Assembly: GCF_021028975.2 (NCBI RefSeq)
Contig: NC_059440.1
Coordinates: 24,428,001 to 24,492,000, forward strand
Direction: 5' to 3'
Length of the DNA stretch: 64,000 nucleotides
Source: Sphaerodactylus townsendi
Taxonomy: Eukaryota
Shown: piece by piece, positions 1 to 64,000 of the stretch
How positions within the stretch are numbered: the stretch's first letter is position 1
Layout of the letters: the number at the start of each line of letters is the position of its first letter
Notes under the pieces: model-generated
Told to the model about the DNA's origin: nothing
Databases searched by the model: none
Seen by the model: only the letters and a program-made list of their open reading frames with translations
Position numbers and translations under genes: made by a program

Positions 1-146
1 GACCTGCAAGTCGCGCCGTAATAGCTGTTTCCAATACGAGGAAGCGAGCGGAACTACCTCCTGAGCAGGTGAAAGCACCGGAAGGCACCCCTCTCGAAGG
101 ACCAACAGGAGCTTCACAGCCAGGCCCCGGGAAAGACGAACTGTAG
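1..146 (+). CDS. P3H1: 3' end (last coding exon, 5'-partial) of prolyl 3-hydroxylase 1 (leprecan)
   Basis: Open frame 3..146 reads PASRAVIAVSNTRKRAELPPEQVKAPEGTPLEGPTGASQPGPGKDEL*, ending in the ER-retention signal KDEL. P3H1 ends in KDEL and lies directly upstream of CLDN19 on the same strand in human. Candidate ATTAAA at 765-770. Identity rests on KDEL plus synteny only. Confidence 0.72.
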   Translation, partial: PASRAVIAVSNTRKRAELPPEQVKAPEGTPLEGPTGASQPGPGKDEL

Positions 147-1597
147 TTCTCTGCCGCCTCTAACAGTATCCGGCTGGGTTTGATCCAGGGTTTGATCCAA
201 GGAGGACCAGGGCATTTGGAACCGCTGTGGACAGCATTCTGTGGATGGGGGCCCTCTTTTGGCATACAAAACAGATGGACTGTAGCCGCCTCCCAAGGAA
301 CAGGAGCAGGGTGCTTCTCTGGCCCCTGCTGAAATACTTGGGAACAGGACTCAGGAGAAGAGAACATTTTCTGTTGCCTTTCTCTCCCTTGCAACAGGAT
401 ACATCTCCCCCATCCCCCACAAGTGCCTTATCTTGTCCCTAAGCAAAACCCTTCAACACAGCTCCTTCCCCACCAAAGTGTCTTCAGGGCTGGGATGAAC
501 CCCGGCTTCTACACAAAGAGCAGTAGCCATAGATAGAGCCACGCCAGTTACCTGCTACCAGATGCAGAGTTGGAAAAGGGGAGCAGATGAAGGTCTTGTG
601 CTTGGATCAGAGTTCTAATCTCGGCTCAGCTATGATGAAGCCTACCTCCCAGGGCTGTTGTGAGGATAAAGTGGGATACCCGACACCTACTGCCTGAGCT
701 CCATGGGAAAGAAATGTAATCAGATAAGGGGACTGCCACTGTCTGTTACCTTTCGTGTTGGTAAATTAAAACAAACCAGTTGTTTTGAATAACTGACGTA
801 AGAAATGGGTCGATGATTGTGTCAGATTTGGGAGGACTTGGGTGCAGGTCCCCGCACCACTTTGTGATTCTGAGCGAATTCAAAACAACGTTTAAAACTT
901 TTAAGACAGCTTTAAAAGAACATTAAAACCATTTAAAACAACTGTAAAAGAGGAACGTTACGGTATCACAATTGCCTACAAATCAGGCTTCAAGGGGCAA
1001 TGTCGTTTTCAGTTGGAGCCTCATTATGCACTGTCATTCTAAATGAGCTGTAAAAGAGGCGGCTGGGGGACGCTCAGCTCCCCCCCCCCCCGCCCGATAC
1101 ACAAACATCAAAGGGCGCTGAGTAGTATAAACCCACCGAGGTTAAAAAAATTCTAAACGATAAGGGCTAAAAGGGTGAAAAACATTAAAACTTATCTTGG
1201 AAGGTGGGAGAGCTCCGCCGGGAACAGCCTCTCAGCAGGCGGAAAACCCTTCTGAGCGAATTGCTGTTAGCCTTGCCTACCTCACAGGGTTGCTGGGAGG
1301 ATTAGCCACACTGGTTAACCTGAGCTGCTTGTGAGGAAGAGCACAGTCAAAAGGTGTTTAAGGAAGGTATGTCGTATGAGGAGACCTAAGTTTCTGACCT
1401 GAAAAACAACTTATTCAGCTTCTCCTTTGCTGAGACAGAATAAAAACGGAATGATTCCCTCACTGTAATTAAGTGTCTGATGGCTACGGAGAAACATTTA
1501 CTTCTTTTATCATCCAACCTTTCTTGCTGGGACTTAAGATGGATTACAGGGTTATAAAAATAGTGCAACCACGCCCAGTCAAACACATACAGTAAAC

Positions 1598-1871
1598 CGG
1601 GGTCCCCCAACTTGGTGTTTTAAGAGCGTAGGCTAATTGACTATTGGAAATTTGATTTGCTGCCCAGATTTTTTTTGTAATGTTGCTTTGGAAGCCGTTG
1701 TCACTAAGGCATAAGGGTCCACACTGTGCGATTGAAGCCAAGCTACGTCAATCATTTTGTGTCTGGCTCCGCCTCCTGCGGCAGCCATTTTTGTCGCTGT
1801 CCCCCCCGCCCCCTCTGTTCTGTGTCAAAAACTCAAATGTCTCTGCAGGGTCATAAAGATTGGGGACCCTG
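1598..1871. mobile_element. Old hAT-like MITE
   Basis: Inverted ends GGGGTCCCCCAA / TTGGGGACCCTG; imperfect 8-bp TSD. Confidence 0.5.
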
Positions 1872-3036
1872 CAGTGAAAAACACAATAAAACTGGACCAG
1901 GGCAATGAAAGAACACGGAAATTAAGACCAGTATAATTCAGCAAATGAAACACCGTGTGCAGGAGGAGGAGGAGAAACTGTCTACAATTTTCACAGGCAT
2001 GTCACATGACGACCTTTTTAGCTGCAGAAAAGCTGGTCTCTTTTGCAACCTCGTTCCTTTCGGCTCTGATCTCTCACCTTCTACAGCTTCTACCTGGAAA
2101 GGTGGCGCAGGTGGCCTCCACAAGCAGGGATTTGGAAGTTAGGGTCCAGCAGGCGTGAGCCAGAGCCACAAACAGCTCTGGGGGCTCTGTGCTGAAGAAT
2201 CCATTTCCCCTTTCCCTGTGCAACCCCCCCCCCCCTCCATCCCATACGCCGCCCCGTCCCATTCACACTGCACTGGAAATGTTTAACGCTCCCTTCTCAT
2301 TAGCAACCCTACTCACGCCTGTGCGTTTTCAGAATTCATTATCCGCACACCGTCCTTTTTACGTGCAAGGAGAGGGCAGATCCTTCCAACTGGATCCCAG
2401 GTAACCTCCGCTAGGGGAGGGCAAGGGCCTTCTTGCTTGCCCCCCCCCCCTCGTCTCTCGTGGAACAGATTTGCTCCCCTCCTCCAAATTTCCTTGTGAC
2501 TTAGTAGCAGAATGCTTTCTATTAGCAGCGCCACCCTGTCCCAGGTGGTTCCGGTCTAAAGCCATGGAAATGGGCAATCTTAAATTGGAGTAACTCTGCA
2601 GAGGAGTGTATTGTTGGTGTCTTTGGCCGACAGCCGGAGCAAAAATTTAGCCTTGAAACTAACCAGGAAAGCTGCTTGTTCAAAGTCCCTGAACAAGGGT
2701 TACTTTTTTTTTTGCCTTATATATAAGGAATCAAAAGTAAGAGAGGTTTTTTAAAATAATATTGAAAACTCCTACAGGGTGAATATTAATTTGAAATTTT
2801 CCATTTCTGTACATCACAAATACCTACTTCTCAACAAACTTCTTTCTATTATTGATTTGAAAGTTTTATCAACAATATAAGAGCGAACTGAAGCAGAGCT
2901 GTGATCTCACTCAGCCAGCAGAGATGTTCCCAAGATCCCACCCACTATAACAGACTCTGGCCGTGCTGTTGTCATAGAGAAGAGAAACCTCCAGAGCCAG
3001 ATTTCAGGTGTAGTGATTGGATCGTCGAATTAGGAT

Positions 3037-3775
3037 CTGGGGATAATTAGGAAAGGAATTGAGAATTAGGAAAGGAATTCAGAATAAAACTGCAAGGATT
3101 GTCATGCCCTTATATAAAGCAGTGGTGCGACCGCACTTGGAGTACTGTGTTCAGTTCTGGTCGCCACATCTCAAAAAGGATATTGAAGAGATAGAAAAAG
3201 TGCAGAGAAGGGCAACGAGGATGATTGAGGGACTGGAGCACCTTCCTTATGAGGAGAGGCTGCAGCGTTTGGGACTCTTTAGTTTGGAGAGGAGACGTCT
3301 GAGGGGGGATATGATTGAAGTCTATAAAATTATGCATGGGGTAGAAAATGTTGACAGAGAGAAATTTTTATCTCTTTCTCACAATACTAGAACCAGGGGG
3401 CATACATTGAAAATGCTGGGGGGAAGAATTAGGATTAATAAAAGGAAACACTTCTTCACGCAACGTATGATTGGTGTTTGGAATATGCTGCCACAGGAGG
3501 TGGTGATGGCCACTAACCTGGATAGCTTTAAAAGGGGCTTGGACAGATTTATGGAGGAGAAGTCGTTCTATGGCTACCAATCTTGATCCTCCTTGATCTC
3601 AGATTGCAAATGCCTTAACAGACCAGGTGATCGGGAGCAACAGCCGCAGAAGGCCTTTGCTTTCACCTCCTGCATGTGAGCTCCCAAAGGCACCTGGTGG
3701 GCAACTGCGAGTAGCAGAGGGCTGGACTAGATGGACTCTGGTCTGATCCAGCTGGCTTGTTCTTATGTTCTTATG
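3037..3775 (+). mobile_element. 5'-truncated CR1 LINE (RT C-terminus, 3'UTR, (TTCTTATG)n tail)
   Basis: ORF 3059-3586 (VRPHLEYCVQFWSPH...LERRRLRGDMIEVYK...TRTRGH) is the typical CR1 ORF2 end. Confidence 0.93.
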
Positions 3776-4377
3776 GGGCTGCCATCAGCCTTCGCTAAAC
3801 CGTCTCCAAGGGCAGCCCCAGAAAGAACAGTAGTGTCCTCTTTTTTTCGAGCGGTTTGGCAGCTTTCTCAAAGGCAGCCCGGGAGAGCGTTTTTGCAAAC
3901 TGCTTTCAGCAGGAATGTGCCAGGCCACGGTTGGATTCCGGCCTCAGTCCAAGTGGCCCGTTCAAGGGGGGCAGCCAAAATTCCACGGGCCGATGTTTGC
4001 ACCCCTATGCGGGGAAAAAGGCATTCTTCTTTTTACACATGCGCTAGGGAGGGGGATAAATGTAATCGGCAGGAAACCAAACACTCCGAGCCATCTTGTG
4101 TCAATGAAGTTTTTTGTTTACAAATGCAGCCTACTCAGATTCCTGCCCAAATGCCAAACAGCCCCCACGAACAGCCAGCACAAAGCAAGCCTTGGACAGG
4201 GAGCAACGGGAAAGGTTACTCTCATTAGTATGCCGCTCAGGCATGCTTTTCAGACAAATGGCAACGGCCGGGCAAGAGCGAGAGTGTTTAGACGGCCCGA
4301 TCCCGCCAGGTGCACCACGTTGAGCCTCCTGTGCTGCCAATCTTTGGGGATCACGTTGCCGCTTAGTGCACCTAAAT

Positions 4378-4678
4378 GAAGAAGGAGAAGAGTTTGGATT
4401 TATACCCCCCTTTTTCTCCTGTAAGGAGACTCAAAGGGGCTTACAAACTCCTTTCCCTTCCCCCCCCCCCAACAAACACCTTGTGAGGTGGGTGGGGCTG
4501 AGAGAGTTCCGAAGAACTGTGACTAGCCCAAGGTCACCCAACGGGTGTGTCTTGGAGTGCACAAGCTAATCTGGTTCACCAGATAAGCCTTCCCAGCTCA
4601 AGTGGCAGAGTGGGCGATCAAACCCGGTTCTCCAGATTAGAGTGCACCTGCTCTTCACCACTACACCACGCTGGCTCT
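4378..4678 (-). mobile_element. tRNA-derived CORE SINE (Squam3-like), ~300 bp
   Basis: Head with A/B boxes (GTGGTGTAGTGG...GGTTTGAT.CC), CORE GTGACCTTGGGCTAGTCAC, (CTT)n tail. About 20 copies in the window. Confidence 0.85.
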
Positions 4679-4960
4679 CTATGCCTGTGGATCATCCGTG
4701 GCACACCTGGGAAAGCTACCTGCAGGGCACATTTGGCCAAGCCCAAGACACTGATCCATACCCAGATGCAAAAGCCAGAGGGAATCTTGGGCTAGGATCC
4801 AAAAGAGCATGCATGACCTCTGAGTAAATAAGTGCCACGTGAAGAGCTGGCTACATTTAACTAATTTCACAATTGGGGCTATAGTCTGCAAGACACCCCC
4901 ACTCCCGCCCCCACCTATACAGGCATCTGACTACTGTTTCTCTGCTCAGTCCTTGAAACC

Positions 4961-5259
4961 ACCAGCATGGTGTGGTTAAGAGCAGGTGCGTTCTAATCTG
5001 GAGAACTGGGTCTGACTCCCCCGTTCTGCCACTTGAGCTGTGGAGGCTTAACTGGGGAACCAGATTAGCTTGTGCACTCCAACACATGCCAGCTGGGTGA
5101 CCTTGGGCTAGTCACAGTTCTTTGGAGCTCCCTCAGCCCTACCCCCCCCCCCCCCGTATTTGTTGTGGGGAAGGGAAAAGAACTTGTAAGCCCTTTTGAG
5201 TCTCCTTACAGGAGAGAAAGGAGGGGGGGGGGATATAAATCCAAACTCTTTTCTTCTTT
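4961..5259 (+). mobile_element. tRNA-derived CORE SINE
   Basis: Full-length copy of the same family. Confidence 0.85.
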
Positions 5260-5279
5260 AGTCTCGTGCCTTGAAAACC

Positions 5280-5930
5280 CGACGGGGCTCCCACAGACGA
5301 CTTTGGCAGCGCTCGACTCCCAGTTTGCAGAAATCCTGAGTTAGCCCACCCTGCTCCCCAGCAAAAGACGGCGGGGGTGGGTGGGGGAAGGCAGTTAAGC
5401 CGGCGCCCCTCCCTCCTCCCGCTCCAGAGCCAGCCTAGCAGCGTGGGAGGGAGCGGGCCGGCGCGGTGCCCGGGCAGGGGCGGCCCCTGGCATCGCGGTG
5501 CCCGGTCGGAGAGGCCAGCTGGCTGCCTGTCGCCTGCCTCGCTCGCTCGGTTGTCCGTCCGTCCCGTCGGATCCTGTCGGTGCCGTCGGTCGCGGGGGGG
5601 TCCCGATGGCCAGCGCGGGCTTGCAGCTGGTGGGCTACTTCCTGGCGCTAGCCGGCTGGGTGGCCACCATCTGCGCCTCGGCCCTGCCTCAGTGGAAGCA
5701 GAGCTCGTACGCCGGGGACGCCATCATCACGGCCGTGGGGCTGTACGAGGGTCTCTGGATGAGTTGCGCTTCGCAGAGCACTGGCCAGGTCCAGTGCAAG
5801 CTGCACGAGTCCCTGCTGTCGCTCGACGGTGCGTCCGCCGCGGGGGTGGAAGGGGCCGGGGCGGGAGGGAGGCCGAACGGGGAGCTGGGTTGGTGGGGGG
5901 CGCCTCTTGCCCGGGGGGGGGGGGGGGGAA
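5280..5930 (+). promoter_or_regulatory. CpG island / promoter of CLDN19
   Basis: Sharp rise in GC and CpG content spanning the upstream region and exon 1. Confidence 0.7.
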
Positions 5931-8900
5931 GTTGCAGCAAAAGAATGGGGAGTATGGACTGCCAGCCAGGACCCATTGGGTTGGAGTTGCACTCGCCTCC
6001 TCCTGCATGAGTTGGCCAGTTTTAACAGGGTCTTTTGACAGCATCCCAAATGGGATCAGGGGTCTCCAGTGGGGTTAAGAGGGGTGGGCTGTAAGGTGGA
6101 GGAACAGGGTTTGATTCCTCACTCATCCACATGAGCTGCAGAGACATATCTGGTGGACCGGATTTGTTTCCGCACTCCTACATTCCTGCTGGGTGACCTT
6201 GGGCCAGTCACAGTTCTCTCTGAACTCTCTCAAGCCCCACCTGCCTCACAAGGTGTCTGCTGTGGGGAGAGGGAGTTTGTCAGCCACTGAGTTTCCTTGC
6301 AGGAGAGAAAAGCAGGGTATAACAAAGTCGTGATGGGGCAGTGGGGGGGAGGGGCGGGGGAGGGCAGAGGGCTTGCTTGCCTGCCAAACTATTCACCTGA
6401 GGCGTGATAAAATTGGCATCATTCATCACTGACATGTCTTTTTAGAAAGATAGATTAAAATGCTTCTCTGAAATTAGCAAGGGAGTGTGTGTGTGGGAGG
6501 TGTGCGTGCATGCGTGTGTGTGTGTTTGACAAACTGAAATTAACCTGAGTGGGGAGAAGTACTCTACCGGTGCTGTTGAAGTTCTGGGATTGGAAATCCT
6601 GGGTTTTTTTTTTTTTTTAACCTTTGCATCAACAGCAAGGGGGAAGACCAAATCTAGGCCCCTTCCGCACATGCAGAATGATGCCCTTGCAATCCACTTC
6701 CAATGCACTTTGCAGCTGGATTTTACTGTGCGGAATAGCCAGATCCACTTGCAAACAATTGGGAAAGTGGATTGAAAGTGCATTATTCTGCATGTGCGGA
6801 AGGGGCCTTAGAGCAGCAGCATGATGCTGGTCGTGGAAGGGTTAATCTGACCTGTGCTGCCCCCTCTCTCTGTTGTTTTTAGCCCAGCAGAGAAAACAAG
6901 ACAGGTGTCTGCAACCCTTCCCCCCTTGAGGAGCTAAATGCACAAGGAGAGCAATTTTAATCAGGAAAACTGGGCAGGGGAGTTCCCTCCCTCCCCCATC
7001 TACAAATCCCCCCCCCCATGATCTACAAATCCCCTTATCTGTATCAAGAGTTGCAACCATAGACTCCCACCAGCATAATTTTGGTCCTGCAAAATTAAAG
7101 TCAGCTGAACAGTTGTTTGCCTGCCTCCCCTGGAAGTTGCAAAGACTGGGTTTGTGCTTTGCTTCTTTCCTTCGCTTTGCAGTTCATATGCAGACTTCGA
7201 GAGCTCTAATGGTGGTCTCCATTCTGCTGGGCTTTGTGGGGGTCGTCGTCAGCGTGATTGGAATGAAGTGTACCAAAGTCGGGGACAAGAACCCCGTGAC
7301 CAAAAGCTGGATTGCCGTCTTGGGTGGAGTCTTCTTCCTGCTCGCAGGTAAACCAGAATTCCCTGCACCGTCCTACAGTGTGTGTGTTGTGACCGCTAGA
7401 ATGCTGACTTAAAGACAAGGAAAACCTGGCTTCAAAATCCTAGCGACGTGCATGGCTTTGGGCTACATTTTCTCAAGATGTCCTACCTTGCAGGGTTGTC
7501 ATAAAATGAGGAGGGAAGGGTTTGTGGGGGTAAGATGAGAAAATAATTAGACAGGTGTGAGCTTGTGTAACTGAGGCATGTTGGTTTTTCAACCGAACCC
7601 CTGAAAATGCTGTTAATTATAAAACCAGGTCAAGTTGTCCACCGATCTGAACATTAGCATAGAGAATCTACACAGAGAAGAGTGTAATCAGGTCATAATT
7701 CAGTAATTTGAAGGACAAATGTTGTCTTGAACACGGACATTCACTTGTCTGTGGCTCACCTAAAATTTATCTTGAATTTCTTAACTCCTCCCAACCGCAG
7801 TTTGCTTTACATCTAAAATTCCCAGAGATTTTGCTGTGCAATAGGTTTGATGAAAATTCAGCACATGTTCATGAAACATTCAGGCGCCAAGCTTCCATTA
7901 AAAAAGTGAATGGAAGTACGAGCAAGTTGCGCACCAATGGATAGTCAATGAAATAGGTCTTTACCATGAGATGCTTGAAAAGGTAAAGGTTGTCCCCTAC
8001 TCAAGCACCAGGGTCATTGTTGACCCATAGAATGACGTGACATCATGTCTACCCAAAGAAAAATTAGCTACTGCCTGCCAGCTGAAAACATCCTCATAGT
8101 CAGCAGTACAGCTAGTATGGCCCCTTCCACACACGCAGAATAATGCACATTCAATCCACTTTCACAGTTGTTTGAAAGTGGATTTTGCTATTCCGCATAG
8201 TAAAATCCAGCTTCAAAGTGCATTGGAAGTGGATTGAAAGTGAATTATTCTGCATGCGCAGAAGGGGCCTATAGTTGTCGGAAACCCTGAGGAGGAGGGA
8301 GGGATACAAAAAAAAAGGAAAAGGAGGGAATTTTTTCCCTGCTTACATATTTATTTTGATAGTGATCATTTCTCCCTTTCTTGACCAATCGTAAAATAAT
8401 GCAATTATGCCATTTTTTTTTAAAAAAGGGACTTCAAAAATAGTCCATAGCGTAACAAAAAATCAACATATTTGACATGGAAGGAGTTTTATATTTTTTT
8501 GCTTTTTATGGTATACCGGAGTGCTGTTGTGCTTCTGTGGAAAAGCAGAAAACAAGTTAATAAAATGTTTTGCCGTTCACTGCCTTCAAACAGAAGGGCT
8601 CTTGGAACGCGCAGATCTTTTCAAAGAACAAAGAAATCCTTTTTAAAAAACCTTCAATTTAAGAGAAGAGTTAAAGGCACTTATTACCTCAATTATGCGC
8701 CCCCACCCCCACCCAAAAAAGAACTTGCACATGAAAAATTCCACTGTAATTCTGTATCCTGTGAGGGCAATGTTGAGGTTATGTAGTCCAACATTGTCAT
8801 TACAGTAGTATTACAAAATAATAGTCATTAAACAAATGGAAAAAGATGAAGGAACAGACGTGCAGCAAAATAAAAACATACCTGTTTTCAAGCCCCCTTC

Positions 8901-11900
8901 CTTCTATTTACTTACTCCTGCCAGAGCTGTTAGTTCAGCACATTATACGTAAATGTCAGCAAACCCCAAGAAACAGGGTCACTAGTTTCAAGGTGTGGCC
9001 TAGAAAGGCAACTTCAGTTCCCTAGAGGAAATATCAGCTTCCAAAGAAGGGGAGGGGGATACAGCATCACCACAACACTGAGATCCCTTCCCTCCCTGAA
9101 TATTGTCCTTCCCACCACCAGAATTTCCCAAGCCCAACTTGGCGACTTACCCAGAAAGGAAGAGGCAATTCATTACACTACAAGTCACAAAATGGTCATT
9201 AAAGACATCACATCTTGGCAGTTGCTAAAACCATGTCCAACCACTTAACTTTTTCAGCTCAGCCTAAAGAAATGTGTTTTCAAGATGGCAGCTGCCATGG
9301 CCTGATTGCCGCTTGCTCAGAGGCTTAGTAAGGGCAGTAGGCCCAGCAGTGTTCTGTGGCTGATGTTTCACATTGCCATACCCCTTGCTGCTTAACGATT
9401 TATTGGCTGATGAAGAGGAAGGACAGATTGGTAAGCATAGGAAAGTAGCAGCCACTGCCTTTTTGGCACAGTGGGTCCTGAGCAGGAGCAATCTATCTGA
9501 GCAGTGGGGATTTTAGCAGCACTGAAAGCTGACAAGCCATCTGGGCCAATGCTAGAGTGTGTATGGAGACTATAACTTACGTTGATATCGCTTGAAAGCC
9601 AGCGTGGTGTAGTGGTTAAAAGCAGGTGCACTCTAATCTGGAGAACTGGGTTTGATCCCCCGGTTTGCCACTTGAGCTGTGGAGGCTTATCTGGTGAACC
9701 AGATTAGTTTGTGCATTCCAACACATGCCAGCACATGACCTTGGGCTAGTCACAGTTCTTTGGAGCTCTCTCAGCCTCACCCACCTCACAGGGTGTTTTT
9801 TGTGTGGTGGGTGGGGGGAAGGAAAAGGAGATTGTAAGTCCCTTTGAGTCTCCTTGCAGGAGAGAAAGGGGGGATATAAATCCAACTCTTCTTCTTCTTT
9901 TGGTGCTGAGATCAGAAAAGCTACACAGTGCCGTTCTAATTACAGTTGTAGCTTTCTAAAACCCAAATTACCCCTTAGGATTCGTAATGTGTAGTGTCTT
10001 GATAGCCCATCCCCCCCATACACACAGCTTTGTCTGAAATAGTCCAAGATCAGATGCAAGAGAATGCATTTCCCAAATGCACATACTCTGTACCACTGAG
10101 GCCCCTTCCGCACACGCAGAACAATGCACTTTCAATCCACTTACAGCGCACTTTGCAGCTGTGAGGAATAGCAACCTCCACTTGCAAACAATTGTGGAAG
10201 TGGACTGAAAGTGCATTATTCGGCATGTGCGGAAGGGGCCTGAGCCACTCCACCCCTTCAGCACCCTGCCTGCTTAAGCTATCAGGATCTAGGTAGCTAC
10301 TGTTAAATAGCTGCACAGGCCGGTTGAAAAATTGGCCATCTTGACTTTTTGAAGTCGAGCAACCATAACTGTGTTCTCTAAGGGGAAAAAATTTAGATAC
10401 TTTGAGTCTTCCTCTGTGTTCCCAGGTTTGTGCACAATGACGGCTGTTTCATGGTACGCGACACGAGTGACGGTCGAATTCTTTAATCCGAGCACGCCAG
10501 TTAATGCCAGGTGAATAAATGTCATGTCTAACCATTGCCAAAGGGAGGGCAGCGTGTTGGCCTTCTACAGGCCCAGTTTGGAATGGGGAATATGCAGAGT
10601 CAGTGTAGCCCTGACGACAGCAAATTCCTGCATTTAGACATGGGTGTTCCACAGTGATGTAGGAAAGAAATGCAAGAGATTGCAGTATAAGACACGAGCC
10701 GACGTCTGAATGCCCTGGGACAAAAACACGCTAATAGTTATTTACTCCACAAATCAACAACAAAGCTGAAAATCTAAAGAAATTACAAAAATGTGGCCAG
10801 AAGATAAATAGCAAAATATGAACAGTAAGAAAATATATACAATAACAAGAAAATATTTGCAGTACAACAACAACAGCCTTTGTTGGCACTGAACGTTAAA
10901 AGTTACAGACTTTGAGTCACGTATCCTCATAGCAATTGAGAGAAACTTGGCTACCCCCACTGTTGATATAATTTATTCAGTCGGTTGTAATGGGTGGTAA
11001 TTTATTACGGTATATTAATATGTTGTAATGTGTGACAATATATTGTTATTCCTGTAGATGTTTGTGTCTGTTTCTGTTTAATCTCCCATGGAGTAAATAA
11101 GAATTTGTGCATTATCACTGTTGGAAGCCATGAAGGAGCTAGAAAAAATTCCTAAGCGTAAGGATGTGTCGCTGGCAAAAAAGATCAAGTTAATTCCTGC
11201 CACGATGTTTATCCCTGTTTCTGTGTTTGGGTGTGAAACTGGACAACGCTGACAGGAAGAAAGTAGATTCCTCTGAAATGAAGTGTTGGAAGAGAGTGTG
11301 ACAGAGGCCCCTTCTGCACATGCAGAATAACACATTTTCAATCCGCTTTCAGTGCACTTTGCAGCTGTGCGGAAGAGCAAAATCCATTTGCAAACAGTTG
11401 TGAAAGTGGATTGAAAGTGCATTATTCTGCATGTGCAGAAGGGGTCAGATACCATGCAATGCCAAAAAATCAAATAAGTGGGGTCTAGATAAAATTAAGC
11501 CTGAACTCTCCCTAGAAGCTAAAAATGATTAAACAGGATTGTTGTGAATCAAAAGAGGAAGGCCAAAAATGTGATTGGTCCTTTGTCAAGAGATGCCCTC
11601 TGGCATGAGCAACCATTTCTCTACCACCAAACACACGAAGCCGAGACCAGCCACTGATCCAAACAGTCCACTTATATGATTGGCTCAATGATCCCCAAAT
11701 GATAGACGCATTCCAAAGTCTATTATGAAGGGTGTTTTTCCCCCCAGCTGTTCTACCTTTTTAACAGGAGATGCTCTGCGACTGAGCATGGAGTCTCCTG
11801 CATGCCCTCACCTGCTGAGCCATAATCTGGATGACCTTGGGATGCTGCTGTGCATCTTTTTAAGCGCAGCCAGCCAAGGTTACAGCTTGGTTTGCACTCG

Positions 11901-12081
11901 TTCAACCCTCTCTTTTTGCCGCAGGTATGAATTTGGGCCTGCTCTGTTCGTCGGATGGTCGGCGGCCAGTTTGACCCTGCTCGGAGGGTCTTTCTTGTCC
12001 TGTTCGTGCCCCAGACCGGAAGACAGAGGACAACAGTACTATCGACAAGCGCAGCCTTCGACGACTAGAGAGTATGTCTGA
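5606..12081 (+). CDS. CLDN19: Claudin-19 (209 aa)
   Basis: Exons 5606-5828, 7183-7347, 10426-10510, 11925-12081, all GT-AG, 630 nt in frame. Protein [18 protein letters not shown]...[39 protein letters not shown]...[23 protein letters not shown]...REYV matches the CLDN19 signature. ATTAAA at 12657-12662. Confidence 0.95.
6068..6322 (+). mobile_element. tRNA-derived CORE SINE, degenerate
   Basis: Same family, more diverged. Confidence 0.7.
6657..6807. mobile_element. PIF/Harbinger-type MITE (~140-150 bp, long TIRs)
   Basis: TIR GGCCCCTTCCGCACATGCAGAAT; 3-bp flanks CTA/TTA. Confidence 0.85.
8119..8269. mobile_element. PIF/Harbinger-type MITE
   Basis: Same TIRs, TSD TAT. Confidence 0.85.
9598..9900 (+). 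mobile_element. tRNA-derived CORE SINE
   Basis: Full-length copy. Confidence 0.85.
10100..10240. mobile_element. PIF/Harbinger-type MITE
   Basis: Same TIRs, TSD TGA. Confidence 0.85.
11100..11580 (+). mobile_element. Degenerate RTE/BovB-like LINE fragment interrupted by a MITE
   Basis: Decayed coding traces resembling 'CW.R...[20 protein letters not shown]'. Confidence 0.55.
11306..11446. mobile_element. PIF/Harbinger-type MITE
   Basis: Same TIRs, TSD AGA. Confidence 0.85.
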
Positions 12082-13061
12082 ACCTCGTTGCCCCTCTTTG
12101 CGGGAGGGTGGAAAGAGAAAGAGACGTTTGTTCTATGCAGCGGAGGATCCGAGCTGTGTCCTGCCTTCCTCCCAGACACGGAGGCATGATAATTTCTCAG
12201 GGTTTTTTTTCATTTGCTCTTCAAATTGGGTCCCAGGTGGTTCCTCTCTGCATCTGCAACCCTGTGGCACCCCAAGTTATGGGGAGGGGACCCAAGCAAC
12301 GGTTTGTGGGCTTGAAACTAACGGGCCTCTTCTTTTTCATTTTGTTTTCCTTGATCTTTCAGACCCACTGTAAAAAGGGGAGATCAGTGCCTATAATGTC
12401 TTCACTTCTGTCGGGGGGAAAGAAGTATTTATGTCCTGAGTATTCCCTTCAGAAAGTCCAAATATGGCTGTGTCAAGGAATTTTTTTTTTTTAACATAGC
12501 CCCAAAATCCATTTTCTATACTGGATTGAAAACTGAGGCTGGGATGTATTCTTCTTATAATTTAAACTTTGTATTAACTTTTCTACTGCACAGCGTCTAC
12601 TGCTTGACGGCTCTGAATTTCAGAACGCTTTTGGTTGTAATGGTTTGTACTAAAATATTAAAATGTGTTTTGGCAGTGGCCAGCTTTTTAAAATCTGTAC
12701 GTCTCTCATTTCTGTGGGTTTCTGGCCCACCTTTGGCTGGTGATGGGCAAACACAATTGTCCGCGCTAGAACCTAAAATGGCTTACATGTTTTCAAGCAT
12801 CTCCTACAAATCCTCAAAAACGCTCAACAGTAATTTGCAAGTGCTTGACGCGATGGTCGCAAAATGCAGGTATGTGCAAACGCATCCATGCAGTGGGAGC
12901 CATGACATGCCCTCCCATCCCATCCCTGGTCCACAAATCTTATCTTTCTGGGATCAAGTATGGAGGGTAGCTCTTACAGAGGGCAGCTTTAACAATGCCA
13001 TTGTGGCACAGTGGCTAGAGTGTTGGACTAAAATCCCAGGAGATGTAGTTCCTGGGAATGT

Positions 13062-13823
13062 CAACTCAATGCATGGCAGCTGTGAAAAAGGCAAACTCTA
13101 TGCTGGGGATAATTAGGAAAGGAATTGAGAATAAAACTGCAAAGATTGTCATGCCCTTATATAAAGCCGTGGTGTGACCGCACTTGGAGTACTGTGTCCA
13201 GTTCTGGTCGCCACATCTCAAAAAGGATATCGAGGAGATAGAAAAAGTGCAGAGAAGGGCAACAAGGATGATTGAGGGACTGGAGCACCTTCCCTATGAG
13301 GAGAGGCTGCAGCGTTTGGGACTCTTTAGCTTGGAGAGGAGACGTCTGAGGGGGGATATGATTGAAGTCTATAAAATTATGCATGGGGTAGAAAATGTTG
13401 ACAGAGAGAAATTTTTCTCTCTTTCTCACAATACTAGAACCAGGGGGCATACATTGAAAATGCTGGGGGGAAGAATTAGGACTAATAAAAGGAAACACTT
13501 CTTCACGCAACGTGTGATTGGTGTTTGGAATATGCTGCCACAGGAGGTGGTGATGGTCACTAACCTGGATAGCTTTAAAAGGGGCTTGGACAGATTTATG
13601 GAGGAGAAGTCGTTCTATGGCTACCAATCTTGATCCTCTTTGATCTCAGATTGCAAATGCCTTAACAGTCCAGGTGCTCGGGAGCAACAGCCGCAGAAGG
13701 CCATTGCTTTCACGTCCTGCATGTGAGCTCCCAAAGGCACCTGGTGGGCCACTGCGAGTAGCAGAGAGCTGGACTAGATGGACTCTGGTCTGATCCAGCT
13801 GGCTTGTTCTTATGTTCTTATGT
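13062..13823 (+). mobile_element. 5'-truncated CR1 LINE, same young family
   Basis: Near-identical to 3037-3775, with a CGA>TGA stop at about 13175. Confidence 0.93.
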
Positions 13824-14140
13824 AGGTTCAGATCCCTACTTCTACCAAAGTAGCTTGCTGGGTGTCCTTGGTTCCACCACAAATTAGACAGAAGCGTAAT
13901 AGCAATTAAACAAAAAACACCGCCAATCCTGTGTGTATTGTTAGTGGTTTGTATTTTTGTAACTTTCTGTATTTATGCCTGTTCGTAGCTGTTTTAGACA
14001 ATAGTGCACTTATTTTCACTTGTTAATTCACTTAGTAAATTAGTAGCAAGTATAGAAGTTTGTGTGTTTGGACTGGCGGTGTTTTTTGGTTATTATTAAT
14101 TGTCCTTGGCTCCATCACATATTCTCAACCTCATGTATCT

Positions 14141-14378
14141 TGTAATGGATTCAAGGTACAGGAAAAGAGATTCCACCTAAACATTAGGAAGAACTTTCCG
14201 TCCGTCAGGGCTGTTCGACAGTGGAATTCACTGCCTCAGAGAGTTGTGGAGTTTCCTTCTTCAGAGGTTTTTAAACAGAGGCTGGGTGAACATATGTCGG
14301 GAGTGTTTTGATTGTGTGTTCCTGCATTGCCGGGGGTTGGACTGGATGGCCCTTCGGGTCTCTTCCGATTCTATGATC
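14141..14378 (+). mobile_element. CR1 LINE 3' fragment, second subfamily (ATTCTATG tail)
   Basis: NGFKVQEKRFHLNIRKNF..VRAVRQWNSLP..VVE.PS.EVFKQRL. Confidence 0.85.
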
Positions 14379-15055
14379 TCATGGGGTTGTTGCTATGAGA
14401 AAAGGAAGGAGGCGACATTCTAAGCCCCTTTGACTTCTGACTGGGCAGAAAAGTGGTATAAATAAAGGAATGAAAATGCATTCATTGTTAGTCTCATTGG
14501 TCTTCCCAACTTTCTAACATTATTTCTTGGCAAGGTTAAAGGGACATGTAGCTCTAACAGCAATTGAACTGAGAAGCTGAGAAAAATAAAAATTCAGAGC
14601 AACCACATTCACGCAGTTACATTCTGATCATGGGCCAGCATGCCAGCATCATCAGTTGGCAACCTAGGTCATAATGAGTACAGGAACAAACATATTTGCA
14701 AAACTGCTCGTTTCAAATTGCAAGCAGATCACAAATGCGAAAACACGGTTTCCTTCACCCGGAGAGCGGCTGCCAGTCTGAGTAGACGAAGCTAATGTTG
14801 ATGGACCAATTGCCTGACTCAGTATAAGGCAGTTTCATGTGTGTTCTTGTGGGGGCCACCACGCAAAAGCCCCTTTTGCACATGCAGAATAATACATTTT
14901 CAATCCATGTTCACAATTGTTTGCAAGTGGATTTTGCTATTCCGCACAGTAAAATAAGCTTCTTTTTGAGGGAATGAACCCCCTCAGCAACTTTTGCCAA
15001 GACAACAAAGAAATCTGTGCTGTTCTGCTAAACTGATCTCCAGATCTCAGGCTAT

Positions 15056-15547
15056 TTGGAGAGGAGACGGCTGAGGGGGGATATGATTGAAGTCTATAAA
15101 ATTATGCATGGGGTAGAAAATGTTGACAGAGAGAAATTTTTATCTCTTTCTCACAATACTAGAACCAGGGGGCATACATTGAAAATGCTGGGGGGAAGAA
15201 TTAGGACTAATAAAAGGAAACACTTCTTCACGCAACGTGTGATTGGTGTTTGGAATATGCTGCCACCGGAGGTGGTGATGGCCACTAACCTGGATAGCTT
15301 TAAAAAGGGGTTGGACAGATTTATGGAGGAGAAGTCGATCTAAGGCTACCAATCTTGATCCTCCTTGATCTCAGATTGCAAATGCCTTAGCAGACCAGGT
15401 GCTCAGGAGCAGCAGCAGCAGAAGGCCATTGCTTTCACGTCCTGCACGTGAGCTCCCAAAGGCACCTGGTGGGCCACTGCAAGTAGCAGAGAGCTGGACT
15501 AGATGGACTCTGGTCTGATCCAGCAGGCTAGTTCTTATGTTCTTATG
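15056..15547 (+). mobile_element. 5'-truncated CR1 LINE, same young family
   Basis: ORF 15056-15343 plus the same 3'UTR and tail. Confidence 0.92.
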
Positions 15548-16589
15548 ATGTCCGGGAAGATTCAAGTCCAAACACATGACCCTTTCTTTCAGCCTGGTCG
15601 GTTGATCAGATGTTTTAGTCTGAAAGTCCCCCAAAAGAAAAGCAGGAAGACCCTTGAAACTGCTTTCTACTCTCTGGAGGAAAATAAAAATCTCCATGCA
15701 TTCATGCCGGGGTCAGTTGCACCTGTATATCTTAAATGAAATAAAACGCATACATACAGAACTTCGGACACGCGGCTGCAGAAAGTGCTGTTTTGATGGT
15801 GGCATTAATGTGTACAGTTCAGGAGCCAGGGCAAGCAGGTATAATCCCCTACCACCACACCACACCAGTACAACACATGAACAGGATTACTCCGTGTCAG
15901 GAACCCAGACTATCCTCTGAAGATGCTCGTAGTCTTTCTTCTGGCCAGGTTAACTGGAACTGCTGACTTCAGAAATAATTTGCACTGCTCTGATGAGCCA
16001 TGGAAAGGTTTAGCCCCAGACAGGGCATAACTCTTTGCCAGCTCAGCATGCTCACAAAGGCACTCGAGGATGCCAGCACCTGCCTCAGATGTGTGCATGC
16101 TTTCTGACCCATGGCTGTTTTAATTGCAAGGAAAACCATCACCCCACAGAAACACAAAGCGCATCTGACGTGGTTCGGAAAAGCTGCGGGTCCGGCCCAA
16201 AGAGGTAGATTTAACCTTCTGCCGCGTCAGATGTTGTCTTTGCTAGACTAACACCATTTGATCGTGAGTCCACCTAATATTCCAAGGCTCAAAACTCATC
16301 TGATCGCCTCTGACAATTCTTGAAGTATACCTACTGTAATTCTGTCCAGACCCTCCGGCAACTCCTTTGAAGATGATGAAGGCTTAGAGTCTGGTCCGGC
16401 CACAATCAAGGTAACTTCTAATTTTGAGAACGTTGCTGGGTGGGGGATGTGTTTTATAGAAAAGTCCTTGTCCCTACACACACACAACCTAGAACTGAGC
16501 TTTGCTCCTTAAAATAGTCTTAAGATTCTTGGTTCTTTTTAAAAAACTAATATTTCTAGGCATATTTTTTATTTTGTTTTCTGTGTATC

Positions 16590-16795
16590 CAGTGCCATTA
16601 AGTTGCAGCCAACTTATGGCGACCCTTTGAGATTTTCCAGGCAAGAAATAAAAGAGAGGTGGTGGGCCATTGACTTCCCCTGCATAGTAATCCCGGTATT
16701 CCTTGGAAGTCACCCATCCAAATACTAACCAGGGCTGATCTTGCTTAGCTTCTGAGAGCTGATGAGATCAGGCTAGCCTGGGCCACCCAGGTCAA
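16590..16795 (-). mobile_element. 5S rRNA-derived SINE (5S-Sauria-like)
   Basis: Minus strand GCCTGATCTCATCAGCTCTCAGAAGCTAAGCAAGATCAGCCCTGGTTAGTATTTGGATGGG resembles the 5S internal promoter and is followed by a non-5S body. Confidence 0.7.
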
Positions 16796-16801
16796 GGCAA
16801 T

Positions 16802-16952
16802 GACCCCTTCCGCACATGCAGAATAATCCACTTTCAATCCACTTTCACAATGGTTCGCGAGTGGATTCTGCTATTCTGCACAGTAAAATCCAGTTGCAAA
16901 GCGCATTGAAAGTGGATTGAAAGTGCATTATTCTGCATGTGCAGAAGTGGCC
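16802..16952. mobile_element. PIF/Harbinger-type MITE
   Basis: Same TIRs. Confidence 0.82.
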
Positions 16953-17362
16953 AAAGAGAGGAACAGGGAAGAAAATTACAGGGGTCTCAGCCACCCTTTA
17001 ATTCCTTCTTTCTTCTCTTCCTTTTACAAAAGCTGCCGCTCACCATAGAGCATTTGCTGTCCCCAGAAGCAGCAATGACTTCTACTATGTATGTCTTCTA
17101 AAGGAGATGATGGGGATAAGTTCATCCATGGCTGTTAACCATGGTAACTAAAGAGAACTTCCATATCCAGAGGCAGTCAACCTCTAGTTCCATATCCAGA
17201 GGCAGTCAAAACTCAAGATCTAGAGGGAAAGGGGAAGACTCCGGTCTCTAACTTACCTTTCTGGCAGAACGGGTTGGCCACAGTACGAAGTAGGATTCTG
17301 GACTGAGATGGACCAGTGGCTGGTCTAGCAGGAGATCTCTTGTGTGAAACCGACAATAGTGA

Positions 17363-17502
17363 GGACCCTTCCGCACATGCAAAATAATGCACTTTCAATC
17401 CACTTTGCAGCTGGATTTTACTGTGCAGAATAGCAAAATCCACTTGCAAATAATTGTGAAAGTGGATTGAAAGTGCATTATTCTGCATGTGTGGAAGGGG
17501 CC
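17363..17502. mobile_element. PIF/Harbinger-type MITE
   Basis: Same TIRs. Confidence 0.82.
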
Positions 17503-17665
17503 TAAGTTAAACCATAGTTAGCCATTAGTCTAGGGTAGGAGAGAAAGAAGAAAACAGAAATATGGGGAAAAGAACCTGTCTTTGAACTTTCTTTCAGCTT
17601 TTTAAGTGTCAGGTCATTTATGCACATGTGGTCTCCTCCTTCTCTTTGAGCTTACATTCCCGTAT

Positions 17666-18112
17666 GTTTCGGTAATCGGTAATAATCTGTAATGATCGGT
17701 TTTGATAATAATCGATAATAATCGGTTTCAGTAATCGGTAATAATAGGTTTTGGAATCGGTAATAATCGGTTTCGCAATCTGTAATAATTGGTAACAATT
17801 GGAAATAATCAGCTTCAGTAATTGGTAATAATCAGTTTTGGAATCGATAATAATTGGTAATCTTCAGTTTCAGTAATTGGTAGTAATCAGTTTCAGTAAT
17901 CGGTAATAATCGGTTTTAGTGATCGGTAATAATCAGTTTTGGTAATCGGTTATAATCGGTAATAATCGGTTTCCGTATCAGTAATCATTGGTGGTAATCG
18001 GTTTCGGTATCAGTAATAATTGATTATAATTGGTTTCAGTAATTGGTAATAATCGGTTTTGGTAATTGGTAATAATCGGTAATAATTGGTTTCAGTAATC
18101 GGTAATAATTGT
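17666..18112. repeat. Degenerate minisatellite of AATCGGTAAT / AATCGGTTTCAGT units
   Basis: About 450 bp of interleaved 10- and 13-mer units, directly visible. Confidence 0.92.
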
Positions 18113-18659
18113 AAGCCACCCTGTGCTTGCTATTGGACTGGCAAGGGCAGTGTTATAAATTCAATCAAATAAAAATAATAAATAATACATTTACAAAAAG
18201 ATGAACTGCTGTAAATGCTGCATACCCCGTGACCTAAATCTGCAGTCTGACTTCTCTCTACAGTGGCACAAGGCTAATTTTATGTATTCATTAATCTACC
18301 CAAATTCCTCCTGACCACATCTGAAAGAGCTTGTCCATATGGGATTGGCTGAATCCTAGAGCTTTCTTCCCAGCATTCATCCTTGTTCTCAGCGGGTGAT
18401 TTTTAATTGACTCAAGTGATTTCTTAGTGGACCATTTTTTTAAAAAAAAAAAGTTGTGCAGTCTGTGCCAACTGGTCAGATTAACGTTGTTTTTGAGTTA
18501 TCCGTGCACAGACTGAAACTCTTTTCCTGCTTTCACAACTTAATTTCCCTCAAGCAGCCATTAGAGGGTTGGCTTTGTAAAATACTGATTTTGATTGTTG
18601 GCTCAAGGTTGGATAAATGAAGGAGAACTCACCTATTTGTTCATTTCTGACACCACATC

Positions 18660-18955
18660 AAGAAGAAGAGTTTGGATTTATATCCCACCTTTCTCTCCTG
18701 TAGGGAGACTCAAAGGGGCTTACAATCTCCTTTCCCTTCCCCCACAACAAACACCCTGTGAGGGGGGTGGGGCTGAGAGAGCTCCGAAAAACTGCGACTA
18801 CTAGCCCAAGGTTACCCAGCTGCCATGTGTTGGAGTGTACAAACTAATCTGAATTCCCCATATAAGCCTCCACAACTCAAGTGGCAGAGCAGGGAATCAA
18901 ACCCGGTTTTCCAGATTAGAGTGCACCTGCTCTTAACCACTACACCACGCTGACT
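18660..18955 (-). mobile_element. tRNA-derived CORE SINE
   Basis: Full-length copy. Confidence 0.85.
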
Positions 18956-19109
18956 CTCATTAGGGACTCCTAATTTTTTAGAGTCTCATCGGATTCCCTC
19001 AAACTCATAGGCTTGAAACCCCCAGCAAAACTCAAGCTGCACTAGCAAGCTGGATAATTACTGCATAGCAGAAGGTTCAGGTTTGCATCAAGGTAATGGT
19101 GAATAGGGG

Positions 19110-19609
19110 GTTAATTATTTAACGATACCATCTTTGCGACCTAAAATGCCCCACCCAGCAGTGGTATTTGTTACAATGAGGAAAACACACAGGATGACCA
19201 TATTTTCTCAGGGTAAGCATGTTCTGCAGTAGAACAGATCTGAGTCCAGTAGACCCCCAAGAGCAACAATGACCTCAGTTTAATCATTTCAGCTTCTAGG
19301 GAAGAGTCCAAGCTAGATCTGACCCAGGACCCACCCGCTTGTCTTTTTGACAGTCCACAGTATCCATAAAAGTTTCCTCCAACACCGCTGCTATTGAAGA
19401 CCATCGGGGGAGAAGAGCAACCTAGCCAAGCAGACCCCACCCAGGTAAGAACTGGAAAGAAATGACCAGAAATGAGGTCGTCTCCTTGCATGACCACAAC
19501 ATCGGGATTCTTTGGAGGCAGCATTGCAGTTGAACACTGTGATGTCGAGCAGTTCGAGAGTCTCATGCGCATGTTCTGACCTTCCAGAGTTCTCCACAGA
19601 GTTCTCCAC
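19110..19609 (+). promoter_or_regulatory. Putative promoter and non-coding first exon of the CLDN16-like gene
   Basis: HNF1-like GTTAATTATTTAAC at 19110-19123, TATA-like CATAAAA at 19365-19371, strong donor CAG|GTAAGA at 19444/5, and acceptor CCTTCCAG ending 19587, 22 nt before the ATG. Confidence 0.45.
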
Positions 19610-22600
19610 ATGGCTGCGCTGGTGTCACAGATGTCTTTCTGTGTGGCTTTGGTCTCCACCCTCTTCCTGATTTCAGCCACTTGGACCGACTGCTGGATGG
19701 TGAATGTTGATGACACCATAGAGGTGAGCAGAAACGGGAGAGGCCAGTTTTAAAAGACCAACATGAGCCCAAATGCAGTCAGAGAAAAACATGACTCCTT
19801 TGCATCCCTTCCAGACCCTTCAGAGCTGGTAGGTTTGGTTTCTTCCTTTTAGAAGAATAAGAATTTGGATTTATACCCCACCTTTCCCTCCTGTAAGGAG
19901 ACACAAGGTGGCTTGCAAGCTCCTTTCCCTTCCTCTCCCCACAACAGACACCTGGTGAGGCAGGTGGGGCTGAGAGAGTTCTGAGAGAACTGTGACTAGC
20001 CCAAGGTCGCCCAGCAGGAATGTAGGAGCGCAGAAACGCATCTGGTTCACCAGATAAGCCTCTACCACTCAAGAGGAGGAGTGGGGAATCAAACCCGGTT
20101 CTCCAGATTAGAATCCATCTGCTCTTAACCACTACACCACGTTGGCTCTTTTAGGCATTCCTTCTGTTTCTAAGGGATTCACTGTCATATCAATTGTTTG
20201 TAAACCACTGAGGTGGTTTTTTGAGTGGGAAAGTGGGATATAAGTCCTTAAATTAAAAAAGAAACAAATGAAAAGTTATTCTCTGAATCCAATGTTCTTT
20301 GATTTTCAACATTCCTATACAGCAAGATAGGGTCCAGTTTACATCAGAGGGACCTTCCTAGTTTAGGACAGCTCCCTGAGTCTTGGGAGGGAGAGAATCC
20401 CAGAATCCCTCACACTTATTGCAAAGGACTTTGGGAGACTCTATCATTTGGCTCCTGAGTTATCTCCAATTTGGCTAGGCTTTGCACAAGTAAAAGGCTG
20501 ACTGCGGAGGGGTGGAACCAGGGAGGTGTTTGTGCCCCACCATATGACCAGTCCTGGGAATCTCTAGAGCAGGCCATGCAGAGCTCTTCTGCCCTTTCTC
20601 TGTCCCCATGCAGGTCAGCCAGAAGTGCCGAGGGCTTTGGAGGGAGTGCGTCAGCAACTTGAAAGACGGCATCAAGACCTGCGACCTGCACGATTCCATT
20701 TTAGCAGAACATCCCCGTAAGTCTCCATCTACGGATAAGAAGAAGAGTCCTCTTCACCCCTGGTGGCCTCAGACAGTGGTTTTAAACTCTGAGCAATTGC
20801 GTCTCCCTGGCGCTCATTTTATCCAGCAGTGGTTTGCTCTCTTCCCCCCAGTCAAGATCGTGGTGACGCGGGCCTTGCTGATCACGGCAGACATCCTCTC
20901 GGGCTTCGCTTTGGCTCTGCTGGTGCTGGGCCTCGACTGCATCAAGTTCCTGAAGGACGAGCCACAAGTCAAGCTGAAGATGTGCTATTCGTCCGGATTG
21001 GTGCTGGGGGTCGGAAGTAAGCGTTTGGGGGAGCTTGTGCCGCTAATAACAAGCCAGATTTCTTCAGGGGAATTACACTGGATGGTTTGAGGCATAGCTC
21101 ACTGGCAGAGGCATACCAGGGGAAAATGGTGCCCTGAGCAACACCTGCTCGGGGCGCCCCCCATGCCCCCTCCGGTCCCATTTACCTAAGCTGCTGCTGG
21201 CGGTCCCAGGCAGCCTGGCAGGGCCAGGCCTGGCGGGGCTAGACTGAGAGGTGCCTGGTGGGCCGCTCCTTGGCTCCATCCTACCAGGCTGCTCTTTCAG
21301 CCGGCAGAGCCTCTGACAGCTTTAGGAGCAGCCTGGCAGGGCCGAGTCAAGGGGCAGCAGGTCAGTTGATCCCCCATGTCAGTCTGACAGTTACGCCCAG
21401 TGGTGGGATCCAAAAATTTTAGTAACAGGTTCCCATGGTGGTGGGATTCAAACTGTGGCGTAGCGCCAATGGGGCTGGGCGGGGCACAACGGGGGCATGG
21501 CCGGGCATTCTGTGGGCGGGGCATTCCTGGGCGGGGCGGGGCAAGGATGCAGCCACTGCACCGGTCCTTGGGCGCGAAACGAATGCACGCAGGCGCAGGC
21601 TGCCACGCATGCTGGTGCACTTCCTGCTAGACTGCTTCAAGTTCTGCGCGCTACTGCTGAGAGGAGGGGCGTAACTAAGGCGAAAATCACGTGGGAAAAT
21701 CACCAATTAGTAACCCCCTCTCGGCACACACAAATAATTAGTAACCTACTCTCGGGAACCTGTGAGAACCTGCTGGATCCCACCTCTGGATACGCCCCTA
21801 CTCACTGGACCTCTTTGCCTGCCAGGTGTCCTCGGACTAGTGGGCTCGGTGTGGTACGCCATTGACGTCTACCTAGAGAGGATCAGGCTGGCGTTACACA
21901 ATGTATTTTTGGGTGTCCATTACGATTTTGGCTGGTCCTGCTGGTTGGGAATGGCAGGATCCACAGGCGGCCTTCTGACTTCCATCGTGTTGACCTGCTG
22001 CCTTTATTCCCTCACAGGTTAGTATTTATTTCACTTGCGACTCAGGTGCCCTCTAGATCAGGACCCCTGCCCACAGTGTAATCAATGCTTTGTATATTTC
22101 GCCCTCCAAAATAATAATCAGAAAAGAGCTGACAAAATTAGCAGGCAAGACGGAATGGAGCGTGCTCAGAAAATGGCAGCGAGGAGGAAGACCAGAGATG
22201 CAGAGAGGGAAACGTCTTAAAGAGATCACACAGCAAATCAAAACGTTTTCAAAACGTTCCAGCAAAAGAATTGCTATTCTCGAGAATGCGTTCAAAACAT
22301 TTTCAGGCTGGAAAGAAAACATGTTTTGGGGAAAAAACTATGTGGAATCCCTCGGAGAAAATGTTTTTATTTCCTGCCTCAAAATGTTTTAAAGTGTTTG
22401 TGTGGAAAGGGCAAAAGGGTTCTAGTCCAAGACAAGGCTGTCAGGGATGCGAGTCCCAGGCAGAGAAGAACTTTAAAGGACCAGAGTTTTGAATGCTCAA
22501 TATTCTAATTCTTCCATCACAGCTGATGCCACTTCCTCCCGGAGACCTCACCGATTCACGTTCTGTTCGCGGGCGGCCACCTGCAAGATGTATGCCGTCG

Positions 22601-22614
22601 CTTCTCGAGTGTGA
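19610..22614 (+). CDS. Claudin-16-like protein (CLDN16 paralogue, 221 aa)
   Basis: Exons 19610-19723, 20614-20716, 20852-21016, 21826-22017, 22523-22614 (114/103/165/192/92 nt), all GT-AG and in frame. Motifs [68 protein letters not shown] and C-terminal KMYAVASRV are diagnostic of the CLDN16 (paracellin-1) family. Confidence 0.92.
19852..20147 (-). mobile_element. tRNA-derived CORE SINE
   Basis: Full-length copy of the second subfamily (CACTCCTACATTCCTGCTGGG variant). Confidence 0.85.
21398..21788 (+). mobile_element. Non-autonomous hAT element (~390 bp)
   Basis: TIRs CAGTGGTGGGATCCA / TGGATCCCACCTCTG; 8-bp TSD GTTACGCC/GATACGCC. Confidence 0.88.
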
Positions 22615-22911
22615 CACGGCTGAAGGATACCCCCGTGTCAGCTGTTGATATGGGATCGTTAATTGTACGGATCTTTTCTTTCAGCTAAGGAGAGAAGGCT
22701 GGCTTTTGAGGTCACCTGCACCATGTGCCCCCCTACCCAGCAGCCCCAAGGGACAACACTGCTATCAGCATAGCAAGCCAGACATTGTTAGTGTCTTTAT
22801 CAAGCAATGGGTGGTTAAGGTGAATTCACTGAATCATAAAAGACACGATGCAATTGGGCTTCGTCTGGTTTAATAGATATCCGGACTCATTTCTGGCAGA
22901 GAAACCCGCTT

Positions 22912-25900
22912 TCACAGGTACGTGCCTTTGGAAACAGGAGGGGGAAACCGAGGGCTCTGATCCTTTCTTAGACTCTGGGCGTCGAGAGAGCTGGCAGCGA
23001 TCAGCAAAATCCCAGCAGCGCAGGCACAAGCAGCACCACCTGCAGCCATCCAGTAGGCACAGCCGAGTTCATAAGTCACACCTGGAATTCCTAAAGTCAC
23101 CTGGAAGAAAACTGAAGCAGTGAGCAAGCTGGGGCAGGGTGTCCATCAATCGACCGATCACATTGGTAGCCCACCTTCCCTTCAAGGAGCTCAGGGCCGC
23201 AAACATGATTCTGTCCTGGCAACTGGCCTTTACAACAACCCTGTGAGGTAGGCTAGGTTAAAAACCAGCATCCGGCCTAAAGTCATTCAATGATCTTTAC
23301 GGCAAGGTGGAGATTTGAACCTGAGGCCATCTAATTTCAGTCCAACGCTCTAGTCATGATACCATACCGGCTGTTGGAGTTAGAGCAGTGATGGCGAACC
23401 TTTTCGAGACCAAGTGCCCAAATTGCAACCCAAAACCCACTTATTTATCGCAAAGTGCCAACACGGCAATTTAACCTGAATACTGAGGTTTTAGTTTAGA
23501 AAAAATGGTTGACTCAGAGGCGTGCGTTACTCGGGAGTAAGCTTGGTGGTAGTCGGTGGCTTGGCTTTGAAGCAACCATGCAACTCTCCCAACGGATGAA
23601 TCAAGACCCTAGGAGGGTTTGCTCAGAAGCCAGCCCCATTGCCAGCAACCGAGCTTACTCCCAGGTAAAGGATCGCGCTTTAGTTCTTTGCATGAAAATC
23701 AGTGGGGTTTAACAGCGTTTAGCAGGGTTACCTACACTGCTTCCCCAAAATGAGGTCTTAGGTTTAATGCTAATAATCAAGCCCAGTGGCCCAGGCCAGC
23801 CTGGATGTGTGTGGGGTGGGGGGGACTCTGTTTTCGCGTGCCCACAGGGAGGGCTCTGAGTGCCACCTCTGGCACCTGTGCCATAGGTTCGCCACCACTG
23901 GGTTAGAGTGTCAGACCCAGGTTCGAATCCTCACTTTGTCATGGAAGCTTGCTTGGCTACTCTTGGCTGGTTATTTCCTCTCCACCTAACATACCTCACG
24001 GGGTTTCTGTGGCAGAGAGAATGCTTTAAACAGTTTAGGATTTCTGTCGGAGAGAATATCTAAATCGACAGCCAGTGCAAGGTTAAACCTTGGGATGGGC
24101 TTGGAAAATCCCTCACGAGCCCAAACATGGTGAATTTTTGTCAGACAACAATGCGGACGGCTAATAGGAATTTGCCTCAAACAAATAATTCTCTCCCGGG
24201 GGGGAAATCTGCTGTTTTCTCATAATATTAAACCACAATGAGCTTTAGTCTGTGGCTTTAGACCATACGTTCATATACATATATATATGCATTCATTCCT
24301 TTCATGGCTCAGTTTTTTAATGCTAGCGATTGTTCTGGGAAACAACACAGACAAACAGTCGATTGTGAGGAGACGCACATTAATATTAAAGCGGGGGGAG
24401 GGGGAGTTGCATACCCTTCAAAAAAACATAGAAAAATATGTTTCCTTGTACAGTTGGTAATACTGCATTGTCGTTCAATTTCATCATCTAATTCAGGCGT
24501 GTCCAACTCTGGTGCTTTTTCAGTGGAGAAATAATGCCCCCACCCAGTGGTGAGTTTCAAATAATGTAGCAACTGGTTGTTTACAAGCACCATTTTAACA
24601 ACCGGTTCTGCCGAAGTGGTACGAACCTGCTGGATCCTACCACTGCCTCCACCCCCGTTATGATGAAGATGCTATTGAGAGAAGAGCTCCAAAAGGGTCA
24701 GGTTTTTTAAAATGGCAATCCTGCAGTGTTTCACCTCCAAATCTCCAGGAGTTTTCCAACATGGATCTGGTAACCGACACTCTGGCCCATTCCCTATGGG
24801 GGACCTGGTAACCCTAGCTCAGCCACAACCCGTTCCCTTAAAACAGCTGAATAGGGTCTCCCTCATCTGACACTTTAACATCCACTATATCGTAGAGATT
24901 GTACTGTATATTTCCTGTACCTTAGTGCCCCTGTTCTAACCTTCCTAACTGCCTCCAGGAACCGAATTTACCTCTAATTTATACTTCTGCACGGTGTCGA
25001 TACCATACCAAAGGACAGCGATTGCACCAGCTAGACCTAGGGAAGAGAGAAAAATATTGCGTGTTGACTGCAAACTTTATCTCCCCCGATCCTGTGCCTT
25101 TAACAACAAGTAATAATACATCAACTTAGTAGGAGAAGCATTTCTTGGCCAGAAAAGGCAACAGGATTTGACCCACATTATTGTACACTCCACTTCTCCC
25201 CATTCACTCTTCACCGCACAGTATTCATTTGCTCAGCAGCGATCCAACGTATGGTAGTTATTCTTTCCAACTTATCCACCATGGTGGCTGATTTCCTACC
25301 TCCACATCCTACTGGAGCAAGGATGGGAGAATGGAGGTATTTCCAGGTAAAAACCGGAAAGTGATATCACCCTCACTCTAATATTTTGCTTTTACCATAG
25401 AGATTAGCAAAATCCTAGAGTATCAGTTACATCACTTCCAGGTTTTAGCCAGATGTGATGTCGGTGCTGATGCATCAACAACATATTTTTCCCCCATGTC
25501 CCACCCTCCAAAGTCTCCCAGGGATTCCAAGAAGAGGGAATCTGAGGGGGTGGAGACATAGGGGAGGGCCATCAGTGGGATGGCATGACATCACTTCCTG
25601 TGATCTTTTGTCTGCATTTTTCTCCCACAGGCCACCACTCAACAATAGGGAAAGCCATTAGGATCTCTCCTGGTCTCGCAGTTTGTGGCTTGGCTCTTCA
25701 GCCTGAGCCACTTGGCTGTTCAGTCATGAGCAAGCTACTTGACGACTGCTTTTCCCATGTAAGGAGAGAATATCAGCCTGCAGGTGGGACCTGTGGATGC
25801 CTCAGAATTACAGACTACAGAGATTTGTTCCCCTGGAGAAACTGGATGCTTTGGAGGGTAGACTCTGGTCCCTTCCGCACATGCAGAATAATGCACTTTC

Positions 25901-28900
25901 AATCCACTTCCACAATTGTTTGCAAGTGGATTTTGCTATTCCACACAGCTGCAAAGTGCGTTGAAAGTGGACTGAAAGTGCATTATTCTGCATGTGCGGA
26001 AGGGGCCTCTGTGGCATTGTACCTCACTGAGATCCCTTGCCCTCCCCCGTTTCACCTGAAAATCCCCTGCTGAAATCCCCTGCTCTCCCTGCTGAAATTC
26101 TGTGCGTAACTTGTTGCCAAAGGCACAGAAAGAGACCCAGTCAAAAAGGTGGCATTTGTTAGAAACGTGTTCGTGTTTGAGATCTTCCCAGAGCCGCAGC
26201 CCAGACAGAATAAGTTTGACTCACTCCCGCAAGAAGACTAAAGCCTCACTTACCTCCCAGGAGGAACAATGTCCCAGCTGCCAGGGAGAACTTGTATTTC
26301 CACAGGACTTTGTCACGAATCAGTTTGGTGCATTTCATCCCAGCAATGAAAAGGGGCATGGCGGCAAGCGTCAGGAAGCCAGTAAGGATGACCAAGACCC
26401 GGGTGGCCACAAAGACAGCTGCAAATAGAGGGGGGGAGTGATCATGGCATCTGAGGAAAGAAAATACCACCAGGGGCCGAGCAGCCAGAACTCTGCACTA
26501 GTGATCATTTTTGCCCACCTTGTTTGCAATTTTCTTTACGCAAACTTTTGCAATACAAATACTAACTCTTTTCCCCAATGGCATAAAAACAGGGTGTTTT
26601 TTTAAAAGACACACGTTGTACCTGCCACTATTTACCATCTTATATTATTCATAAGCAAACAATAAGATATATCGACAACAGTGCAATCTCAAGTACAACA
26701 ATCTTAACACATCAAAGTACTCTACAACGTATATACACTCAAGACGTCCTGTCATATATTGCAGAATTCGCCAGGGTTGCCAACCTACAGCTGGTGTCTG
26801 GAGATCTGCCAGAATTACAGCCGGTTGCCTGACAATGGAGATCAGTTTCCCCAGATGAAATGGGAGCTAGAGTTAACAGTGAATGCTAAGGCTCAACACA
26901 ACCTATAGATGTAGCATGGTAACCTGCGGGAGATATAGTATGTTGACCTGCTGGTGGCCTAAGCAGAGACTTAGGTTAATACACAGCGTGGTGGTTAATA
27001 CACAGCGTGGTGTAGTGGTTAAGAGCAGGTGCACTCTAATCAGGAGAACTGGGTTTGATTCTCTGCTTCGCCACTTGAGCTGTGGAGGCTTATCTGGTGA
27101 ACCAGATTAGCTTGTGCACTCCAACACATGCCAGTTGAGTCACCTTGGGCTAGTCACAGGTCTTTGGAGTTCTCTCAGCCCCACCCACTTCACAGGCTGT
27201 TTGTTGTGGGAGGGGGGAAGGGAAAGGAGACTGTAAGCCCCTTTGAGTCTCTTTACAGGAGAGAAAGGGGGATATAAATCCAAACTCTTCTTCTACTACT
27301 ACTTGGATGACAGAACACCAAGGAATTCCAGGGTTACTATGCAGAGGCAGGTGACTTCTGAAGCCTCTTAGCCTACGGAGTCACCATGATTGGCTGTAAC
27401 TTGACAGCACTTGCCGCCACCACCAGTCAGACAGTGTAAGATTGTTTTGAATAGTGGACCAGGTTTTGAGTGCAGAAGATCCTGTATCCATTCCTCAGTT
27501 TAAAAGATCTCGGATAACAGATCTGGGAATGGCCCCTCCCCGAAGTTCCTGGCATAAATAAATACCATGAACCTGGCTTCCTGGTTGTGTCTGGTCAACA
27601 AAGTGTTGTCGTTCGTTTGCTGTATTTCAAAGTCTGCTTCTGAAATTCCAATATGACCTGGAGATTCCATCCGAGATATGGATAAGGTTTCCCACCCACC
27701 CAAATAACTCGGACTCATTTTCCTTACCGGGGTGTTCGCTGAGATAGGAGATAGGAATATCACAAGTCCAGAGGTCAGCCACGTTATCAAATATGCACTC
27801 ACTCCACAGACCCCGGCATCGGACGCTCAAGCCCACAGAAGATAAAGGATCCTTGGCGTCTTGCTGTACAAGGGAAATTTTTGGATAATGCAAATATAGG
27901 AAAAAATAGTGAAATGGAAAAAAAGTAAATTAAATGAAGAAATATCTAAATACATTTTGTAGAACCAGGTCTGGATGGTTCTACAAAATCCCCCCACCCC
28001 CAGAATTATTTTTAAAGCTTTATAATTTGCAACATTTCCATTTGCAAAATTTCTAATTTTGTTGGCCAGGAAGGGGAGGGGGGATTTCACCTGTCACTTT
28101 TTAATCAGCAAAGTTCTATATTTATAACCCTCCCCAAAAAAGTTGATATTTTGCAAATGCTACTCCCAAAATGTGCCAAGCCATAGCCCCTTTAAGGATA
28201 TTTTAAAATGCTTCTGTGATCCCGAAATCTCCCTAGCGCTACAGTGATTAAGCACAGCTTTGGGACCCTGCGAGATACCTTAAGGGCATTGTTATTTCTC
28301 TGAGGAAACTGCAAGGGATAAGCAGAATGAAGCTTCCAAACCAACATTAAATAGTTAACTAAACTTGGCATCATGCTAAACCTAAGAATTAATTTTAAAA
28401 CATTAAAAACACATAGATCTTTGAGCTTGGCAAGAGGGTTCTAGAAGTTTCTATCAGTCATGAGGCGAGTTTCCATTAACTTATTGGATGCCCATCTTTG
28501 AAATATGGTGAACCTCCTTGTGAGGAAGGCTGAGGACAGTGTAAAAAATAGAGAGAGGGGAGTGTGTATGTGTGTGTGTGTGTGTGTGTGAAACACCCAC
28601 AGAATAAAGTGAATTGTTCCTCTCTTTTTGACCTTTCCAGGAGCACAGCAGATGCCACTGGCATTTATTGCCACCAATATATTTCTCAGGGCTTAGTGTT
28701 CCCATGACGATGGCATCATTTTCTCTTTTTTAAGCAGCTCGGCCAAAGTATTTCTTTGGTTCCAGCGTGAATGGAATTACCATCTATATCTTCTCAGGGA
28801 GAAAGGGGAAGGGACAATATTAGTTTGAAGACCAAAGTCTAGGGCCCCTTCCGCCCATGCAGAATAATGCATTTTCAATCCACTTTCACAACTATTTGCA

Positions 28901-30004
28901 AGTAGATTTTGCTGTCCCGCACTGTAAAATCCAGCTGCAAAGTGCATGGAAAATGGATTGAAAGTGCATTATTCTGCATGGGGCCTAGGTTAAGACGTCT
29001 GGGGAAAATGCCTCGTCCTGTTGCAGCTGACTTGGTGGGGGGGTCTCTTATGGGAAATCCTAATTCAGGCTCAAAGCAAAATTGTGTGACGCTGAGATGC
29101 ACCTGCATTTGTTCAGCTTCTGAATTTTTCAGTATTGCCTTTCTATCCTATCTCATTACTTTGATGCCCCCTTTGTATGGACGATTTACACCAATTGCGC
29201 AAGATGATCAAGTTGCCCCCTAGGATCTGTCCATCGGTCTTCCCTCATGCTGTGTATCCCCAACCTGTTTCCTTTGTTACGAAAGGGTTCACATTTTGAG
29301 AATAGTTACCTTTTAAGAATAACTGGAAGATAGGAGTAATTGATGCGTGCACCATTATTGAGTGTACCAGCGTTACATTGTGTTATAGCTGTGATCGTCA
29401 GTTGCACAAGCTAAAATGAACTTTTTGAACAGTACGGTGAATGGTTAGGCAGAGAGACTGGGACCCCCCCCCCCCCCACACACACACACACAAGCTCCCC
29501 CACTGTGGTCATTTGGGATGCCTGCCACCAAATCCAACCCAATTCATTCATTCATTCATTGAATTTCTATACTGCCCCTCCCCTGATGGGCTCGGGGCAG
29601 TAAACTTCATGATACTTCACGATATAAAACCAAATATCTAAAACTATATCAGTTTTTTTGATTGTCAAGATATGAGCTTTGATGGTGCTCGGATTCTGAA
29701 AGACACAGTGCAACGGTTAGAGCGTCGAACTAGAGCAGGGGAGACCTGAGTTCAAATCTCCCTTCAGCCATGAGTGACTTGGGATCATTTACTCCCTCAA
29801 GGGACAGCCCAGCCTGCAAGGCAGTTGTCAGAGACCCATTTACACCCCCATAAGCAGGTGGGATGCAATGTATTTGACAGAGAGAAAGTTAATTCCTACC
29901 CGCCAGCAATCTGATTCGGCACACAGGATGAGAAGCAGAAGGCCCGAGACCCCCAACGCCATCGCCAACATATCCGCAGCCAATGCAGGTGCTGTGATTT
30001 TCAT
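22912..30004 (-). CDS. Divergent claudin family protein (CLDN16-related ECL1, 219 aa)
   Basis: Minus-strand exons 30004-29900, 27863-27728, 26418-26254, 25036-24972, 23100-22912 (105/136/165/65/189 nt), all GT-AG and in frame. Protein MKITAPALAADMLAMALGVSGLLLLILCAESDCWRQDAKDPLSSVGLSVRCRGLWSECIFDNVADLWTCDIPISYLSEHPAVFVATRVLVILTGFLTLAAMPLFIAGMKCTKLIRDKVLWKYKFSLAAGTLFLLGGLAGAIAVLWYGIDTVQKYKLEVTLGIPGVTYELGCAYWMAAGG...SKGTYL has four hydrophobic segments and the W-GLW-C-C claudin signature. Confidence 0.9.
23386..23900. mobile_element. Non-autonomous hAT (Charlie-like) element
   Basis: TIRs CAGTGATGGCGAACCT / AGGTTCGCCACCACTG; TSD AGTTAGAG/GGTTAGAG. Confidence 0.88.
24545..24645 (+). mobile_element. 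Short hAT MITE related to 21398-21788
   Basis: CAGTGGTG...GAACCTGCTGGATCCTACCACTG; TSD CCCCCACC/CCTCCACC. Confidence 0.7.
25867..26007. mobile_element. PIF/Harbinger-type MITE
   Basis: Same TIRs, TSD TCT. Confidence 0.85.
26983..27302 (+). mobile_element. tRNA-derived CORE SINE
   Basis: Full-length copy with a short duplication at the 5' junction. Confidence 0.85.
28843..28985. mobile_element. PIF/Harbinger-type MITE
   Basis: Same TIRs, TSD TAG. Confidence 0.85.
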
Positions 30005-30302
30005 TCCCCTTTCAGCAAGAAGTTTTCTTTAGCAAAAAAAAATTCCTTTCCTTGGCAGCCAGCACACCAGAAGTTGAACCACAGCTGCAAGCAGAAGGGG
30101 CTGCAAGTAGGAACTTGGGGAAAGTCAGTATGTTCCCCCTAGCGGAACAAAAATAATATGCTTCCAAAGCAATGGCCCCTGCCATGGCAAATTCATTTTC
30201 TCCTTCTGAGCTTTGCTTCCTGTGTGGACGGGAAGGGTCTGGGTTGGATCCAGACAGCATTTCCACTCAGTTCTGCCCAAAGCCTCTCCTTTATTACAGC
30301 GT

Positions 30303-30608
30303 CCAGCGTGGTGTAGTGGTTAAAAGCAGATGGATTCTAATCTGGAGAACTAAGTGTGATTCCCCACTCCTCCATCTGAGTGGCAGAGGCTTATCTGGTG
30401 AACTAGATGTGTTTCCACACTCCTACATTCCTGCTGGGTGACCTTGAGCTAGTCACAATTCTCTCAGAACTCTCTCAGCCCCACCTACTTCACAAGGTGT
30501 CCGTTGTGTGGAAAGGAGAGTGTAGGCCATCTTGAGTCTCCTTACAGGAGAGAAAGGGGGGATATAAATCCAAACTCCTCCTCCTCTTCCTCCTCCTCTT
30601 CTTCTTCC
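30303..30608 (+). mobile_element. tRNA-derived CORE SINE
   Basis: Full-length copy. Confidence 0.85.
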
Positions 30609-31107
30609 ACATCTGCTATTCCTGCAGTTCTTCAGAATGGCTTTTGGGGGTTGTCAAAAGGGTCTACTCTTTTTCACAAGGAGAAAAGCCAATTGTATCC
30701 GACCTTACAGAAAAGATCTGGCAAGTTTTAATGGGGAGAGGGCCTTCCCCCCCATATCGCTTCTCCCTAAAAGTGGTGAGAATATCATTGCTGTAGCCAT
30801 TTACTACCCTTGTGAAATCAGTTGTCTTTGCCCCAAAACCCATTCTCATCTCACATCTGTCTGCATTATCAGCAAGCAACCTACTCACAACAAAGGGGAT
30901 AAAATCTGTCAACATTCTCAGAAGGTGCTAGTTTTTTACAAGCAGGGAGGTAACAAAACTTCGATACTGTATATGAAATGGTGCAATCCTTACCTTTGAG
31001 TAAAATAAGTCACTAGGGTGACCAGAATAACTGGAATATCCAAAAGGCCTCGTCAGCAGGGACAAGATTAAATTATTTCTAATGTCTTTGTAGGATTCAC
31101 AATATGA

Positions 31108-31913
31108 CAGAAGAGGAAGAAGAAGAGGAAGAAGAAGAGGAAGAAGAAGAGGAAGAAGAAGAGGAGGAGGAGGAGGAGGAGAAGTCTCAAAGCAGCTTAC
31201 AAACTCCTTCCCTTCCTCTCCTCAGAACAGATGCCTTGAGAGGCAGGTGAGACTGAGAGAGTTCTTAGAAAACTGTGACTATCCCAAGGTCATCCACTAG
31301 GCTTCATGTGTGTAGGAGCAGGGAATCAAAACCTGGTTCTCCAGGTTAGAGTCTGCTGCTCATGTGGAGGAGTGAGGAATCAAACCTGGTTCTCCAGATT
31401 AGAGTCCGCTGCTCATGTGGAGGAGTGAGGAATCAAACCCAGTTCTCCATATTAGAGTCTGCCACTTATGTGGAGGAGTGAGGAATCAAACCTGGTTCTC
31501 CAGATTAGAGTCCGCTGCTCATGTGGAGGAACAGGGAATCAAACCCAGTTCTCCAGATTAGAGTCTGCCGCTCATGTGGAGGAGCGGGAATCAAACCCAG
31601 TTCTCCATATTAGAGTCTGCCACTTATGTGGAGGAGTGAGGAATCAAACCTGGTTCTCCAGATTAGAGTCCGCTGCTCATGTGGAGGAACAGAGAATCAA
31701 ACCCAGTTCTCCATATTAGAGTCTGCCGCTCATGTGGAGGAGTGAGGAATCAAACCCAGTTCTCCATGTTAGAGTCTGCCACTTATGTAGAGGAGTGAGG
31801 AATCAAACCCAGTTCTCCATGTTAGAGTCTGCCATTTATGTGGAAGAGTGAGGAATCAAACCTGGTTCCCCAGATTAGAGTCCACTGCTCTTAACCATTA
31901 CACCATGCTGGCT
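31108..31913 (-). mobile_element. CORE SINE with internally amplified head and expanded (GAA/GAG)n tail
   Basis: Tail microsatellite 31108-31181, body, 11-copy array, then the normal head ending about 31913. Confidence 0.85.
31322..31890. repeat. Tandem array, 11 x ~53 bp, derived from the SINE tRNA head
   Basis: Unit GGAATCAAACC(T/C)(G/A)GTTCTCCAGATTAGAGTC(C/T)GC...ATGTGGAGGAGTGA starts at about 31322, 31376, 31429, 31482, 31535, 31587, 31640, 31693, 31746, 31799, 31852. Confidence 0.93.
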
Positions 31914-32059
31914 AATAGAATATGGGCTATCATCTCAATTGCATTTGCATTACCTGGATTAGCCTCCTCTGCAGAGTCCCTCTGCCTTTTCCCCCTCCCC
32001 CAACGGACCTGGAGCCATTCTGGCATCCCTACACAGCCAACCTATTTCTGCCCATCTCT

Positions 32060-32367
32060 GCACGCTGCTGTCTCTCACGACGGGCTTGCCGCTTTAAGGC
32101 CGGGTGGCGGAGGTGGAGAGAGAAGGCGGATGCGTTGCTGCAGAGCTGGGGAGAAAGCAGAGAGCCAAGATGCCTGGTGACATCACCCCGCCAGCCTCCT
32201 CCCCAGCCAGAACGCAGACGCCCTGTGCAAGGGAGGGGGGGAGAGAGACCCAGGCAGCTGCGGAACCAGATCTCCCCCCATCGCCTGCCGCAGGGAATCC
32301 AGGCGTCCAGGGAGAACCACCAGACTGGCGGAAAGAGGAGGATGCTCCAGCATCTGTCATAAGACAG
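32060..32367 (+). other. SLC45A1: Probable upstream (5'UTR) exon of SLC45A1
   Basis: GC-rich segment ending in donor CAG|GTAAAA at 32367/8. Acceptor TTGTAG ends at 33749, 11 nt before the ATG. The 5' end of the exon is approximate. Confidence 0.45.
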
Positions 32368-33760
32368 GTAAAAACCTGCTTCCGAGGGAATCGTTGCTGA
32401 TTGCTTGGCAAAACACCTGCCCGGCAGCATCCTGGGTACCAGGCCCTCTGGGCAGGGATGCAGTAAAGGAAGGGATACTTTAGAAAAAGCGCTGGAAAGG
32501 GGGTGGGGAGGATGTTAGAGTAGGGAAGAGAGAAAATGTAAGTGCATCTCTGTGTGCACATGTTGTGGAGTTTCTGCTTCCCCAAGAGAGTGACCATGAC
32601 GGGGGATTTCTGCAAGTGACCCTTGTGGTCTCTTCCAACTATGATTCTATGATTCTGTTAGGGCCAAATCCTCAAGGGGTTCATCACATTCCCAGCCCTG
32701 TTTCCTAGATTTTCTGGTGTTAAAAACCAAAATAAGGTGCTAGCAATAAAAGCACCGGCAATTTTTTTGGGGGGGAGGGCGGTCTTATTTGTGAAAATAT
32801 TTGCACCTTTCAAAATAATTCTGGTGATAATCAGACTGACAAAGATAACATCACTCAAACATAATAAAATATATGTGCAAAGTGTACTTCGTTACTCTGT
32901 AAGGTATAGACCAGGTCTCTGCCTTTCACTGTTTCTAACAATGAGTGCGAAAGTGCTGGAATGATTGACAAGCACCTGGAACTTTTAAAAACATTATTTA
33001 TTTAGTTATTTAGTTATTTTGGATTTGTATCCTGCCCGATCCCTGAAAGGCTGTGGGGGGTTACAACACAAGTCAAACAATGCATAGATATTAAAATATA
33101 AATCCTCATTTAAATTAACTTTAAAAATGATTAAGATGTGTTATTAAATATAGCACACATTTCAGAGTTAGATTTGTGCTGTTTCATTTTGACTCAGAAT
33201 CTCCTGTATTCTTCAGGTCTCACTTATCAAACTGCACAGAGAACACTATGCACACTTATTGTTCCTCGTGGTTGGTTGTTTCTTGTGAGTGGGGGGCATT
33301 AAAAATATAACATGCACACCCACACACACAGGCTGAGGTCCAGATAAAACTGTGCCACTTATTCGTCTGATTATATCAAAGGGTCCTTAAAGGCCATTTG
33401 ACACATATAACAGGTTGGAATGCGATGGCAGATTCATGAGTTCATACAATGGCTTTAGCACTAATTTTTAGTTTCCCTGTTTGTTTGTTTTAAAAAATCC
33501 CCAATTGCAAGTAGAAAACAAGTTTGCAGGTGAAATGCTTTCCTAGAACCTTTATTCTTGATACAGTAGTTTTCTCCTTGCAGGGAGTTCTCTATCAAAA
33601 GTCAATCCCATTGCCACCTACAGTATAAAAAAAGGTACAGCTGTTTTTGCTATCCTCACCTGCCTGTATAGATGGAATCTTAAGTCCTCCTTGTGTCCCA
33701 GCGGCATTAGAAACCACATCAGTTCTAAGCAATGTTTTGTTCCTTGTAGGAAAACCCACA

Positions 33761-36700
33761 ATGATCCCTCCCGCCGTGACCACGCCTTCCAGCGATGTGA
33801 TCTTCCCTAGCCTTACTGCTCAGGAACTGTGGCGGCCCCAAGTGACAGGCTACGCCGGCTCCATCACCCGCCACATCAGCCACCGCGCCAACAACTTTAA
33901 ACGACACCCAAAAAGGCAGAAACATATCCGGCCGTCCCCTCCCCCTCCGCCGAATACCCCTTGCCCTATAGATCGAATCCACTTTGGGGAGCTCCACCCT
34001 CAGCGATCCTTTCTGGAACTGTTATTCAATGGGTTCATCCTTTTTGGGATCGAGTTCAGCTATGCCATGGAGACCGCCTATGTGACTCCAGTATTGCTGC
34101 AGATGGGTTTACCAGATCAGCTGTATGGGATGGTTTGGTTTATCAGCCCAATTCTAGGTAAGTTGTTCTGCGGTCTGACAAAAAGTTATTTGCCTGTAAG
34201 GACTATGAAAATCTGTGGGGCTCAAATGTATCACAGCCAACTTAGTATGGAAAAAAAAGCAGCTGGGTCAATATGAACCCATTGTCTCCTGATTCAGACT
34301 CCTGTGTTATCTACTCTGACTGTGGTTTTGGGCATAGAAGAGTTTTTCCCAACTTTTATTTCTGGACTGAAACTGAGGAATGAGCTTGGCAGCTTAACAC
34401 AAATCTTTCCCACTTCCCTGAATGTACTTCCTAATAAACATTTACCTTACACCCTTTTAAGCGGTGTGTTAGCTGCTTCTCTGTGTAGTAAACTCCAACC
34501 AGATGTGTTTCTCTCCGTGGCACGGTGTGGAGTGACTGTATGGTGGGCTATATGTTTTGCCCACCTGACAGAGATTTAGTTGGTATGGAGGAACATTTGT
34601 TGGTATGGAGGAACACCCCACCCCATATATAAAGTGTCTCAGCTCAGATGCAGGCTGGCCACCTGTCAGGTCTTCAGACTGAAGTCAATAAATGGACTCT
34701 GGATTCTTGATCAGAAGTCTTTATTGGACACAACTAGTACCTGGTTTTTTGCAAAGCCAGTTCTGCCAGGTTATGGAAATACAGCCAAATTTTTCCCTGA
34801 AGATTCCCACCCTCCCTGTTTCCCATGGAATGTGAAAACAACACAACCAGAGGTGGGATCCAGCAGGTTCTCACAGGTTCCTGAGAGTAGGTTACTAATT
34901 ATTTGTGTGTGCCGAGAGTGGGTTACTAATTGGTGATTTTGCCACGTGATTTTTGCCTTAGTTACGCCCCTCCTCTCAGCAGTAGCGTGCAGAACTTGAA
35001 GCAGTCTAGCAGGAGGTGCACCGGCGTGCGTGGCAGCCTGCGCCTGCGTGCATTCGTTTCCCGCCCAAGGACTGGCGCAGCGGCTGCATCCTTGCCACAG
35101 CCCCGCCCAGGAATGCCCTGCCCCCAGAATGCCCGGCCACGCCCCATTGGCGCTATGCCACATTTGAATCCCACCACCATGGGAACCTGTTACTAAAATT
35201 TTTGGATCCCACCACTGAACACAACTGAAAGAAAGATGTTTGGGAGTCGAGTATCTCAAGGACAGCGCAATGATAGTGTTCAGCCACCTGCCCCGCTGGG
35301 CCGGTACCAGGGTTGCTTCCAGTTTAGCTACAGTTACAAGCATCAAAGGAAATGAAAGAGCATGGAAACATATTAAAGGTGAAGACACTTCCCCCCTTCC
35401 CACAGACAGGTGTGAGCCCTTGCACCTCTCCACAGTCACTGATGTCAGGCCCTTTCCTGACACCTCCTTGCTGAGACTTAGACCTCCCTGTGCCAAATTG
35501 TTCCCAAAGCTCCCCAGCCAGACCAGGTTGAATGTTGCTGATGATTCCATGCTTTCTCTCCTCGCAGGATTCCTACTGCAACCCTTGCTGGGGGCGTGGA
35601 GTGACAGGTGCGGTTCCCCCTTTGGCAGAAGAAGGCCTTTCATTCTGGTTCTGGCTATTGGTAATGTTGTTTTTAACTTTCACTCTGCCGAGGCAGCTCG
35701 GCTTGGGCAGGCTGCCATAAAAACAGCACTGTCTGGGCTTTGCCAAATGCCATTTCTGCAGGTACTTGCACAGGTCCTTTATCCTTGTTGGCTACTGCCG
35801 GGCATCGTTTGGATCACGGGCAGCTTCAGCAGGATTCAAAATCTTCTTAGGATCAGATAGCAGGTTTTGGACAGGGAGAAAGAGTGATTTGCAAGAGGCC
35901 ATAACTTGAAGTCTCAAGCCAGAGCAGGGAGCAAATTGCTAGAGAGTAGAAAGTTACAAGTGCAAAGACATAAGTTCTAATGGAGGTAGTTAGTCTGCAT
36001 GGGGGTTGTACTGAATGTTCCTCTGTACAAAAACAGCATCACTGCACATAGAAAATTACCATTGTCAAGGATAAAAGCTAGGCTGAAGCCCTTCTCTTTG
36101 ACAGAGCAATTTTACATCTGTGGAGAATGATTTGTTTTAAAGGACGAGCATTCAATCAGCAAGGTGGTTAAGAGCAGCAGATTCTAATCTGGTGAACAGG
36201 GTCTGTTTAATTTTAGTCCAGTTTACTATCTCACCCTTTCCGGGGCACAGGTCAGACTCAGGGCAGCTAACAACAACATTGACATAACAATATCATATAC
36301 AATAATTCTGTAAAGCATTTAAACACACAACTTAAAAGCATAAATAACTTTCAGTAACACCAATAAAACATGATAAATCCAATTGCACCAGTGATATGTA
36401 ACTAAAATTCATTGTCAATTCAATTGGGTATTTATTACTCCATGAATTCAGCTCTCGCCTTTCAGTAATGGTCTAAATTGTAATAGTAAGAAAGAGGGGA
36501 GTGTTTCTCCACTCCTCAACATGAAGCCTGCCAAGTGACCTTGGGCCAGTCACAGTTCTCTCAGAACTCTCTCAGCCCCACCTTCCTCACAAGGTGTCTG
36601 TTGTGAAGAGAGGAAGGGAAGGAGTTTGTAAGCCACTTTGAGACTCCCTGTGGTTAAGAAAACTGGGATATAAATCCAAACACCTCCTCCTCCTTCAGGA

Positions 36701-39700
36701 CTGCTTCAGGCTAATCTTACATTTAATGTGGGGTTGGACTAGATGACCTGCATGGACCCTACCAGCTCTATGACTACTCTCTATTCTATGAGATGCCCTC
36801 ACATGTAGTTGGAAGAGGCACAGCCAGATGACCCCCTCCAAGAGAACTAGTAGGAAATACCAGGACCATGGATAGCTCCAAGGGGCTCAATGGGTTGCCG
36901 AGTTCAATTAAGCCTTTCTGATGGGTAGCCATGTTGGCCTACGATAGAACATCAAAATTCATGTCCAGCAGCACCTTAAAAAGACAACAGTTCCTTTTTG
37001 CAAGCAGCAGGTCATTACTGATTGGTTTTTAAGGTGATACTGGACATGAATCTTACTCTTCCATTGAGCCTTGTAGCCTGGTGCGCCCCCACGGATTACT
37101 CTAAGACCCTCCCCTCTATGGGAGTAAAAAAGGAGCTATTGCCTGATCTGGAGTCCTATATTCTTTCACCTCTCTCCTCCATGCTTTGTGAACTAGCCAA
37201 AGGTCACCCAGCAGGAATGTAGGAGTGCGCAAACACATCTGGTTCACTAGGTAAGCCTCTGTCAGGTGGAAGAGTGGGGAATCAAACCTGGTTCTCCAGA
37301 TTAGAATCCACCTGCTCTTAACCACTACACCACACTGGCTCTCTAGCTTGGGATACACCAACTGCCCCCTCCTGTTAGTCACACCCTGAGATTTGATCTA
37401 AGCATTCAGCAAAATGAGTCAAGAGAGTTTTGAAAGAGAAGAAAGGATTGCACCCCCTCAGACTACAGATGAGGGAATTACAATTTTTGAAAGATTCCGT
37501 GAGAGGGGGAGAAAACCCACCCTGCCAGTAGAAAACTAGCAAACCAGGGTGAAAGATTTTAGTACTTTTAACATCTGTTTAAAAATAATAATTGTAATCC
37601 TCAACAGAAATAGAAAAGATTCTAGTATCAAGCTCTCCATGCTGTGATAACGTTTCTGATTTAAAAGCAGCTGGGGTTAACTGGTATAAACATTAGGTTG
37701 TAGAATGGTTGTAGTATAGGTGATTGGTCATTGCTAGGGCAAATGCAGGATTGTCAATTTTTCCCATCTGGCCTGACTGGATTCCTTCCTTGCAGGAGCA
37801 TTGCTAGGACTCTCTTTTATGCTGAACGGCAGAGACATTGGAATCGCGTTGACTGACACTGCGAATAATCACAAATGGGGAATCACGTTCACCATCTGCG
37901 GAGTCATCCTAATGGATTTCTGCGCCGATTCTGCCGACAATCCCAGTCATGCGTACATGATGGATGTGTGTAGCCCATCAGATCAAGACCGAGGACTCAA
38001 TATCCATGCCTTGCTAGCTGGTAAGCCTCTGATATCTGTCTGCCTGTTTAGGCTGCTATCGTCTGAAGCAGGTCTCTGGAGAGGCACTGTCTGCCTGTCT
38101 GCCATTTTGATAGTGAAAATATTTATACTCTGCCTTACCTCCTCAAACCAACCACTCCTTTTCTGTCTTTGCCCTGATTATCTTTGTGCATTGCTCCAAG
38201 TTGCAGTTTCTAACCTGATTATCGCTTCATGTAAACTACCCCTCAGTTTTCCAGACATTTGTGCAGAGAGATTCCCAAGAACAAAACTCTTAGCCCAGGC
38301 TAGTTTAATCACAAAATGCTCAGACAGGGTTGCCAACTCCTGGTTGAGATATTCCTGGAGATTTGGGCAGGGGGGTCTTGGGAGACCAGGAATGGGGGGG
38401 GGGGAGATTTCAGCAGGGTATAATGGCATAGAGGCTGTCCTCCAAAGGAACCATTTTGCTTAGGGGAACTGGTCTCTATCTGCTGGAGATCAGTTGTAAA
38501 TCTAGAAGATTTCCACGCCCCGTGTGGATGTGGGCAACCAATCTCTTGCTTCCAGAGACTTTCCAGAATAGGGTCTATCCAGTTTATCTACAATTCAGCA
38601 CATATTTTCAGCCTGTATACCTCTTTTTCACAGCTGGAAAATCTTTAATTCCGGAGTTTTGCTTTGGTTATGGGGTAGGCATTGCTGGGTTTCTGAATTC
38701 TGGAAGCTGTAGTGTAACACTGTGTTCATGGCAAAGGAAGATTCAAACTGGAGACTTCCTGATGCACAACATTTCACATATTTATACTCCCATTTTCTCC
38801 CCAATAGAGTCCCAACCTGGCTTTTGACATCATTCTGTCCTTCTGAATTTTAACCTCAGCACAACAATCTTGCGAGGTAGGTTAGGCTGAGCGAAACAGC
38901 AACTGGGCTAGAGGTCATGCCCCTCCCCATTCTGCCATGGAAGCTCTCTGGATGACCTTGGACCAGTCTCTTTCTCTTGGCCTAGCTGACCTCACAAGGT
39001 TGTTGTTTTGAGAATAAAATGGAGGAGAGAAGAAAGATGCTGCAAGATGCTTTGAGTCCCCATCAGGGAGGAAACCTGGGTATAAATATCTAAAGAAGGG
39101 AAGAAACTCAATGTATCATTTACAGAATTGCAGGTTTCCCCCCATAACATTGTGCTCACTCTAGCTGCAAGTTCTTTCCTTGTTGAGCATAAAATAGCCC
39201 ACGATCAGACTCTCAACCTGTTTTACCTAATTTAGATTTATCTGGATCACAATTTTGTTTAATAGGGTGGTACCAACTGTGGGCAACGAAAGGGAAAAAG
39301 GCTTCAGTTGGTGCTACTGAGTGTGCCCTGCTGTAAGTGCCCTGCTCGGTTGCAAAATCTGACAAGCGGATGTTTTTATTGCTGTCCCAGCTCAGAAGGG
39401 GTTTGGATTACACTAGCCTGGCTAATTTGGGAGTTATTTTTCATCTCTCTTGCATCTGAGCACCAAGTCTAAAGTAAGACGGAAAAGCTCTGTTATAATC
39501 AGCATCTCCTGTTACTACATTCCCTCAAGCAGAAAATGCTCCTCCTTGCTCACAGAAAATCAGCAAGGAGGGCATAAGCTTCCCTCCGGCAGGCTACTTT
39601 TCTGCTAGCGAGGTCATCCCTTCCGATGCTTCCAAGGTGAAAATGATGGCGATTCAACTGCAATCCCCTCTTCTGAGATCGAGAATCTTTGAATCTACTC

Positions 39701-42700
39701 TGCTGCTTTATGTCCACTGAGGTTCCTTTAGACAATATTATTTCAATGCACTCCAGCAATGGTTCGCAACTGGATCCTCCTTTTACACAGGACAATCCGG
39801 TTGCAAGCAATTGCTAAGGTTCGTTATTCACTGTGTGTGTGAAAGGGACTTACCTAAAGGAGCTAGCCTCGCTGTTGTAACCATATATATCATAAGTACC
39901 ATCTCTTGTCTGGAAAAACTCACAGCAGGGGACTCCAAGCTAGGCCCCTCCAGATCAGTGTTTCCCAACCTTTTCGAGGTCAGGGTACCCTTGACCTCAT
40001 TCTTCATTTCTCATGGTACCCCTGCCACCACCCTCCACCTTCCCCTCCCATTGCCCCTGCTTGCCACACACCCCACCTTCCCCTCCCAGGGTGAAGGGAA
40101 GCACTGGGGTGGTGGTGGCTGCTGACCTTGTGGCAGGCCCTGCCCCATGGGCCAGCTCCATGTCCTTGCTGCTGTTGGTGGGAGACACCACAAAAATGAG
40201 GGGGGGGCAGTAGTGTTGCCGCGGTATCCCCGGGACATGCTCACAGCACCCCAGGGTACCACGGAACCCTGGTTGAGAATGGCTGCTCCAGATGTTCACG
40301 GACTACAATTCCCATCAACTCTGCCAACATGCCATGCTGGCAAGGGCTGATGGGAATCATAGTCCATGAACATCTAAAGGGCCATATCTTGGAGACCCCT
40401 ACCCTAGGTCAACTGTGACTTAATGGCATTTTCCACCACTACCATCCACAGAATCACATGATTACAGACGGGGACTCTAGAATAGTCAACTAGTTGAGAG
40501 GATCATCTCAACTCTGTTCTCCCTTTCCCTCCCAAGGTCTTGGAGGTGGCTTTGGCTATGTTGTCGGAGGCATTAACTGGGACAGGACCGGCTTTGGAAG
40601 AGCAGCGGGGGGCCAGCTTCGCGTCATCTACATTTTCACCTCCATCACGTTGACGATTGCCACCGTCTTGACTCTGGTCAGCATTCCCGAGAGGCCCTTG
40701 CAGTCTTTCGGCAAGAAGAAGAAGGTCATGAAGAGCCCCAGCCTGCCGCTTCCTCCGTCTCCGCCTCTCCTTTTCGAGGACTGTGCCAGCGAGAACCTCG
40801 ACTCGCAGAACTCCATTCATTTATACGGCAGCTTCACCAGCCCCATTTCTCCCCTCAGTCCCCTCACGCCAAAATATGGCAGCTTCATCAGCAGGGACAA
40901 TTCCTTGACAGGCCTCAGTGACTTTGCCTCCTCGTTCGGGACCTCTAATATTGACAGCGTGCTGATCGATTGCTTCACGGCGGGACACGATGGCTACTTG
41001 GCTATCCCTTCCAGCTTGCCCAGGCAAACCTTAAGCATGAGTTTCCCCCGGGCTCCAGAGGGATTTTATTGTCACGAAATCACATCTTTGGACCCAGGGG
41101 AGAATGCCGGGACTCCAGGGCCCGATGGAGAAGGTCTGAGGGTGGGTTCCTTAGATGCCATCAAACCACGATCGTCAGGGATTCTGAAAAGACCCCAGAC
41201 TTTGGCTATCCCTGATATCATCACAGGCAACATTCCTGAGAGCAGCAGGAAACGGAACGTCACCTTCAGCCAACAGGTGAGTAGGGGGGTGGGTGGGGGA
41301 AAGAAGGGCTGGTGTTTGTTTGAGGGAAGGTGGAGTGATGCAGCCCAATCTTGTCAGATCTCAGAAGAAGAGTTTGGATTTATACCCCACCTTTCTCTCC
41401 TGTAAGGAGACTCAAAGTGGCTTACAAGCTCCTTTCCCTTCCTCTCCCCTCAACAGACACCTTGTGAGGTAGGTGGGGCTGAGGGAGTTCTGAGAGAACT
41501 GTGACTAGCCCAAGGTCACCTAGCAGGAATGTAGGAGTGCGCAAACAGATCTGGTTCACCAGATAAGCCTCTGCCACTCAGGTGGAGGAGTGGGGAATCA
41601 AACCCGGTTCTCCAAATTAGAATCTACCTGCTCTTAACCACTACACCACGCTGGCTAAGATGGGTCCGTAGTTGGATGGGAGACCACCAGGAAAGGGTCT
41701 GGAAAGGAAGGCCATGGCTAAGCACCTTAGCTTTTCCCTTGCCGGGGTCATCATAGGTCAGTTGCAACTTGACAACATACATGTTTATTCAAATTTTTTA
41801 AAATTCTGCTTCTTTCCAAGAACTAATGCAACTGTTTGCTGAAGCTCTCCAGCATGGTGTAGTGGTTAAGAACAGGTGCACTCTAATCTGGAGAACAGGG
41901 TTTGATTCCCCGCTCTGCCGCTTGAGCTGTGGAGGCTTATCTGGTGAACCAGATTAGCTTGTGCACTCCAACACATGCCAGCTGGGTGACCTTGGGCTAG
42001 TCACAGTTCTTCAGCCCCATCCACCTCACAGGATGTTTGCTGTGGGGGGTGGAGAGAGGAATGCGATTGTCAGCCCCTTTGAGTCTCCTTACAGGAGAGA
42101 AAGGGGGGATATAAATCCAAACTCTTTTTCTTCTGTCTAACCTAGTGCCTCATATAAGCAACGCTGCATTACCTTGATTGATTATTTATTTATGATAGGC
42201 ACAAGGAGCCTTAAGGAAGAGGCACTCCAGACGTGGGAGCTTGAAGAGCCCCTAGTTCAACGGCTTTCAAAAGGATTAGGGAAATTCCAGGAGACAGATA
42301 AATGCATTAAAAGCCACCACAGGTTACACTTGTTCATTGTGAAGTAGCTGGTTTTGGACACAGAAAATTGGATGGGGTGAGCCTTTGATCTGACCGAGAA
42401 CAATAGTTATTACTATGTTCTTATGAAAGCTTGCAAAAAGTCACGGTGGATAAATTTGTAGGCAGCCATGATGGTTAAACATGGAACTTCCAGGTTCTGA
42501 GGCAGTGTACCTCTGAATACTATTCTAAGAACAGTCAGTCTTCATGCCTGAGCTTTCTGGAAGTCTCCGAGTGGGCACCGTTAGACATGGAACGCTGGTA
42601 GGAACCAGCCAGGCACTGTGTGCGTTTTTCTTCCTGCATTACGTCTCTCCATCCGGTTGCCCACTCCCAACGTGGAAGGAGCAGCCCGGCTACCGTGTTT

Positions 42701-45440
42701 AATGTGCGGGGACTTAGTTGTCAATCAAAGCGGAATGCCATATTCAGTGTCGTTTGTTGGGTGGGGTTGCTGCGTTTTCCGCTGATTTTGCAACGCTGCT
42801 TGCGGCCCAGGTAGCAAACATTTTGCTGAACGGGGTGAAGTATGAGAGCGATCTGAACGGGTCGAGCGAACTTTGTGAGCAGCCACTGTCCATGAAGCTC
42901 CTGTGCGCCACCATCTGCCACATGCCCAAGGCCCTGCGCAATCTCTGCATCAACCACTTCCTAGGTAAGCCAAAGTGAGATGCTCTTCCACGGTGGCTGA
43001 GGATGCTGCATTTCATAGTGGGGGCTCCCTTGCCAGAGAACTCAGGATGGCCCGTGTAAGGGTCACCACCTCCAGGTTGGGAAAGTAGACGGAGAGACGG
43101 AGACTAGCCCAAGGCCATGCAGCAAACTCCCACAGCAAAGTGAGGATTCAAACCTAGGATCTGGTACAACATACTGTTCCCAGTGATGTTCTCTTTGTTT
43201 CTTCTCCATCTTCTGGTTTCTCCTCCAGGCTGGCTCTCATTTGAAGGGATGCTCCTCTTCTACACAGACTTCATGGGGGAAGTGGTCTTTCAAGGGGACC
43301 CCAAAGCGCCCCACAATTCTGAAGAGTATCAGAAGTACAACGCAGGCGTGACCATGGGGTGCTGGGGAATGTGCATCTATGCATTCAGCGCGGCCTTCTA
43401 TTCTGGTATGGAACCTCTCACGCACTTTGTCCTGGTCAGAGAGGGTGTCTGCCCCCATCCTAAGAAGACTTGGCGGGCACCAGAGAAGGTGGCGCCCATG
43501 AGCATCACACTGGGCCAGCATGGTGCAGTGGTTAAGAGCAGGTGCACTCTAATCTGGAGAAACGGGTTTGATTCCCTGCTCTGCTACTTGAGCTGTGGAG
43601 GCGTATCAGTTGAACCAGATTAGCTTGTGCATTCCAACACCTGCCAGCTGGGTGACCTTGGGCTAGTCACAGTTCTTCGGCGCTCTCTCAGCCCCACCTA
43701 CCTCACAGGGTGTTTGTTGTTGGGGGTGGGGGGAAGGAGATTGTCAACCCCTTTGAGTCTCCTCACAGGAGAGAAAGGGGGGATATAAATCCAAACTCTT
43801 CTTCTTCTTGGGCCCCCTGAACTGCGCTGTTTCCATTTTCTCTACTGATCTGATTCCCATGGTTTGTTTGTGTTTTTGCAGCCTCACTGGAGAAACTGGA
43901 AGAATATTTCAGTGTCCGCACACTCTATTTTATAGCATATCTGGCCTTTGGACTGGGCACCGGCCTAGCTACGCTGTCCAGAAATATCTATGTGATTTTA
44001 TCGCTATGCATAACTTACGGCATTTTGTTTTCTACGCTCTGCACGCTTCCATACTCTCTGCTGTGCGACTATTACCAGAGTAAAAAGGTAAGTCTTCCAA
44101 TGGACAGCCTGCAGATTCTTTTATACCTAGGGCAGGAGGTTCTGCCTAGTGGGTAGATTTTGCAATTGTGCAGAAAAGTGGACATTAAAAAAAAACTGGG
44201 ATAGGACAATCCTCCTAGCAGCCTAATAATGACCGAACATCCTCTAAGTAGGATATGACAAGGTCACTGTGTGGAGAAGATGGCAAAATGATACCCCCGC
44301 ACTAGATTTTATACCATCTCTGGCACTGCCCTGTATCACATCCGTTTTTGGCATTGCCTGTCCCCTCCCGGCTTTAGGGTCGGACGTTATTGATTAATAA
44401 TGATTAATATGGATTTTATGATAATGCTGCCATTGTGTTTTTAAGAGATTTTAATCTCTAGCAGAACTAGCAGAGGGGAGGACAGGAATAGGAGACATCG
44501 CTTAATAGAAAAAGAGGTGGAAGTGTGGGGATTGGGTTAGTTAAGCTAAATGAATTTATAATATCTCAGAGAGGGAAAATTGAGTGATGGGAAATTTTGC
44601 GGTCACTTATCTCTTACTCACCCCTCTCCAGTTATTCTTTGCTGGTATCCAATTTGTCATAGTTAAATGGAACCTGCACATTCAGTAACGTTGCCAGCTC
44701 TGGGGTAGGAAATACCTGGAGATTCCAGGGTGAACCCTATGGAAGGCAAGGTTTGGAGATGCCAGGTACCTCCGTGGGGTATAATGGAGGTATACTCTCA
44801 TCTAAGAAGAAGAAGAAGAAGAAGAAGAAGAGTTTGGATTTATACCTCCCCTTTTTCTCCTGTAAGGAGATTCAAGGTGGCTCACAAGCTCCTTTCCCTT
44901 CCTCTCCCCGCAACAGACGCCTTGTGAAGCAGGTGAGGCTGAGAGAGTGCCTAGAGAACTGTAACTAATCCAAGGTCACCCAGCAGGAATGTAGGAGTGT
45001 GGAAACACATCTGGTTCACCAGATAAACCTCTGCCACTCAGGTGGAGGAGTACGGAATCAACCCTGGTTCTCCAGGTTAGAATCCACCTGCTCTTAACCA
45101 CTACACCACGCTGGCTAAGCAAATCATCCTTCTCACACGTTCCTTCCACCCTGTCTTCCCTCTCTCTGAACAGTTTACAGAATCCAGCGAGGACGGCACA
45201 AAAAGAGGGATGGGAGTGGACATCTCCCTGTTGAGCTGCCAATATTTCCTTGCGCAGATCCTCGTCTCCATCGTAATGGGACCCTTGACATCGCTGGTGG
45301 GCAGTGCAAATGGGGTGATGTACTTTGCCAGCTTGGTCTCCTTCGTCGGCTGCTTGTATTCGTCCCTCTGCGTCGTCTACGAGATCTTCCCGGGCGAGGA
45401 CCTGGTTGAAGAGCAGCAGCCGCTGTTGCTCAGCGCATGA
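33761..45440 (+). CDS. SLC45A1: Proton-associated sugar transporter A, SLC45A1 (752 aa)
   Basis: Exons 33761-34157, 35568-35660, 37796-38020, 40537-41276, 42811-42964, 43229-43405, 43882-44087, 45174-45440; 2259 nt in frame. Motifs [78 protein letters not shown] at 45545-45550. Confidence 0.97.
34848..35217 (-). mobile_element. Non-autonomous hAT element, same family as 21398-21788
   Basis: Reverse-complement copy; perfect 8-bp TSD AACACAAC. Confidence 0.9.
39956..40285. mobile_element. hAT element nested inside a palindromic MITE (39926-40401)
   Basis: TIRs CAGTGTTTCCCAACC / GGTTGAGAATGGCTG; perfect TSD CTCCAGAT. Confidence 0.85.
41365..41655 (-). mobile_element. tRNA-derived CORE SINE inserted into a 5S-derived SINE
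   Basis: Full-length copy; 5S-like sequence flanks it at about 41341-41364 and from 41656. Confidence 0.85.
41848..42133 (+). mobile_element. tRNA-derived CORE SINE
   Basis: Full-length copy. Confidence 0.85.
43515..43808 (+). mobile_element. tRNA-derived CORE SINE
   Basis: Full-length copy. Confidence 0.85.
44804..45115 (-). mobile_element. tRNA-derived CORE SINE
   Basis: Full-length copy with (GAA)n tail on the plus strand. Confidence 0.85.
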
Positions 45441-46387
45441 TGAGGGGTTGAGGAGACACCCCGTGTCACAAGCCATGTTGTTTGCCACCAGAGTGCCGAA
45501 TCAGGAAGGACAGAGGAAGCACGATTAGTCGAACTGGGAAATCGAATAAAAATCACACACGATAGCTTTGCCGTTTTTTAACTGAAGGAGGAACGTTGGG
45601 ATTTTTACCCTGAAAATAACAAGAGGGCTCAAAGGCACGCACAGCAAAATGTCCTTTGGTTTGTGCACTGCTATTAAACCAAGGAACACCCAGAGTCTCT
45701 TTATCTTTCCAAAACTAATAGGCTTCCTTCGTTGTAAGGGACTCCATTTCAAATTGGAGAGGATATAGTTTCCTAGTCTAGCAGACTGGGATGGATATAG
45801 ATGCAGGACCCATGTTCTGCCCTCCCAATTCCAAGATGGAGAAGAAGGTTAAAAAAACACAGTCACAATAGGTTATAGGCCCAGCACGCTTCAAAATTAA
45901 ATAGAGAGGGATTCTGGGGAATGTTGCGCCACCTCCCAATAAGTAGCTGGCTGTCTTGTTAAAACAGCTCTGCAGCTTGCAACCATGCAGCCAAAGGAGA
46001 TCCCAGGAGATGATTTAGGGACCCACCAGAACCGAGTAGTGTTTTGAGAAGCATTAAGACAATCAGCTGTACTTCATGCAGCTCTTCGCAGCTCTGTTTC
46101 TGCCTAGAGAGCAGATTGCTCCCACTCTTAACTGACTAGTTAAAAATAAAAAGAAGAAGACTGTATCTCAGAAACAAACAAAACAAGGGATATGTTTTCT
46201 GCATTTGTAACACATGCTTCAGGAACCGGTAATCTTGATTAAACAGGGGTGGGGGGAGATGAATGGTAAAATGGTGTATTAGAGATTAGTTCACAGCACA
46301 GCCACCACAGTTTCTCTCTATTATGTACAAGGCAGGTAGACACTGGCTTGTTATAGTTCATTGTAGCCACAGCTAAGGGACAAGGTG

Positions 46388-46679
46388 GAAGAAGAAGAAG
46401 AGTTTGGATTTATATCCCACATTACTGTCATGTAAGGAGACTCAAGGTGGCTTACAAGCTCCTTTCCCTTCCTTTCCCGACAACAGACACCTTGTGACAT
46501 AGGTGGGGCTGAGATAGTTCGGAGAGAACTGTGACTAGCCCAAGGTCCCCCAGCAGGAATGTAGGAGTGCGGAAACACATCTGGTTCACCAGATAAGCCT
46601 CTGTCACTCAGGTGGAGGAGTGGGGAATCAAACCCGGTTCTCCAGATTAGAATCCACCTGCTCTTCACCACTACACCAC
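46388..46679 (-). mobile_element. tRNA-derived CORE SINE
   Basis: Full-length copy between SLC45A1 and MRPS16. Confidence 0.85.
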
Positions 46680-46987
46680 AAAAGTCCTTCTCAACTCATA
46701 CACAGACACCCACAGCCACACTAACAACAATCTTGCAAAGCAGGCACAACCTTATTCATCTAGAGGCCTAAGGAGTATATCCAACATGCAGCATAACATT
46801 CTAGTCCTCTCCCTTCTTAAAAGTTTGACACACCCTCAGCGTCCAGAAGAACAGCAAAGGAGGTTCATGAATGGTGCACAGAAAGAAGTTTTAATTAATC
46901 TTGGGAATTCAAGTTGCTTCTATGCACTTGCTGGTCATGAGAAAAAGTCCTTGAAGGAATCAACACAGTCTGTTCTCCAGTTGGCCT

Positions 46988-49024
46988 TCACTCTTTTGCA
47001 GCCGTCTTCTCTTCCCCAGCAACTGAAGCAGCCTCAGTAACTGAAGCAGCCTCTCGAGCTCGCTGCCTTTTGATCCGTTCTGCATTTGTGACAGTCATGG
47101 GATGCAGGGGGAGGAATCCACAGAGTCCTAGGATGATGAAAAAAGGGGCTCAGTTGTAGTGCCAGGAAAGGGTAGAAGAAGAATTTGGATTTATACCCCA
47201 CCTGTCTCTCCTGTAAGGAGACTCAAGGTGGCCTACAAGCTCCTTTCCCTTCCTCTCCCCACAACAGACACCTTGTGAGGTAGGTGGGGCTGAGAGAGAG
47301 TTCTGAAAGAACTGTGACTAGCCCACGGTCCCCCAGCAGGAATGTAGGAGTACGGAAACACATCTGGTTCACCAGATAAACCTCTGCCACTCAGGTGGAG
47401 GTGTGGGGAATCAAACCCAGTTCTCCAGATTAGAATCCACCTGCTCTTAACCACTACACAGCACTGGCTCTCAGGGACAGAGGGTCTCACTGGTACTCCT
47501 TTACAGATGAAGCAACTGGACACAATGACTGAATTTCGGGAGTGGGGCAGAAGTGGAGATTAGTTTAGAAGTTACACCTGGTAAAGGGTCAGTGGAAGCC
47601 AACCTGGGTAAAATTATCAGCTGGTGGCAGAGCATGAAACCACATAGACACATACTCATCTTCCAAATGGAATTGTCATCTTCCAATGGAATCGCCAGCA
47701 TCTCTACTTAAAGTATTTTAGACAGGAAGGCAAAGGAAATATCTGTCTCAGCCTGAGGCTTTGGAGAGCGGTCACTCACAGTATTCAATGTAGAGTTAGA
47801 TGGACCAATGATCCAACTTGGGGAATGGGCTATAGCAGTACAGAGGCATTAAGATGTAGTTAATATGGCATTTAATTACAAACCACTTTGCAACTCAAGT
47901 CTGTGGGTAGATCAGAAAGCTGAGTTCAAAATTCTCATTCAAGCATTCAGTTAACTGGATGACTTTGAGCCAGTTACTTTGTCCACCTCATAGGGTTGTT
48001 GTGAACATAAAATGGGAAAGGCCAACCCATGCCCTCTGCCTTGAGTTCTCTGGAGAAAGGAAGATAAAAATGTGATAACTACTGCACAGTTCTTGTCAGA
48101 GTTCACTGGGTTTCAGCAATAAGCCTCAAAAAGCAAAGAAAAATAGGCTGGCTTACCGAGAAGTTTTTGAAGAGGCTTGCTGTACTGGGCCCCACAGCCG
48201 ATCCAGTATTTAACTCGCTCGAAGTTCAAGCCAACAATTTTCTCATCATGGTCATTTGGGAGTGGATCATAGCAGCCAAGCTGCTCCACGTACTTGCCAT
48301 CACGGGCCCGCTTGTTCTGCGCAACCACAATGCGGTAGTAAGGCCTGTTGGCACAGCCACCGAGGGCAAAGCGGATAACGAGATGAGACTTGTGGTAGTG
48401 TTTCATGAGGTACTGCCCTGCGGGAGATAGCAGAGACACAACGGTGACACTCTTTACCAGAACATCTCTTTCTGCACCTAAGTTTGAAGAGGGATTAGGT
48501 ACATCTGTGGAGGGCAAGTGCATCCTCAGAGACTACTATGGTGTTATTATTAGTGATGGACTAGGACACATGCAGAATAATGCTCTTTCAAACCACTTTC
48601 AATGCACTTTGCAGCTGGATTTTACTGTGCAAAATCCACCTGCAAACAATTGTGAAAGTGGATTGAAAGCACATTATTCCGCATTTGTGGAGGGGGCCTA
48701 GGTGTACATCCTTGCTTGCCATAAGCTTCCTGGGACAGCCTAGCCCACGGCTGGACAGATCCCAGGTCACCACGGTGCTTAGACATTTTACTATAGTGCA
48801 CAAGCCTTTTATCTAAGTATACTGCTTTTTCCAAACAGCCATTTCAAAGCCTACAAATCCTAACTGCATCTGCAGACTACTGAGCCTCTATGTTAAAGAT
48901 CTATTTCCTCAGTCAAGTTACCCTACCGGTTAGGCAGTTTAATAAAAGCAAACTATGTTACCCTACGAAAAATAAAAATAATGTTCCAAAAGGCTCTCCC
49001 ATCACACTTACCAAGGTGAACCAT
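46988..49024 (-). CDS. MRPS16: Mitochondrial ribosomal protein S16 (137 aa)
   Basis: Minus-strand exons 49024-49012, 48417-48157, 47127-46988 (13/261/140 nt). [59 protein letters not shown]...[28 protein letters not shown] matches bS16m. ATTAAA on the minus strand at 46890-46895. Confidence 0.95.
47174..47470 (-). mobile_element. tRNA-derived CORE SINE
   Basis: Full-length copy in an MRPS16 intron. Confidence 0.85.
48564..48698. mobile_element. PIF/Harbinger-type MITE
   Basis: Same family, left TIR partly deleted. Confidence 0.8.
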
Positions 49025-49129
49025 GATGGCTTTTGGCTGGGAAAGAGAAGAAAAGCAAGAATCAGATCCTCAAAGAAGCACAAAGTCGTCTCGTTTGTTA
49101 CACGTGCTTGTAAATCCACCACCCACCCA

Positions 49130-49560
49130 CCCACCCACCCCGATCTTAACGAGCTCCAAGAGCCATGCACCAAGGTGAAAATCCCCAGCTCTACCAAGGG
49201 CGCATGCGCACAGCAGGCATGGAACGGCGCTCTTTGACGCATCGGTACTCTCGCGCAGGCGCCTCTCTAGTCACAGAGGCATGACGGGAACTGTAGTCCT
49301 GGCTTTGTCGCGGCGTCGCGTTGCTCAGCAACCGCGCGGGCAGGGCAAAGCCAGGGATTGCCGCGCTGACAAGGTGGGACGAAGGCAGCGAGGAAGAGCC
49401 CGAGGCCGAAGCGAAGAGAGACGGGGCTGTGGGCGAAAGGAAAGCCGGCACGCCTGGAGGTGAGTCTCGGTTTTTGTCATGCCCCGTAATGTGCTTGCTA
49501 GCCACGCCCCTCCATCGTAGCCACGCCCCATGGGCGGGGTTTATGGTTTTAGCGTCCTAT
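49130..49560. promoter_or_regulatory. Bidirectional CpG-island promoter shared by MRPS16 and CCDC27
   Basis: CpG-rich. NRF1 motif GCGCATGCGCA at 49200-49210. ZNF143/THAP11 SBS-type motif (minus strand ACTACAGTTCCCGTCATGCC) at 49278-49297. Plus-strand donor GAG|GTGAGT at 49459/60 for a CCDC27 non-coding first exon. Confidence 0.75.
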
Positions 49561-50081
49561 TTTGGTGGTAGAGGCAGGAAACTAGTCCTCAATGAGGTGG
49601 CAATTTATCTTTGGTAGTTCTTAGGTCGGGGGGGGGGGGCTGGATTTGAAATGCTGCCCCCTCCACATATGCCCCCAAACCAATTCCTCCCTGTTAAAAA
49701 AGCCCCCTAAAATTACATTTTAAATTAAAATTAAGATAAAATTTTAAATTACACAAAATTACACACATCACACAGCAGCATGACCCTAGGGTTCATTTAT
49801 TTATTTATTGGATTTATATTCTACCCAATCCCTGAAGGGCTCTAGGCGGGTTACAGCAAGCTTAGAACATTAAAATATGGCTCTCAGCTCAAACTGGCTG
49901 AACACATCATTAACAACCAGCGGCCCATGCCATTAGCAGACAGTTATTCTGGTTGATTTCACAGCTGCCAGTTCTTTAGCTGGTTGTTGGCCTTTCATTA
50001 CAATTATTATTATTAAATATTATTATCCTTACAGCTCTTTCCTTCTCTTGTGGTTCCGAGAGCAGAGAAGAGGCTGCAGCA

Positions 50082-51283
50082 ATGGAGAAACAGTTCAACC
50101 TAATGACGAAAGGCTTCAGCGAGCTGCGGGAGGTGATCGACCGGAAGCCGCAGACCCGCGTGTGGAACCCTCCCGCCAGCAGCAAGACCAACCCGAGCAG
50201 AGCGTCCCAAGTGATCCAGCAGTATTACAAGAAACAGGTGTTTTATTCCTTTAATTTATGTAGTTAGTCTCAAATGCTGCCCTTCTCATGGGCTCAGGTA
50301 CTTGCAGTATTTCACAATAAATATTTATGTTTATTAAAAAAAATGAAAAAACCCAACCTGGAACCCATGGTGATTAGACTAACAATGTACAGGAAGGAAA
50401 AGGCGGGAAAGAAAAGGAAAGAGTAAAGGAGAAGGGAGGCCAAGGAGAACCGCAGTAGCTTCCACCTGGTGGAGCAGCTCTGTCTCACATGCCCTACAGA
50501 ACATCAGATCCCGCAGGGGGCCCGGGTTCCATAGGCGAGTGTTCTACCAGGTTGGGGCCAGGACAGAAAAAGCCCTGACCCTGGTTGAGGCTAACTGGAT
50601 ATCTTTCAGGCCAGGGATCCCCAGAAGATTTTCACTCGCTGTCCGTAGGCTCTGCGTCAGTTATAATGTGCACTAAAAAAAAAGTATAGATTTGGGTAGT
50701 AGTGTAACATACCTTTTTTGTCCTCGTACCTTCGGGACCGCATCACCCCATATGTTCCAACTCGGCCTCTGCGTTCTGCAGAGGCCAACCTACTGGTGGT
50801 CCCCGGCCCCTCTATGATGCGGCTGGCCTCCACGCGGGCCAGGACCTTTACGGCACTGGCCCCGGCCTGGTGGAACACCCTTCCTCCATCTGTCCGGGCC
50901 CTGCGGGACTTGGGTGAGTTCCGCAGGGCCTGTAAGACTGTGTTGTTTCACCGGGCCTTTGGAGTGTCTAGCTGCTGATTGGCCCCCCCCTTCATTGCCC
51001 TGCGCCTGGGGCGGTCCCATCAGGGCCCCATCATATTATTGAGGGGCCTCACATTATGGGGAAGTAGGTTTTTAAATTGCCCGATGGGACACCTCTTATT
51101 GTGCTCTTATTATTATTCTGGTAGCATGTTACTATGTATTGTGGGTTCGCTGTTTTTATGAGTTTTAAGTTATTCTATGATGGAGCCTGTGTATTTATAT
51201 TTTTGTGATTGCTCCTATTGATGTTTGGATATTGTTGTCCACCGCCCGGAGCCCTTCGGGGATCGGGCGGTATATAAATTTAA

Positions 51284-51322
<39 letters not shown>

Positions 51323-54300
51323 ATTCTGCTGTCTGTCTCAGGTTACACAACAAAACATGACTCCCTTACTGGAGGGCTACATGACTGAAGTGGAGAACTT
51401 GCAGAAAGGTTTCCTCATGCGGCCCGGCTGCCCAAAGTACAGCCATATGGCAACTTCGACATCTGCACTTGGTAAGGCGACTCACGAGAGAGAAGTTGTT
51501 GATGGGCGGTGTGAAGTGGTTAGAGCCGCAGACTGAGGCAGGGGAGACGTGAAGCCGAGATTCAGGAAATTTGCTGAGTGACTCTGTCTCGCTTTCTCTC
51601 TGAGGACCAGCATGGTGTGTAGTGGCTAAGAGCAGATGCACTCTAACCTAGAGAACCAGGTTTGATTCCCCGCTCTGCCACTTGAGCTGTGGAGGCTTAT
51701 CTGGTGAACCAGACTAGCTTGTTCACTCCATCACATGCCAGCTGGGTGACCTTGGGCTAGTCACAGTTCTTCGGAGCTCTCTCAGCCCCCCCCCCCCACC
51801 TCACAGGGTGTTTGTTTTGGGGGGGGAATGGAGGGAAAGGAGATTGTAAGCCCCTTTGAGTCTCCTTACAGAAGAGAAAGGGGGGATATAAATCCAAACT
51901 CCTCCTTCTCCTCCTCTCAGTTACTATTACCTGCGCATGAAAGCCCTCGTGAATAGTTCAGTTTTGCACGGTTTGTGGGAAGCCGGGAAGCTGCTGTTGG
52001 GAGCTTCTCTGACCAACTTTTTTTCTCCCAACCTAAAGACAGCCCTTTCCCAAAATCGAGTCGACCACTCAGTAACCTGAGCACCATGGCGTTGTCTTCC
52101 CAGTTGTCCTTGGATGACTTGAATGCGGACTTTTCCTATTCAGAACCCATCAGTTTTGGCTATCGGAGTAAGTGTGGATGTCCCACAGCAGGGCTTTTCA
52201 GGTGTGCTTTTTGTTAACCCAAAGGCTGGGCGGGTCCTGGGTCGGCAAGGGAATCTCCCACCTCCCACCGCAGAGGTGCCCACCCTCAGCCAGAGGATGT
52301 TCCATTTAAAGGAATTCGTCCGTTTTGGATTCATCTGTTCCAAAAGCACTGCGGCCATTGCTCTGCGCACAACCTGAGTTTGATCCTGATGAAAGTTGGT
52401 GTCTGTGAGGCTCTGTTGCTCCGGTCAATAACTGAGACTCAGGAAAGGCTTAAGAGCTTTATTGAACTGTGTCAGGACCTTAGCTTCAAGAAGCCAGAGC
52501 TGGGGGACCAGCATATATCTCCAAGCTACCTGCTTTTGCAGCCTGCGTATTTATTCACGTTTCCCCGCTTACTCCAACTCCCCCTCCCCCCTTTCCCCAC
52601 AATAGGATGAATAAGAGAAGCACAGTATTTAGACCAGTATTGTGATGTGTTTCAGGATTCAAGGATGGGGTGGGGGAGGGGAGGAATGAGGGAGGCATAC
52701 TTCACTAGGTTACAAGCACAGCAATTGAAATGGAATGGCCCATTAACATACAGATAGCAGCAAGGGCAGGTGTGAACTTGGTGTCAGCCAATTGATGCCA
52801 GTCTGGGCGGGAGCCAGGTTTGACAGTTTCAGGTAGTCAGCCTTCCATCCTTCAAAGGTGGTTTGCCATTTGCCTGCCTTTGAGTGACACCCCTAGTATT
52901 CTTTAGAGTCGGTAAAATGAGTACCTAGCTTTCAGAGGGTAAGGGGTAGCCAACTGGGGAAGGCAATGGCAAACCACCCTGTAAACAAAGTGTGAGCGCC
53001 CCCTGCTGTGGCTACCCCTGCAAGGTAGGCTTCCTTGGCCTCATAGGAACTTGTGGAACAAGCAGGACACAACCCCCTCCCCCTTTCGCCACAATAGGAT
53101 GAATAAGAGAAGCACAGTATTTAGACCAGTATTGTGATGTGTTTCAGGAGTACCTAGCTTTCAGGGGGTAAGGGGTAGCCAGCTGGGGAAGGCAATGGCA
53201 AACCACCCTGTAAACAAAATGTGAGCGCCCCCTGCTGTGGCTACCCCTGCAAGGTAGGCTTCCTTGGCCTCATAGGAACTTGTGGAACAAGCAGGACACA
53301 ACCCCCTCCCCCCTTTCCCCACAATAGGATGAATAAGAGAAGCACAGTATTTAGACCAGTATTGTGATGTGTTTCAGGATTCAAGGATGGGGGGGGGAGG
53401 GGAGGAATGAGGGAGGCATACTTCACTAGGTTACAATCACAGCAATTGAAATGGAATGGCCCATTAACATACAAATAGCAGCAAGGGCAGGTGTGAACTT
53501 GGTGTCAGCCAATTGATGCCAGTCTTTAGTTCACTCCAGCTTTAGTTCATCAGCTCTTCCCCCCCCCCCCCCATTCCGTGCAAGCTAGCTTGGCTGTCTC
53601 AGCCATCTCTAGTACTTCTGCCATTCTTCCTTTGTAGGTTCATCTGGGGTTTTCCATTTCTGCACATGTAATATTCTTGCTGTTGTCATGTGTGAAAAAA
53701 GCTCCATGTCATTTTTCTCCTGCTGATCAAGAGTGGGGTAATTGAGGGTGGGAATTCACCTGCTACAACCAAGCATCTGTCATGAATCTGCTCTGCATCA
53801 TCCCAGGAACTCTGGGGCAGGTAGCCCAGTATTTATCCCAGGATCTCCTGCAGACAGGAAGCACCAGAGTTCGACTTCCTGCATGCAAACCGTGCCCTTG
53901 CTGTGAAGTCGTGTCCTCTCCCTTGTGCGTCTCCACCACAGTTCTGGTACCCGGTTAGTAATTTCTTCCTCCCCTTTCCCACCTTGCACACCCAGCTGTC
54001 CCAGCCACATACAGCCAAAGCATGGATGGGCTGCAGAACCTGAAAAACGTTACCGAACTCTCGGTTTACCATCCCCAAGTCAGAATCCAGTCTCCGGCCA
54101 AAGTTCCGTGGTACGTCTCTGTGCTCCAGGAGAAGGTAAGGATGCGTGTGGGAAAGCGGCGGAAGGAAAGAGAAGGACGGGGACCTACAATGCTCACAGG
54201 GCAGCCCTGGGAAGCATGGTGTTGCGATTAGGGCATTGCACTAAGATCTATGGGACCCAGATTCGAATCTCCATTCTGCACTGGAAGCACAAAAAAATCA

Positions 54301-54728
54301 TATGCATCTAGTCAATTTGTAAGCCGTCCCTCTTCTGAAAATGCATTGAAAATGCTGGGGGGAAGAATTAGGACTAATAAAAGGAAACACTTCTTCACGC
54401 AACGTGTGATCGGTGTTTGGAATATGCTGCCACAGGAGGTGGTGACGGCCACTCACCTGGATAGCTTTAAAAGGGGCTTGGACAGATTTATGGAGGAGAA
54501 GTCGATTTATGGCTACCAATCTTGATCCTCTTTGATCCGAGATTGCAAATGTCTTAACAGACCAGGTGATCGGGAGCAACAGTAGCAGAAGGCCATTGCG
54601 TTCACATCCTGCATGTGAGCTCCCAAAGGCACCTGGTGGGCCACTGCGAGTAGCAGAGAGCTGGACTAGATGGACTCTGGTCTGATCCAGCTGGCTTGTT
54701 CTTATGTTCTTATGTTCTAAGGAACTGA

Positions 54729-54767
<39 letters not shown>

Positions 54768-57700
54768 GTGCCATCACAACGCAAAGTGACTGAGCAAAGG
54801 TATTGTCTTCCTCTGCAGAGTCTTTCTTGGGGCGGGGTGTGTGTGTGTGTGTCTCCCTTTCAAATGCCGACCCCGCTTAGCTTCTGAGATCTGATGAGAT
54901 TGGGCTGTACTATACCATTCTACATCCCGAAAACTGCATGATGGCTCTTTTTTCCCATTGTATCTCCACAACAACCCTGTGCTGAGCGCTGTGGGTGTAG
55001 CTGTCCCCTAGTCACCCATAGAACAGTGTAGGGATTCACCTCCCAGATTTTTTAACCTATCCACCATTCGACCCCCTCTTCCTTCCTTCAACTATCTGCC
55101 CGAGTGCAGACATTTTTACAAGGGGTGACAGTTCTGATTGGTGCAGGAGTATCCGTTGTCCAAATCTGAACACTTGTCGTGGCGGGCGGGGAGCATACCA
55201 GTGCATGAAGGGACACTTGGAATCCTCATGCGCAGTGTGCTAGTGCAGATAGGGTGGCCAGGGAACTCATTCCATCAAGCCCCTGCTCAGTTAAGCGGTG
55301 ATACAAAAATTATTATTATTTTGTTATATTTATATCCTGCCCTTCTTGCAGCTCACCACACCGAGGTAGGGCCAGGCTTCAGTGTTCCGGATGGGCTGTT
55401 GGTGGCAGGGTGGGCCCACGTCGGGCTCAGTGCGGGTCATGATCCAAATGAGGCCACTGCGCCGTTGGGAATTAATTTCCCAGCAGGGGACTCAGCACAC
55501 AAGAAAAACCCCTCCTCAGCCTTGACTGGGTTTCTTTTCTTCTCTTCCCAGGATCAACTTCTCCAGCAGCTTGGGTCGGAGCTGAACCGTCTCTCCAATT
55601 GCGAGGCGGAGTGCGTCCGGAAGGACGAGCTGATCTCCGTCCTCCGGGAGGAAGCTGACAACATACAGGGGCAGCTGGAACTGCTCCAGAAGGGCGGCAT
55701 CCTCGACCAAAAGGTGGCCCCCAAAGTGAAGGTCGGCCAGATCCTGTGGGCTTTTTGAAATCACCCATCTGAATCCCGAGGGAATGGAAGAGTTCAGGCT
55801 GGCCAACACTTCTATTTTGGTCGGCCCTAAGGAACTGGGGGTGGGGGGAAAAGATTGCACAAGTTTTGGTTTTAGGATTTGCCTGGGGCCCCAGGGGGCT
55901 TCTTGAAAACTTTGTTGAGTTTGGGTCAGTTCCAGTTAGGATGTTGGGAAACGCGCCTATGATCACCCATGAAGCTGCCTTATAGCGAATCTGACCATCA
56001 GTCCATCAGGGTGAATCTTGCCTATTCAGATTGGCAGCTGCTGCTCGAGGTCTCAGATCGAGGCATTTCACATTATTTACGGCCAAATCCTTTAACAGGA
56101 GACATCAGGGATTAAACCTGGGAACTTCTGCACACTGGTGTAGCAAGGTGGTGCCGAGGGGGCTAGAGCCCTGGGTGCCTCTTCTGGGGGGGGCGTGCAT
56201 TGCAGGGCCGCACCCTCCCCTTGCAACTGTGCCCCAGCCCCAAACTCCCCATGGAGTTCAGGGCAGGGGCACAGCTAAATGCTGGCCAGTGGGGCTGGCC
56301 CCGCCCCCAAGCTCCTTGTGGAGTTCGAGGATGACTGACTGATGACTGACTGCACCCCGACCCCAACTCCACAGAGGGCATCGGGGGGGGGGGGGAGTGG
56401 CGGCCAGGGTGAACCCTGGACACTGTTTTAGAAAACTATGCCCTGCTTCCTCATACCAAGTGAATACTCTATCGCTGAGCCACCCCCTCCTTCAGTGTTG
56501 GACTGGCCAATTCCAGGTACCATCTCCACATGTTTCTCAGTAGAGGAATGGTTTTCTCATGTCTTGGAGGCCTTGCCCACCATCTTGCTAATCCCAACAA
56601 TCAAGACACGGCTTCCGCCACGTTGTGCCACTGCCAGGATGCCATTTACTGAGAGGGGGAACTGCTTGGAGAGCTTTTGCTTTTGCAGGTGCTTGTCAGT
56701 TTCTCTGTCCTCGGAGCTCTGCGGCTGAGACGAGTTCTCAGACTGGACTCTTTCTACTGTCTTGGTTCAAATGGGGAGGGGGGATTGCTGCCACATATTA
56801 TCAACAGTTTTGGCGCCTTCTCACCAGAACTGTCTTTTGCTGTTACTCCCCTGTCATCAATAAAATCCTTGAACCCGTCAAGCGAGTTAATTGTCTGAAC
56901 GGGGAGTTGGACAGCCACTTCCCTTGATGAGGGAGAACTGAAGTGTCTTCAGAAAACGGCCAAAGTTTGCGTCTTCCCTTGGTGTGTGAGCAGGCTGTGG
57001 CCTACGCCCTGTTGCTTCTGTTAGGGGGTTTGGGGATATTCTCTGACTTTTGCCTGCTCCCAATCCTTCCTCTTAGGAAATGGCCAAAGAAGCCAAGGAA
57101 GAAGCGTTTGAAGAAAGAGCGCCTCGGAGAGGCTGGTTGTCGCCAGCCCTCTCAGGGCAAACGAACGTCCCAGATGAGTTTAGACAAGAGATAGAGCACT
57201 TTAAATTCGAGTTAGCCCAGTCGGACAAAGCACTGGGCCACAAGGTGAACATCCTGTCTGAAACGCTGTTGAGGAACCAGGAAGAGCTGGAGGAGCTCGA
57301 AAAAGAGGTGAGCGCAAACCACCGGGAAGAATGTTCGTGAACAGTCCAAGTCCTCTCTCTCCAAGGTAGCATTCTGCCTTTTCTTTAGCAAAGCATCAGG
57401 ATCTTCTAAACCGAGTGTCCTCAGGACAGGGTAAGTAGAGGAACATATTTTGCCACGAGTTTTCTTTGCAAGCCCGAGGCACTGTGTCTTGGGCTTTTCC
57501 GAAGCCAAAAAGAGACCCTGCAGAGAGGGAAAGCCCTCTCTGTTGTTATTGTTATTATATTGAGACATCGATATCTCAATATGAGCATTTAGAGGATTTA
57601 GAGAAGAAATCAGCAACATGGAAGGGGAGGGGAGAGAGGGAAGGCGCAGACGACCGTGCAAGGTAGCGGGAAGGGTGGAGTTAGGTAGACTGGCCGTGGG

Positions 57701-58307
57701 TGGAGGGAACATGTTTGGGGCAAAGCTGTGCTCACTTTCAAACCTGCCCCTCTGGTGGTGAAGCAAATTAAAAGTCATGCTAGAAGCAGTCATGTTTGCC
57801 ACTGAGAGAATGGGAAGTGAAAGCAGGGCTTGAGAAAATATGTCCATACAAGAAATCTTGTTGTGACAGACATCATGCACCAGACACCTTGTGCACAATC
57901 GGCTGTTGTCCAAGCCTTTTGGTTTAGGGAATTTTACTTCCTTAGCCCCAGCTTCTTGAACAGGCACCTGCCCCCTGGTCCAATCCTCTGGTTCATTTTT
58001 GGGGCTTTCTCCATCATGCACGGTCATGGCTTTTCCAAGTTGTCCTTTGCTGCTTCCTATTTGCAGTACATAGAGCTGCAGCAAAAGGAAAACGAGGAGA
58101 GCAGGGAAGAGGTACTCTGCAGCCTTGGATCCAGAGCGGTTTTGGTGGGAGAAGTGGAGCAGGAGCTGGAACCTGAACCGGGAGGGGAAGAGGAAACCAC
58201 CCTTCACAAGCTCCAGGAGTCCCAGAGAATGAATGACGAACTGTACAGCGAACTGGAGAAAGTGAAGAACAACTACGACGTGGCATCCGGTACCACAGGG
58301 GAAATAG

Positions 58308-58371
<64 letters not shown>

Positions 58372-61300
58372 CCAATCTTTATTTGATGGCCACAGACAAT
58401 TCAAATTAAGGCCATAACAAATCTACAAATTAAAACGCAAACATTTTAAAGCTAAATCTTATAAACAAACGAGAGAACAGAACCTTAAAAGCTAAGAAAT
58501 TTGTACAATTATTGCAGATTATAACTTAGCCTTTATACTACAACTTTTCCTGCAATCTTAAGTTTAGACAAGAGAAACATAAACGTGGCTACCTTGTGCG
58601 TGACATCCTCAAAGACATCAGCCATTATAAAACACACTTTATTCTCCTCGGTACCTGATAATTCTAAAGAGTTTTTAAGATATAAATTCCGGATATGAGA
58701 ACACATGGGACAATGCAAGATATAATGCTTTAGATCGTCTATCTGATCTAAGCCACAATCACATATGCGTTGATCTTTTGGACACTTGTTATATCTTCCA
58801 AAAAGTTAGTTTGATGATGTTTTATATAAATGGGAAATAGTCCATAGTGCATGTTAGAAAAGCCCTATTAGATCTGGCTAATGGTCTGTCTAGAGTAGAC
58901 TGGTGTCCTGTTTTCCCACTTTGGCCAGCCCGATGTCTCGAGCAGGCCCACAAGCACATTCAGTGCAAGCAGGCTTCAGCCTTCCTTACCATCTTATTTG
59001 TCCAGATTAATTGGTGGTTGGAGCCAAACTGCCCCTGAAGGTGGAAGTTCCACATAGCGTAGCTGCCGGTAGACCTCCTCGGGCACGAATTCATCCAGCT
59101 CCTTTTTTGTGGCTGGCCTTAATCTCGAAGCATTGAATTTGTGCGGCTGTGATTGTTAAGAATGATTTGCCGGCTTGTAAGAATGGCCTCTGAGTTTCTC
59201 AGTCTGGGGGAGAGGTTGCTCCCCTGAACCCGTTTTCTTCCTGCTTTTCCAGGTGCCATTTCTTCCTTGCAAAGGCAGCTCTCCTTTGTGGAGTCTCAGC
59301 TTCGCAGAGCCCACGCAGAGCAGGGCTTGCTCCAGAAGGAGCTTCAGGAACGAGGAAATCAGCTGGAAGCGATGACTACCAAGGTACCATCTCACCCATC
59401 CCATTGAGCTGGGGGGAAGCTGGGATGTCAGTAAATGATCCTCACAGCCCTAGGCTAGCCTGATCGCATCAGATCTCAGAAGCCAAGCAGGGTTGGCCCT
59501 GGCTAGTATTTGGATGGGGGACCTCCAAGGGACACCAGGGTCATGGCGCAGAGGCAGGCGATGGCAAACCACCTCTGGTAGCCTCTTGGTTTGAAAATCC
59601 TTCTGGGTCACTTTGGAAGAGCTGAGTTTGAACCTGCACTCTGCCATTTTTCCCCATTACAGAGAAAAATGTGTCATCCTTATAAGGAAAACTCGTCTTC
59701 ATGAATAAGACAAGAATAAGCAAAACTCAGTGACGTGTCATTATTGTGGTTGTTGTTTTTCATCGGCCGAGATTATTGGTAATTTTTTTTTTCTAATGGG
59801 GGACCCTTTCTCTCAGTTTTGCAACCTGCGGGAGGAGAGGAAGCATGAAGAAATGATGGGCACCATTGAAAGAGAAAATAACGCACTTCGGCAGGTGAGC
59901 TGGTGAGCCCCGCTAGTCACAGCCGTCCGCCAGACACTTGGACTGTACAAGTCTGTTTCCCTTTACTGCAAAGGTGGGATGTCTACCGATCAGAGAAGCT
60001 GCACAGGGCCGGAAGGAGAGTTAACTTGTTCCACCTCCTTGATCTGCCATGGTCCTTCCTGTGGATGTTTGCAACTCAGCCTCACGGTGAAAGAGCCCTT
60101 CAACATCCTAGCACTGACATCTCAATGTCCTTTGACTTGCTCGCCTCTGTTTCCCAGGACTGGCAAACTGTTTCCCAGGACTGTTTTCCAGTACTGGCAA
60201 ACCTTTGACTTGCTTGCCCCTATTTCCCAGGACTTTGCATTAACTCAAGACAAGTTTCTGTGTCTTGCAGGATAGACCACCCTGTGGATGCCTCAGCCGG
60301 CTCAGCCCCTCACTTCCCTCTTCCCCTCCCTGTCTCAGGTGGTCTCCGACCTGGAGTCCAAACTGGCTGAGAAGACCCAGCAGATTGATGAACTGCACGC
60401 TGATATCAACCGGCTTCAGGCCCAGCTGGTGATCAACCAGCACCACACCGGCAAGCAGCTGATCCAGCAGAAGGAGCTGCAGAGGCAGCTGGACATCCTG
60501 CGGAGGGTGGAGCAGCAAACCAGGGTCATGCTGGAGGCCGTCGGCACCAGGGTAACCTTCCCACCCAACCTCAGTGCCCCTCCTCCCCCTGTGGCTCCTG
60601 GTGGGATAATGGTGGGGCAATTCCAAAAGTCAGTGTCTCGAACAAGTAGCTCATAAACTCCTGGATGGGTAAATCATCAGCTGCTGTGGAGCAAGTTTGT
60701 GGATCCCCCGGGAGACCCAGGGAAAGATCACAAAAAAGGTTTGTGCCCAACCTTTTCCCCTAAAGCGGTTATTTCATGGGACTTTTCATAGAATCATAGA
60801 ATTGGAAGAGACCCCAAGGGCCATCAAGTCCAACCCCCCTGCAATGTAGGAACCACACAATCAAAGCACTCCTGACAGATGGCCATCCAGCCTCTCTTTA
60901 AAATCCTCCAAAGAAGGAGACTCCACCGCACTCTGAGGTAGTGCATTCCATTGTTGAACAGCCCTGACTGTCAGGAAGGTTTCCCTGATGTTTAGGTGGA
61001 ATCTCTTTTCCTGCACCTTGAACCCATCATTCCTGGTCCTAGTCTCTGGAGCAGCAGAAAACAAGCAGAGAACAACATGACATCCCTTCAAATATCTAAA
61101 CATGGCTGCTCAATGGATCACTGCCTTTCTTGCTCTCTCTCTCTAGTCCCTGTTCAGTTTCTAGGTCATAATTTTTGTAACATGCCCAGGTGGGAGCGGG
61201 AGAGTCGCTGAGGAGGGTTCCCATTGCTCAGGAGTAAATCTTATCAAAGGCAAAGTTGGCAACTCTCACCCCGAATCGTCAGGAGCCTCAGTCTTGGATG

Positions 61301-62537
61301 CCGATTTCAGTACACAGATTAAGCAAACGACATGCCTTTTTCCATCATCAGCCAGCGATTCCTCTCCATGGTATGAAGGTCCAAACTGGGCATCAGTGTG
61401 TTCCTTTGTCCAACCCATGGATGCCGACACCATTTTAGAGGAGAATTTGGCTGCTTAAAAGTGCCTGATTCTAACTTGACCCTCAGCGTGGCAGAACCAA
61501 GTGATCTTACCCCCCCACCGCTTTGTGTTTTTTCAAGCATTGAAACAATTACTTTTTTTCAAGCATTGAAACTTCAGAACAGTGAGTGGAATATTCCAAG
61601 CTTATGCCTCTCCAAAGCTGGCCCTCCGGGGCCATTTCAGCTTCTGAAAAGGGCAGGAAGGAAGCAGAGGGCCCCTCCCCCACGCCACACTTTCAAGCCA
61701 TAGAGGCCCCCCTTTGATTTTTAAAATGGCATTTCTTGCAGATGCTGTGTGGCTTCTGGGAAACCAGACTCAACTCTCCAAAACACCTAAAGTCGAGTTT
61801 GGTTCTTTGATCCTTAAAGACGTCACTTCCTCAGTCTCCCATCAAAAGAATCATGCCCAAATTCAACTAAAGTTCTTTCTGCTCTCCAGCATGGTGTAGT
61901 GATTGAGAGCAGGTGCGCTCTAATCTGGAGAACAGGGTTTGATTCCCCGCTCTGCCGCTTGAGCTGTGGAGGCTTATCTGGGGAACTAGTTTAGCTTGTG
62001 CACTCCAACCCATGCCAGCTGGGTGACCTTGGGCGAGTCACAGTTCTTTGGAGCTCTCTCTCAGCCCCACCTACCTCACAGGGTGTTTGTTGTGAGGGGG
62101 AAAGGGAAAGGAGTTTGTAAGCCTCTTTGAGTCTCCTTACAACTCTTTCTCTTCTTCTCCTTTTCCTGTTGCAAGTTTGAAAGGTTTCGAAGCAAAATCC
62201 TCCAAGCTACCTACAGTTCTCCCAGCACCAAATTGCCCCAGTCAGAAATTGGAGACGACGAGGTGTTGGAGGCCTTGCAGGTAAAGAGGTTCTGCGCAGC
62301 GGGGAAGTCAGCGAATAATTTTCTCTCTCTCTCTCTCTCCTGGGATGGGGGACAGAAGGGAGGCCTGCCGTTCATAACTTTGATTCTCTACGTGGATCTG
62401 TTTTTCAGAAAATAATAAATGACCGTCTGGAATTCTACCAAATGCTGCGGCAGAAGGGGGTGAAACTCCCAGCTCTGAGCATGGAACAAACGGTGACACC
62501 ACCTTCTCCTTCGAAGAAAAAGAGCTCAAGCAAATAG
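50082..62537 (+). CDS. CCDC27: Coiled-coil domain-containing protein 27 (about 614 aa)
   Basis: Exons 50082-50237, 51342-51471, 52039-52167, ~53996-54135, 55552-~55731, 57077-57307, 58067-58289, 59253-59383, 59817-59894, 60339-60551, 62176-62280, 62409-62537; frame consistent. Motifs PWYVSVLQEKD, LQKELQER..QLEAMTTKFCNLREERKHEEMMG.IE, FERFRSKILQAT, EVLEALQKIINDRLEFYQMLRQKGVK resemble CCDC27. The 5' boundary of exon 4 and the 3' boundary of exon 5 (55713 or 55731) are uncertain. Confidence 0.87.
50717..51323 (+). mobile_element. L2-type LINE 3' fragment with (TAAA)n tail
   Basis: YLRDRITPYVPTRPLRSA..LLVVP...F..LAPAWWN.LP..VR....F..ACKT.LF.RAF is the L2 ORF2 C-terminus. Terminal stem-loop, then (TAAA)n at 51281-51323. 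Confidence 0.85.
51607..51916 (+). mobile_element. tRNA-derived CORE SINE
   Basis: Full-length copy. Confidence 0.85.
52578..53525. repeat. Compound local tandem duplication in a CCDC27 intron
   Basis: Segment 52578-52804 recurs at about 53303-53525. A ~229-bp unit occurs at about 52919-53147 and 53148-53378. Confidence 0.9.
54344..54718 (+). mobile_element. 5'-truncated CR1 LINE, same young family
   Basis: LKMLGGRIRTNKRKHFFTQRVIG..., same 3'UTR and tail. Confidence 0.92.
54731..54764. repeat. (GT)n microsatellite
   Basis: Directly visible; another lies at about 28563-28590. Confidence 0.9.
58309..58830 (-). mobile_element. Non-LTR retrotransposon 3' fragment with CCHC zinc knuckle and (ATTG)n tail
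   Basis: Minus strand encodes ICDCGLDQIDDLKHYILHCPMCSHIR; (CAAT)n on the plus strand at 58309-58372. Confidence 0.6.
59450..59640 (+). mobile_element. 5S rRNA-derived SINE (5S-Sauria-like)
   Basis: GCCTGATCGCATCAGATCTCAGAAGCCAAGCAGGGTTGGCCCTGGCTAGTATTTGGATGGG, then GGCAAACCACCTCTG body. Confidence 0.7.
60787..61103 (-). mobile_element. CR1 LINE 3' fragment, second subfamily
   Basis: ORF 60861-61103 (FRYLKGCH...RTRNDGFKVQEKRFHLNIR); CATAGAAT repeats at the tail. Confidence 0.87.
61885..62160 (+). mobile_element. tRNA-derived CORE SINE with a 3' internal deletion
   Basis: Copy abutting the CCDC27 exon acceptor at 62175/6. Confidence 0.85.
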
Positions 62538-62663
62538 GGCCGTGTGTGTTTTTGTCTTTGATGGAACTTCTGAATGAAAAAAAGGCTTTTCTTCTCATTC
62601 AGTTTTTGAGGCGGGGTCCTGTTCTTTTCAGAAGAATCCTCCCGATTCCAGCTCTGATTAAAG

Positions 62664-62797
62664 CAGGTGTGTCCAATGCTGGCCTTCAGATGTTCATGGA
62701 CTACAGTCCCCATCAGCCCCTGCCAGCATTATGTAGGCAGGGGCTGATGGGAATCGTAATTCATGAGCATCTGGACGGGAAGGGTCGGACACCCCTG
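62664..62797. mobile_element. Palindromic hAT MITE
   Basis: CAGGTGTGTCCAA...TCGGACACCCCTG; perfect 8-bp TSD GATTAAAG. Confidence 0.88.
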
Positions 62798-63558
62798 GAT
62801 TAAAGAATGTTGACTTTGCGGTGATTCTCCCCCACCCAGAGAAATCCAACCCCTTAGAAAAATACGTGGGGAAACTAAACACTAATGGGACTCCGTTCGG
62901 AGATCACGAACAAACTACAGTTTGTTTGTGGCTAGAACAAGTCCTATTCATTCTGAGGTTTGCATATTCCCTTCCGCCTTCTGTCTCCCTTCATACGTGA
63001 GACAAGATGGTTGACTTTTAGCGTAGGTGGTGTTCGATTAAATGGCAACAGCGAGTCTCTGTTTTTAGTTGGAGATGAAAGGGTTAAGGGTGTGAGTGGG
63101 CAGGGCAAAAGCCTCACCTGGCCACACCCACTTTTTAAAAGCACTCAGAGGGTGCCGGGGAAAGGTGTTAGCAGGCACCATGGTCCCCATGTTTAGTAAC
63201 TCCTAGTTTAGATTATGCTGAATGAACACAAACAAAAGCCGTGTGCACACCTAATTTCACTTTTAGATGCAAACAACATTTCAGATACGTTTATTGTGTT
63301 ACAAAAAGGAAAAAAAGAGAGAGCTATAAAAATAACACATTTCCCCCCCGAAGATATCATTACAATAAAACAAAACAGATCACACAATTCATGACTTGAC
63401 TTGGTTGAGCTGCACATGTGAATATGTTAAAAGGCTATCCTGAATTCCCAGCTTCTCTTTTAGTAAGCCCAGAATCAGAGTAGGGACCAAACATCAAGGT
63501 AAATGCAGAAAGGGAAACAAGGATTTCTGGATTTTTACTGGCTACCTCTCTGAGAAAT

Positions 63559-63822
63559 GAGGAGAAGGAGGAGTTTGGATTTATACCCCCCCCCCCCTTT
63601 CTCTCCTGTAGGGGACTCAAAGGGGCTTGCAATCTCCTTGCCCTTCCCCCCTCACAACACCTTGTGAGGTAGGTGGGGCTGAGAGAGCTCTGAAAAGCTG
63701 TGACTAGCTCAAGGTCACCCAGCTGGCGGGTGTGGGAGTGCATAGGCTAATCTGAATTCCCCAGATAAGCCTCCACAGCTCAGGCAGCAGAGCAGGGAAT
63801 CAAACCCGGATCCTCCAGATTA
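63559..63822 (-). mobile_element. tRNA-derived CORE SINE, 5'-truncated
   Basis: Same family. Confidence 0.8.
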
Positions 63823-64000
63823 GTTTTCTTTTCTGTTTTTTTTTTGCCCATTTCTATTCATTTCCCCCCCCCCCGCCAAAAAGTGGACATTGCTAGATTC
63901 TTTCTTGACCTGTTCTGTATATGTCCACACTTCAGAAGGTATATCAAGCATTGGTCTGCATTTATTGCCAATGTATACACTTAAGGGCTACTAATGGACC

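What the first reader, a model, noticed from the sequence alone, without database searches (positions are those of the whole stretch)
5606..30004. Intact three-claudin cluster (CLDN19 + CLDN16-like + divergent claudin): candidate reptilian paracellular ion-channel module
Seen: three complete, in-frame, spliced claudin genes within 25 kb, each ending in a PDZ-type C-terminus (EYV, SRV, TYL). Established: mammalian CLDN16 and CLDN19 co-assemble into the cation-selective pore for renal Mg2+/Ca2+ reabsorption but sit on different chromosomes, and I recall no other claudin beside human CLDN19. Inference: here CLDN19 is physically linked to a CLDN16-type partner and a third subunit, suggesting a co-regulated tight-junction complex for mineral or water handling (kidney, cloaca, oviduct/eggshell, or gecko endolymphatic calcium sacs) that mammals lost.
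Basis: partly seen in the sequence, partly recalled or inferred. Interest (0 to 1): 0.82.

Follow-up and report, generated by a model that had tools for sequence, protein, structure and literature searches.

The report
Ancient CLDN19–CLDN16-like claudin gene cluster
The gecko window holds three intact tight-junction (claudin) genes: CLDN19, an old duplicate of the magnesium-pore gene CLDN16, and a third divergent relative. The trio is not a reptile invention but a cluster kept from sharks to lizards and lost in the one placental mammal sampled.

Summary
The window is Sphaerodactylus townsendi, chromosome CM037629.2 (window base 1 is about record base 24,428,001). It carries three complete five-exon claudin genes with canonical GT-AG introns:
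- CLDN19 (5606-12396, +).
- A CLDN16 paralogue, here called CLDN16L (19610-22614, +), identical to the 221-aa NCBI protein named 'claudin-16'.
- A divergent CLDN16-family gene (30004-22912, -, 219 aa).

The cluster is not reptilian. The same order and orientation occur in Podarcis, Eublepharis, Alligator and the elephant shark. Ostrich keeps CLDN19-CLDN16L followed by a cold-shock-domain gene (probably YBX1). A lamprey has a CLDN1/19-type gene just upstream of its CLDN16-type gene.

CLDN16L is not the CLDN16 orthologue. Squamates, including a gecko, also have a true CLDN16 elsewhere, and the tree separates the two clades before the shark/bony-vertebrate split.

'Lost in mammals' is too broad. 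Platypus and bilby have a claudin gene call directly after CLDN19. A golden jackal has none within 10 kb.

Both extra genes are under purifying selection (dN/dS 0.10-0.26). Co-expression and assembly with CLDN19 could not be tested: no RNA runs were found, and the complex prediction gave no answer. The genes are machine-annotated but I found no description of them in the literature.

The parts
5606..12396 (+). CLDN19. Coding exons 5606-5828, 7183-7347, 10426-10510, 11925-12071 and 12363-12396 (217 aa). An alternative read-through of exon 4 ends ...REYV with the stop at 12079-12081.
   Evidence: Exons hit Pfam PF00822. The best solved-structure match is mouse claudin-19, at 125 bits against 77 for the next claudin. 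Exon 1 is 99% identical to Gekko japonicus claudin-19. The exon model is 199/217 identical to Phrynocephalus CLDN19. Both C-terminal forms occur in other vertebrates.
19610..22614 (+). CLDN16 paralogue (CLDN16L; NCBI name 'claudin-16'). Exons 19610-19723, 20614-20716, 20852-21016, 21826-22017 and 22523-22614; 221 aa; ends KMYAVASRV.
   Evidence: The conceptual product equals P0001 exactly. It falls in the CLDN16L clade (support 81/97), apart from the true CLDN16 clade (92/90). The ECL1 acidic residues D34, D35, E49, D56 and E70 are kept and the ECL1 net charge is -4. dN/dS is 0.18-0.26.
22912..30004 (-). Divergent CLDN16-family claudin (gene 3). Exons 30004-29900, 27863-27728, 26418-26254, 25036-24972 and 23100-22912; 219 aa; ends KGTYL.
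   Evidence: The span and product length match the NCBI call, which carries PF00822. The ECL1 exon is 96% identical to Podarcis and Eublepharis, 80% to Alligator and 67% to Callorhinchus. Orthologues are found in tegu, salamander, frog, bowfin, lungfish and teleosts. dN/dS is 0.10-0.16.
16097..16179 (.). Conserved non-coding block between CLDN19 and CLDN16L. It could be a regulatory element or an untranslated exon.
   Evidence: This is the only non-exonic blastn match between the gecko and Podarcis loci (78% over 83 bp). It lies inside a 700-bp block conserved with Eublepharis. Its function was not tested.

Best explanation
The stretch is the gecko copy of an ancient vertebrate gene cluster: CLDN19 -> CLDN16L -> <- third CLDN16-family claudin. 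P3H1 lies upstream where it could be seen, and a cold-shock-domain gene (probably YBX1) lies downstream in ostrich.

A CLDN1/19-type gene next to a CLDN16-type gene already existed in the common ancestor with lampreys. The CLDN16 / CLDN16L split predates the shark/bony-vertebrate divergence. That timing fits the two rounds of vertebrate genome duplication, with the human P3H2-CLDN1-CLDN16 block at 3q28 as the sister block. That last arrangement is from established knowledge of the human map and was not tested here.

Gene 2 is therefore a paralogue of CLDN16, not its orthologue. Gene 3 belongs to a second, faster-evolving branch of the same subfamily.

Shown here: all three genes are intact, and the two extra ones are constrained.

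Inferred: each encodes a four-helix tight-junction strand protein with an acidic first extracellular loop and a PDZ-binding tail. CLDN16L most likely acts like CLDN16, as a cation-permeable paracellular channel subunit that co-polymerises with CLDN19. Gene 3 would be a further, modulatory or alternative, subunit.

The confidence value is for the identity and the evolutionary reading. I rate the functional partnership with CLDN19 at about 0.4.
For: Identity and intactness:
- See the parts list.

Conserved synteny in the same order and orientation:
- Podarcis.
- Alligator, where an older assembly has a fused leprecan/P3H-claudin call immediately upstream.
- Callorhinchus.
- Eublepharis.
- Ostrich has CLDN19, CLDN16L and then a cold-shock-domain gene on the minus strand.
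- In lamprey, a claudin whose last exon reads like CLDN1/19 and ends KEYV lies 10 kb upstream of the CLDN16-type gene.

Paralogy:
- Eublepharis, Hemicordylus, Anolis, Mixophyes and Callorhinchus each have both a 'claudin-16' and a 'claudin-16-like' protein.
- In Eublepharis the true CLDN16 is on another chromosome.
- The careful ML tree gives a CLDN16 clade at 92/90, a CLDN16L clade at 81/97, and gene 3 plus 'type D' at 96/91.
- The AU test rejects a sauropsid-only duplication (p = 1.9e-8).

Constraint:
- dN/dS is 0.10-0.26 against Eublepharis, Podarcis and Alligator.
- In the gene 3 ECL1 exon, pN is 0.02-0.03 while pS is 0.5-0.75.

Channel-like features:
- The W-GLW-C-C signature is present, ECL1 net charge is -4 in both extra genes (against -6 to -9 in CLDN16), and the tails are SRV and TYL.
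- The AlphaFold model of P0001 has four confident helices, and its top fold matches are all claudins.
Against: - There is no expression evidence. No RNA run holds the locus, and the reads laid were only genomic contigs of congeners.
- There is no evidence of binding to CLDN19. The complex prediction scored 0.00, which the tool counts as 'no answer'.
- Support for the CLDN16L clade is moderate by bootstrap (81), and the lamprey sequence is unresolved, so dating the split to the genome duplications is inference.
- P3H2-CLDN1-CLDN16 linkage was not verified with these tools. No claudin lies within 10 kb of Eublepharis CLDN16.
- ECL1 was not modelled with confidence (pLDDT under 50).
- In congeners, the listed differences in gene 3 exon 5 are all non-synonymous, so its C-terminal part is less constrained.
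- The gecko's own true CLDN16 was not seen.
Confidence: 0.85

Rival explanations
1. The linkage is only a relic of history (tandem duplication followed by genome duplication). Genes 2 and 3 work in tissues or complexes that do not involve CLDN19, so there is no co-regulated module.
For: Claudin genes often lie in tandem without forming obligate partners (established knowledge). Ostrich has lost gene 3 but keeps CLDN19 and CLDN16L. Platypus shows no gene 3 remnant within 5 kb. The only literature mention of a clade member is a differential-expression table for eel larvae. Non-mammals already have a true CLDN16, and Xenopus cldn16 and cldn19 are co-expressed in the TAL-like pronephric segment, so the classical role is already filled.
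Against: Order and orientation have been kept for roughly 450 million years, from shark to gecko. That is longer than expected without some constraint. CLDN16L keeps the ECL1 acidic residues and the KMYA..SRV tail of CLDN16.
Confidence: 0.4
2. One reading: a reptile-specific (or sauropsid-specific) three-subunit paracellular channel module for mineral or water handling, which mammals as a whole have lost.
For: The three genes are intact and linked in the gecko. The eutherian sampled lacks the two extra genes within 10 kb.
Against: The cluster is present in the elephant shark, and both extra gene families occur in amphibians and fishes. Platypus and bilby carry a claudin gene directly after CLDN19. 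The AU test rejects a sauropsid-only origin.
Confidence: 0.05
3. Gene 2 is simply the gecko's CLDN16 orthologue, as NCBI names it, relocated next to CLDN19.
For: NCBI names it 'claudin-16' in S. townsendi. It has the same five-exon layout, the same ECL1 acidic residues and a similar tail. The gecko's own second CLDN16 was not retrieved here.
Against: Another gecko (Eublepharis) and several other squamates have both genes. Gene 2 is only 55-60% identical to true CLDN16 proteins, against 62-83% to sauropsid CLDN16L and 65% to the elephant-shark CLDN16L. The tree and the AU test separate the clades. The position next to CLDN19 is shared with the shark.
Confidence: 0.04
4. Genes 2 and/or 3 are decaying or non-functional copies that gene predictors still call.
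For: Gene 3 exons are too divergent for Pfam on their own (best E = 0.059). The platypus copy of CLDN16L has very divergent exons 3-4. Congeners show non-synonymous differences in gene 3 exon 5. There are no RNA data.
Against: The reading frames are open and the splice sites canonical. dN/dS is 0.10-0.26 over three comparisons. The gene 3 ECL1 exon is 96% identical between gecko and lacertid while synonymous sites differ at 50-75%.
Confidence: 0.03

Closest known systems
Claudin-16 (paracellin-1, CLDN16), the thick-ascending-limb Mg2+/Ca2+ pore subunit
   Same: Gene 2 has the same five-exon layout. It has the W-GLW-C-C signature, all five ECL1 acidic residues implicated in cation selectivity (D34, D35, E49, D56, E70 in 235-aa numbering; the functional role is from my knowledge of the literature), the GLDC intracellular-loop motif and a KMYAxxS/TRV tail. 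Gene 3 shares the CRGLW.EC....TCD....HP core of ECL1.
   Different: Gene 2 is a separate, old paralogue: 55-60% identity, its own clade, and a position beside CLDN19 rather than CLDN1. It has a less acidic ECL1 (-4 against -6 to -9), with the W48R change shared by amniote copies, and a cytoplasmic tail about 14 residues shorter. Gene 3 has a 3-residue ECL1 insertion, a classic-claudin GMKCTK loop, a shorter ECL2, an extra intron position and a TYL tail.
Claudin-19 (CLDN19)
   Same: Gene 1 is the orthologue. It has the best match to the solved mouse claudin-19 structure, 82-99% identity in exon 1 across vertebrates, and two alternative C-termini as in other species.
   Different: Nothing notable.
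Human P3H2-CLDN1-CLDN16 block at 3q28 (recalled from the human map, not tested here)
   Same: The same gene-family order: a prolyl 3-hydroxylase, then a CLDN1/19-type claudin, then a CLDN16-type claudin. It is the expected sister block after genome duplication.
   Different: The gecko block carries an additional inverted CLDN16-family gene. Whether the 3q28-type block ever had one is unknown. 'Type D' genes (P0121) may be relevant, but in Eublepharis they lie on the CLDN19 chromosome, 5.3 Mb from the cluster.
Machine-annotated 'claudin-16-like' proteins in NCBI and UniProt
   Same: Gene 2 and the orthologues of gene 3 are already predicted under this name in many sauropsid, amphibian, fish and shark genomes.
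   Different: The name lumps together at least three distinct paralogue groups: CLDN16L, gene 3 type and type D. In some shark and fish genomes it is also applied to the true CLDN16. I found no paper that describes them.

Membership tests
Claudin family (Pfam PF00822, PMP22/claudin) | Significant match to the family profile | tested here: met
   CLDN19 exons match at E = 2.5e-10 and 1.8e-8. P0001 (gene 2) and the 219-aa NCBI product of gene 3 carry precomputed PF00822 hits. Single exons of genes 2 and 3 are too short or divergent on their own.
Claudin family (Pfam PF00822, PMP22/claudin) | The W-(G/N)LW-C-C signature in the first extracellular loop | tested here: met
   It is present in all three genes: W..GLWMSC..C in CLDN19, and CW..CRGLW.EC..TC in genes 2 and 3.
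Claudin family (Pfam PF00822, PMP22/claudin) | Four transmembrane helices with the claudin fold | tested here: met
   This was tested for gene 2 only. The AlphaFold model has four helices at pLDDT 72-94, and its top ten Foldseek hits are claudins (TM-score 0.41-0.65; E = 3e-3 for the best hit, up to 4e-2 at rank 10). The ECL1 sheet was not modelled. Gene 3 was not folded, because the joined model was not sent to tools.
CLDN19 orthologue (gene 1) | Closest to CLDN19 among claudins, and located at the P3H1 locus | tested here: met
   A ...GKDEL stop at window 132-146 fits the end of P3H1 (suggestive only).
CLDN16 orthologue (gene 2) | Groups with mammalian CLDN16 to the exclusion of other paralogues | tested here: not met
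   It falls in a separate clade. The AU test gives p = 1.9e-8 against a sauropsid-only duplication. True CLDN16 coexists with it in other squamates.
CLDN16 orthologue (gene 2) | Acidic ECL1 residues and a T/S-R-V PDZ tail | tested here: met
   D34, D35, E49, D56 and E70 are kept, and the tail is SRV. These features show that it may work like CLDN16; they do not show orthology.
CLDN16L clade (gene 2) | Monophyly with 'claudin-16-like' genes that lie directly after CLDN19 | tested here: met
   The clade has support 81/97 and includes the Callorhinchus cluster gene. Synteny is shown.
CLDN16-CLDN19 heteromeric cation pore (function) | Co-expression in the same epithelium | not testable with these tools
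   No RNA run holds the locus.
CLDN16-CLDN19 heteromeric cation pore (function) | Physical interaction with CLDN19 | tested here: inconclusive
   The complex prediction of P0001 with a squamate CLDN19 scored 0.00, and the verdict was 'no answer'.

The most novel reading that the evidence does not exclude
The CLDN16/CLDN19 divalent-cation pore pair began as neighbouring genes in the vertebrate ancestor. Most non-eutherian vertebrates would still run a multi-subunit system with up to four members (CLDN16, CLDN16L, the gene 3 type and the positively charged 'type D'). These subunits would assemble with CLDN19 or CLDN1 to tune paracellular Mg2+/Ca2+ handling in kidney, gut, oviduct or calcium-storing organs. 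Eutherians would have reduced this to the single CLDN16-CLDN19 pair, which draws one gene from each duplicated block.
Probability: 0.3. Interest if true: 0.7.

Novelty: new member of a known kind. Interest (0 to 1): 0.5.

Why it matters
CLDN16 and CLDN19 are the human disease genes for familial hypomagnesaemia with hypercalciuria. How the pair came to work together is not known.

This locus shows that a CLDN16-type gene has sat next to a CLDN1/19-type gene since before jawed vertebrates arose. It also shows that most vertebrates keep two or three further CLDN16-type subunits that the standard mammalian list of claudins omits.

That gives comparative physiologists concrete, constrained candidate genes for paracellular mineral transport in reptiles, birds, amphibians and fishes. 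It also flags a naming problem: in this gecko the paralogue is labelled 'claudin-16'. Anyone using the annotation to study CLDN16 in sauropsids could pick the wrong gene.

Tried and rejected
- Pfam on single exons of genes 2 and 3 gave nothing useful.
- RNA evidence: the look-up of sequencing runs returned only DNA runs of this and related species. Read laying therefore showed only genomic contigs, and its difference table was truncated, so no polymorphism-based test was possible.
- Complex prediction of CLDN16L with a squamate CLDN19 gave a verdict of no answer. It is not evidence either way.
- The AlphaFold model of P0001 did not resolve ECL1, so no pore geometry could be read.
- I looked for YBX1 or other flanking genes in window 30-64 kb, using frames from the ostrich, jackal, alligator and shark flanks and Pfam on ten long ORFs. 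The only results were retroelement matches and one weak MFS hit.
- I looked for CLDN1 within 10 kb of Eublepharis CLDN16 and found none.
- Literature searches for 'claudin-16-like', cldn16a/b/l, the P3H1/P3H2 paralogy and claudin synteny found no description of these genes. Loh et al. 2004 is not held.
- The reading that gene 2 is the translocated CLDN16 orthologue, and the reading that the extra genes are pseudogenes, were considered and rejected (see rival explanations).
- Joined (spliced) proteins of CLDN19 and gene 3 were not sent to any search, fold or tree tool. They were searched exon by exon by reference, and database proteins of orthologues stand in for them.


Full report
**Where the window comes from.** A protein search with the frame that spans gene 2's second and third exons found, as best hit, the 221-aa 'claudin-16' of Sphaerodactylus townsendi (P0001). 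The contig that encodes it (GCA_021028975.2, CM037629.2) is 100% identical to window 9610-32614 over 23,005 bases. The window is therefore that gecko chromosome, with window base 1 at about record base 24,428,001. It contains no N.

**The three genes.**
- Gene 1 (plus strand) has exons 5606-5828, 7183-7347, 10426-10510, 11925-12071 and 12363-12396, giving 217 aa.
- Reading through exon 4 instead gives ...TTREYV and a stop at 12079-12081. Both C-terminal forms exist in other vertebrates.
- Gene 1's exons hit Pfam PF00822. They match solved mouse claudin-19 far better than any other claudin, at 125 against 77 bits for exon 1. Exon 1 is 99% identical to Gekko claudin-19 and 81-84% identical to the mammalian and fish CLDN19 proteins listed.
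- Gene 2 (plus strand) has exons 19610-19723, 20614-20716, 20852-21016, 21826-22017 and 22523-22614. These reproduce P0001 exactly.
- Gene 3 (minus strand) has exons 30004-29900, 27863-27728, 26418-26254, 25036-24972 and 23100-22912, giving 219 aa. The span and length match the NCBI gene call, whose product carries PF00822.
- All introns are GT-AG. The C-termini are EYV (or QCL), SRV and TYL.

**A note on method.** Spliced models were assembled only inside local scripts, to fix exon boundaries. I did not send the joined CLDN19 or gene 3 proteins to any search, fold or tree tool, so database proteins of orthologues represent gene 3 in the tree.

**What gene 2 is.** The search returned about a hundred 'claudin-16' and 'claudin-16-like' proteins from sauropsids, frogs, eels, bony-tongues and cartilaginous fishes, with mammalian CLDN16 lower in the list.
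- One bird hit (Colius, P0092) looked like mammalian CLDN16. Used as a query, it recovered a full set of true CLDN16 orthologues: birds, turtles, tuatara, many squamates, the gecko Eublepharis (P0273), amphibians, coelacanth, lungfish, gar, sharks and a lamprey.
- Several species therefore have both genes. In Eublepharis the true CLDN16 is on a 145-Mb chromosome and the gene 2 orthologue is on a 46-Mb one.
- A careful maximum-likelihood tree with CLDN19 as outgroup gives a CLDN16 clade from sharks to mammals and sauropsids (support 92/90). It also gives a separate clade holding gene 2, other sauropsids, frogs, eels, bony-tongues and one of the two Callorhinchus genes (81/97).
- Forcing all sauropsid sequences into one clade costs 95 log-likelihood units (AU p = 1.9e-8). 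The group was named after the tree was seen.
- Gene 2 is 55-60% identical to true CLDN16 proteins, 62-83% identical to sauropsid members of its own clade, and 65% identical to the elephant-shark member.
- Gene 2 is therefore an old paralogue, called CLDN16L here. The NCBI name 'claudin-16' for it in this gecko is misleading.

**What gene 3 is.** Its exons are too divergent for Pfam alone, but its ECL1 exon resembles that of CLDN16 (44-54% identity).
- An exhaustive phmmer search with that 45-residue exon found orthologues at 73-89% identity.
- By name these are from tegu, salamander, a frog, bowfin, alligator, lungfish and a deep-sea eel relative. More distant ones are in percomorph teleosts. 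Most are labelled 'claudin-16-like'.
- The search also revealed a further group, 'type D' (P0121, P0126, P0127), that is not in this window.
- In the tree, gene 3 orthologues form a clade (98/94) that is sister to type D (96/91). Both are on long branches.
- Gene 3 and type D share a short fourth exon of 65-69 nt that CLDN16 and CLDN16L lack.

**Synteny.** The arrangement claudin(+), CLDN16L(+), claudin(-) recurs in four other species:
- Podarcis raffonei.
- Eublepharis.
- Alligator, where an older assembly's call fuses leprecan/P3H domains to the upstream claudin, which places P3H1 directly upstream.
- The elephant shark Callorhinchus milii.

Exon-wise tblastn confirms that the flanking genes in these loci are CLDN19 and gene 3 orthologues. 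The gene 3 ECL1 exon is 96% identical in the two lizards, 80% in Alligator and 67% in the shark.

Other lineages differ:
- Ostrich has CLDN19, CLDN16L and then a cold-shock-domain gene on the minus strand (probably YBX1). No gene 3 remnant lies in the 5.8 kb between them.
- In Lampetra fluviatilis a claudin lies 10 kb upstream of the CLDN16-type gene, in the same orientation. Its last exon reads like CLDN1/19 and ends KEYV.

The neighbour pair therefore predates the lamprey/jawed-vertebrate split, and the full trio predates the shark/bony-vertebrate split. That the sister block is human P3H2-CLDN1-CLDN16 rests on my knowledge of the human map and on an earlier scan note. I could not test it here.

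**Mammals.**
- In platypus a 206-aa claudin is called 3.4 kb after CLDN19.
- Its exons 1, 2 and 5 are clearly of CLDN16L type. They show [14 protein letters not shown] with the amniote W-to-R change, DQY, and the tail MYALNSRV.
- Its exons 3-4 are very divergent and GC-rich.
- In the bilby a 241-aa claudin is called 1.8 kb after CLDN19, but no DNA was served, so its type is unverified.
- In a golden jackal no gene is called and no remnant is detectable in the 10 kb after CLDN19.

'Lost in mammals' should therefore read 'absent in the eutherian sampled; present or partly retained in monotreme and marsupial'.

**Constraint.** Nei-Gojobori counts were summed over separately aligned exons.

| Comparison | Gene 2 dN/dS | Gene 3 dN/dS |
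|---|---|---|
| Eublepharis | 0.26 | 0.16 |
| Podarcis | 0.18 | 0.10 |
| Alligator | 0.18 | 0.16 |

- dS is partly saturated in the deeper pairs.
- The gene 3 ECL1 exon stands out, with pN of 0.02-0.03 against pS of 0.5-0.75.
- Genomic contigs of two congeners cover the locus. Among the listed differences, gene 2 has two synonymous and two non-synonymous changes, and gene 3 exon 5 has four non-synonymous ones. The table was truncated, so no rate can be derived.

**Likely mechanism.**
- All three proteins carry the claudin W-GLW-C-C signature.
- CLDN16L keeps the five ECL1 acidic positions known from CLDN16 work (D34, D35, E49, D56, E70), the GLDC loop and a KMYAxxSRV tail. Its ECL1 net charge is -4, against -6 to -9 in CLDN16.
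- Gene 3 has an ECL1 that is almost unchanged across tetrapods and bowfin (DCWRQDAKD.xSSxGLSxRCRGLWSEC...). Its net charge is -2 to -4. It has a classic-claudin GMKCTK loop and a TY(L/I) tail.
- Type D has a positive net charge (+1 or +2).
- The AlphaFold model of P0001 gives four confident helices, and claudins are its top structural matches, but ECL1 is not resolved.
- The inference is that CLDN16L is a cation-permeable strand subunit working as CLDN16 does, probably with CLDN19, and that gene 3 is an additional subunit with a conserved, specific extracellular interface.
- None of this is shown. No RNA run holds the locus, and the complex prediction gave no answer.
- In Xenopus, cldn16 and cldn19 overlap in the TAL-like pronephric segment (PMC2441470). 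The classical role thus exists outside mammals, and the extra paralogues may add to it or serve other epithelia.
- The only paper that mentions a clade member lists 'claudin-16-like isoform X1' as down-regulated 7.9-fold in non-viable eel larvae (PMC8227761).

**Novelty and verdict.**
- The genes are real, intact, constrained and already machine-annotated in this and many other genomes.
- I found no paper that describes the paralogues, the cluster or its history. The library is incomplete and key claudin-family papers are not held.
- I file this as new, uncharacterised members of a known family within an ancient, conserved cluster.
- It is moderately interesting for tight-junction and renal comparative physiology. 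It is much less exotic than a reptile-specific module.
- The scan had already noted genes 2 and 3 separately on this same DNA (s1-745888, s1-745870).

Noticed in passing
Not in the window; L006:10001-20808 (Eublepharis macularius CM053293.1, 16.47 Mb): A fourth CLDN16-family type ('type D': P0121, P0126, P0127, all labelled claudin-16-like). Its ECL1 has a net positive charge (+1 or +2) and it ends TYV. It shares gene 3's short exon 4. In Eublepharis it lies 5.3 Mb from the CLDN19 cluster on the same chromosome.
   Followed up: partly
L008:17218-18527 (platypus CM014204.1): A CLDN16L-like gene lies 3.4 kb after platypus CLDN19. Exons 1, 2 and 5 are conserved (tail MYALNSRV), but exons 3-4 are highly divergent and GC-rich, and two ECL1 acidic residues are replaced (D65G, E70R). 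It could be a fast-evolving or decaying copy.
   Followed up: partly
window 22612-22914: Genes 2 and 3 converge, with stop codons only 297 bp apart. Gene 3 has an AATAAA at 22874. No AATAAA or ATTAAA follows the gene 2 stop for 1.6 kb, so its 3' UTR probably runs antisense into gene 3's last exon.
   Followed up: no
window 132-146 (+): An open frame ends ...GPGKDEL followed by a stop. This fits the ER-retention end of P3H1, which lies directly upstream of CLDN19 in Alligator and in mammals.
   Followed up: no
window 16097-16179: This is the only non-exonic sequence conserved between the gecko and Podarcis loci (78% over 83 bp). It lies inside a 700-bp block conserved with Eublepharis, 3.4 kb upstream of the CLDN16L start codon.
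   Followed up: no
window 19610-22614: NCBI names this gene 'claudin-16' in S. townsendi, although it is the paralogue. The same clade is called 'claudin-16-like' in most other genomes but 'claudin-16' in some (for example ostrich and alligator). Some true CLDN16 genes of sharks and sturgeon are called 'claudin-16-like'.
   Followed up: yes
window 35240-35857 (+): A 206-aa ORF has weak Pfam hits to MFS transporters (E about 0.006, below the curated cut-off). It may be an exon of a neighbouring transporter gene.
   Followed up: no
window 13184-13633, 15056-15343, 19850-20140 and many other places: There are retroelement debris and a very high-copy element of about 290 bp (a dozen or more copies in the window, with enormous contig depth in the genomic runs). 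They fill the introns and the CLDN19-CLDN16L spacer.
   Followed up: no
L013:12130-17964 (ostrich): No gene 3 exon is detectable between CLDN16L and the cold-shock-domain gene (probably YBX1). At least this bird seems to have lost the third claudin, which alligator keeps.
   Followed up: partly

What the first reader, a model, noticed from the sequence alone, without database searches (positions are those of the whole stretch)
19610..22614. CLDN16 paralogue beside P3H1-CLDN19, probably a whole-genome-duplication ohnologue of the P3H2-CLDN1-CLDN16 block
Seen: the first four coding exons (114/103/165/192 nt) and the motifs follow the CLDN16 pattern, but TM1 and the C-tail are clearly diverged, and the gene sits next to CLDN19 and a KDEL-ending P3H1-like exon. 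Established (recalled): human 3q28 carries P3H2, CLDN1 and CLDN16 together, and CLDN1 and CLDN19 are paralogues. Inference: this is a second paracellin retained from 2R duplication. ECL1 keeps the acidic D34, D35, E49, D56 and E70 but has R48 and K55 and DLHD where I recall W, F and DEYD in human, predicting altered charge selectivity.
Basis: partly seen in the sequence, partly recalled or inferred. Interest (0 to 1): 0.72.

Follow-up and report, generated by a model that had tools for sequence, protein, structure and literature searches.

The report
Ancient second claudin-16 beside claudin-19
This is an intact second copy of the kidney tight-junction gene claudin-16 that split from the familiar one before sharks and bony vertebrates diverged, likely in a whole-genome duplication; it survives in reptiles, birds, frogs, eels and sharks, was not found in placental mammals, and is predicted to form a less cation-selective pore.

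Summary
The finding holds. A five-exon, intact 221-aa claudin lies at 19610-22614 (+), 7.5 kb downstream of CLDN19 and P3H1. Trees put it in a clade running from chimaera to birds that is separate from canonical CLDN16. A moved orthologue and a squamate-only duplication are rejected (AU p 4e-9, 4e-10). Twelve of 13 species checked carry both copies. This genome has exon 1 of canonical CLDN16 on an unplaced contig, and 44.5 kb of assembly filler beside CLDN1 where the rest is expected. The two blocks share paralogues (P3H, CLDN19/1, TP73/TP63), so a whole-genome duplication is likely. Which round is unresolved, and gene order is not collinear. All five acidic residues that matter in human CLDN16 are kept. 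Of the flagged changes only R48 is clade-wide (amniotes); K55 is gecko-only, and H64 occurs in this protein alone. Expression and function are untested. Databases already label such proteins 'claudin-16-like' or plain 'claudin-16'; I found no paper describing the clade.

The parts
19610..19723 (+). Claudin-16 paralogue (gene A) exon 1: start codon, TM1, start of ECL1
20614..20716 (+). Gene A exon 2: ECL1 with the GLW motif, both cysteines, R48, E49, K55, D56, E70
20852..21016 (+). Gene A exon 3: TM2, intracellular loop, start of TM3
21826..22017 (+). Gene A exon 4: TM3, ECL2, TM4
22523..22614 (+). Gene A exon 5: C-tail ending S-R-V (class I PDZ-type end) and stop
5606..12081 (+). CLDN19 (exons about 5606-5828, 7183-7347, 10426-10510, 11925-12081); neighbour and likely partner
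3..146 (+). Last coding exon of a leprecan/P3H gene (P3H1 by recalled synteny), ending KDEL; the rest of the gene lies left of the window
22912..30004 (-). Gene B: second, divergent claudin-16-like gene, tail-to-tail with A (exons 30004-29900, 27863-27728, 26418-26254, 25036-24972, 23100-22912; 219 aa, intact; 30% identical to A)

Best explanation
The gene is an intact paralogue of claudin-16 that split from canonical CLDN16 before the jawed-vertebrate radiation, likely as a whole-genome-duplication copy, and it likely works as a tight-junction subunit of a paracellular cation pore, predicted to pair with CLDN19 and to be less cation-selective than CLDN16. Shown: gene model, claudin fold, separate shark-to-bird clade, both copies in many species, paralogous neighbours on both chromosomes. 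Inferred: whole-genome rather than large segmental origin; tight-junction location; Na+ permeability through the five conserved ECL1 acids; side-by-side pairing with CLDN19 through TM3/TM4; weaker selectivity from a less negative ECL1 (net -3, against -8 in squamate CLDN16); loss in placental mammals.
For: Origin. ML trees give two clades, each spanning cartilaginous fish to amniotes: paralogue 99/98 and canonical 99/96 (30 rows); 89/97 and 97/96 (35 rows, mixture model). AU tests reject a moved orthologue (p 4e-9) and a squamate duplication (p 4e-10), and independent chondrichthyan (p 0.0036) or tetrapod (p 1.7e-111) duplications. Twelve of 13 species pairs hold one protein of each class; lamprey scores 365 against 367 bits. 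Own genome: canonical exon 1 on C1359 is 38/39 identical to leopard-gecko CLDN16. C8 carries an IL1RAP-family TIR gene, 44,519 bp of C15A filler, a CLDN1-like gene, a P3H paralogue and TP63. C16 carries P3H1, CLDN19, gene A and TP73 about 13 kb beyond the window. A bird database entry fuses CLDN19 with this paralogue (P0199), which suggests the same adjacency there. Function. All five ECL1 acids reported to carry Na+ permeability in CLDN16 (D104, D105, E119, D126, E140; passage in PMC3867513) are kept, as are both cysteines and a PDZ-type end. Three of 7 CLDN19-interface positions (passage in PMC4666130) are identical.
Against: There are no expression or functional data for this gene. Lamprey can be placed with either clade (p 0.365 and 0.364), so 1R against 2R is open. 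The paralogue clade reaches only 86-89 ultrafast bootstrap when distant outgroups are included. Blocks are not collinear: P3H is upstream of CLDN19 but downstream of CLDN1. The place of canonical CLDN16 beside CLDN1 is not shown here; it rests on recalled human order plus the filler. Four of 7 interface positions differ, including P200 to L in 29 of 29 sauropsid paralogue rows against P in 51 of 51 canonical rows. Whether the R48 and K55 side chains face the pore was not determined. Claudin-18 also has R at the R48 position, so R there is not unusual among claudins.
Confidence: 0.7

Rival explanations
1. Same ancient paralogue, but repurposed in amniotes: it no longer pairs with CLDN19 or conducts cations, and acts as a barrier or modifier claudin, possibly outside the kidney.
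For: W48R is fixed in 35 of 35 amniote paralogue rows, P200L in 29 of 29 sauropsid rows, and ECL1 net charge drops to -3/-4. The branch to sauropsids is long (0.18-0.20). The marsupial copies lost E49 and E70.
Against: All five functional acids are kept in this protein; ECL1 is 37/48 identical to gorilla CLDN16 and TM4 19/26; linkage to CLDN19 is kept.
Confidence: 0.2
2. The copy arose by a large segmental duplication in stem jawed vertebrates, not by whole-genome duplication.
For: Gene order and orientation differ between the two blocks. Only the neighbourhoods and three other gene pairs were examined.
Against: P3H has three copies on three contigs (C16, C8, C7). The TP73/TP63 regions are a textbook 2R paralogon (recalled). 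The age fits.
Confidence: 0.08
3. It is the genome's only CLDN16, moved next to CLDN19, or a recent squamate copy.
For: Searches found no exons 2-5 of another CLDN16 in G000, and its source labels P0001 plain 'claudin-16'.
Against: AU p 4e-9 and 4e-10; canonical exon 1 on C1359; assembly filler at the expected site; both copies in three other squamates.
Confidence: 0.01

Closest known systems
Claudin-16 / paracellin-1 (CLDN16)
   Same: 55-60% identity to mammalian rows, 114-nt first exon, ECL1 with five functional acids, 10-residue spacing between the cysteines, PDZ-type end.
   Different: Separate clade; sits by CLDN19/P3H1/TP73; R48, K55 and L63 in ECL1; L for P200 in TM3; tail about 14 aa shorter, probably the ancestral length (lamprey 220 aa); ends S-R-V, not T-R-V.
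Database 'claudin-16-like' proteins of birds, crocodilians, turtles, squamates, frogs, eels, chimaera and manta
   Same: Same clade; 62-83% identity for most full-length rows.
   Different: These are automatic labels only. The same label is also used for genes B and K and for some canonical shark and sturgeon copies. Some members carry plain 'claudin-16' (P0001, P0012, P0020, P0025, P0026, P0049, P0364).
Ohnologue pairs TP73/TP63, P3H1/P3H2, CLDN19/CLDN1
   Same: Same two chromosomal blocks in this genome.
   Different: Those pairs both survive in human (recalled); this partner was not found in placentals.

Membership tests
Claudin family (PF00822) | Four TM helices with ECL1 beta-sheet; W-GLW-C-C motif | tested here: met
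   motif defined in PMC3875640 section 4
CLDN16 subfamily (broad) | Groups with CLDN16 and lamprey claudin-16 against other claudin-16-like families | tested here: met
   100/99 support against families B and K; classical claudins were not in the tree
CLDN16 orthologues (canonical) | Nests among canonical CLDN16 in a tree | tested here: not met
   AU p 4e-9; profile scores 391 against 310 bits
CLDN16 orthologues (canonical) | Lies between CLDN1 and TMEM207/IL1RAP (recalled human order) | tested here: not met
   lies by CLDN19 on C16; the CLDN1-like and IL1RAP-family genes are on C8
Whole-genome-duplication ohnologue | Duplication older than crown jawed vertebrates | tested here: met
Whole-genome-duplication ohnologue | Paralogous flanking genes on two chromosomes | tested here: met
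   P3H, classical claudin and p53-family pairs on C16 and C8; order not collinear
Whole-genome-duplication ohnologue | Canonical partner physically inside the paralogous block | tested here: inconclusive
   exon 1 on unplaced C1359; 44.5 kb filler at the expected site
Whole-genome-duplication ohnologue | Assignment to 1R or 2R by cyclostome position | tested here: inconclusive
   lamprey outside both at 72/28; alternatives p 0.365, 0.364
CLDN16-type cation pore | Five ECL1 acids (human 104, 105, 119, 126, 140) | tested here: met
CLDN16-type cation pore | TM3/TM4 interface for CLDN19 (193, 200, 204, 236, 240, 244, 247) | tested here: inconclusive
   3 of 7 identical
CLDN16-type cation pore | Tight-junction location, kidney expression, raised PNa/PCl | not testable with these tools
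   needs RNA-seq and electrophysiology

The most novel reading that the evidence does not exclude
The ancestral vertebrate locus held a CLDN1/19-type and a CLDN16-type gene side by side. After genome duplication, non-placental vertebrates kept a second paracellin next to CLDN19 as its native partner, amniotes retuned it (W48R, P200L), and placentals lost it, leaving the human CLDN16-CLDN19 channel as a cross-copy pairing with no backup. It belongs to an unnamed four-gene claudin-16-like family (CLDN16, this copy, B and K), three members of which lie on one reptile chromosome.
Probability: 0.3. Interest if true: 0.65.

Novelty: new member of a known kind. Interest (0 to 1): 0.45.

Why it matters
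Claudin-16 with claudin-19 drives renal Mg2+/Ca2+ recovery, and its loss causes FHHNC. A natural second version that keeps all five key acids but has defined charge and helix changes offers a ready comparison for how this pore selects ions and chooses its partner. It also exposes hidden paralogy: several bird, crocodilian, gecko and marsupial entries named 'claudin-16' are this other gene, which can mislead expression and evolution studies. It is a new family member, not a new kind of system.

Tried and rejected
No RNA holder listed. The four runs laid on the locus behave as genomic DNA and show no splice joints, so expression is unknown. Whether the unplaced contig C1359 is present in read sets of the same organism was not established. 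Exons 2-5 of canonical CLDN16 were not found in G000 nor in 220 kb around CLDN1; true loss was rejected as unlikely because exon 1 is 38/39 conserved and the expected site is filler. TMEM207 was not searched. Marsupial claudin-16-like proteins fall in the paralogue clade (99/98), but grouping them with mammalian CLDN16 is not rejected (p 0.127), so their membership is likely, not shown. My recollection that the R48 position lines the pore in claudin-2 could not be checked (paper not held; 0 hits). Loh 2004 was not held; Baltzegar 2013 and a lamprey claudin survey (recalled) were not seen and may mention the gene. No complex was predicted, since no full CLDN19 protein of this genome was at hand. 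No earlier scan notes matched.

Full report
OBSERVATION. The window is G000:C16:24,428,001-24,492,000. Five exons at 19610-19723, 20614-20716, 20852-21016, 21826-22017 and 22523-22614 have GT-AG introns and give an open 221-aa frame. The product is identical to database protein P0001, which its source labels as a gecko 'claudin-16'. It matches PF00822 (47 bits, cut-off 26.7). An AlphaFold model from a 66-row alignment has four TM helices and the ECL1 sheet (pLDDT 73.6) and matches solved claudins best (TM 0.65-0.73). CLDN19 lies at 5606-12081 (best PDB match claudin-19, 128 bits against 78 or less). A leprecan/P3H gene ends in KDEL at 3-146. Two related genomes' runs showed six coding differences among the 40 of 521 rows displayed; five are silent, a weak sign of constraint.

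IS THERE ANOTHER CLDN16 IN THIS GENOME? Searches with exons 3 and 4 of the gene found no close second copy. Searches with opossum and leopard-gecko CLDN16 found exon 1 on the unplaced 12.7-kb contig C1359. It is 38/39 identical to leopard-gecko CLDN16, 114 nt long with a GT donor, and scores 66 bits to the canonical profile against 48 to the paralogue profile. Exons 2-5 were not found. On C8 the order is: an IL1RAP-family gene with two TIR exons (112.95-112.98 Mb), then 44,519 bp of C15A filler (113,054,737-113,099,255), then a CLDN1-like gene (start 113,100,498; name recalled), a P3H paralogue (113.32 Mb) and TP63 (113.40 Mb). In human, CLDN16 sits between CLDN1 and IL1RAP (recalled), so the rest of the gene likely lies in that filler. 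This placement is inferred.

PHYLOGENY. One search gave 113 relatives of 385 candidates; one search gave 242, of which 120 were listed. I hand-picked rows for the trees: 65 (quick tree), 35 (mixture model), 30 (LG+G4) and 33. All show two clades, each with cartilaginous fish, ray-finned fish, amphibians and sauropsids. The window's protein pairs with the leopard-gecko 'claudin-16-like' inside the non-canonical clade. Support: paralogue 99/98 and canonical 99/96; 89/97 and 97/96 with distant outgroups. Two further tests, named after I had seen the trees, reject independent duplications in chondrichthyans (p 0.0036) and tetrapods (p 1.7e-111). Lamprey falls outside both at 72/28, and joining it to either clade is not rejected (p 0.365, 0.364). 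Profile scoring of 216 rows gave 110 paralogue, 103 canonical and 3 ambiguous (two lampreys and exon 1 of this gene alone). This is partly circular, as many rows trained the profiles. Twelve of 13 species pairs hold one of each class, from chimaera to opossum; the miss is a sturgeon with two paralogue-class entries. All 39 named mammal rows (36 placental, 2 marsupial, 1 monotreme) are canonical. Marsupial 'claudin-16-like' proteins surfaced only in the profile search. They sit in the paralogue clade on a long branch, but their grouping with mammalian CLDN16 is not rejected (p 0.127). Loss in placentals is therefore an inference from absence in these searches.

SYNTENY. C16 reads P3H1(+), CLDN19(+), gene A(+), gene B(-), an SLC45A1-like gene(+; name recalled), MRPS16(-; PF00886), a coiled-coil gene, then TP73(-) about 13 kb past the window (136 bits to p73 against 119 to p63). 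C8 reads IL1RAP-family(-), filler, CLDN1-like(+), P3H(+), TP63(-). Three paralogue pairs besides CLDN16 link the blocks, and a third P3H lies on C7. This fits the TP73/TP63 2R paralogon (recalled). Order is not collinear: P3H is upstream of CLDN19 but downstream of CLDN1, so local inversions are needed. A bird entry fusing CLDN19 with the paralogue (P0199) suggests the adjacency is shared with birds.

MECHANISM. CLDN16 acts as a Na+ channel that pairs in cis with CLDN19 and depends on D104, D105, E119, D126 and E140 (PMC3867513, passages). All five are kept here. In a 97-row alignment, position 48 is R in 35 of 35 amniote paralogue rows, and W in 10 of 10 anamniote paralogue rows, lamprey, and 51 of 51 canonical rows. 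Position 55 is K in 4 of 4 geckos and Q in 25 of 25 other sauropsid paralogues. Position 63 is Q in 41 of 41 non-gecko paralogue rows and lamprey, and E in 40 of 51 canonical rows, so the human E is the derived state. H64 occurs in 1 of 45 paralogue rows. D62, aligned with the residue after the second cysteine that sets charge preference in claudin-2 (D65; PMC6888627, passage; correspondence by cysteine spacing), is kept. ECL1 counts (residues 27-74) are 9 acidic/6 basic here, mostly 9/5 in other sauropsid paralogues, mostly 10/4 in mammalian CLDN16 and 10/2 in 9 of 10 squamate CLDN16. A weaker cation preference is a reasonable prediction, and R48 is the lineage-wide candidate; side-chain direction was not determined. 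Of seven CLDN19-interface positions (PMC4666130, passages), G204, C236 and M240 are identical; 193, 200, 244 and 247 differ, with P200 to L in 29 of 29 sauropsid rows. Pairing with CLDN19 is thus plausible but open. I commit to a tight-junction cation-pore subunit that partners CLDN19 with reduced selectivity; every functional step is inferred.

Gene B lies on the minus strand at 30004-22912, 297 bp from gene A's stop. It has five exons, 219 aa, an intact frame, and is 30% identical to A. Relatives occur in squamates, turtles, amphibians, lungfish, gar, bowfin and teleosts; none of the rows I could name is mammalian. A third family (K) lies at C16:20.76-20.77 Mb and appears to share B's intron positions. 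B and K group together outside CLDN16, gene A and lamprey; classical claudins were not in those trees.

KNOWN OR NEW. Databases carry these proteins under automatic names. Six literature searches found no paper describing the clade. The one mention is a table row 'Claudin-16-like isoform X1' in an eel larval transcriptome (PMC8227761, passages), which does not say which paralogue. A chick survey lists 17 claudins with one claudin-16 (PMC3875640, first part of section 4). A teleost review has no hit for claudin-16 (PMC3875606, term search). PMC10991444 (passages) is not relevant. The main claudin phylogeny papers were not available, no supplements were read, and public gene trees probably already show the split. 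Verdict: a real, well-supported ancient paralogue and a new member of a known kind; interest 0.45.

Noticed in passing
window 22912-30004 (-): Second intact claudin-16-like gene (B), tail-to-tail with gene A, 30% identical, with different intron positions; a family from ray-finned fish to reptiles, unnamed.
   Followed up: partly
L065:4289-8188 and L066:1621-4048 (G000 C16 about 20.764-20.774 Mb, -): Third claudin-16-like family (K), grouping with B, 3.7 Mb away on the same chromosome; relatives in gecko, frog, lungfish and a teleost.
   Followed up: partly
G000 C8:113,054,737-113,099,255 (L030, L033-L036): 44.5 kb of near-perfect C15A repeat, an assembly artefact hiding the expected CLDN16/TMEM207 interval.
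   Followed up: yes
L023:4238-4351 (-), G000 C1359: Exon 1 of canonical CLDN16 on an unplaced 12.7-kb contig.
   Followed up: yes
window 20717-20851: Intron 2 of gene A is 135 nt, in frame and stop-free, so retention would insert 45 residues after ECL1; probably chance.
   Followed up: no
window 33600-45440 (+), 48116-48532 (-), 49900-60650 (+); L067: SLC45A1-like gene (name recalled), MRPS16 exon (PF00886), a coiled-coil gene (CCDC27-like by recalled synteny) and TP73 just beyond the window.
   Followed up: partly
P0230, P0362-P0367 (marsupials): Marsupial claudin-16-like proteins are fast-evolving and have lost two of the five functional ECL1 acids (E49, E70), perhaps a stage before loss.
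   Followed up: partly
P0001, P0012, P0020, P0025, P0026, P0049, P0364: Entries labelled plain 'claudin-16' that belong to the paralogue class: an annotation trap.
   Followed up: yes

What the first reader, a model, noticed from the sequence alone, without database searches (positions are those of the whole stretch)
22912..30004. Unnamed mosaic claudin: CLDN16-type ECL1, classic-claudin intracellular loop and its own intron pattern
Seen: ECL1 has the CLDN16-like extra cysteines (SDCW...RCRGLW.EC...TCD...LSEHP), yet the loop after TM2 is GMKCTK as in CLDN19 rather than the GLDCIKF of its neighbour. Intron 1 falls right after CWR and a phase-0 intron splits ECL2 (KYKLE|VTLG); neither position is shared with the two adjacent claudins. 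ECL1 is also longer (QDAKDPLSSVGLS). Exons 1 and 4 are invisible in the supplied ORF track. Inference: an ancient, separate claudin subtype bridging classic claudins and CLDN16, likely labelled only generically in databases.
Basis: partly seen in the sequence, partly recalled or inferred. Interest (0 to 1): 0.8.

Follow-up and report, generated by a model that had tools for sequence, protein, structure and literature searches.

The report
Unstudied claudin-16-like gene in a gecko
This is an intact five-exon tight-junction (claudin) gene from an old, unstudied sister family of claudin-16 that fishes, amphibians and non-avian reptiles keep, that did not turn up in birds or mammals, and that databases call only "claudin-16-like".

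Summary
On the minus strand, 30004..22912, five exons with canonical splice sites encode a 219-aa claudin. The same span is annotated as a 219-aa product in the Sphaerodactylus townsendi assembly. A UniRef "Uncharacterized protein" of 208 aa (P0032) is the same spliced product read from the second ATG.

It is not the orthologue of any named human claudin. It belongs to a conserved family, here "type A", with the signature CWRQDAKD..SSVGLS.RCRGLWSEC and the C-terminus TYL. Type A was found in squamates, turtles, crocodilians, amphibians, bichir, sturgeon, bowfin and a few teleosts. It was not found in birds, mammals or sharks.

Trees separate four CLDN16-type groups:
- Type A.
- Type B, a second "claudin-16-like" group.
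- C1, true CLDN16, which includes the mammals.
- C2, a 221-aa paralogue absent from mammals; this is the window's neighbour beside CLDN19.

The intron pattern is not unique to this gene. Type B shares it, and it is unchanged in sturgeon. The AlphaFold model has a claudin fold.

Function is inferred: probably a moderately cation-permeable tight-junction subunit anchored through a PDZ-binding tail. No RNA data were available. This is a new member of a known kind, of moderate interest.

The parts
29900..30004 (-). Exon 1 (105 nt): start codon, TM1, ends ...SDCWR. The following intron is phase 0.
   Evidence: 91% identical to Euleptes P0025 residues 1-35. In one search, P0032 residues 7-24 match 29953..29900 exactly; P0032 starts at the second ATG, which the sequence places at 29971. 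One search gives the annotated 219-aa CDS starting here.
27728..27863 (-). Exon 2 (136 nt): ECL1, QDAKDPLSSVGLSVRCRGLWSECIFDNVADLWTCDIPISYLSEHP. The following intron is phase 1.
   Evidence: exhaustive HMMER, best hit 89% identical, E 1.5e-21; 98% identical to P0025.
26254..26418 (-). Exon 3 (165 nt, phase 1 at both ends): TM2, intracellular loop GMKCTK, TM3. This is the 165-nt exon also found in the window's CLDN19 and CLDN16-type genes.
   Evidence: weak PF00822 match; best PDB match claudin-19.
24972..25036 (-). Exon 4 (65 nt): end of TM3 and first half of ECL2, ends KYKLE. The following intron is phase 0.
   Evidence: 100% identical to P0025; same position and phase in sterlet type A and in gecko type B.
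22912..23100 (-). Exon 5 (189 nt including the stop): second half of ECL2 (VTLGIPGVTYELGCAYW), TM4, cytoplasmic tail ending in the PDZ-type motif TYL.
   Evidence: TYL is kept in at least 90% of 31 type A proteins.
22869..22874 (-). ATTAAA hexamer 37 nt after the stop codon; a candidate poly(A) signal. Inferred only.
19610..22614 (+). Context: the neighbouring 221-aa CLDN16-type gene (C2 paralogue, P0082), convergent with this gene. The two stop codons are 297 bp apart.
5606..12081 (+). Context: four-exon CLDN19 gene (exon lengths 223, 165 and 85 nt, then the last exon).

Best explanation
Shown:
- This is an intact protein-coding gene of the gecko Sphaerodactylus townsendi (CM037629.2, about 24.45 Mb). 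It encodes a 219-aa four-helix claudin.
- It belongs to a distinct, conserved CLDN16-type paralogue family, here 'type A'. Databases label it only 'claudin-16-like'.
- Type A and a sister family, type B, share a five-exon structure. Its introns are phase 0 right after CW[R/Q], phase 1 after ECL1, phase 1 after TM3, and phase 0 in ECL2.
- That structure differs from the CLDN16 pair: C1, the true CLDN16 kept in mammals, and C2, the window's neighbour.
- Type A lies tail to tail with C2 in gecko, frog and sturgeon. It was found only in bony vertebrates other than birds and mammals.

Inferred mechanism:
- Like other claudins, it inserts into tight-junction strands of an epithelium.
- Its ECL1 carries the canonical disulphide pair and a second invariant cysteine pair. 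It has a conserved Asp directly after the last cysteine and a net charge of about -3. It would line the paracellular cleft and most likely give a moderately cation-permeable pathway. It may act as a subunit together with CLDN19 and/or the C2 claudin encoded next to it.
- The conserved C-terminal T-Y-L would bind PDZ domains of ZO scaffold proteins.
For: Gene model:
- Canonical splice sites and an open frame.
- The annotated 219-aa product covers the same span.
- P0032 is identical across all junctions.

Conservation:
- The exhaustive search with exon 2 gave 21 hits. The top ones are 73-89% identical and come from tegu, newt, frog, bowfin and alligator.
- There are 46 word-search hits and 120 listed profile hits, and all type A members are called 'claudin-16-like' or something equally generic.
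- The window's protein departs from the 90% type A consensus at a single residue.

Separate family:
- Trees give type A 93, type B 100 and C 90 SH-aLRT.
- A second tree gives C 100, C1 97, C2 96 and type B 99.
- Holding type A together, or types A and B together, gives better likelihoods than the free tree. p-AU is 0.68 and 0.65.

Shared intron positions and phases in sterlet type A and gecko type B and in Xenopus type A.

Synteny: the convergent A/C2 pair is present in sterlet and Xenopus.

Fold:
- AlphaFold gives pLDDT 83.5 and pTM 0.80, with four helices and a five-strand sheet.
- The best PDB matches are claudin-15, -4, -3, -19 and -9, TM 0.7-0.8.

ECL1:
- D21, C22, C40, C47, C58 and D59 (P0032 numbering) are invariant in 69 sequences.
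- Mean ECL1 net charge is -3.0 for type A, +1.6 for type B, -5.3 for C2 and -7.7 for C1.

From my own knowledge: an acidic residue right after the second ECL1 cysteine marks the cation-pore claudins 2, 10b and 15; CLDN16 needs CLDN19 to reach the junction.
Against: - No expression evidence. All six runs that hold the stretch are genomic contigs, and none is on record as RNA.
- Tissue, junctional localisation, ion selectivity and partners are untested.
- ECL1 is the least confident part of the model (pLDDT 57-73), and no coordinates were available to measure the distance between the cysteines.
- The net charge of -3 is much weaker than that of CLDN16, so a sealing or modulatory role is not excluded.
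- This gecko has Cys where at least 90% of type A proteins have Tyr in ECL2 (ELG-C-AYW).
- The branching order of types A, B and C rests on one long, partial outgroup (a CLDN19 fragment), and most of the deep forks are poorly supported.
Confidence: 0.8

Rival explanations
1. Same gene and family, but it works as a sealing or inhibitory subunit rather than a cation pore. It would tighten the junction or damp a CLDN16-type/CLDN19 channel, as CLDN14 is reported to do in mammals.
For: The ECL1 net charge of about -3 is far from the -5 to -8 of C2 and C1. The intracellular loop GMKC and the exon-3 similarity are closest to classic, mostly barrier-type claudins. The role of CLDN14 is from my own knowledge.
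Against: The Asp directly after the last ECL1 cysteine and several acidic ECL1 residues are conserved in at least 90% of type A proteins. No functional data exist either way.
Confidence: 0.25
2. Type A is not a pre-vertebrate or pre-2R lineage. It is a fast-evolving inverted tandem copy of the adjacent C2 gene, made in the bony-vertebrate stem, and its apparent depth in the tree is a long-branch effect.
For: Types A and C2 are immediate convergent neighbours in gecko, frog and sturgeon. Types A and B were found only in bony vertebrates, while C includes lamprey and sharks. The stems of A, B and C are long, at 1.0-3.2 changes per site.
Against: C1 plus C2 form a clade that excludes types A and B, with support 100. 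Types A and B differ from the window's C2 gene at three intron features: intron 1 is shifted by 8 codons, there is an ECL2 intron, and there is no intron after TM4. From my own recollection only, C1 has the same five-exon structure as C2; I did not check this. Several intron changes would then be needed after the duplication.
Confidence: 0.3
3. The locus is a decaying or silent copy in this gecko, that is, a pseudogene or an annotation artefact.
For: There is no RNA evidence. One otherwise conserved Tyr is replaced by Cys.
Against: The frame is open and all eight splice sites are canonical. The five exons are 82-100% identical to the 219-aa Euleptes orthologue. The listed contigs of two related organisms show no indels inside exons 2-5; exon 1 was outside the stretch laid, and some differences were not listed. 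The start codon, C-terminal motif and length are conserved in geckos.
Confidence: 0.03
4. It is simply the gecko orthologue of human CLDN16 or of another named human claudin.
For: Some records name type A members 'claudin-16', for example Anolis carolinensis P0033 and Varanus P0036.
Against: Squamates have a separate C1 gene that groups with mammalian CLDN16, for example Eublepharis P0207 and Anolis P0206. This gecko also has C2 right beside type A. No mammalian protein appears among the type A hits of the exhaustive exon-2 search or of the profile search.
Confidence: 0.02

Closest known systems
Claudin-16 (paracellin-1, CLDN16): the C1 clade and its non-mammalian paralogue C2
   Same: - Claudin fold.
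- Four invariant ECL1 cysteines (DCW ... CRGLW.EC ... TCD) and the ...EHP end of ECL1.
- WY.[IV]D at the start of ECL2.
- A phase-0 intron between CW and CRGLW that classic claudins lack.
- The shared 165-nt exon.
- A class-I-like PDZ tail with Thr at position -2.
- Genomic adjacency to C2 and CLDN19.

   Different: - About 26-30% identity overall.
- ECL1 is 3 residues longer and much less acidic, -3 against -5 to -8.
- Intron 1 lies 8 codons nearer to CW.
- It has an ECL2 intron and no intron after TM4.
- The loop is GMKCTK instead of GLDC[IV]KF.
- The tail is TYL instead of [ST]RV.
- It forms a separate clade.
'Claudin-16-like' type B (for example S. townsendi P0075, Eublepharis P0013)
   Same: - Identical intron positions and phases.
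- The IPG..[YF]E.G.S.W motif after the ECL2 intron.
- A TY[LV] C-terminus.
- Similar length, 210-220 aa.
- The same chromosome, and about the same taxon range.
- Types A and B as one clade is not rejected and gives a better likelihood.
   Different: - About 30% identity.
- The ECL1 signature is CWQ[IV]NSKGSV.LS.
- ECL1 net charge is about +1.6.
- It has no GMKC loop.
- It lies 3.67 Mb away in this gecko.
- No type B was found in crocodilians in the lists seen.
Classic claudins (CLDN19 in this window; solved structures of CLDN15, 4, 3, 9 and 19)
   Same: - Fold: TM 0.7-0.8 to the solved structures.
- The GLW..C...C core.
- The G-M-K-C-T-K loop, identical to the window's CLDN19.
- The 165-nt exon with the same phases.
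- An intron within ECL2.
- A Tyr at position -1 of the tail.
   Different: - Two extra ECL1 cysteines and an intron inside ECL1.
- The ECL2 intron is 26 nt upstream and in another phase, 0 against 2.
- Only 20-27% identity to the solved claudins.

Membership tests
Claudin family (PF00822 PMP22_Claudin, claudin fold) | Four transmembrane helices with an extracellular five-strand sheet formed by ECL1 and ECL2 | tested here: met
   AlphaFold model of P0032: helices 2-19, 69-96, 107-148 and 160-194, with five strands. pLDDT 83.5, pTM 0.80. The top Foldseek hits are claudin-15, -4, -3, -19 and -9.
Claudin family (PF00822 PMP22_Claudin, claudin fold) | ECL1 signature W-(n)-GLW-(2)-C-(8-10)-C | tested here: met
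   CW ... RGLWSEC-IFDNVADLWT-C is read directly and is invariant in the alignment.
Claudin family (PF00822 PMP22_Claudin, claudin fold) | Significant match to the Pfam model | tested here: met
   Precomputed PF00822 and PF13903 hits exist for P0032 and its orthologues and for the 219-aa gene call. Single exons give only a weak match (exon 3: E 0.09). The joined model itself was not submitted.
Claudin family (PF00822 PMP22_Claudin, claudin fold) | Localises to tight junctions and forms strands | not testable with these tools
   This needs cell expression with freeze-fracture or immunolocalisation.
CLDN16 proper (orthologues of human claudin-16, clade C1) | Groups with mammalian CLDN16 in a gene tree | tested here: not met
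   Mammals fall in C1 (support 97). The finding falls in type A, outside C, which has support 100.
CLDN16 proper (orthologues of human claudin-16, clade C1) | ECL1 signature CWMVN.DD..E.S.KCRGLW.EC and the tail ...YA.[DA][ST].V | tested here: not met
   The finding has CWRQDAKDPLSSVGLSVRCRGLWSEC and the tail GTYL.
CLDN16 proper (orthologues of human claudin-16, clade C1) | Gene structure: no intron in ECL2 and an intron after TM4 | tested here: not met
   The finding has a phase-0 ECL2 intron and none after TM4. The window's C2 gene shows the CLDN16 pattern. The structure of C1 itself was not examined here.
CLDN16-type group (A + B + C1 + C2) | Four invariant ECL1 cysteines, Asp after the last one, and an intron between CW and CRGLW | tested here: met
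   C22, C40, C47, C58 and D59 are invariant in 69 sequences. The phase-0 intron lies after CWR.
'Claudin-16-like' type A (unnamed family) | Signature DCWR.DAKD..SSVGLS.RCRGLWSEC, PG.TYELGY..W and the C-terminal TYL | tested here: met
   The window's product matches the 90% consensus of 31 members everywhere except one residue, Cys for Tyr.
'Claudin-16-like' type A (unnamed family) | Five exons with intron phases 0, 1, 1, 0 at conserved positions, and a convergent C2 neighbour | tested here: met
   Gecko. Sterlet. Xenopus. The C2 neighbour is seen.

The most novel reading that the evidence does not exclude
Types A and B, with C2 and CLDN19, are the remains of an ancestral vertebrate set of CLDN16-type paracellular channel subunits. 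Type A is a still unidentified partner of Cldn19 for paracellular Mg2+/Ca2+ handling in the kidney or another osmoregulatory epithelium of fishes, amphibians and reptiles. Its loss, together with B and C2, in mammals (and of A and B in birds) accompanied the reorganisation of divalent-cation reabsorption in the loop-of-Henle nephron.
Probability: 0.2. Interest if true: 0.65.

Novelty: new member of a known kind. Interest (0 to 1): 0.45.

Why it matters
Claudin-16 and claudin-19 form the paracellular Mg2+/Ca2+ pathway of the mammalian kidney, and mutations in either cause hypomagnesaemia with nephrocalcinosis. This work shows that mammals keep only one of four old CLDN16-type genes.

Non-mammalian vertebrates keep more of them. 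Geckos, frogs and sturgeons still have type A beside C2, and in this gecko CLDN19 lies next to that pair. None of these extra genes appears in the literature I could search. "Claudin-16-like" occurs in one paper, as a list entry.

A recent salmonid study states that the partners of Cldn19 in fish kidney are unknown (PMC11605958). The type A, B and C2 genes are concrete, testable candidates. They also offer natural variants of the CLDN16 ECL1, with net charge from -8 to +2 on the same four-cysteine scaffold, for structure-function work.

The result also warns that "claudin-16" labels in reptile, bird and fish annotations cover four different genes.

Tried and rejected
- Exon-by-exon Pfam and PDB sequence searches were nearly blank. 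Exons 1, 2, 4 and 5 gave no family, and exon 2 matched only leucine-rich-repeat proteins by chance. Single exons are too short for this.
- RNA evidence was not obtainable. The single run search returned six genomic contig sets and none on record as RNA. Laying them showed only DNA-level variation. The seven exon differences I could score were five replacements and two silent changes, too few for any statement about selection. The many 'joints' in that output fall in repeat-rich intron parts and are not splice junctions.
- Literature searches found no description of this family.
- No type A remnant was found in the 5.8 kb between C2 and the cold-shock-domain gene of ostrich.
- Type B is not in this window.
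- I did not run complex prediction, because I do not claim a specific binding pair.
- The joined five-exon model was never sent to a search or fold tool. P0032, a database protein identical to the spliced product from Met12, was used instead. One script only indexed codon positions across exons to classify variants.
- I considered and rejected orthology with human CLDN16 and a pseudogene reading.
Full report
**What is in the sequence**

The minus strand between 30004 and 22912 holds five exons with canonical acceptor and donor sites.

| Exon | Coordinates | Length | Content and intron after it |
|---|---|---|---|
| 1 | 30004..29900 | 105 nt | Start codon and TM1, ends ...SDCWR; phase 0 |
| 2 | 27863..27728 | 136 nt | All of ECL1, ends ...LSEHP; phase 1 |
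| 3 | 26418..26254 | 165 nt | TM2, loop GMKCTK, TM3; phase 1 |
| 4 | 25036..24972 | 65 nt | Ends ...KYKLE; phase 0 |
| 5 | 23100..22912 | 189 nt | VTLGIPGVTYELG..., TM4, tail ending GTYL, then the stop |

The sum is 219 codons plus the stop. Exons 1 and 4 sit in ORFs of 54 and 42 aa, which explains why an ORF track with a 60-aa threshold misses them.

**Whose genome, and is the gene annotated**

A database protein named claudin-16 of Sphaerodactylus townsendi (P0082) is identical to the neighbouring gene's exons. A UniRef 'Uncharacterized protein' of the same gecko (P0032, 208 aa) is identical to the five exons of the finding across all four junctions, starting at the second ATG.

Looking up P0082 in the assemblies returned CM037629.2 of GCA_021028975.2. 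Its gene calls there are:
- a 217-aa claudin (CLDN19);
- the 221-aa gene;
- a 219-aa minus-strand product with a PF00822 hit, spanning exactly 7093 bp, which equals 22912-30004.

So the model is already in the public annotation, under a generic label.

Exons were searched by reference, and P0032 stood in for the spliced product.

**Relatives**

An exhaustive HMMER search with exon 2 alone found 21 proteins at E up to 0.001. The top seven are 73-89% identical. Those I looked up come from tegu, newt, frog, bowfin and alligator. A teleost (blenny) protein follows at 60%. The names are 'Claudin', 'hypothetical protein', 'claudin-16-like', or for the alligator fragment 'claudin-16'.

A word search with the tegu protein and a profile search added dozens of 'claudin-16-like' proteins. 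They come from squamates, turtles, crocodilians, caecilians, salamanders, frogs, bichir, sturgeon and smelt. No bird, mammal or shark protein carries this signature.

The closest relative is the 219-aa protein of the gecko Euleptes europaea. Its identity to exons 1-5 is 91, 98, 83, 100 and 82%.

Across 31 members the following are kept in at least 90%:
- DCWR.DAKD..SSVGLS.RCRGLWSEC..D..A..WTCD.P.SYL...P
- GM.C
- PG.TYELGY..W
- the terminal TYL

The window's product departs from that consensus once, with Cys for Tyr in ELG-C-AYW.

**Four CLDN16-type groups**

Motifs and trees separate four groups:
- **Type A** is the finding.
- **Type B** has CWQ[IV]NSKGSV.LS.RC[RK]GLW and the tail TYV. It occurs in squamates, turtles, amphibians, sturgeon and paddlefish.
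- **C1** carries the CLDN16 signature CWMVNADDSLEVS.KCRGLW. It is the true CLDN16 and includes the mammals.
- **C2** carries the same signature in a 221-aa protein. It was found in lamprey, chimaera, frogs, eels, osteoglossomorph teleosts, squamates, turtles, crocodilians and birds, but not in mammals.

SH-aLRT supports in the two trees:

| Group | | |
|---|---|---|
| Type A | 93 | not recovered as one clade (see AU test) |
| Type B | 100 | 99 |
| C | 90 | 100 |
| C1 | - | 97 |
| C2 | - | 96 |

The window's neighbour is C2. The gecko Eublepharis and Anolis have their C1 gene on other contigs.

AU tests do not reject type A as one clade, or types A plus B as one clade. Both constrained trees scored better than the quick free search. 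The deep order of A, B and C depends on a single partial outgroup, the CLDN19 part of a fused bird model, so I treat it as unresolved.

**Intron pattern**

The window's CLDN19 has exons of 223, 165 and 85 nt plus a last exon:
- It has no intron inside ECL1.
- Its ECL2 intron is phase 2, in the Arg codon before YEFG.

The window's C2 gene has these introns:
- a phase-0 intron after [11 protein letters not shown];
- the shared phase-1 introns around the 165-nt exon;
- no ECL2 intron;
- an intron after TM4.

However, the pattern is not private to this gene:
- The type B gene of the same gecko lies 3.67 Mb away (L001). It has introns at the same four positions and in the same phases: CWQ|INSKG, HP+1, AG+1 and QYE|VSLRIPG.
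- The type A gene of the sterlet does too (L002), and so does that of Xenopus.

This structure has therefore been stable since before ray-finned and lobe-finned fishes split. It is a shared character of types A and B.

Intron 1 of A and B and intron 1 of C2 are both phase 0 and lie 8 codons apart, between CW and CRGLW, where classic claudins have none. A common origin with later remodelling is plausible but not shown.

**Synteny**

Type A and C2 are convergent neighbours in gecko, where the stop codons are 297 bp apart, and also in sterlet and Xenopus.

In ostrich, CLDN19 and C2 are followed by 5.8 kb and then a cold-shock-domain gene. tblastn finds no type A relic there. From my own knowledge, human CLDN19 lies next to YBX1 without any CLDN16-type gene. 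That fits loss of both C2 and type A in mammals.

**Structure and inferred mechanism**

With a 69-sequence alignment, AlphaFold gives pLDDT 83.5 and pTM 0.80, with four long helices and five extracellular strands. ECL1 is the least confident part. Foldseek ranks claudin-15, -4, -3, -19 and -9 first, TM 0.7-0.8.

All four ECL1 cysteines and the Asp after the last one are invariant in A, B, C1 and C2. This suggests a second disulphide besides the canonical one. I could not measure it.

Mean ECL1 net charge by group:

| Group | Net charge |
|---|---|
| Type A | -3.0 |
| Type B | +1.6 |
| C2 | -5.3 |
| C1 | -7.7 |

In claudins 2, 10b and 15 an acidic residue at that post-cysteine position gives cation selectivity (my own knowledge). 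By that analogy I infer a moderately cation-permeable tight-junction subunit, held to ZO scaffolds by the conserved T-Y-L tail. Its partners could be CLDN19 and/or C2. A sealing or modulatory role is the main rival.

**What is missing**

No RNA runs hold the stretch. The contigs laid are genomic. They show no indels in exons 2-5 among the listed differences in two related organisms, and the variants are too few to measure selection. Tissue, localisation and permeability remain open.

**Literature**

'Claudin-16-like' occurs in one paper, as a transcript label. Searches for paralogue names and for claudin-family evolution found no treatment of these groups. A salmonid study notes that Cldn19's partners in fish kidney are unknown (PMC11605958).

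Two earlier notes of this scan had proposed a three-claudin cluster and that the neighbour is an ohnologue of CLDN16. My trees agree with the second.

**Verdict**

It is a member of an old, unstudied CLDN16-type family, found here only in non-avian, non-mammalian bony vertebrates and labelled only generically. It is a new member of a known kind, of moderate interest.

Noticed in passing
window 19610-22614 (+): The gene annotated 'claudin-16' beside CLDN19 is not the orthologue of mammalian CLDN16. It falls in a second CLDN16 clade, C2: 221 aa, found in lamprey, chimaera, frogs, eels and sauropsids, with no mammals. Squamates have the true CLDN16 (C1) elsewhere. 'Claudin-16' and 'claudin-16-like' labels in public records cover four different genes.
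   Followed up: yes
L001 (S. townsendi CM037629.2, 20.75-20.78 Mb), gene at 10001-19763: There is a second 'claudin-16-like' family, type B (P0075). It lies on the same chromosome 3.67 Mb from the window and has the same intron positions and phases as the finding. Its ECL1 is slightly basic (+1.6) and its tail is TYV.
   Followed up: partly
window 22614-24400: The stop codons of the convergent C2 and type A genes are 297 bp apart. The first plus-strand AATAAA or ATTAAA after the C2 stop is at 24227, beyond the last exon of type A. The two 3' ends may therefore overlap in antisense. This rests on hexamer positions only; there is no transcript data.
   Followed up: partly
window 23059-23061 (-), codon 171 of the 219-aa product: This gecko has Cys (TGT) in ELG-C-AYW, where at least 90% of 31 type A proteins have Tyr. 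It is the only departure from the family consensus and adds a cysteine to ECL2.
   Followed up: partly
window 26383: T>A (Thr93Ser in the type A protein) is seen in a contig of run X1, the same organism as the window, and in both related organisms. Ser is the residue of other geckos, so the window may carry the derived allele.
   Followed up: no
L004 (ostrich CM081606.1), 12130-17964: In ostrich, CLDN19 and C2 are followed by 5.8 kb without any type A relic and then by a cold-shock-domain gene (YBX1-like by my reading). A bird model, 'claudin-19 isoform X2' of 411 aa (P0087), is a read-through fusion of CLDN19 and C2.
   Followed up: partly
window 33629-41402 (+), 48116-48532 (-), 60276-60653 (+): Other genes are present. 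Exons at 33.6-41.4 kb read like an SLC45-type sugar transporter, with only weak Pfam MFS hits. An ORF has a full Ribosomal_S16 domain (MRPS16-like). A coiled-coil exon has a sub-threshold HAP1_N match.
   Followed up: partly
window 3047-3583, 13178-13630, 15032-15340, 54232-54522 (+): Repeated ORF fragments end in ...RRRLRGDMIEVYKIMHGVENVDREKF...FFTQRVIGVWNMLPQEVV. By my reading these are 3' parts of a LINE (CR1-like); Pfam found nothing. Short SINE-like repeats also lie in the introns of the finding, at about 23.3-23.9, 25.8-26.1 and 27.0-27.3 kb, where contig depth is enormous.
   Followed up: no
Hemicordylus capensis proteins P0040, P0041, P0060-P0063: This lizard has many predicted isoforms of the type A gene with alternative N-termini. 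One is named 'claudin-1-like isoform X8' and its first 92 residues are unrelated. These may be alternative first exons or model artefacts.
   Followed up: no
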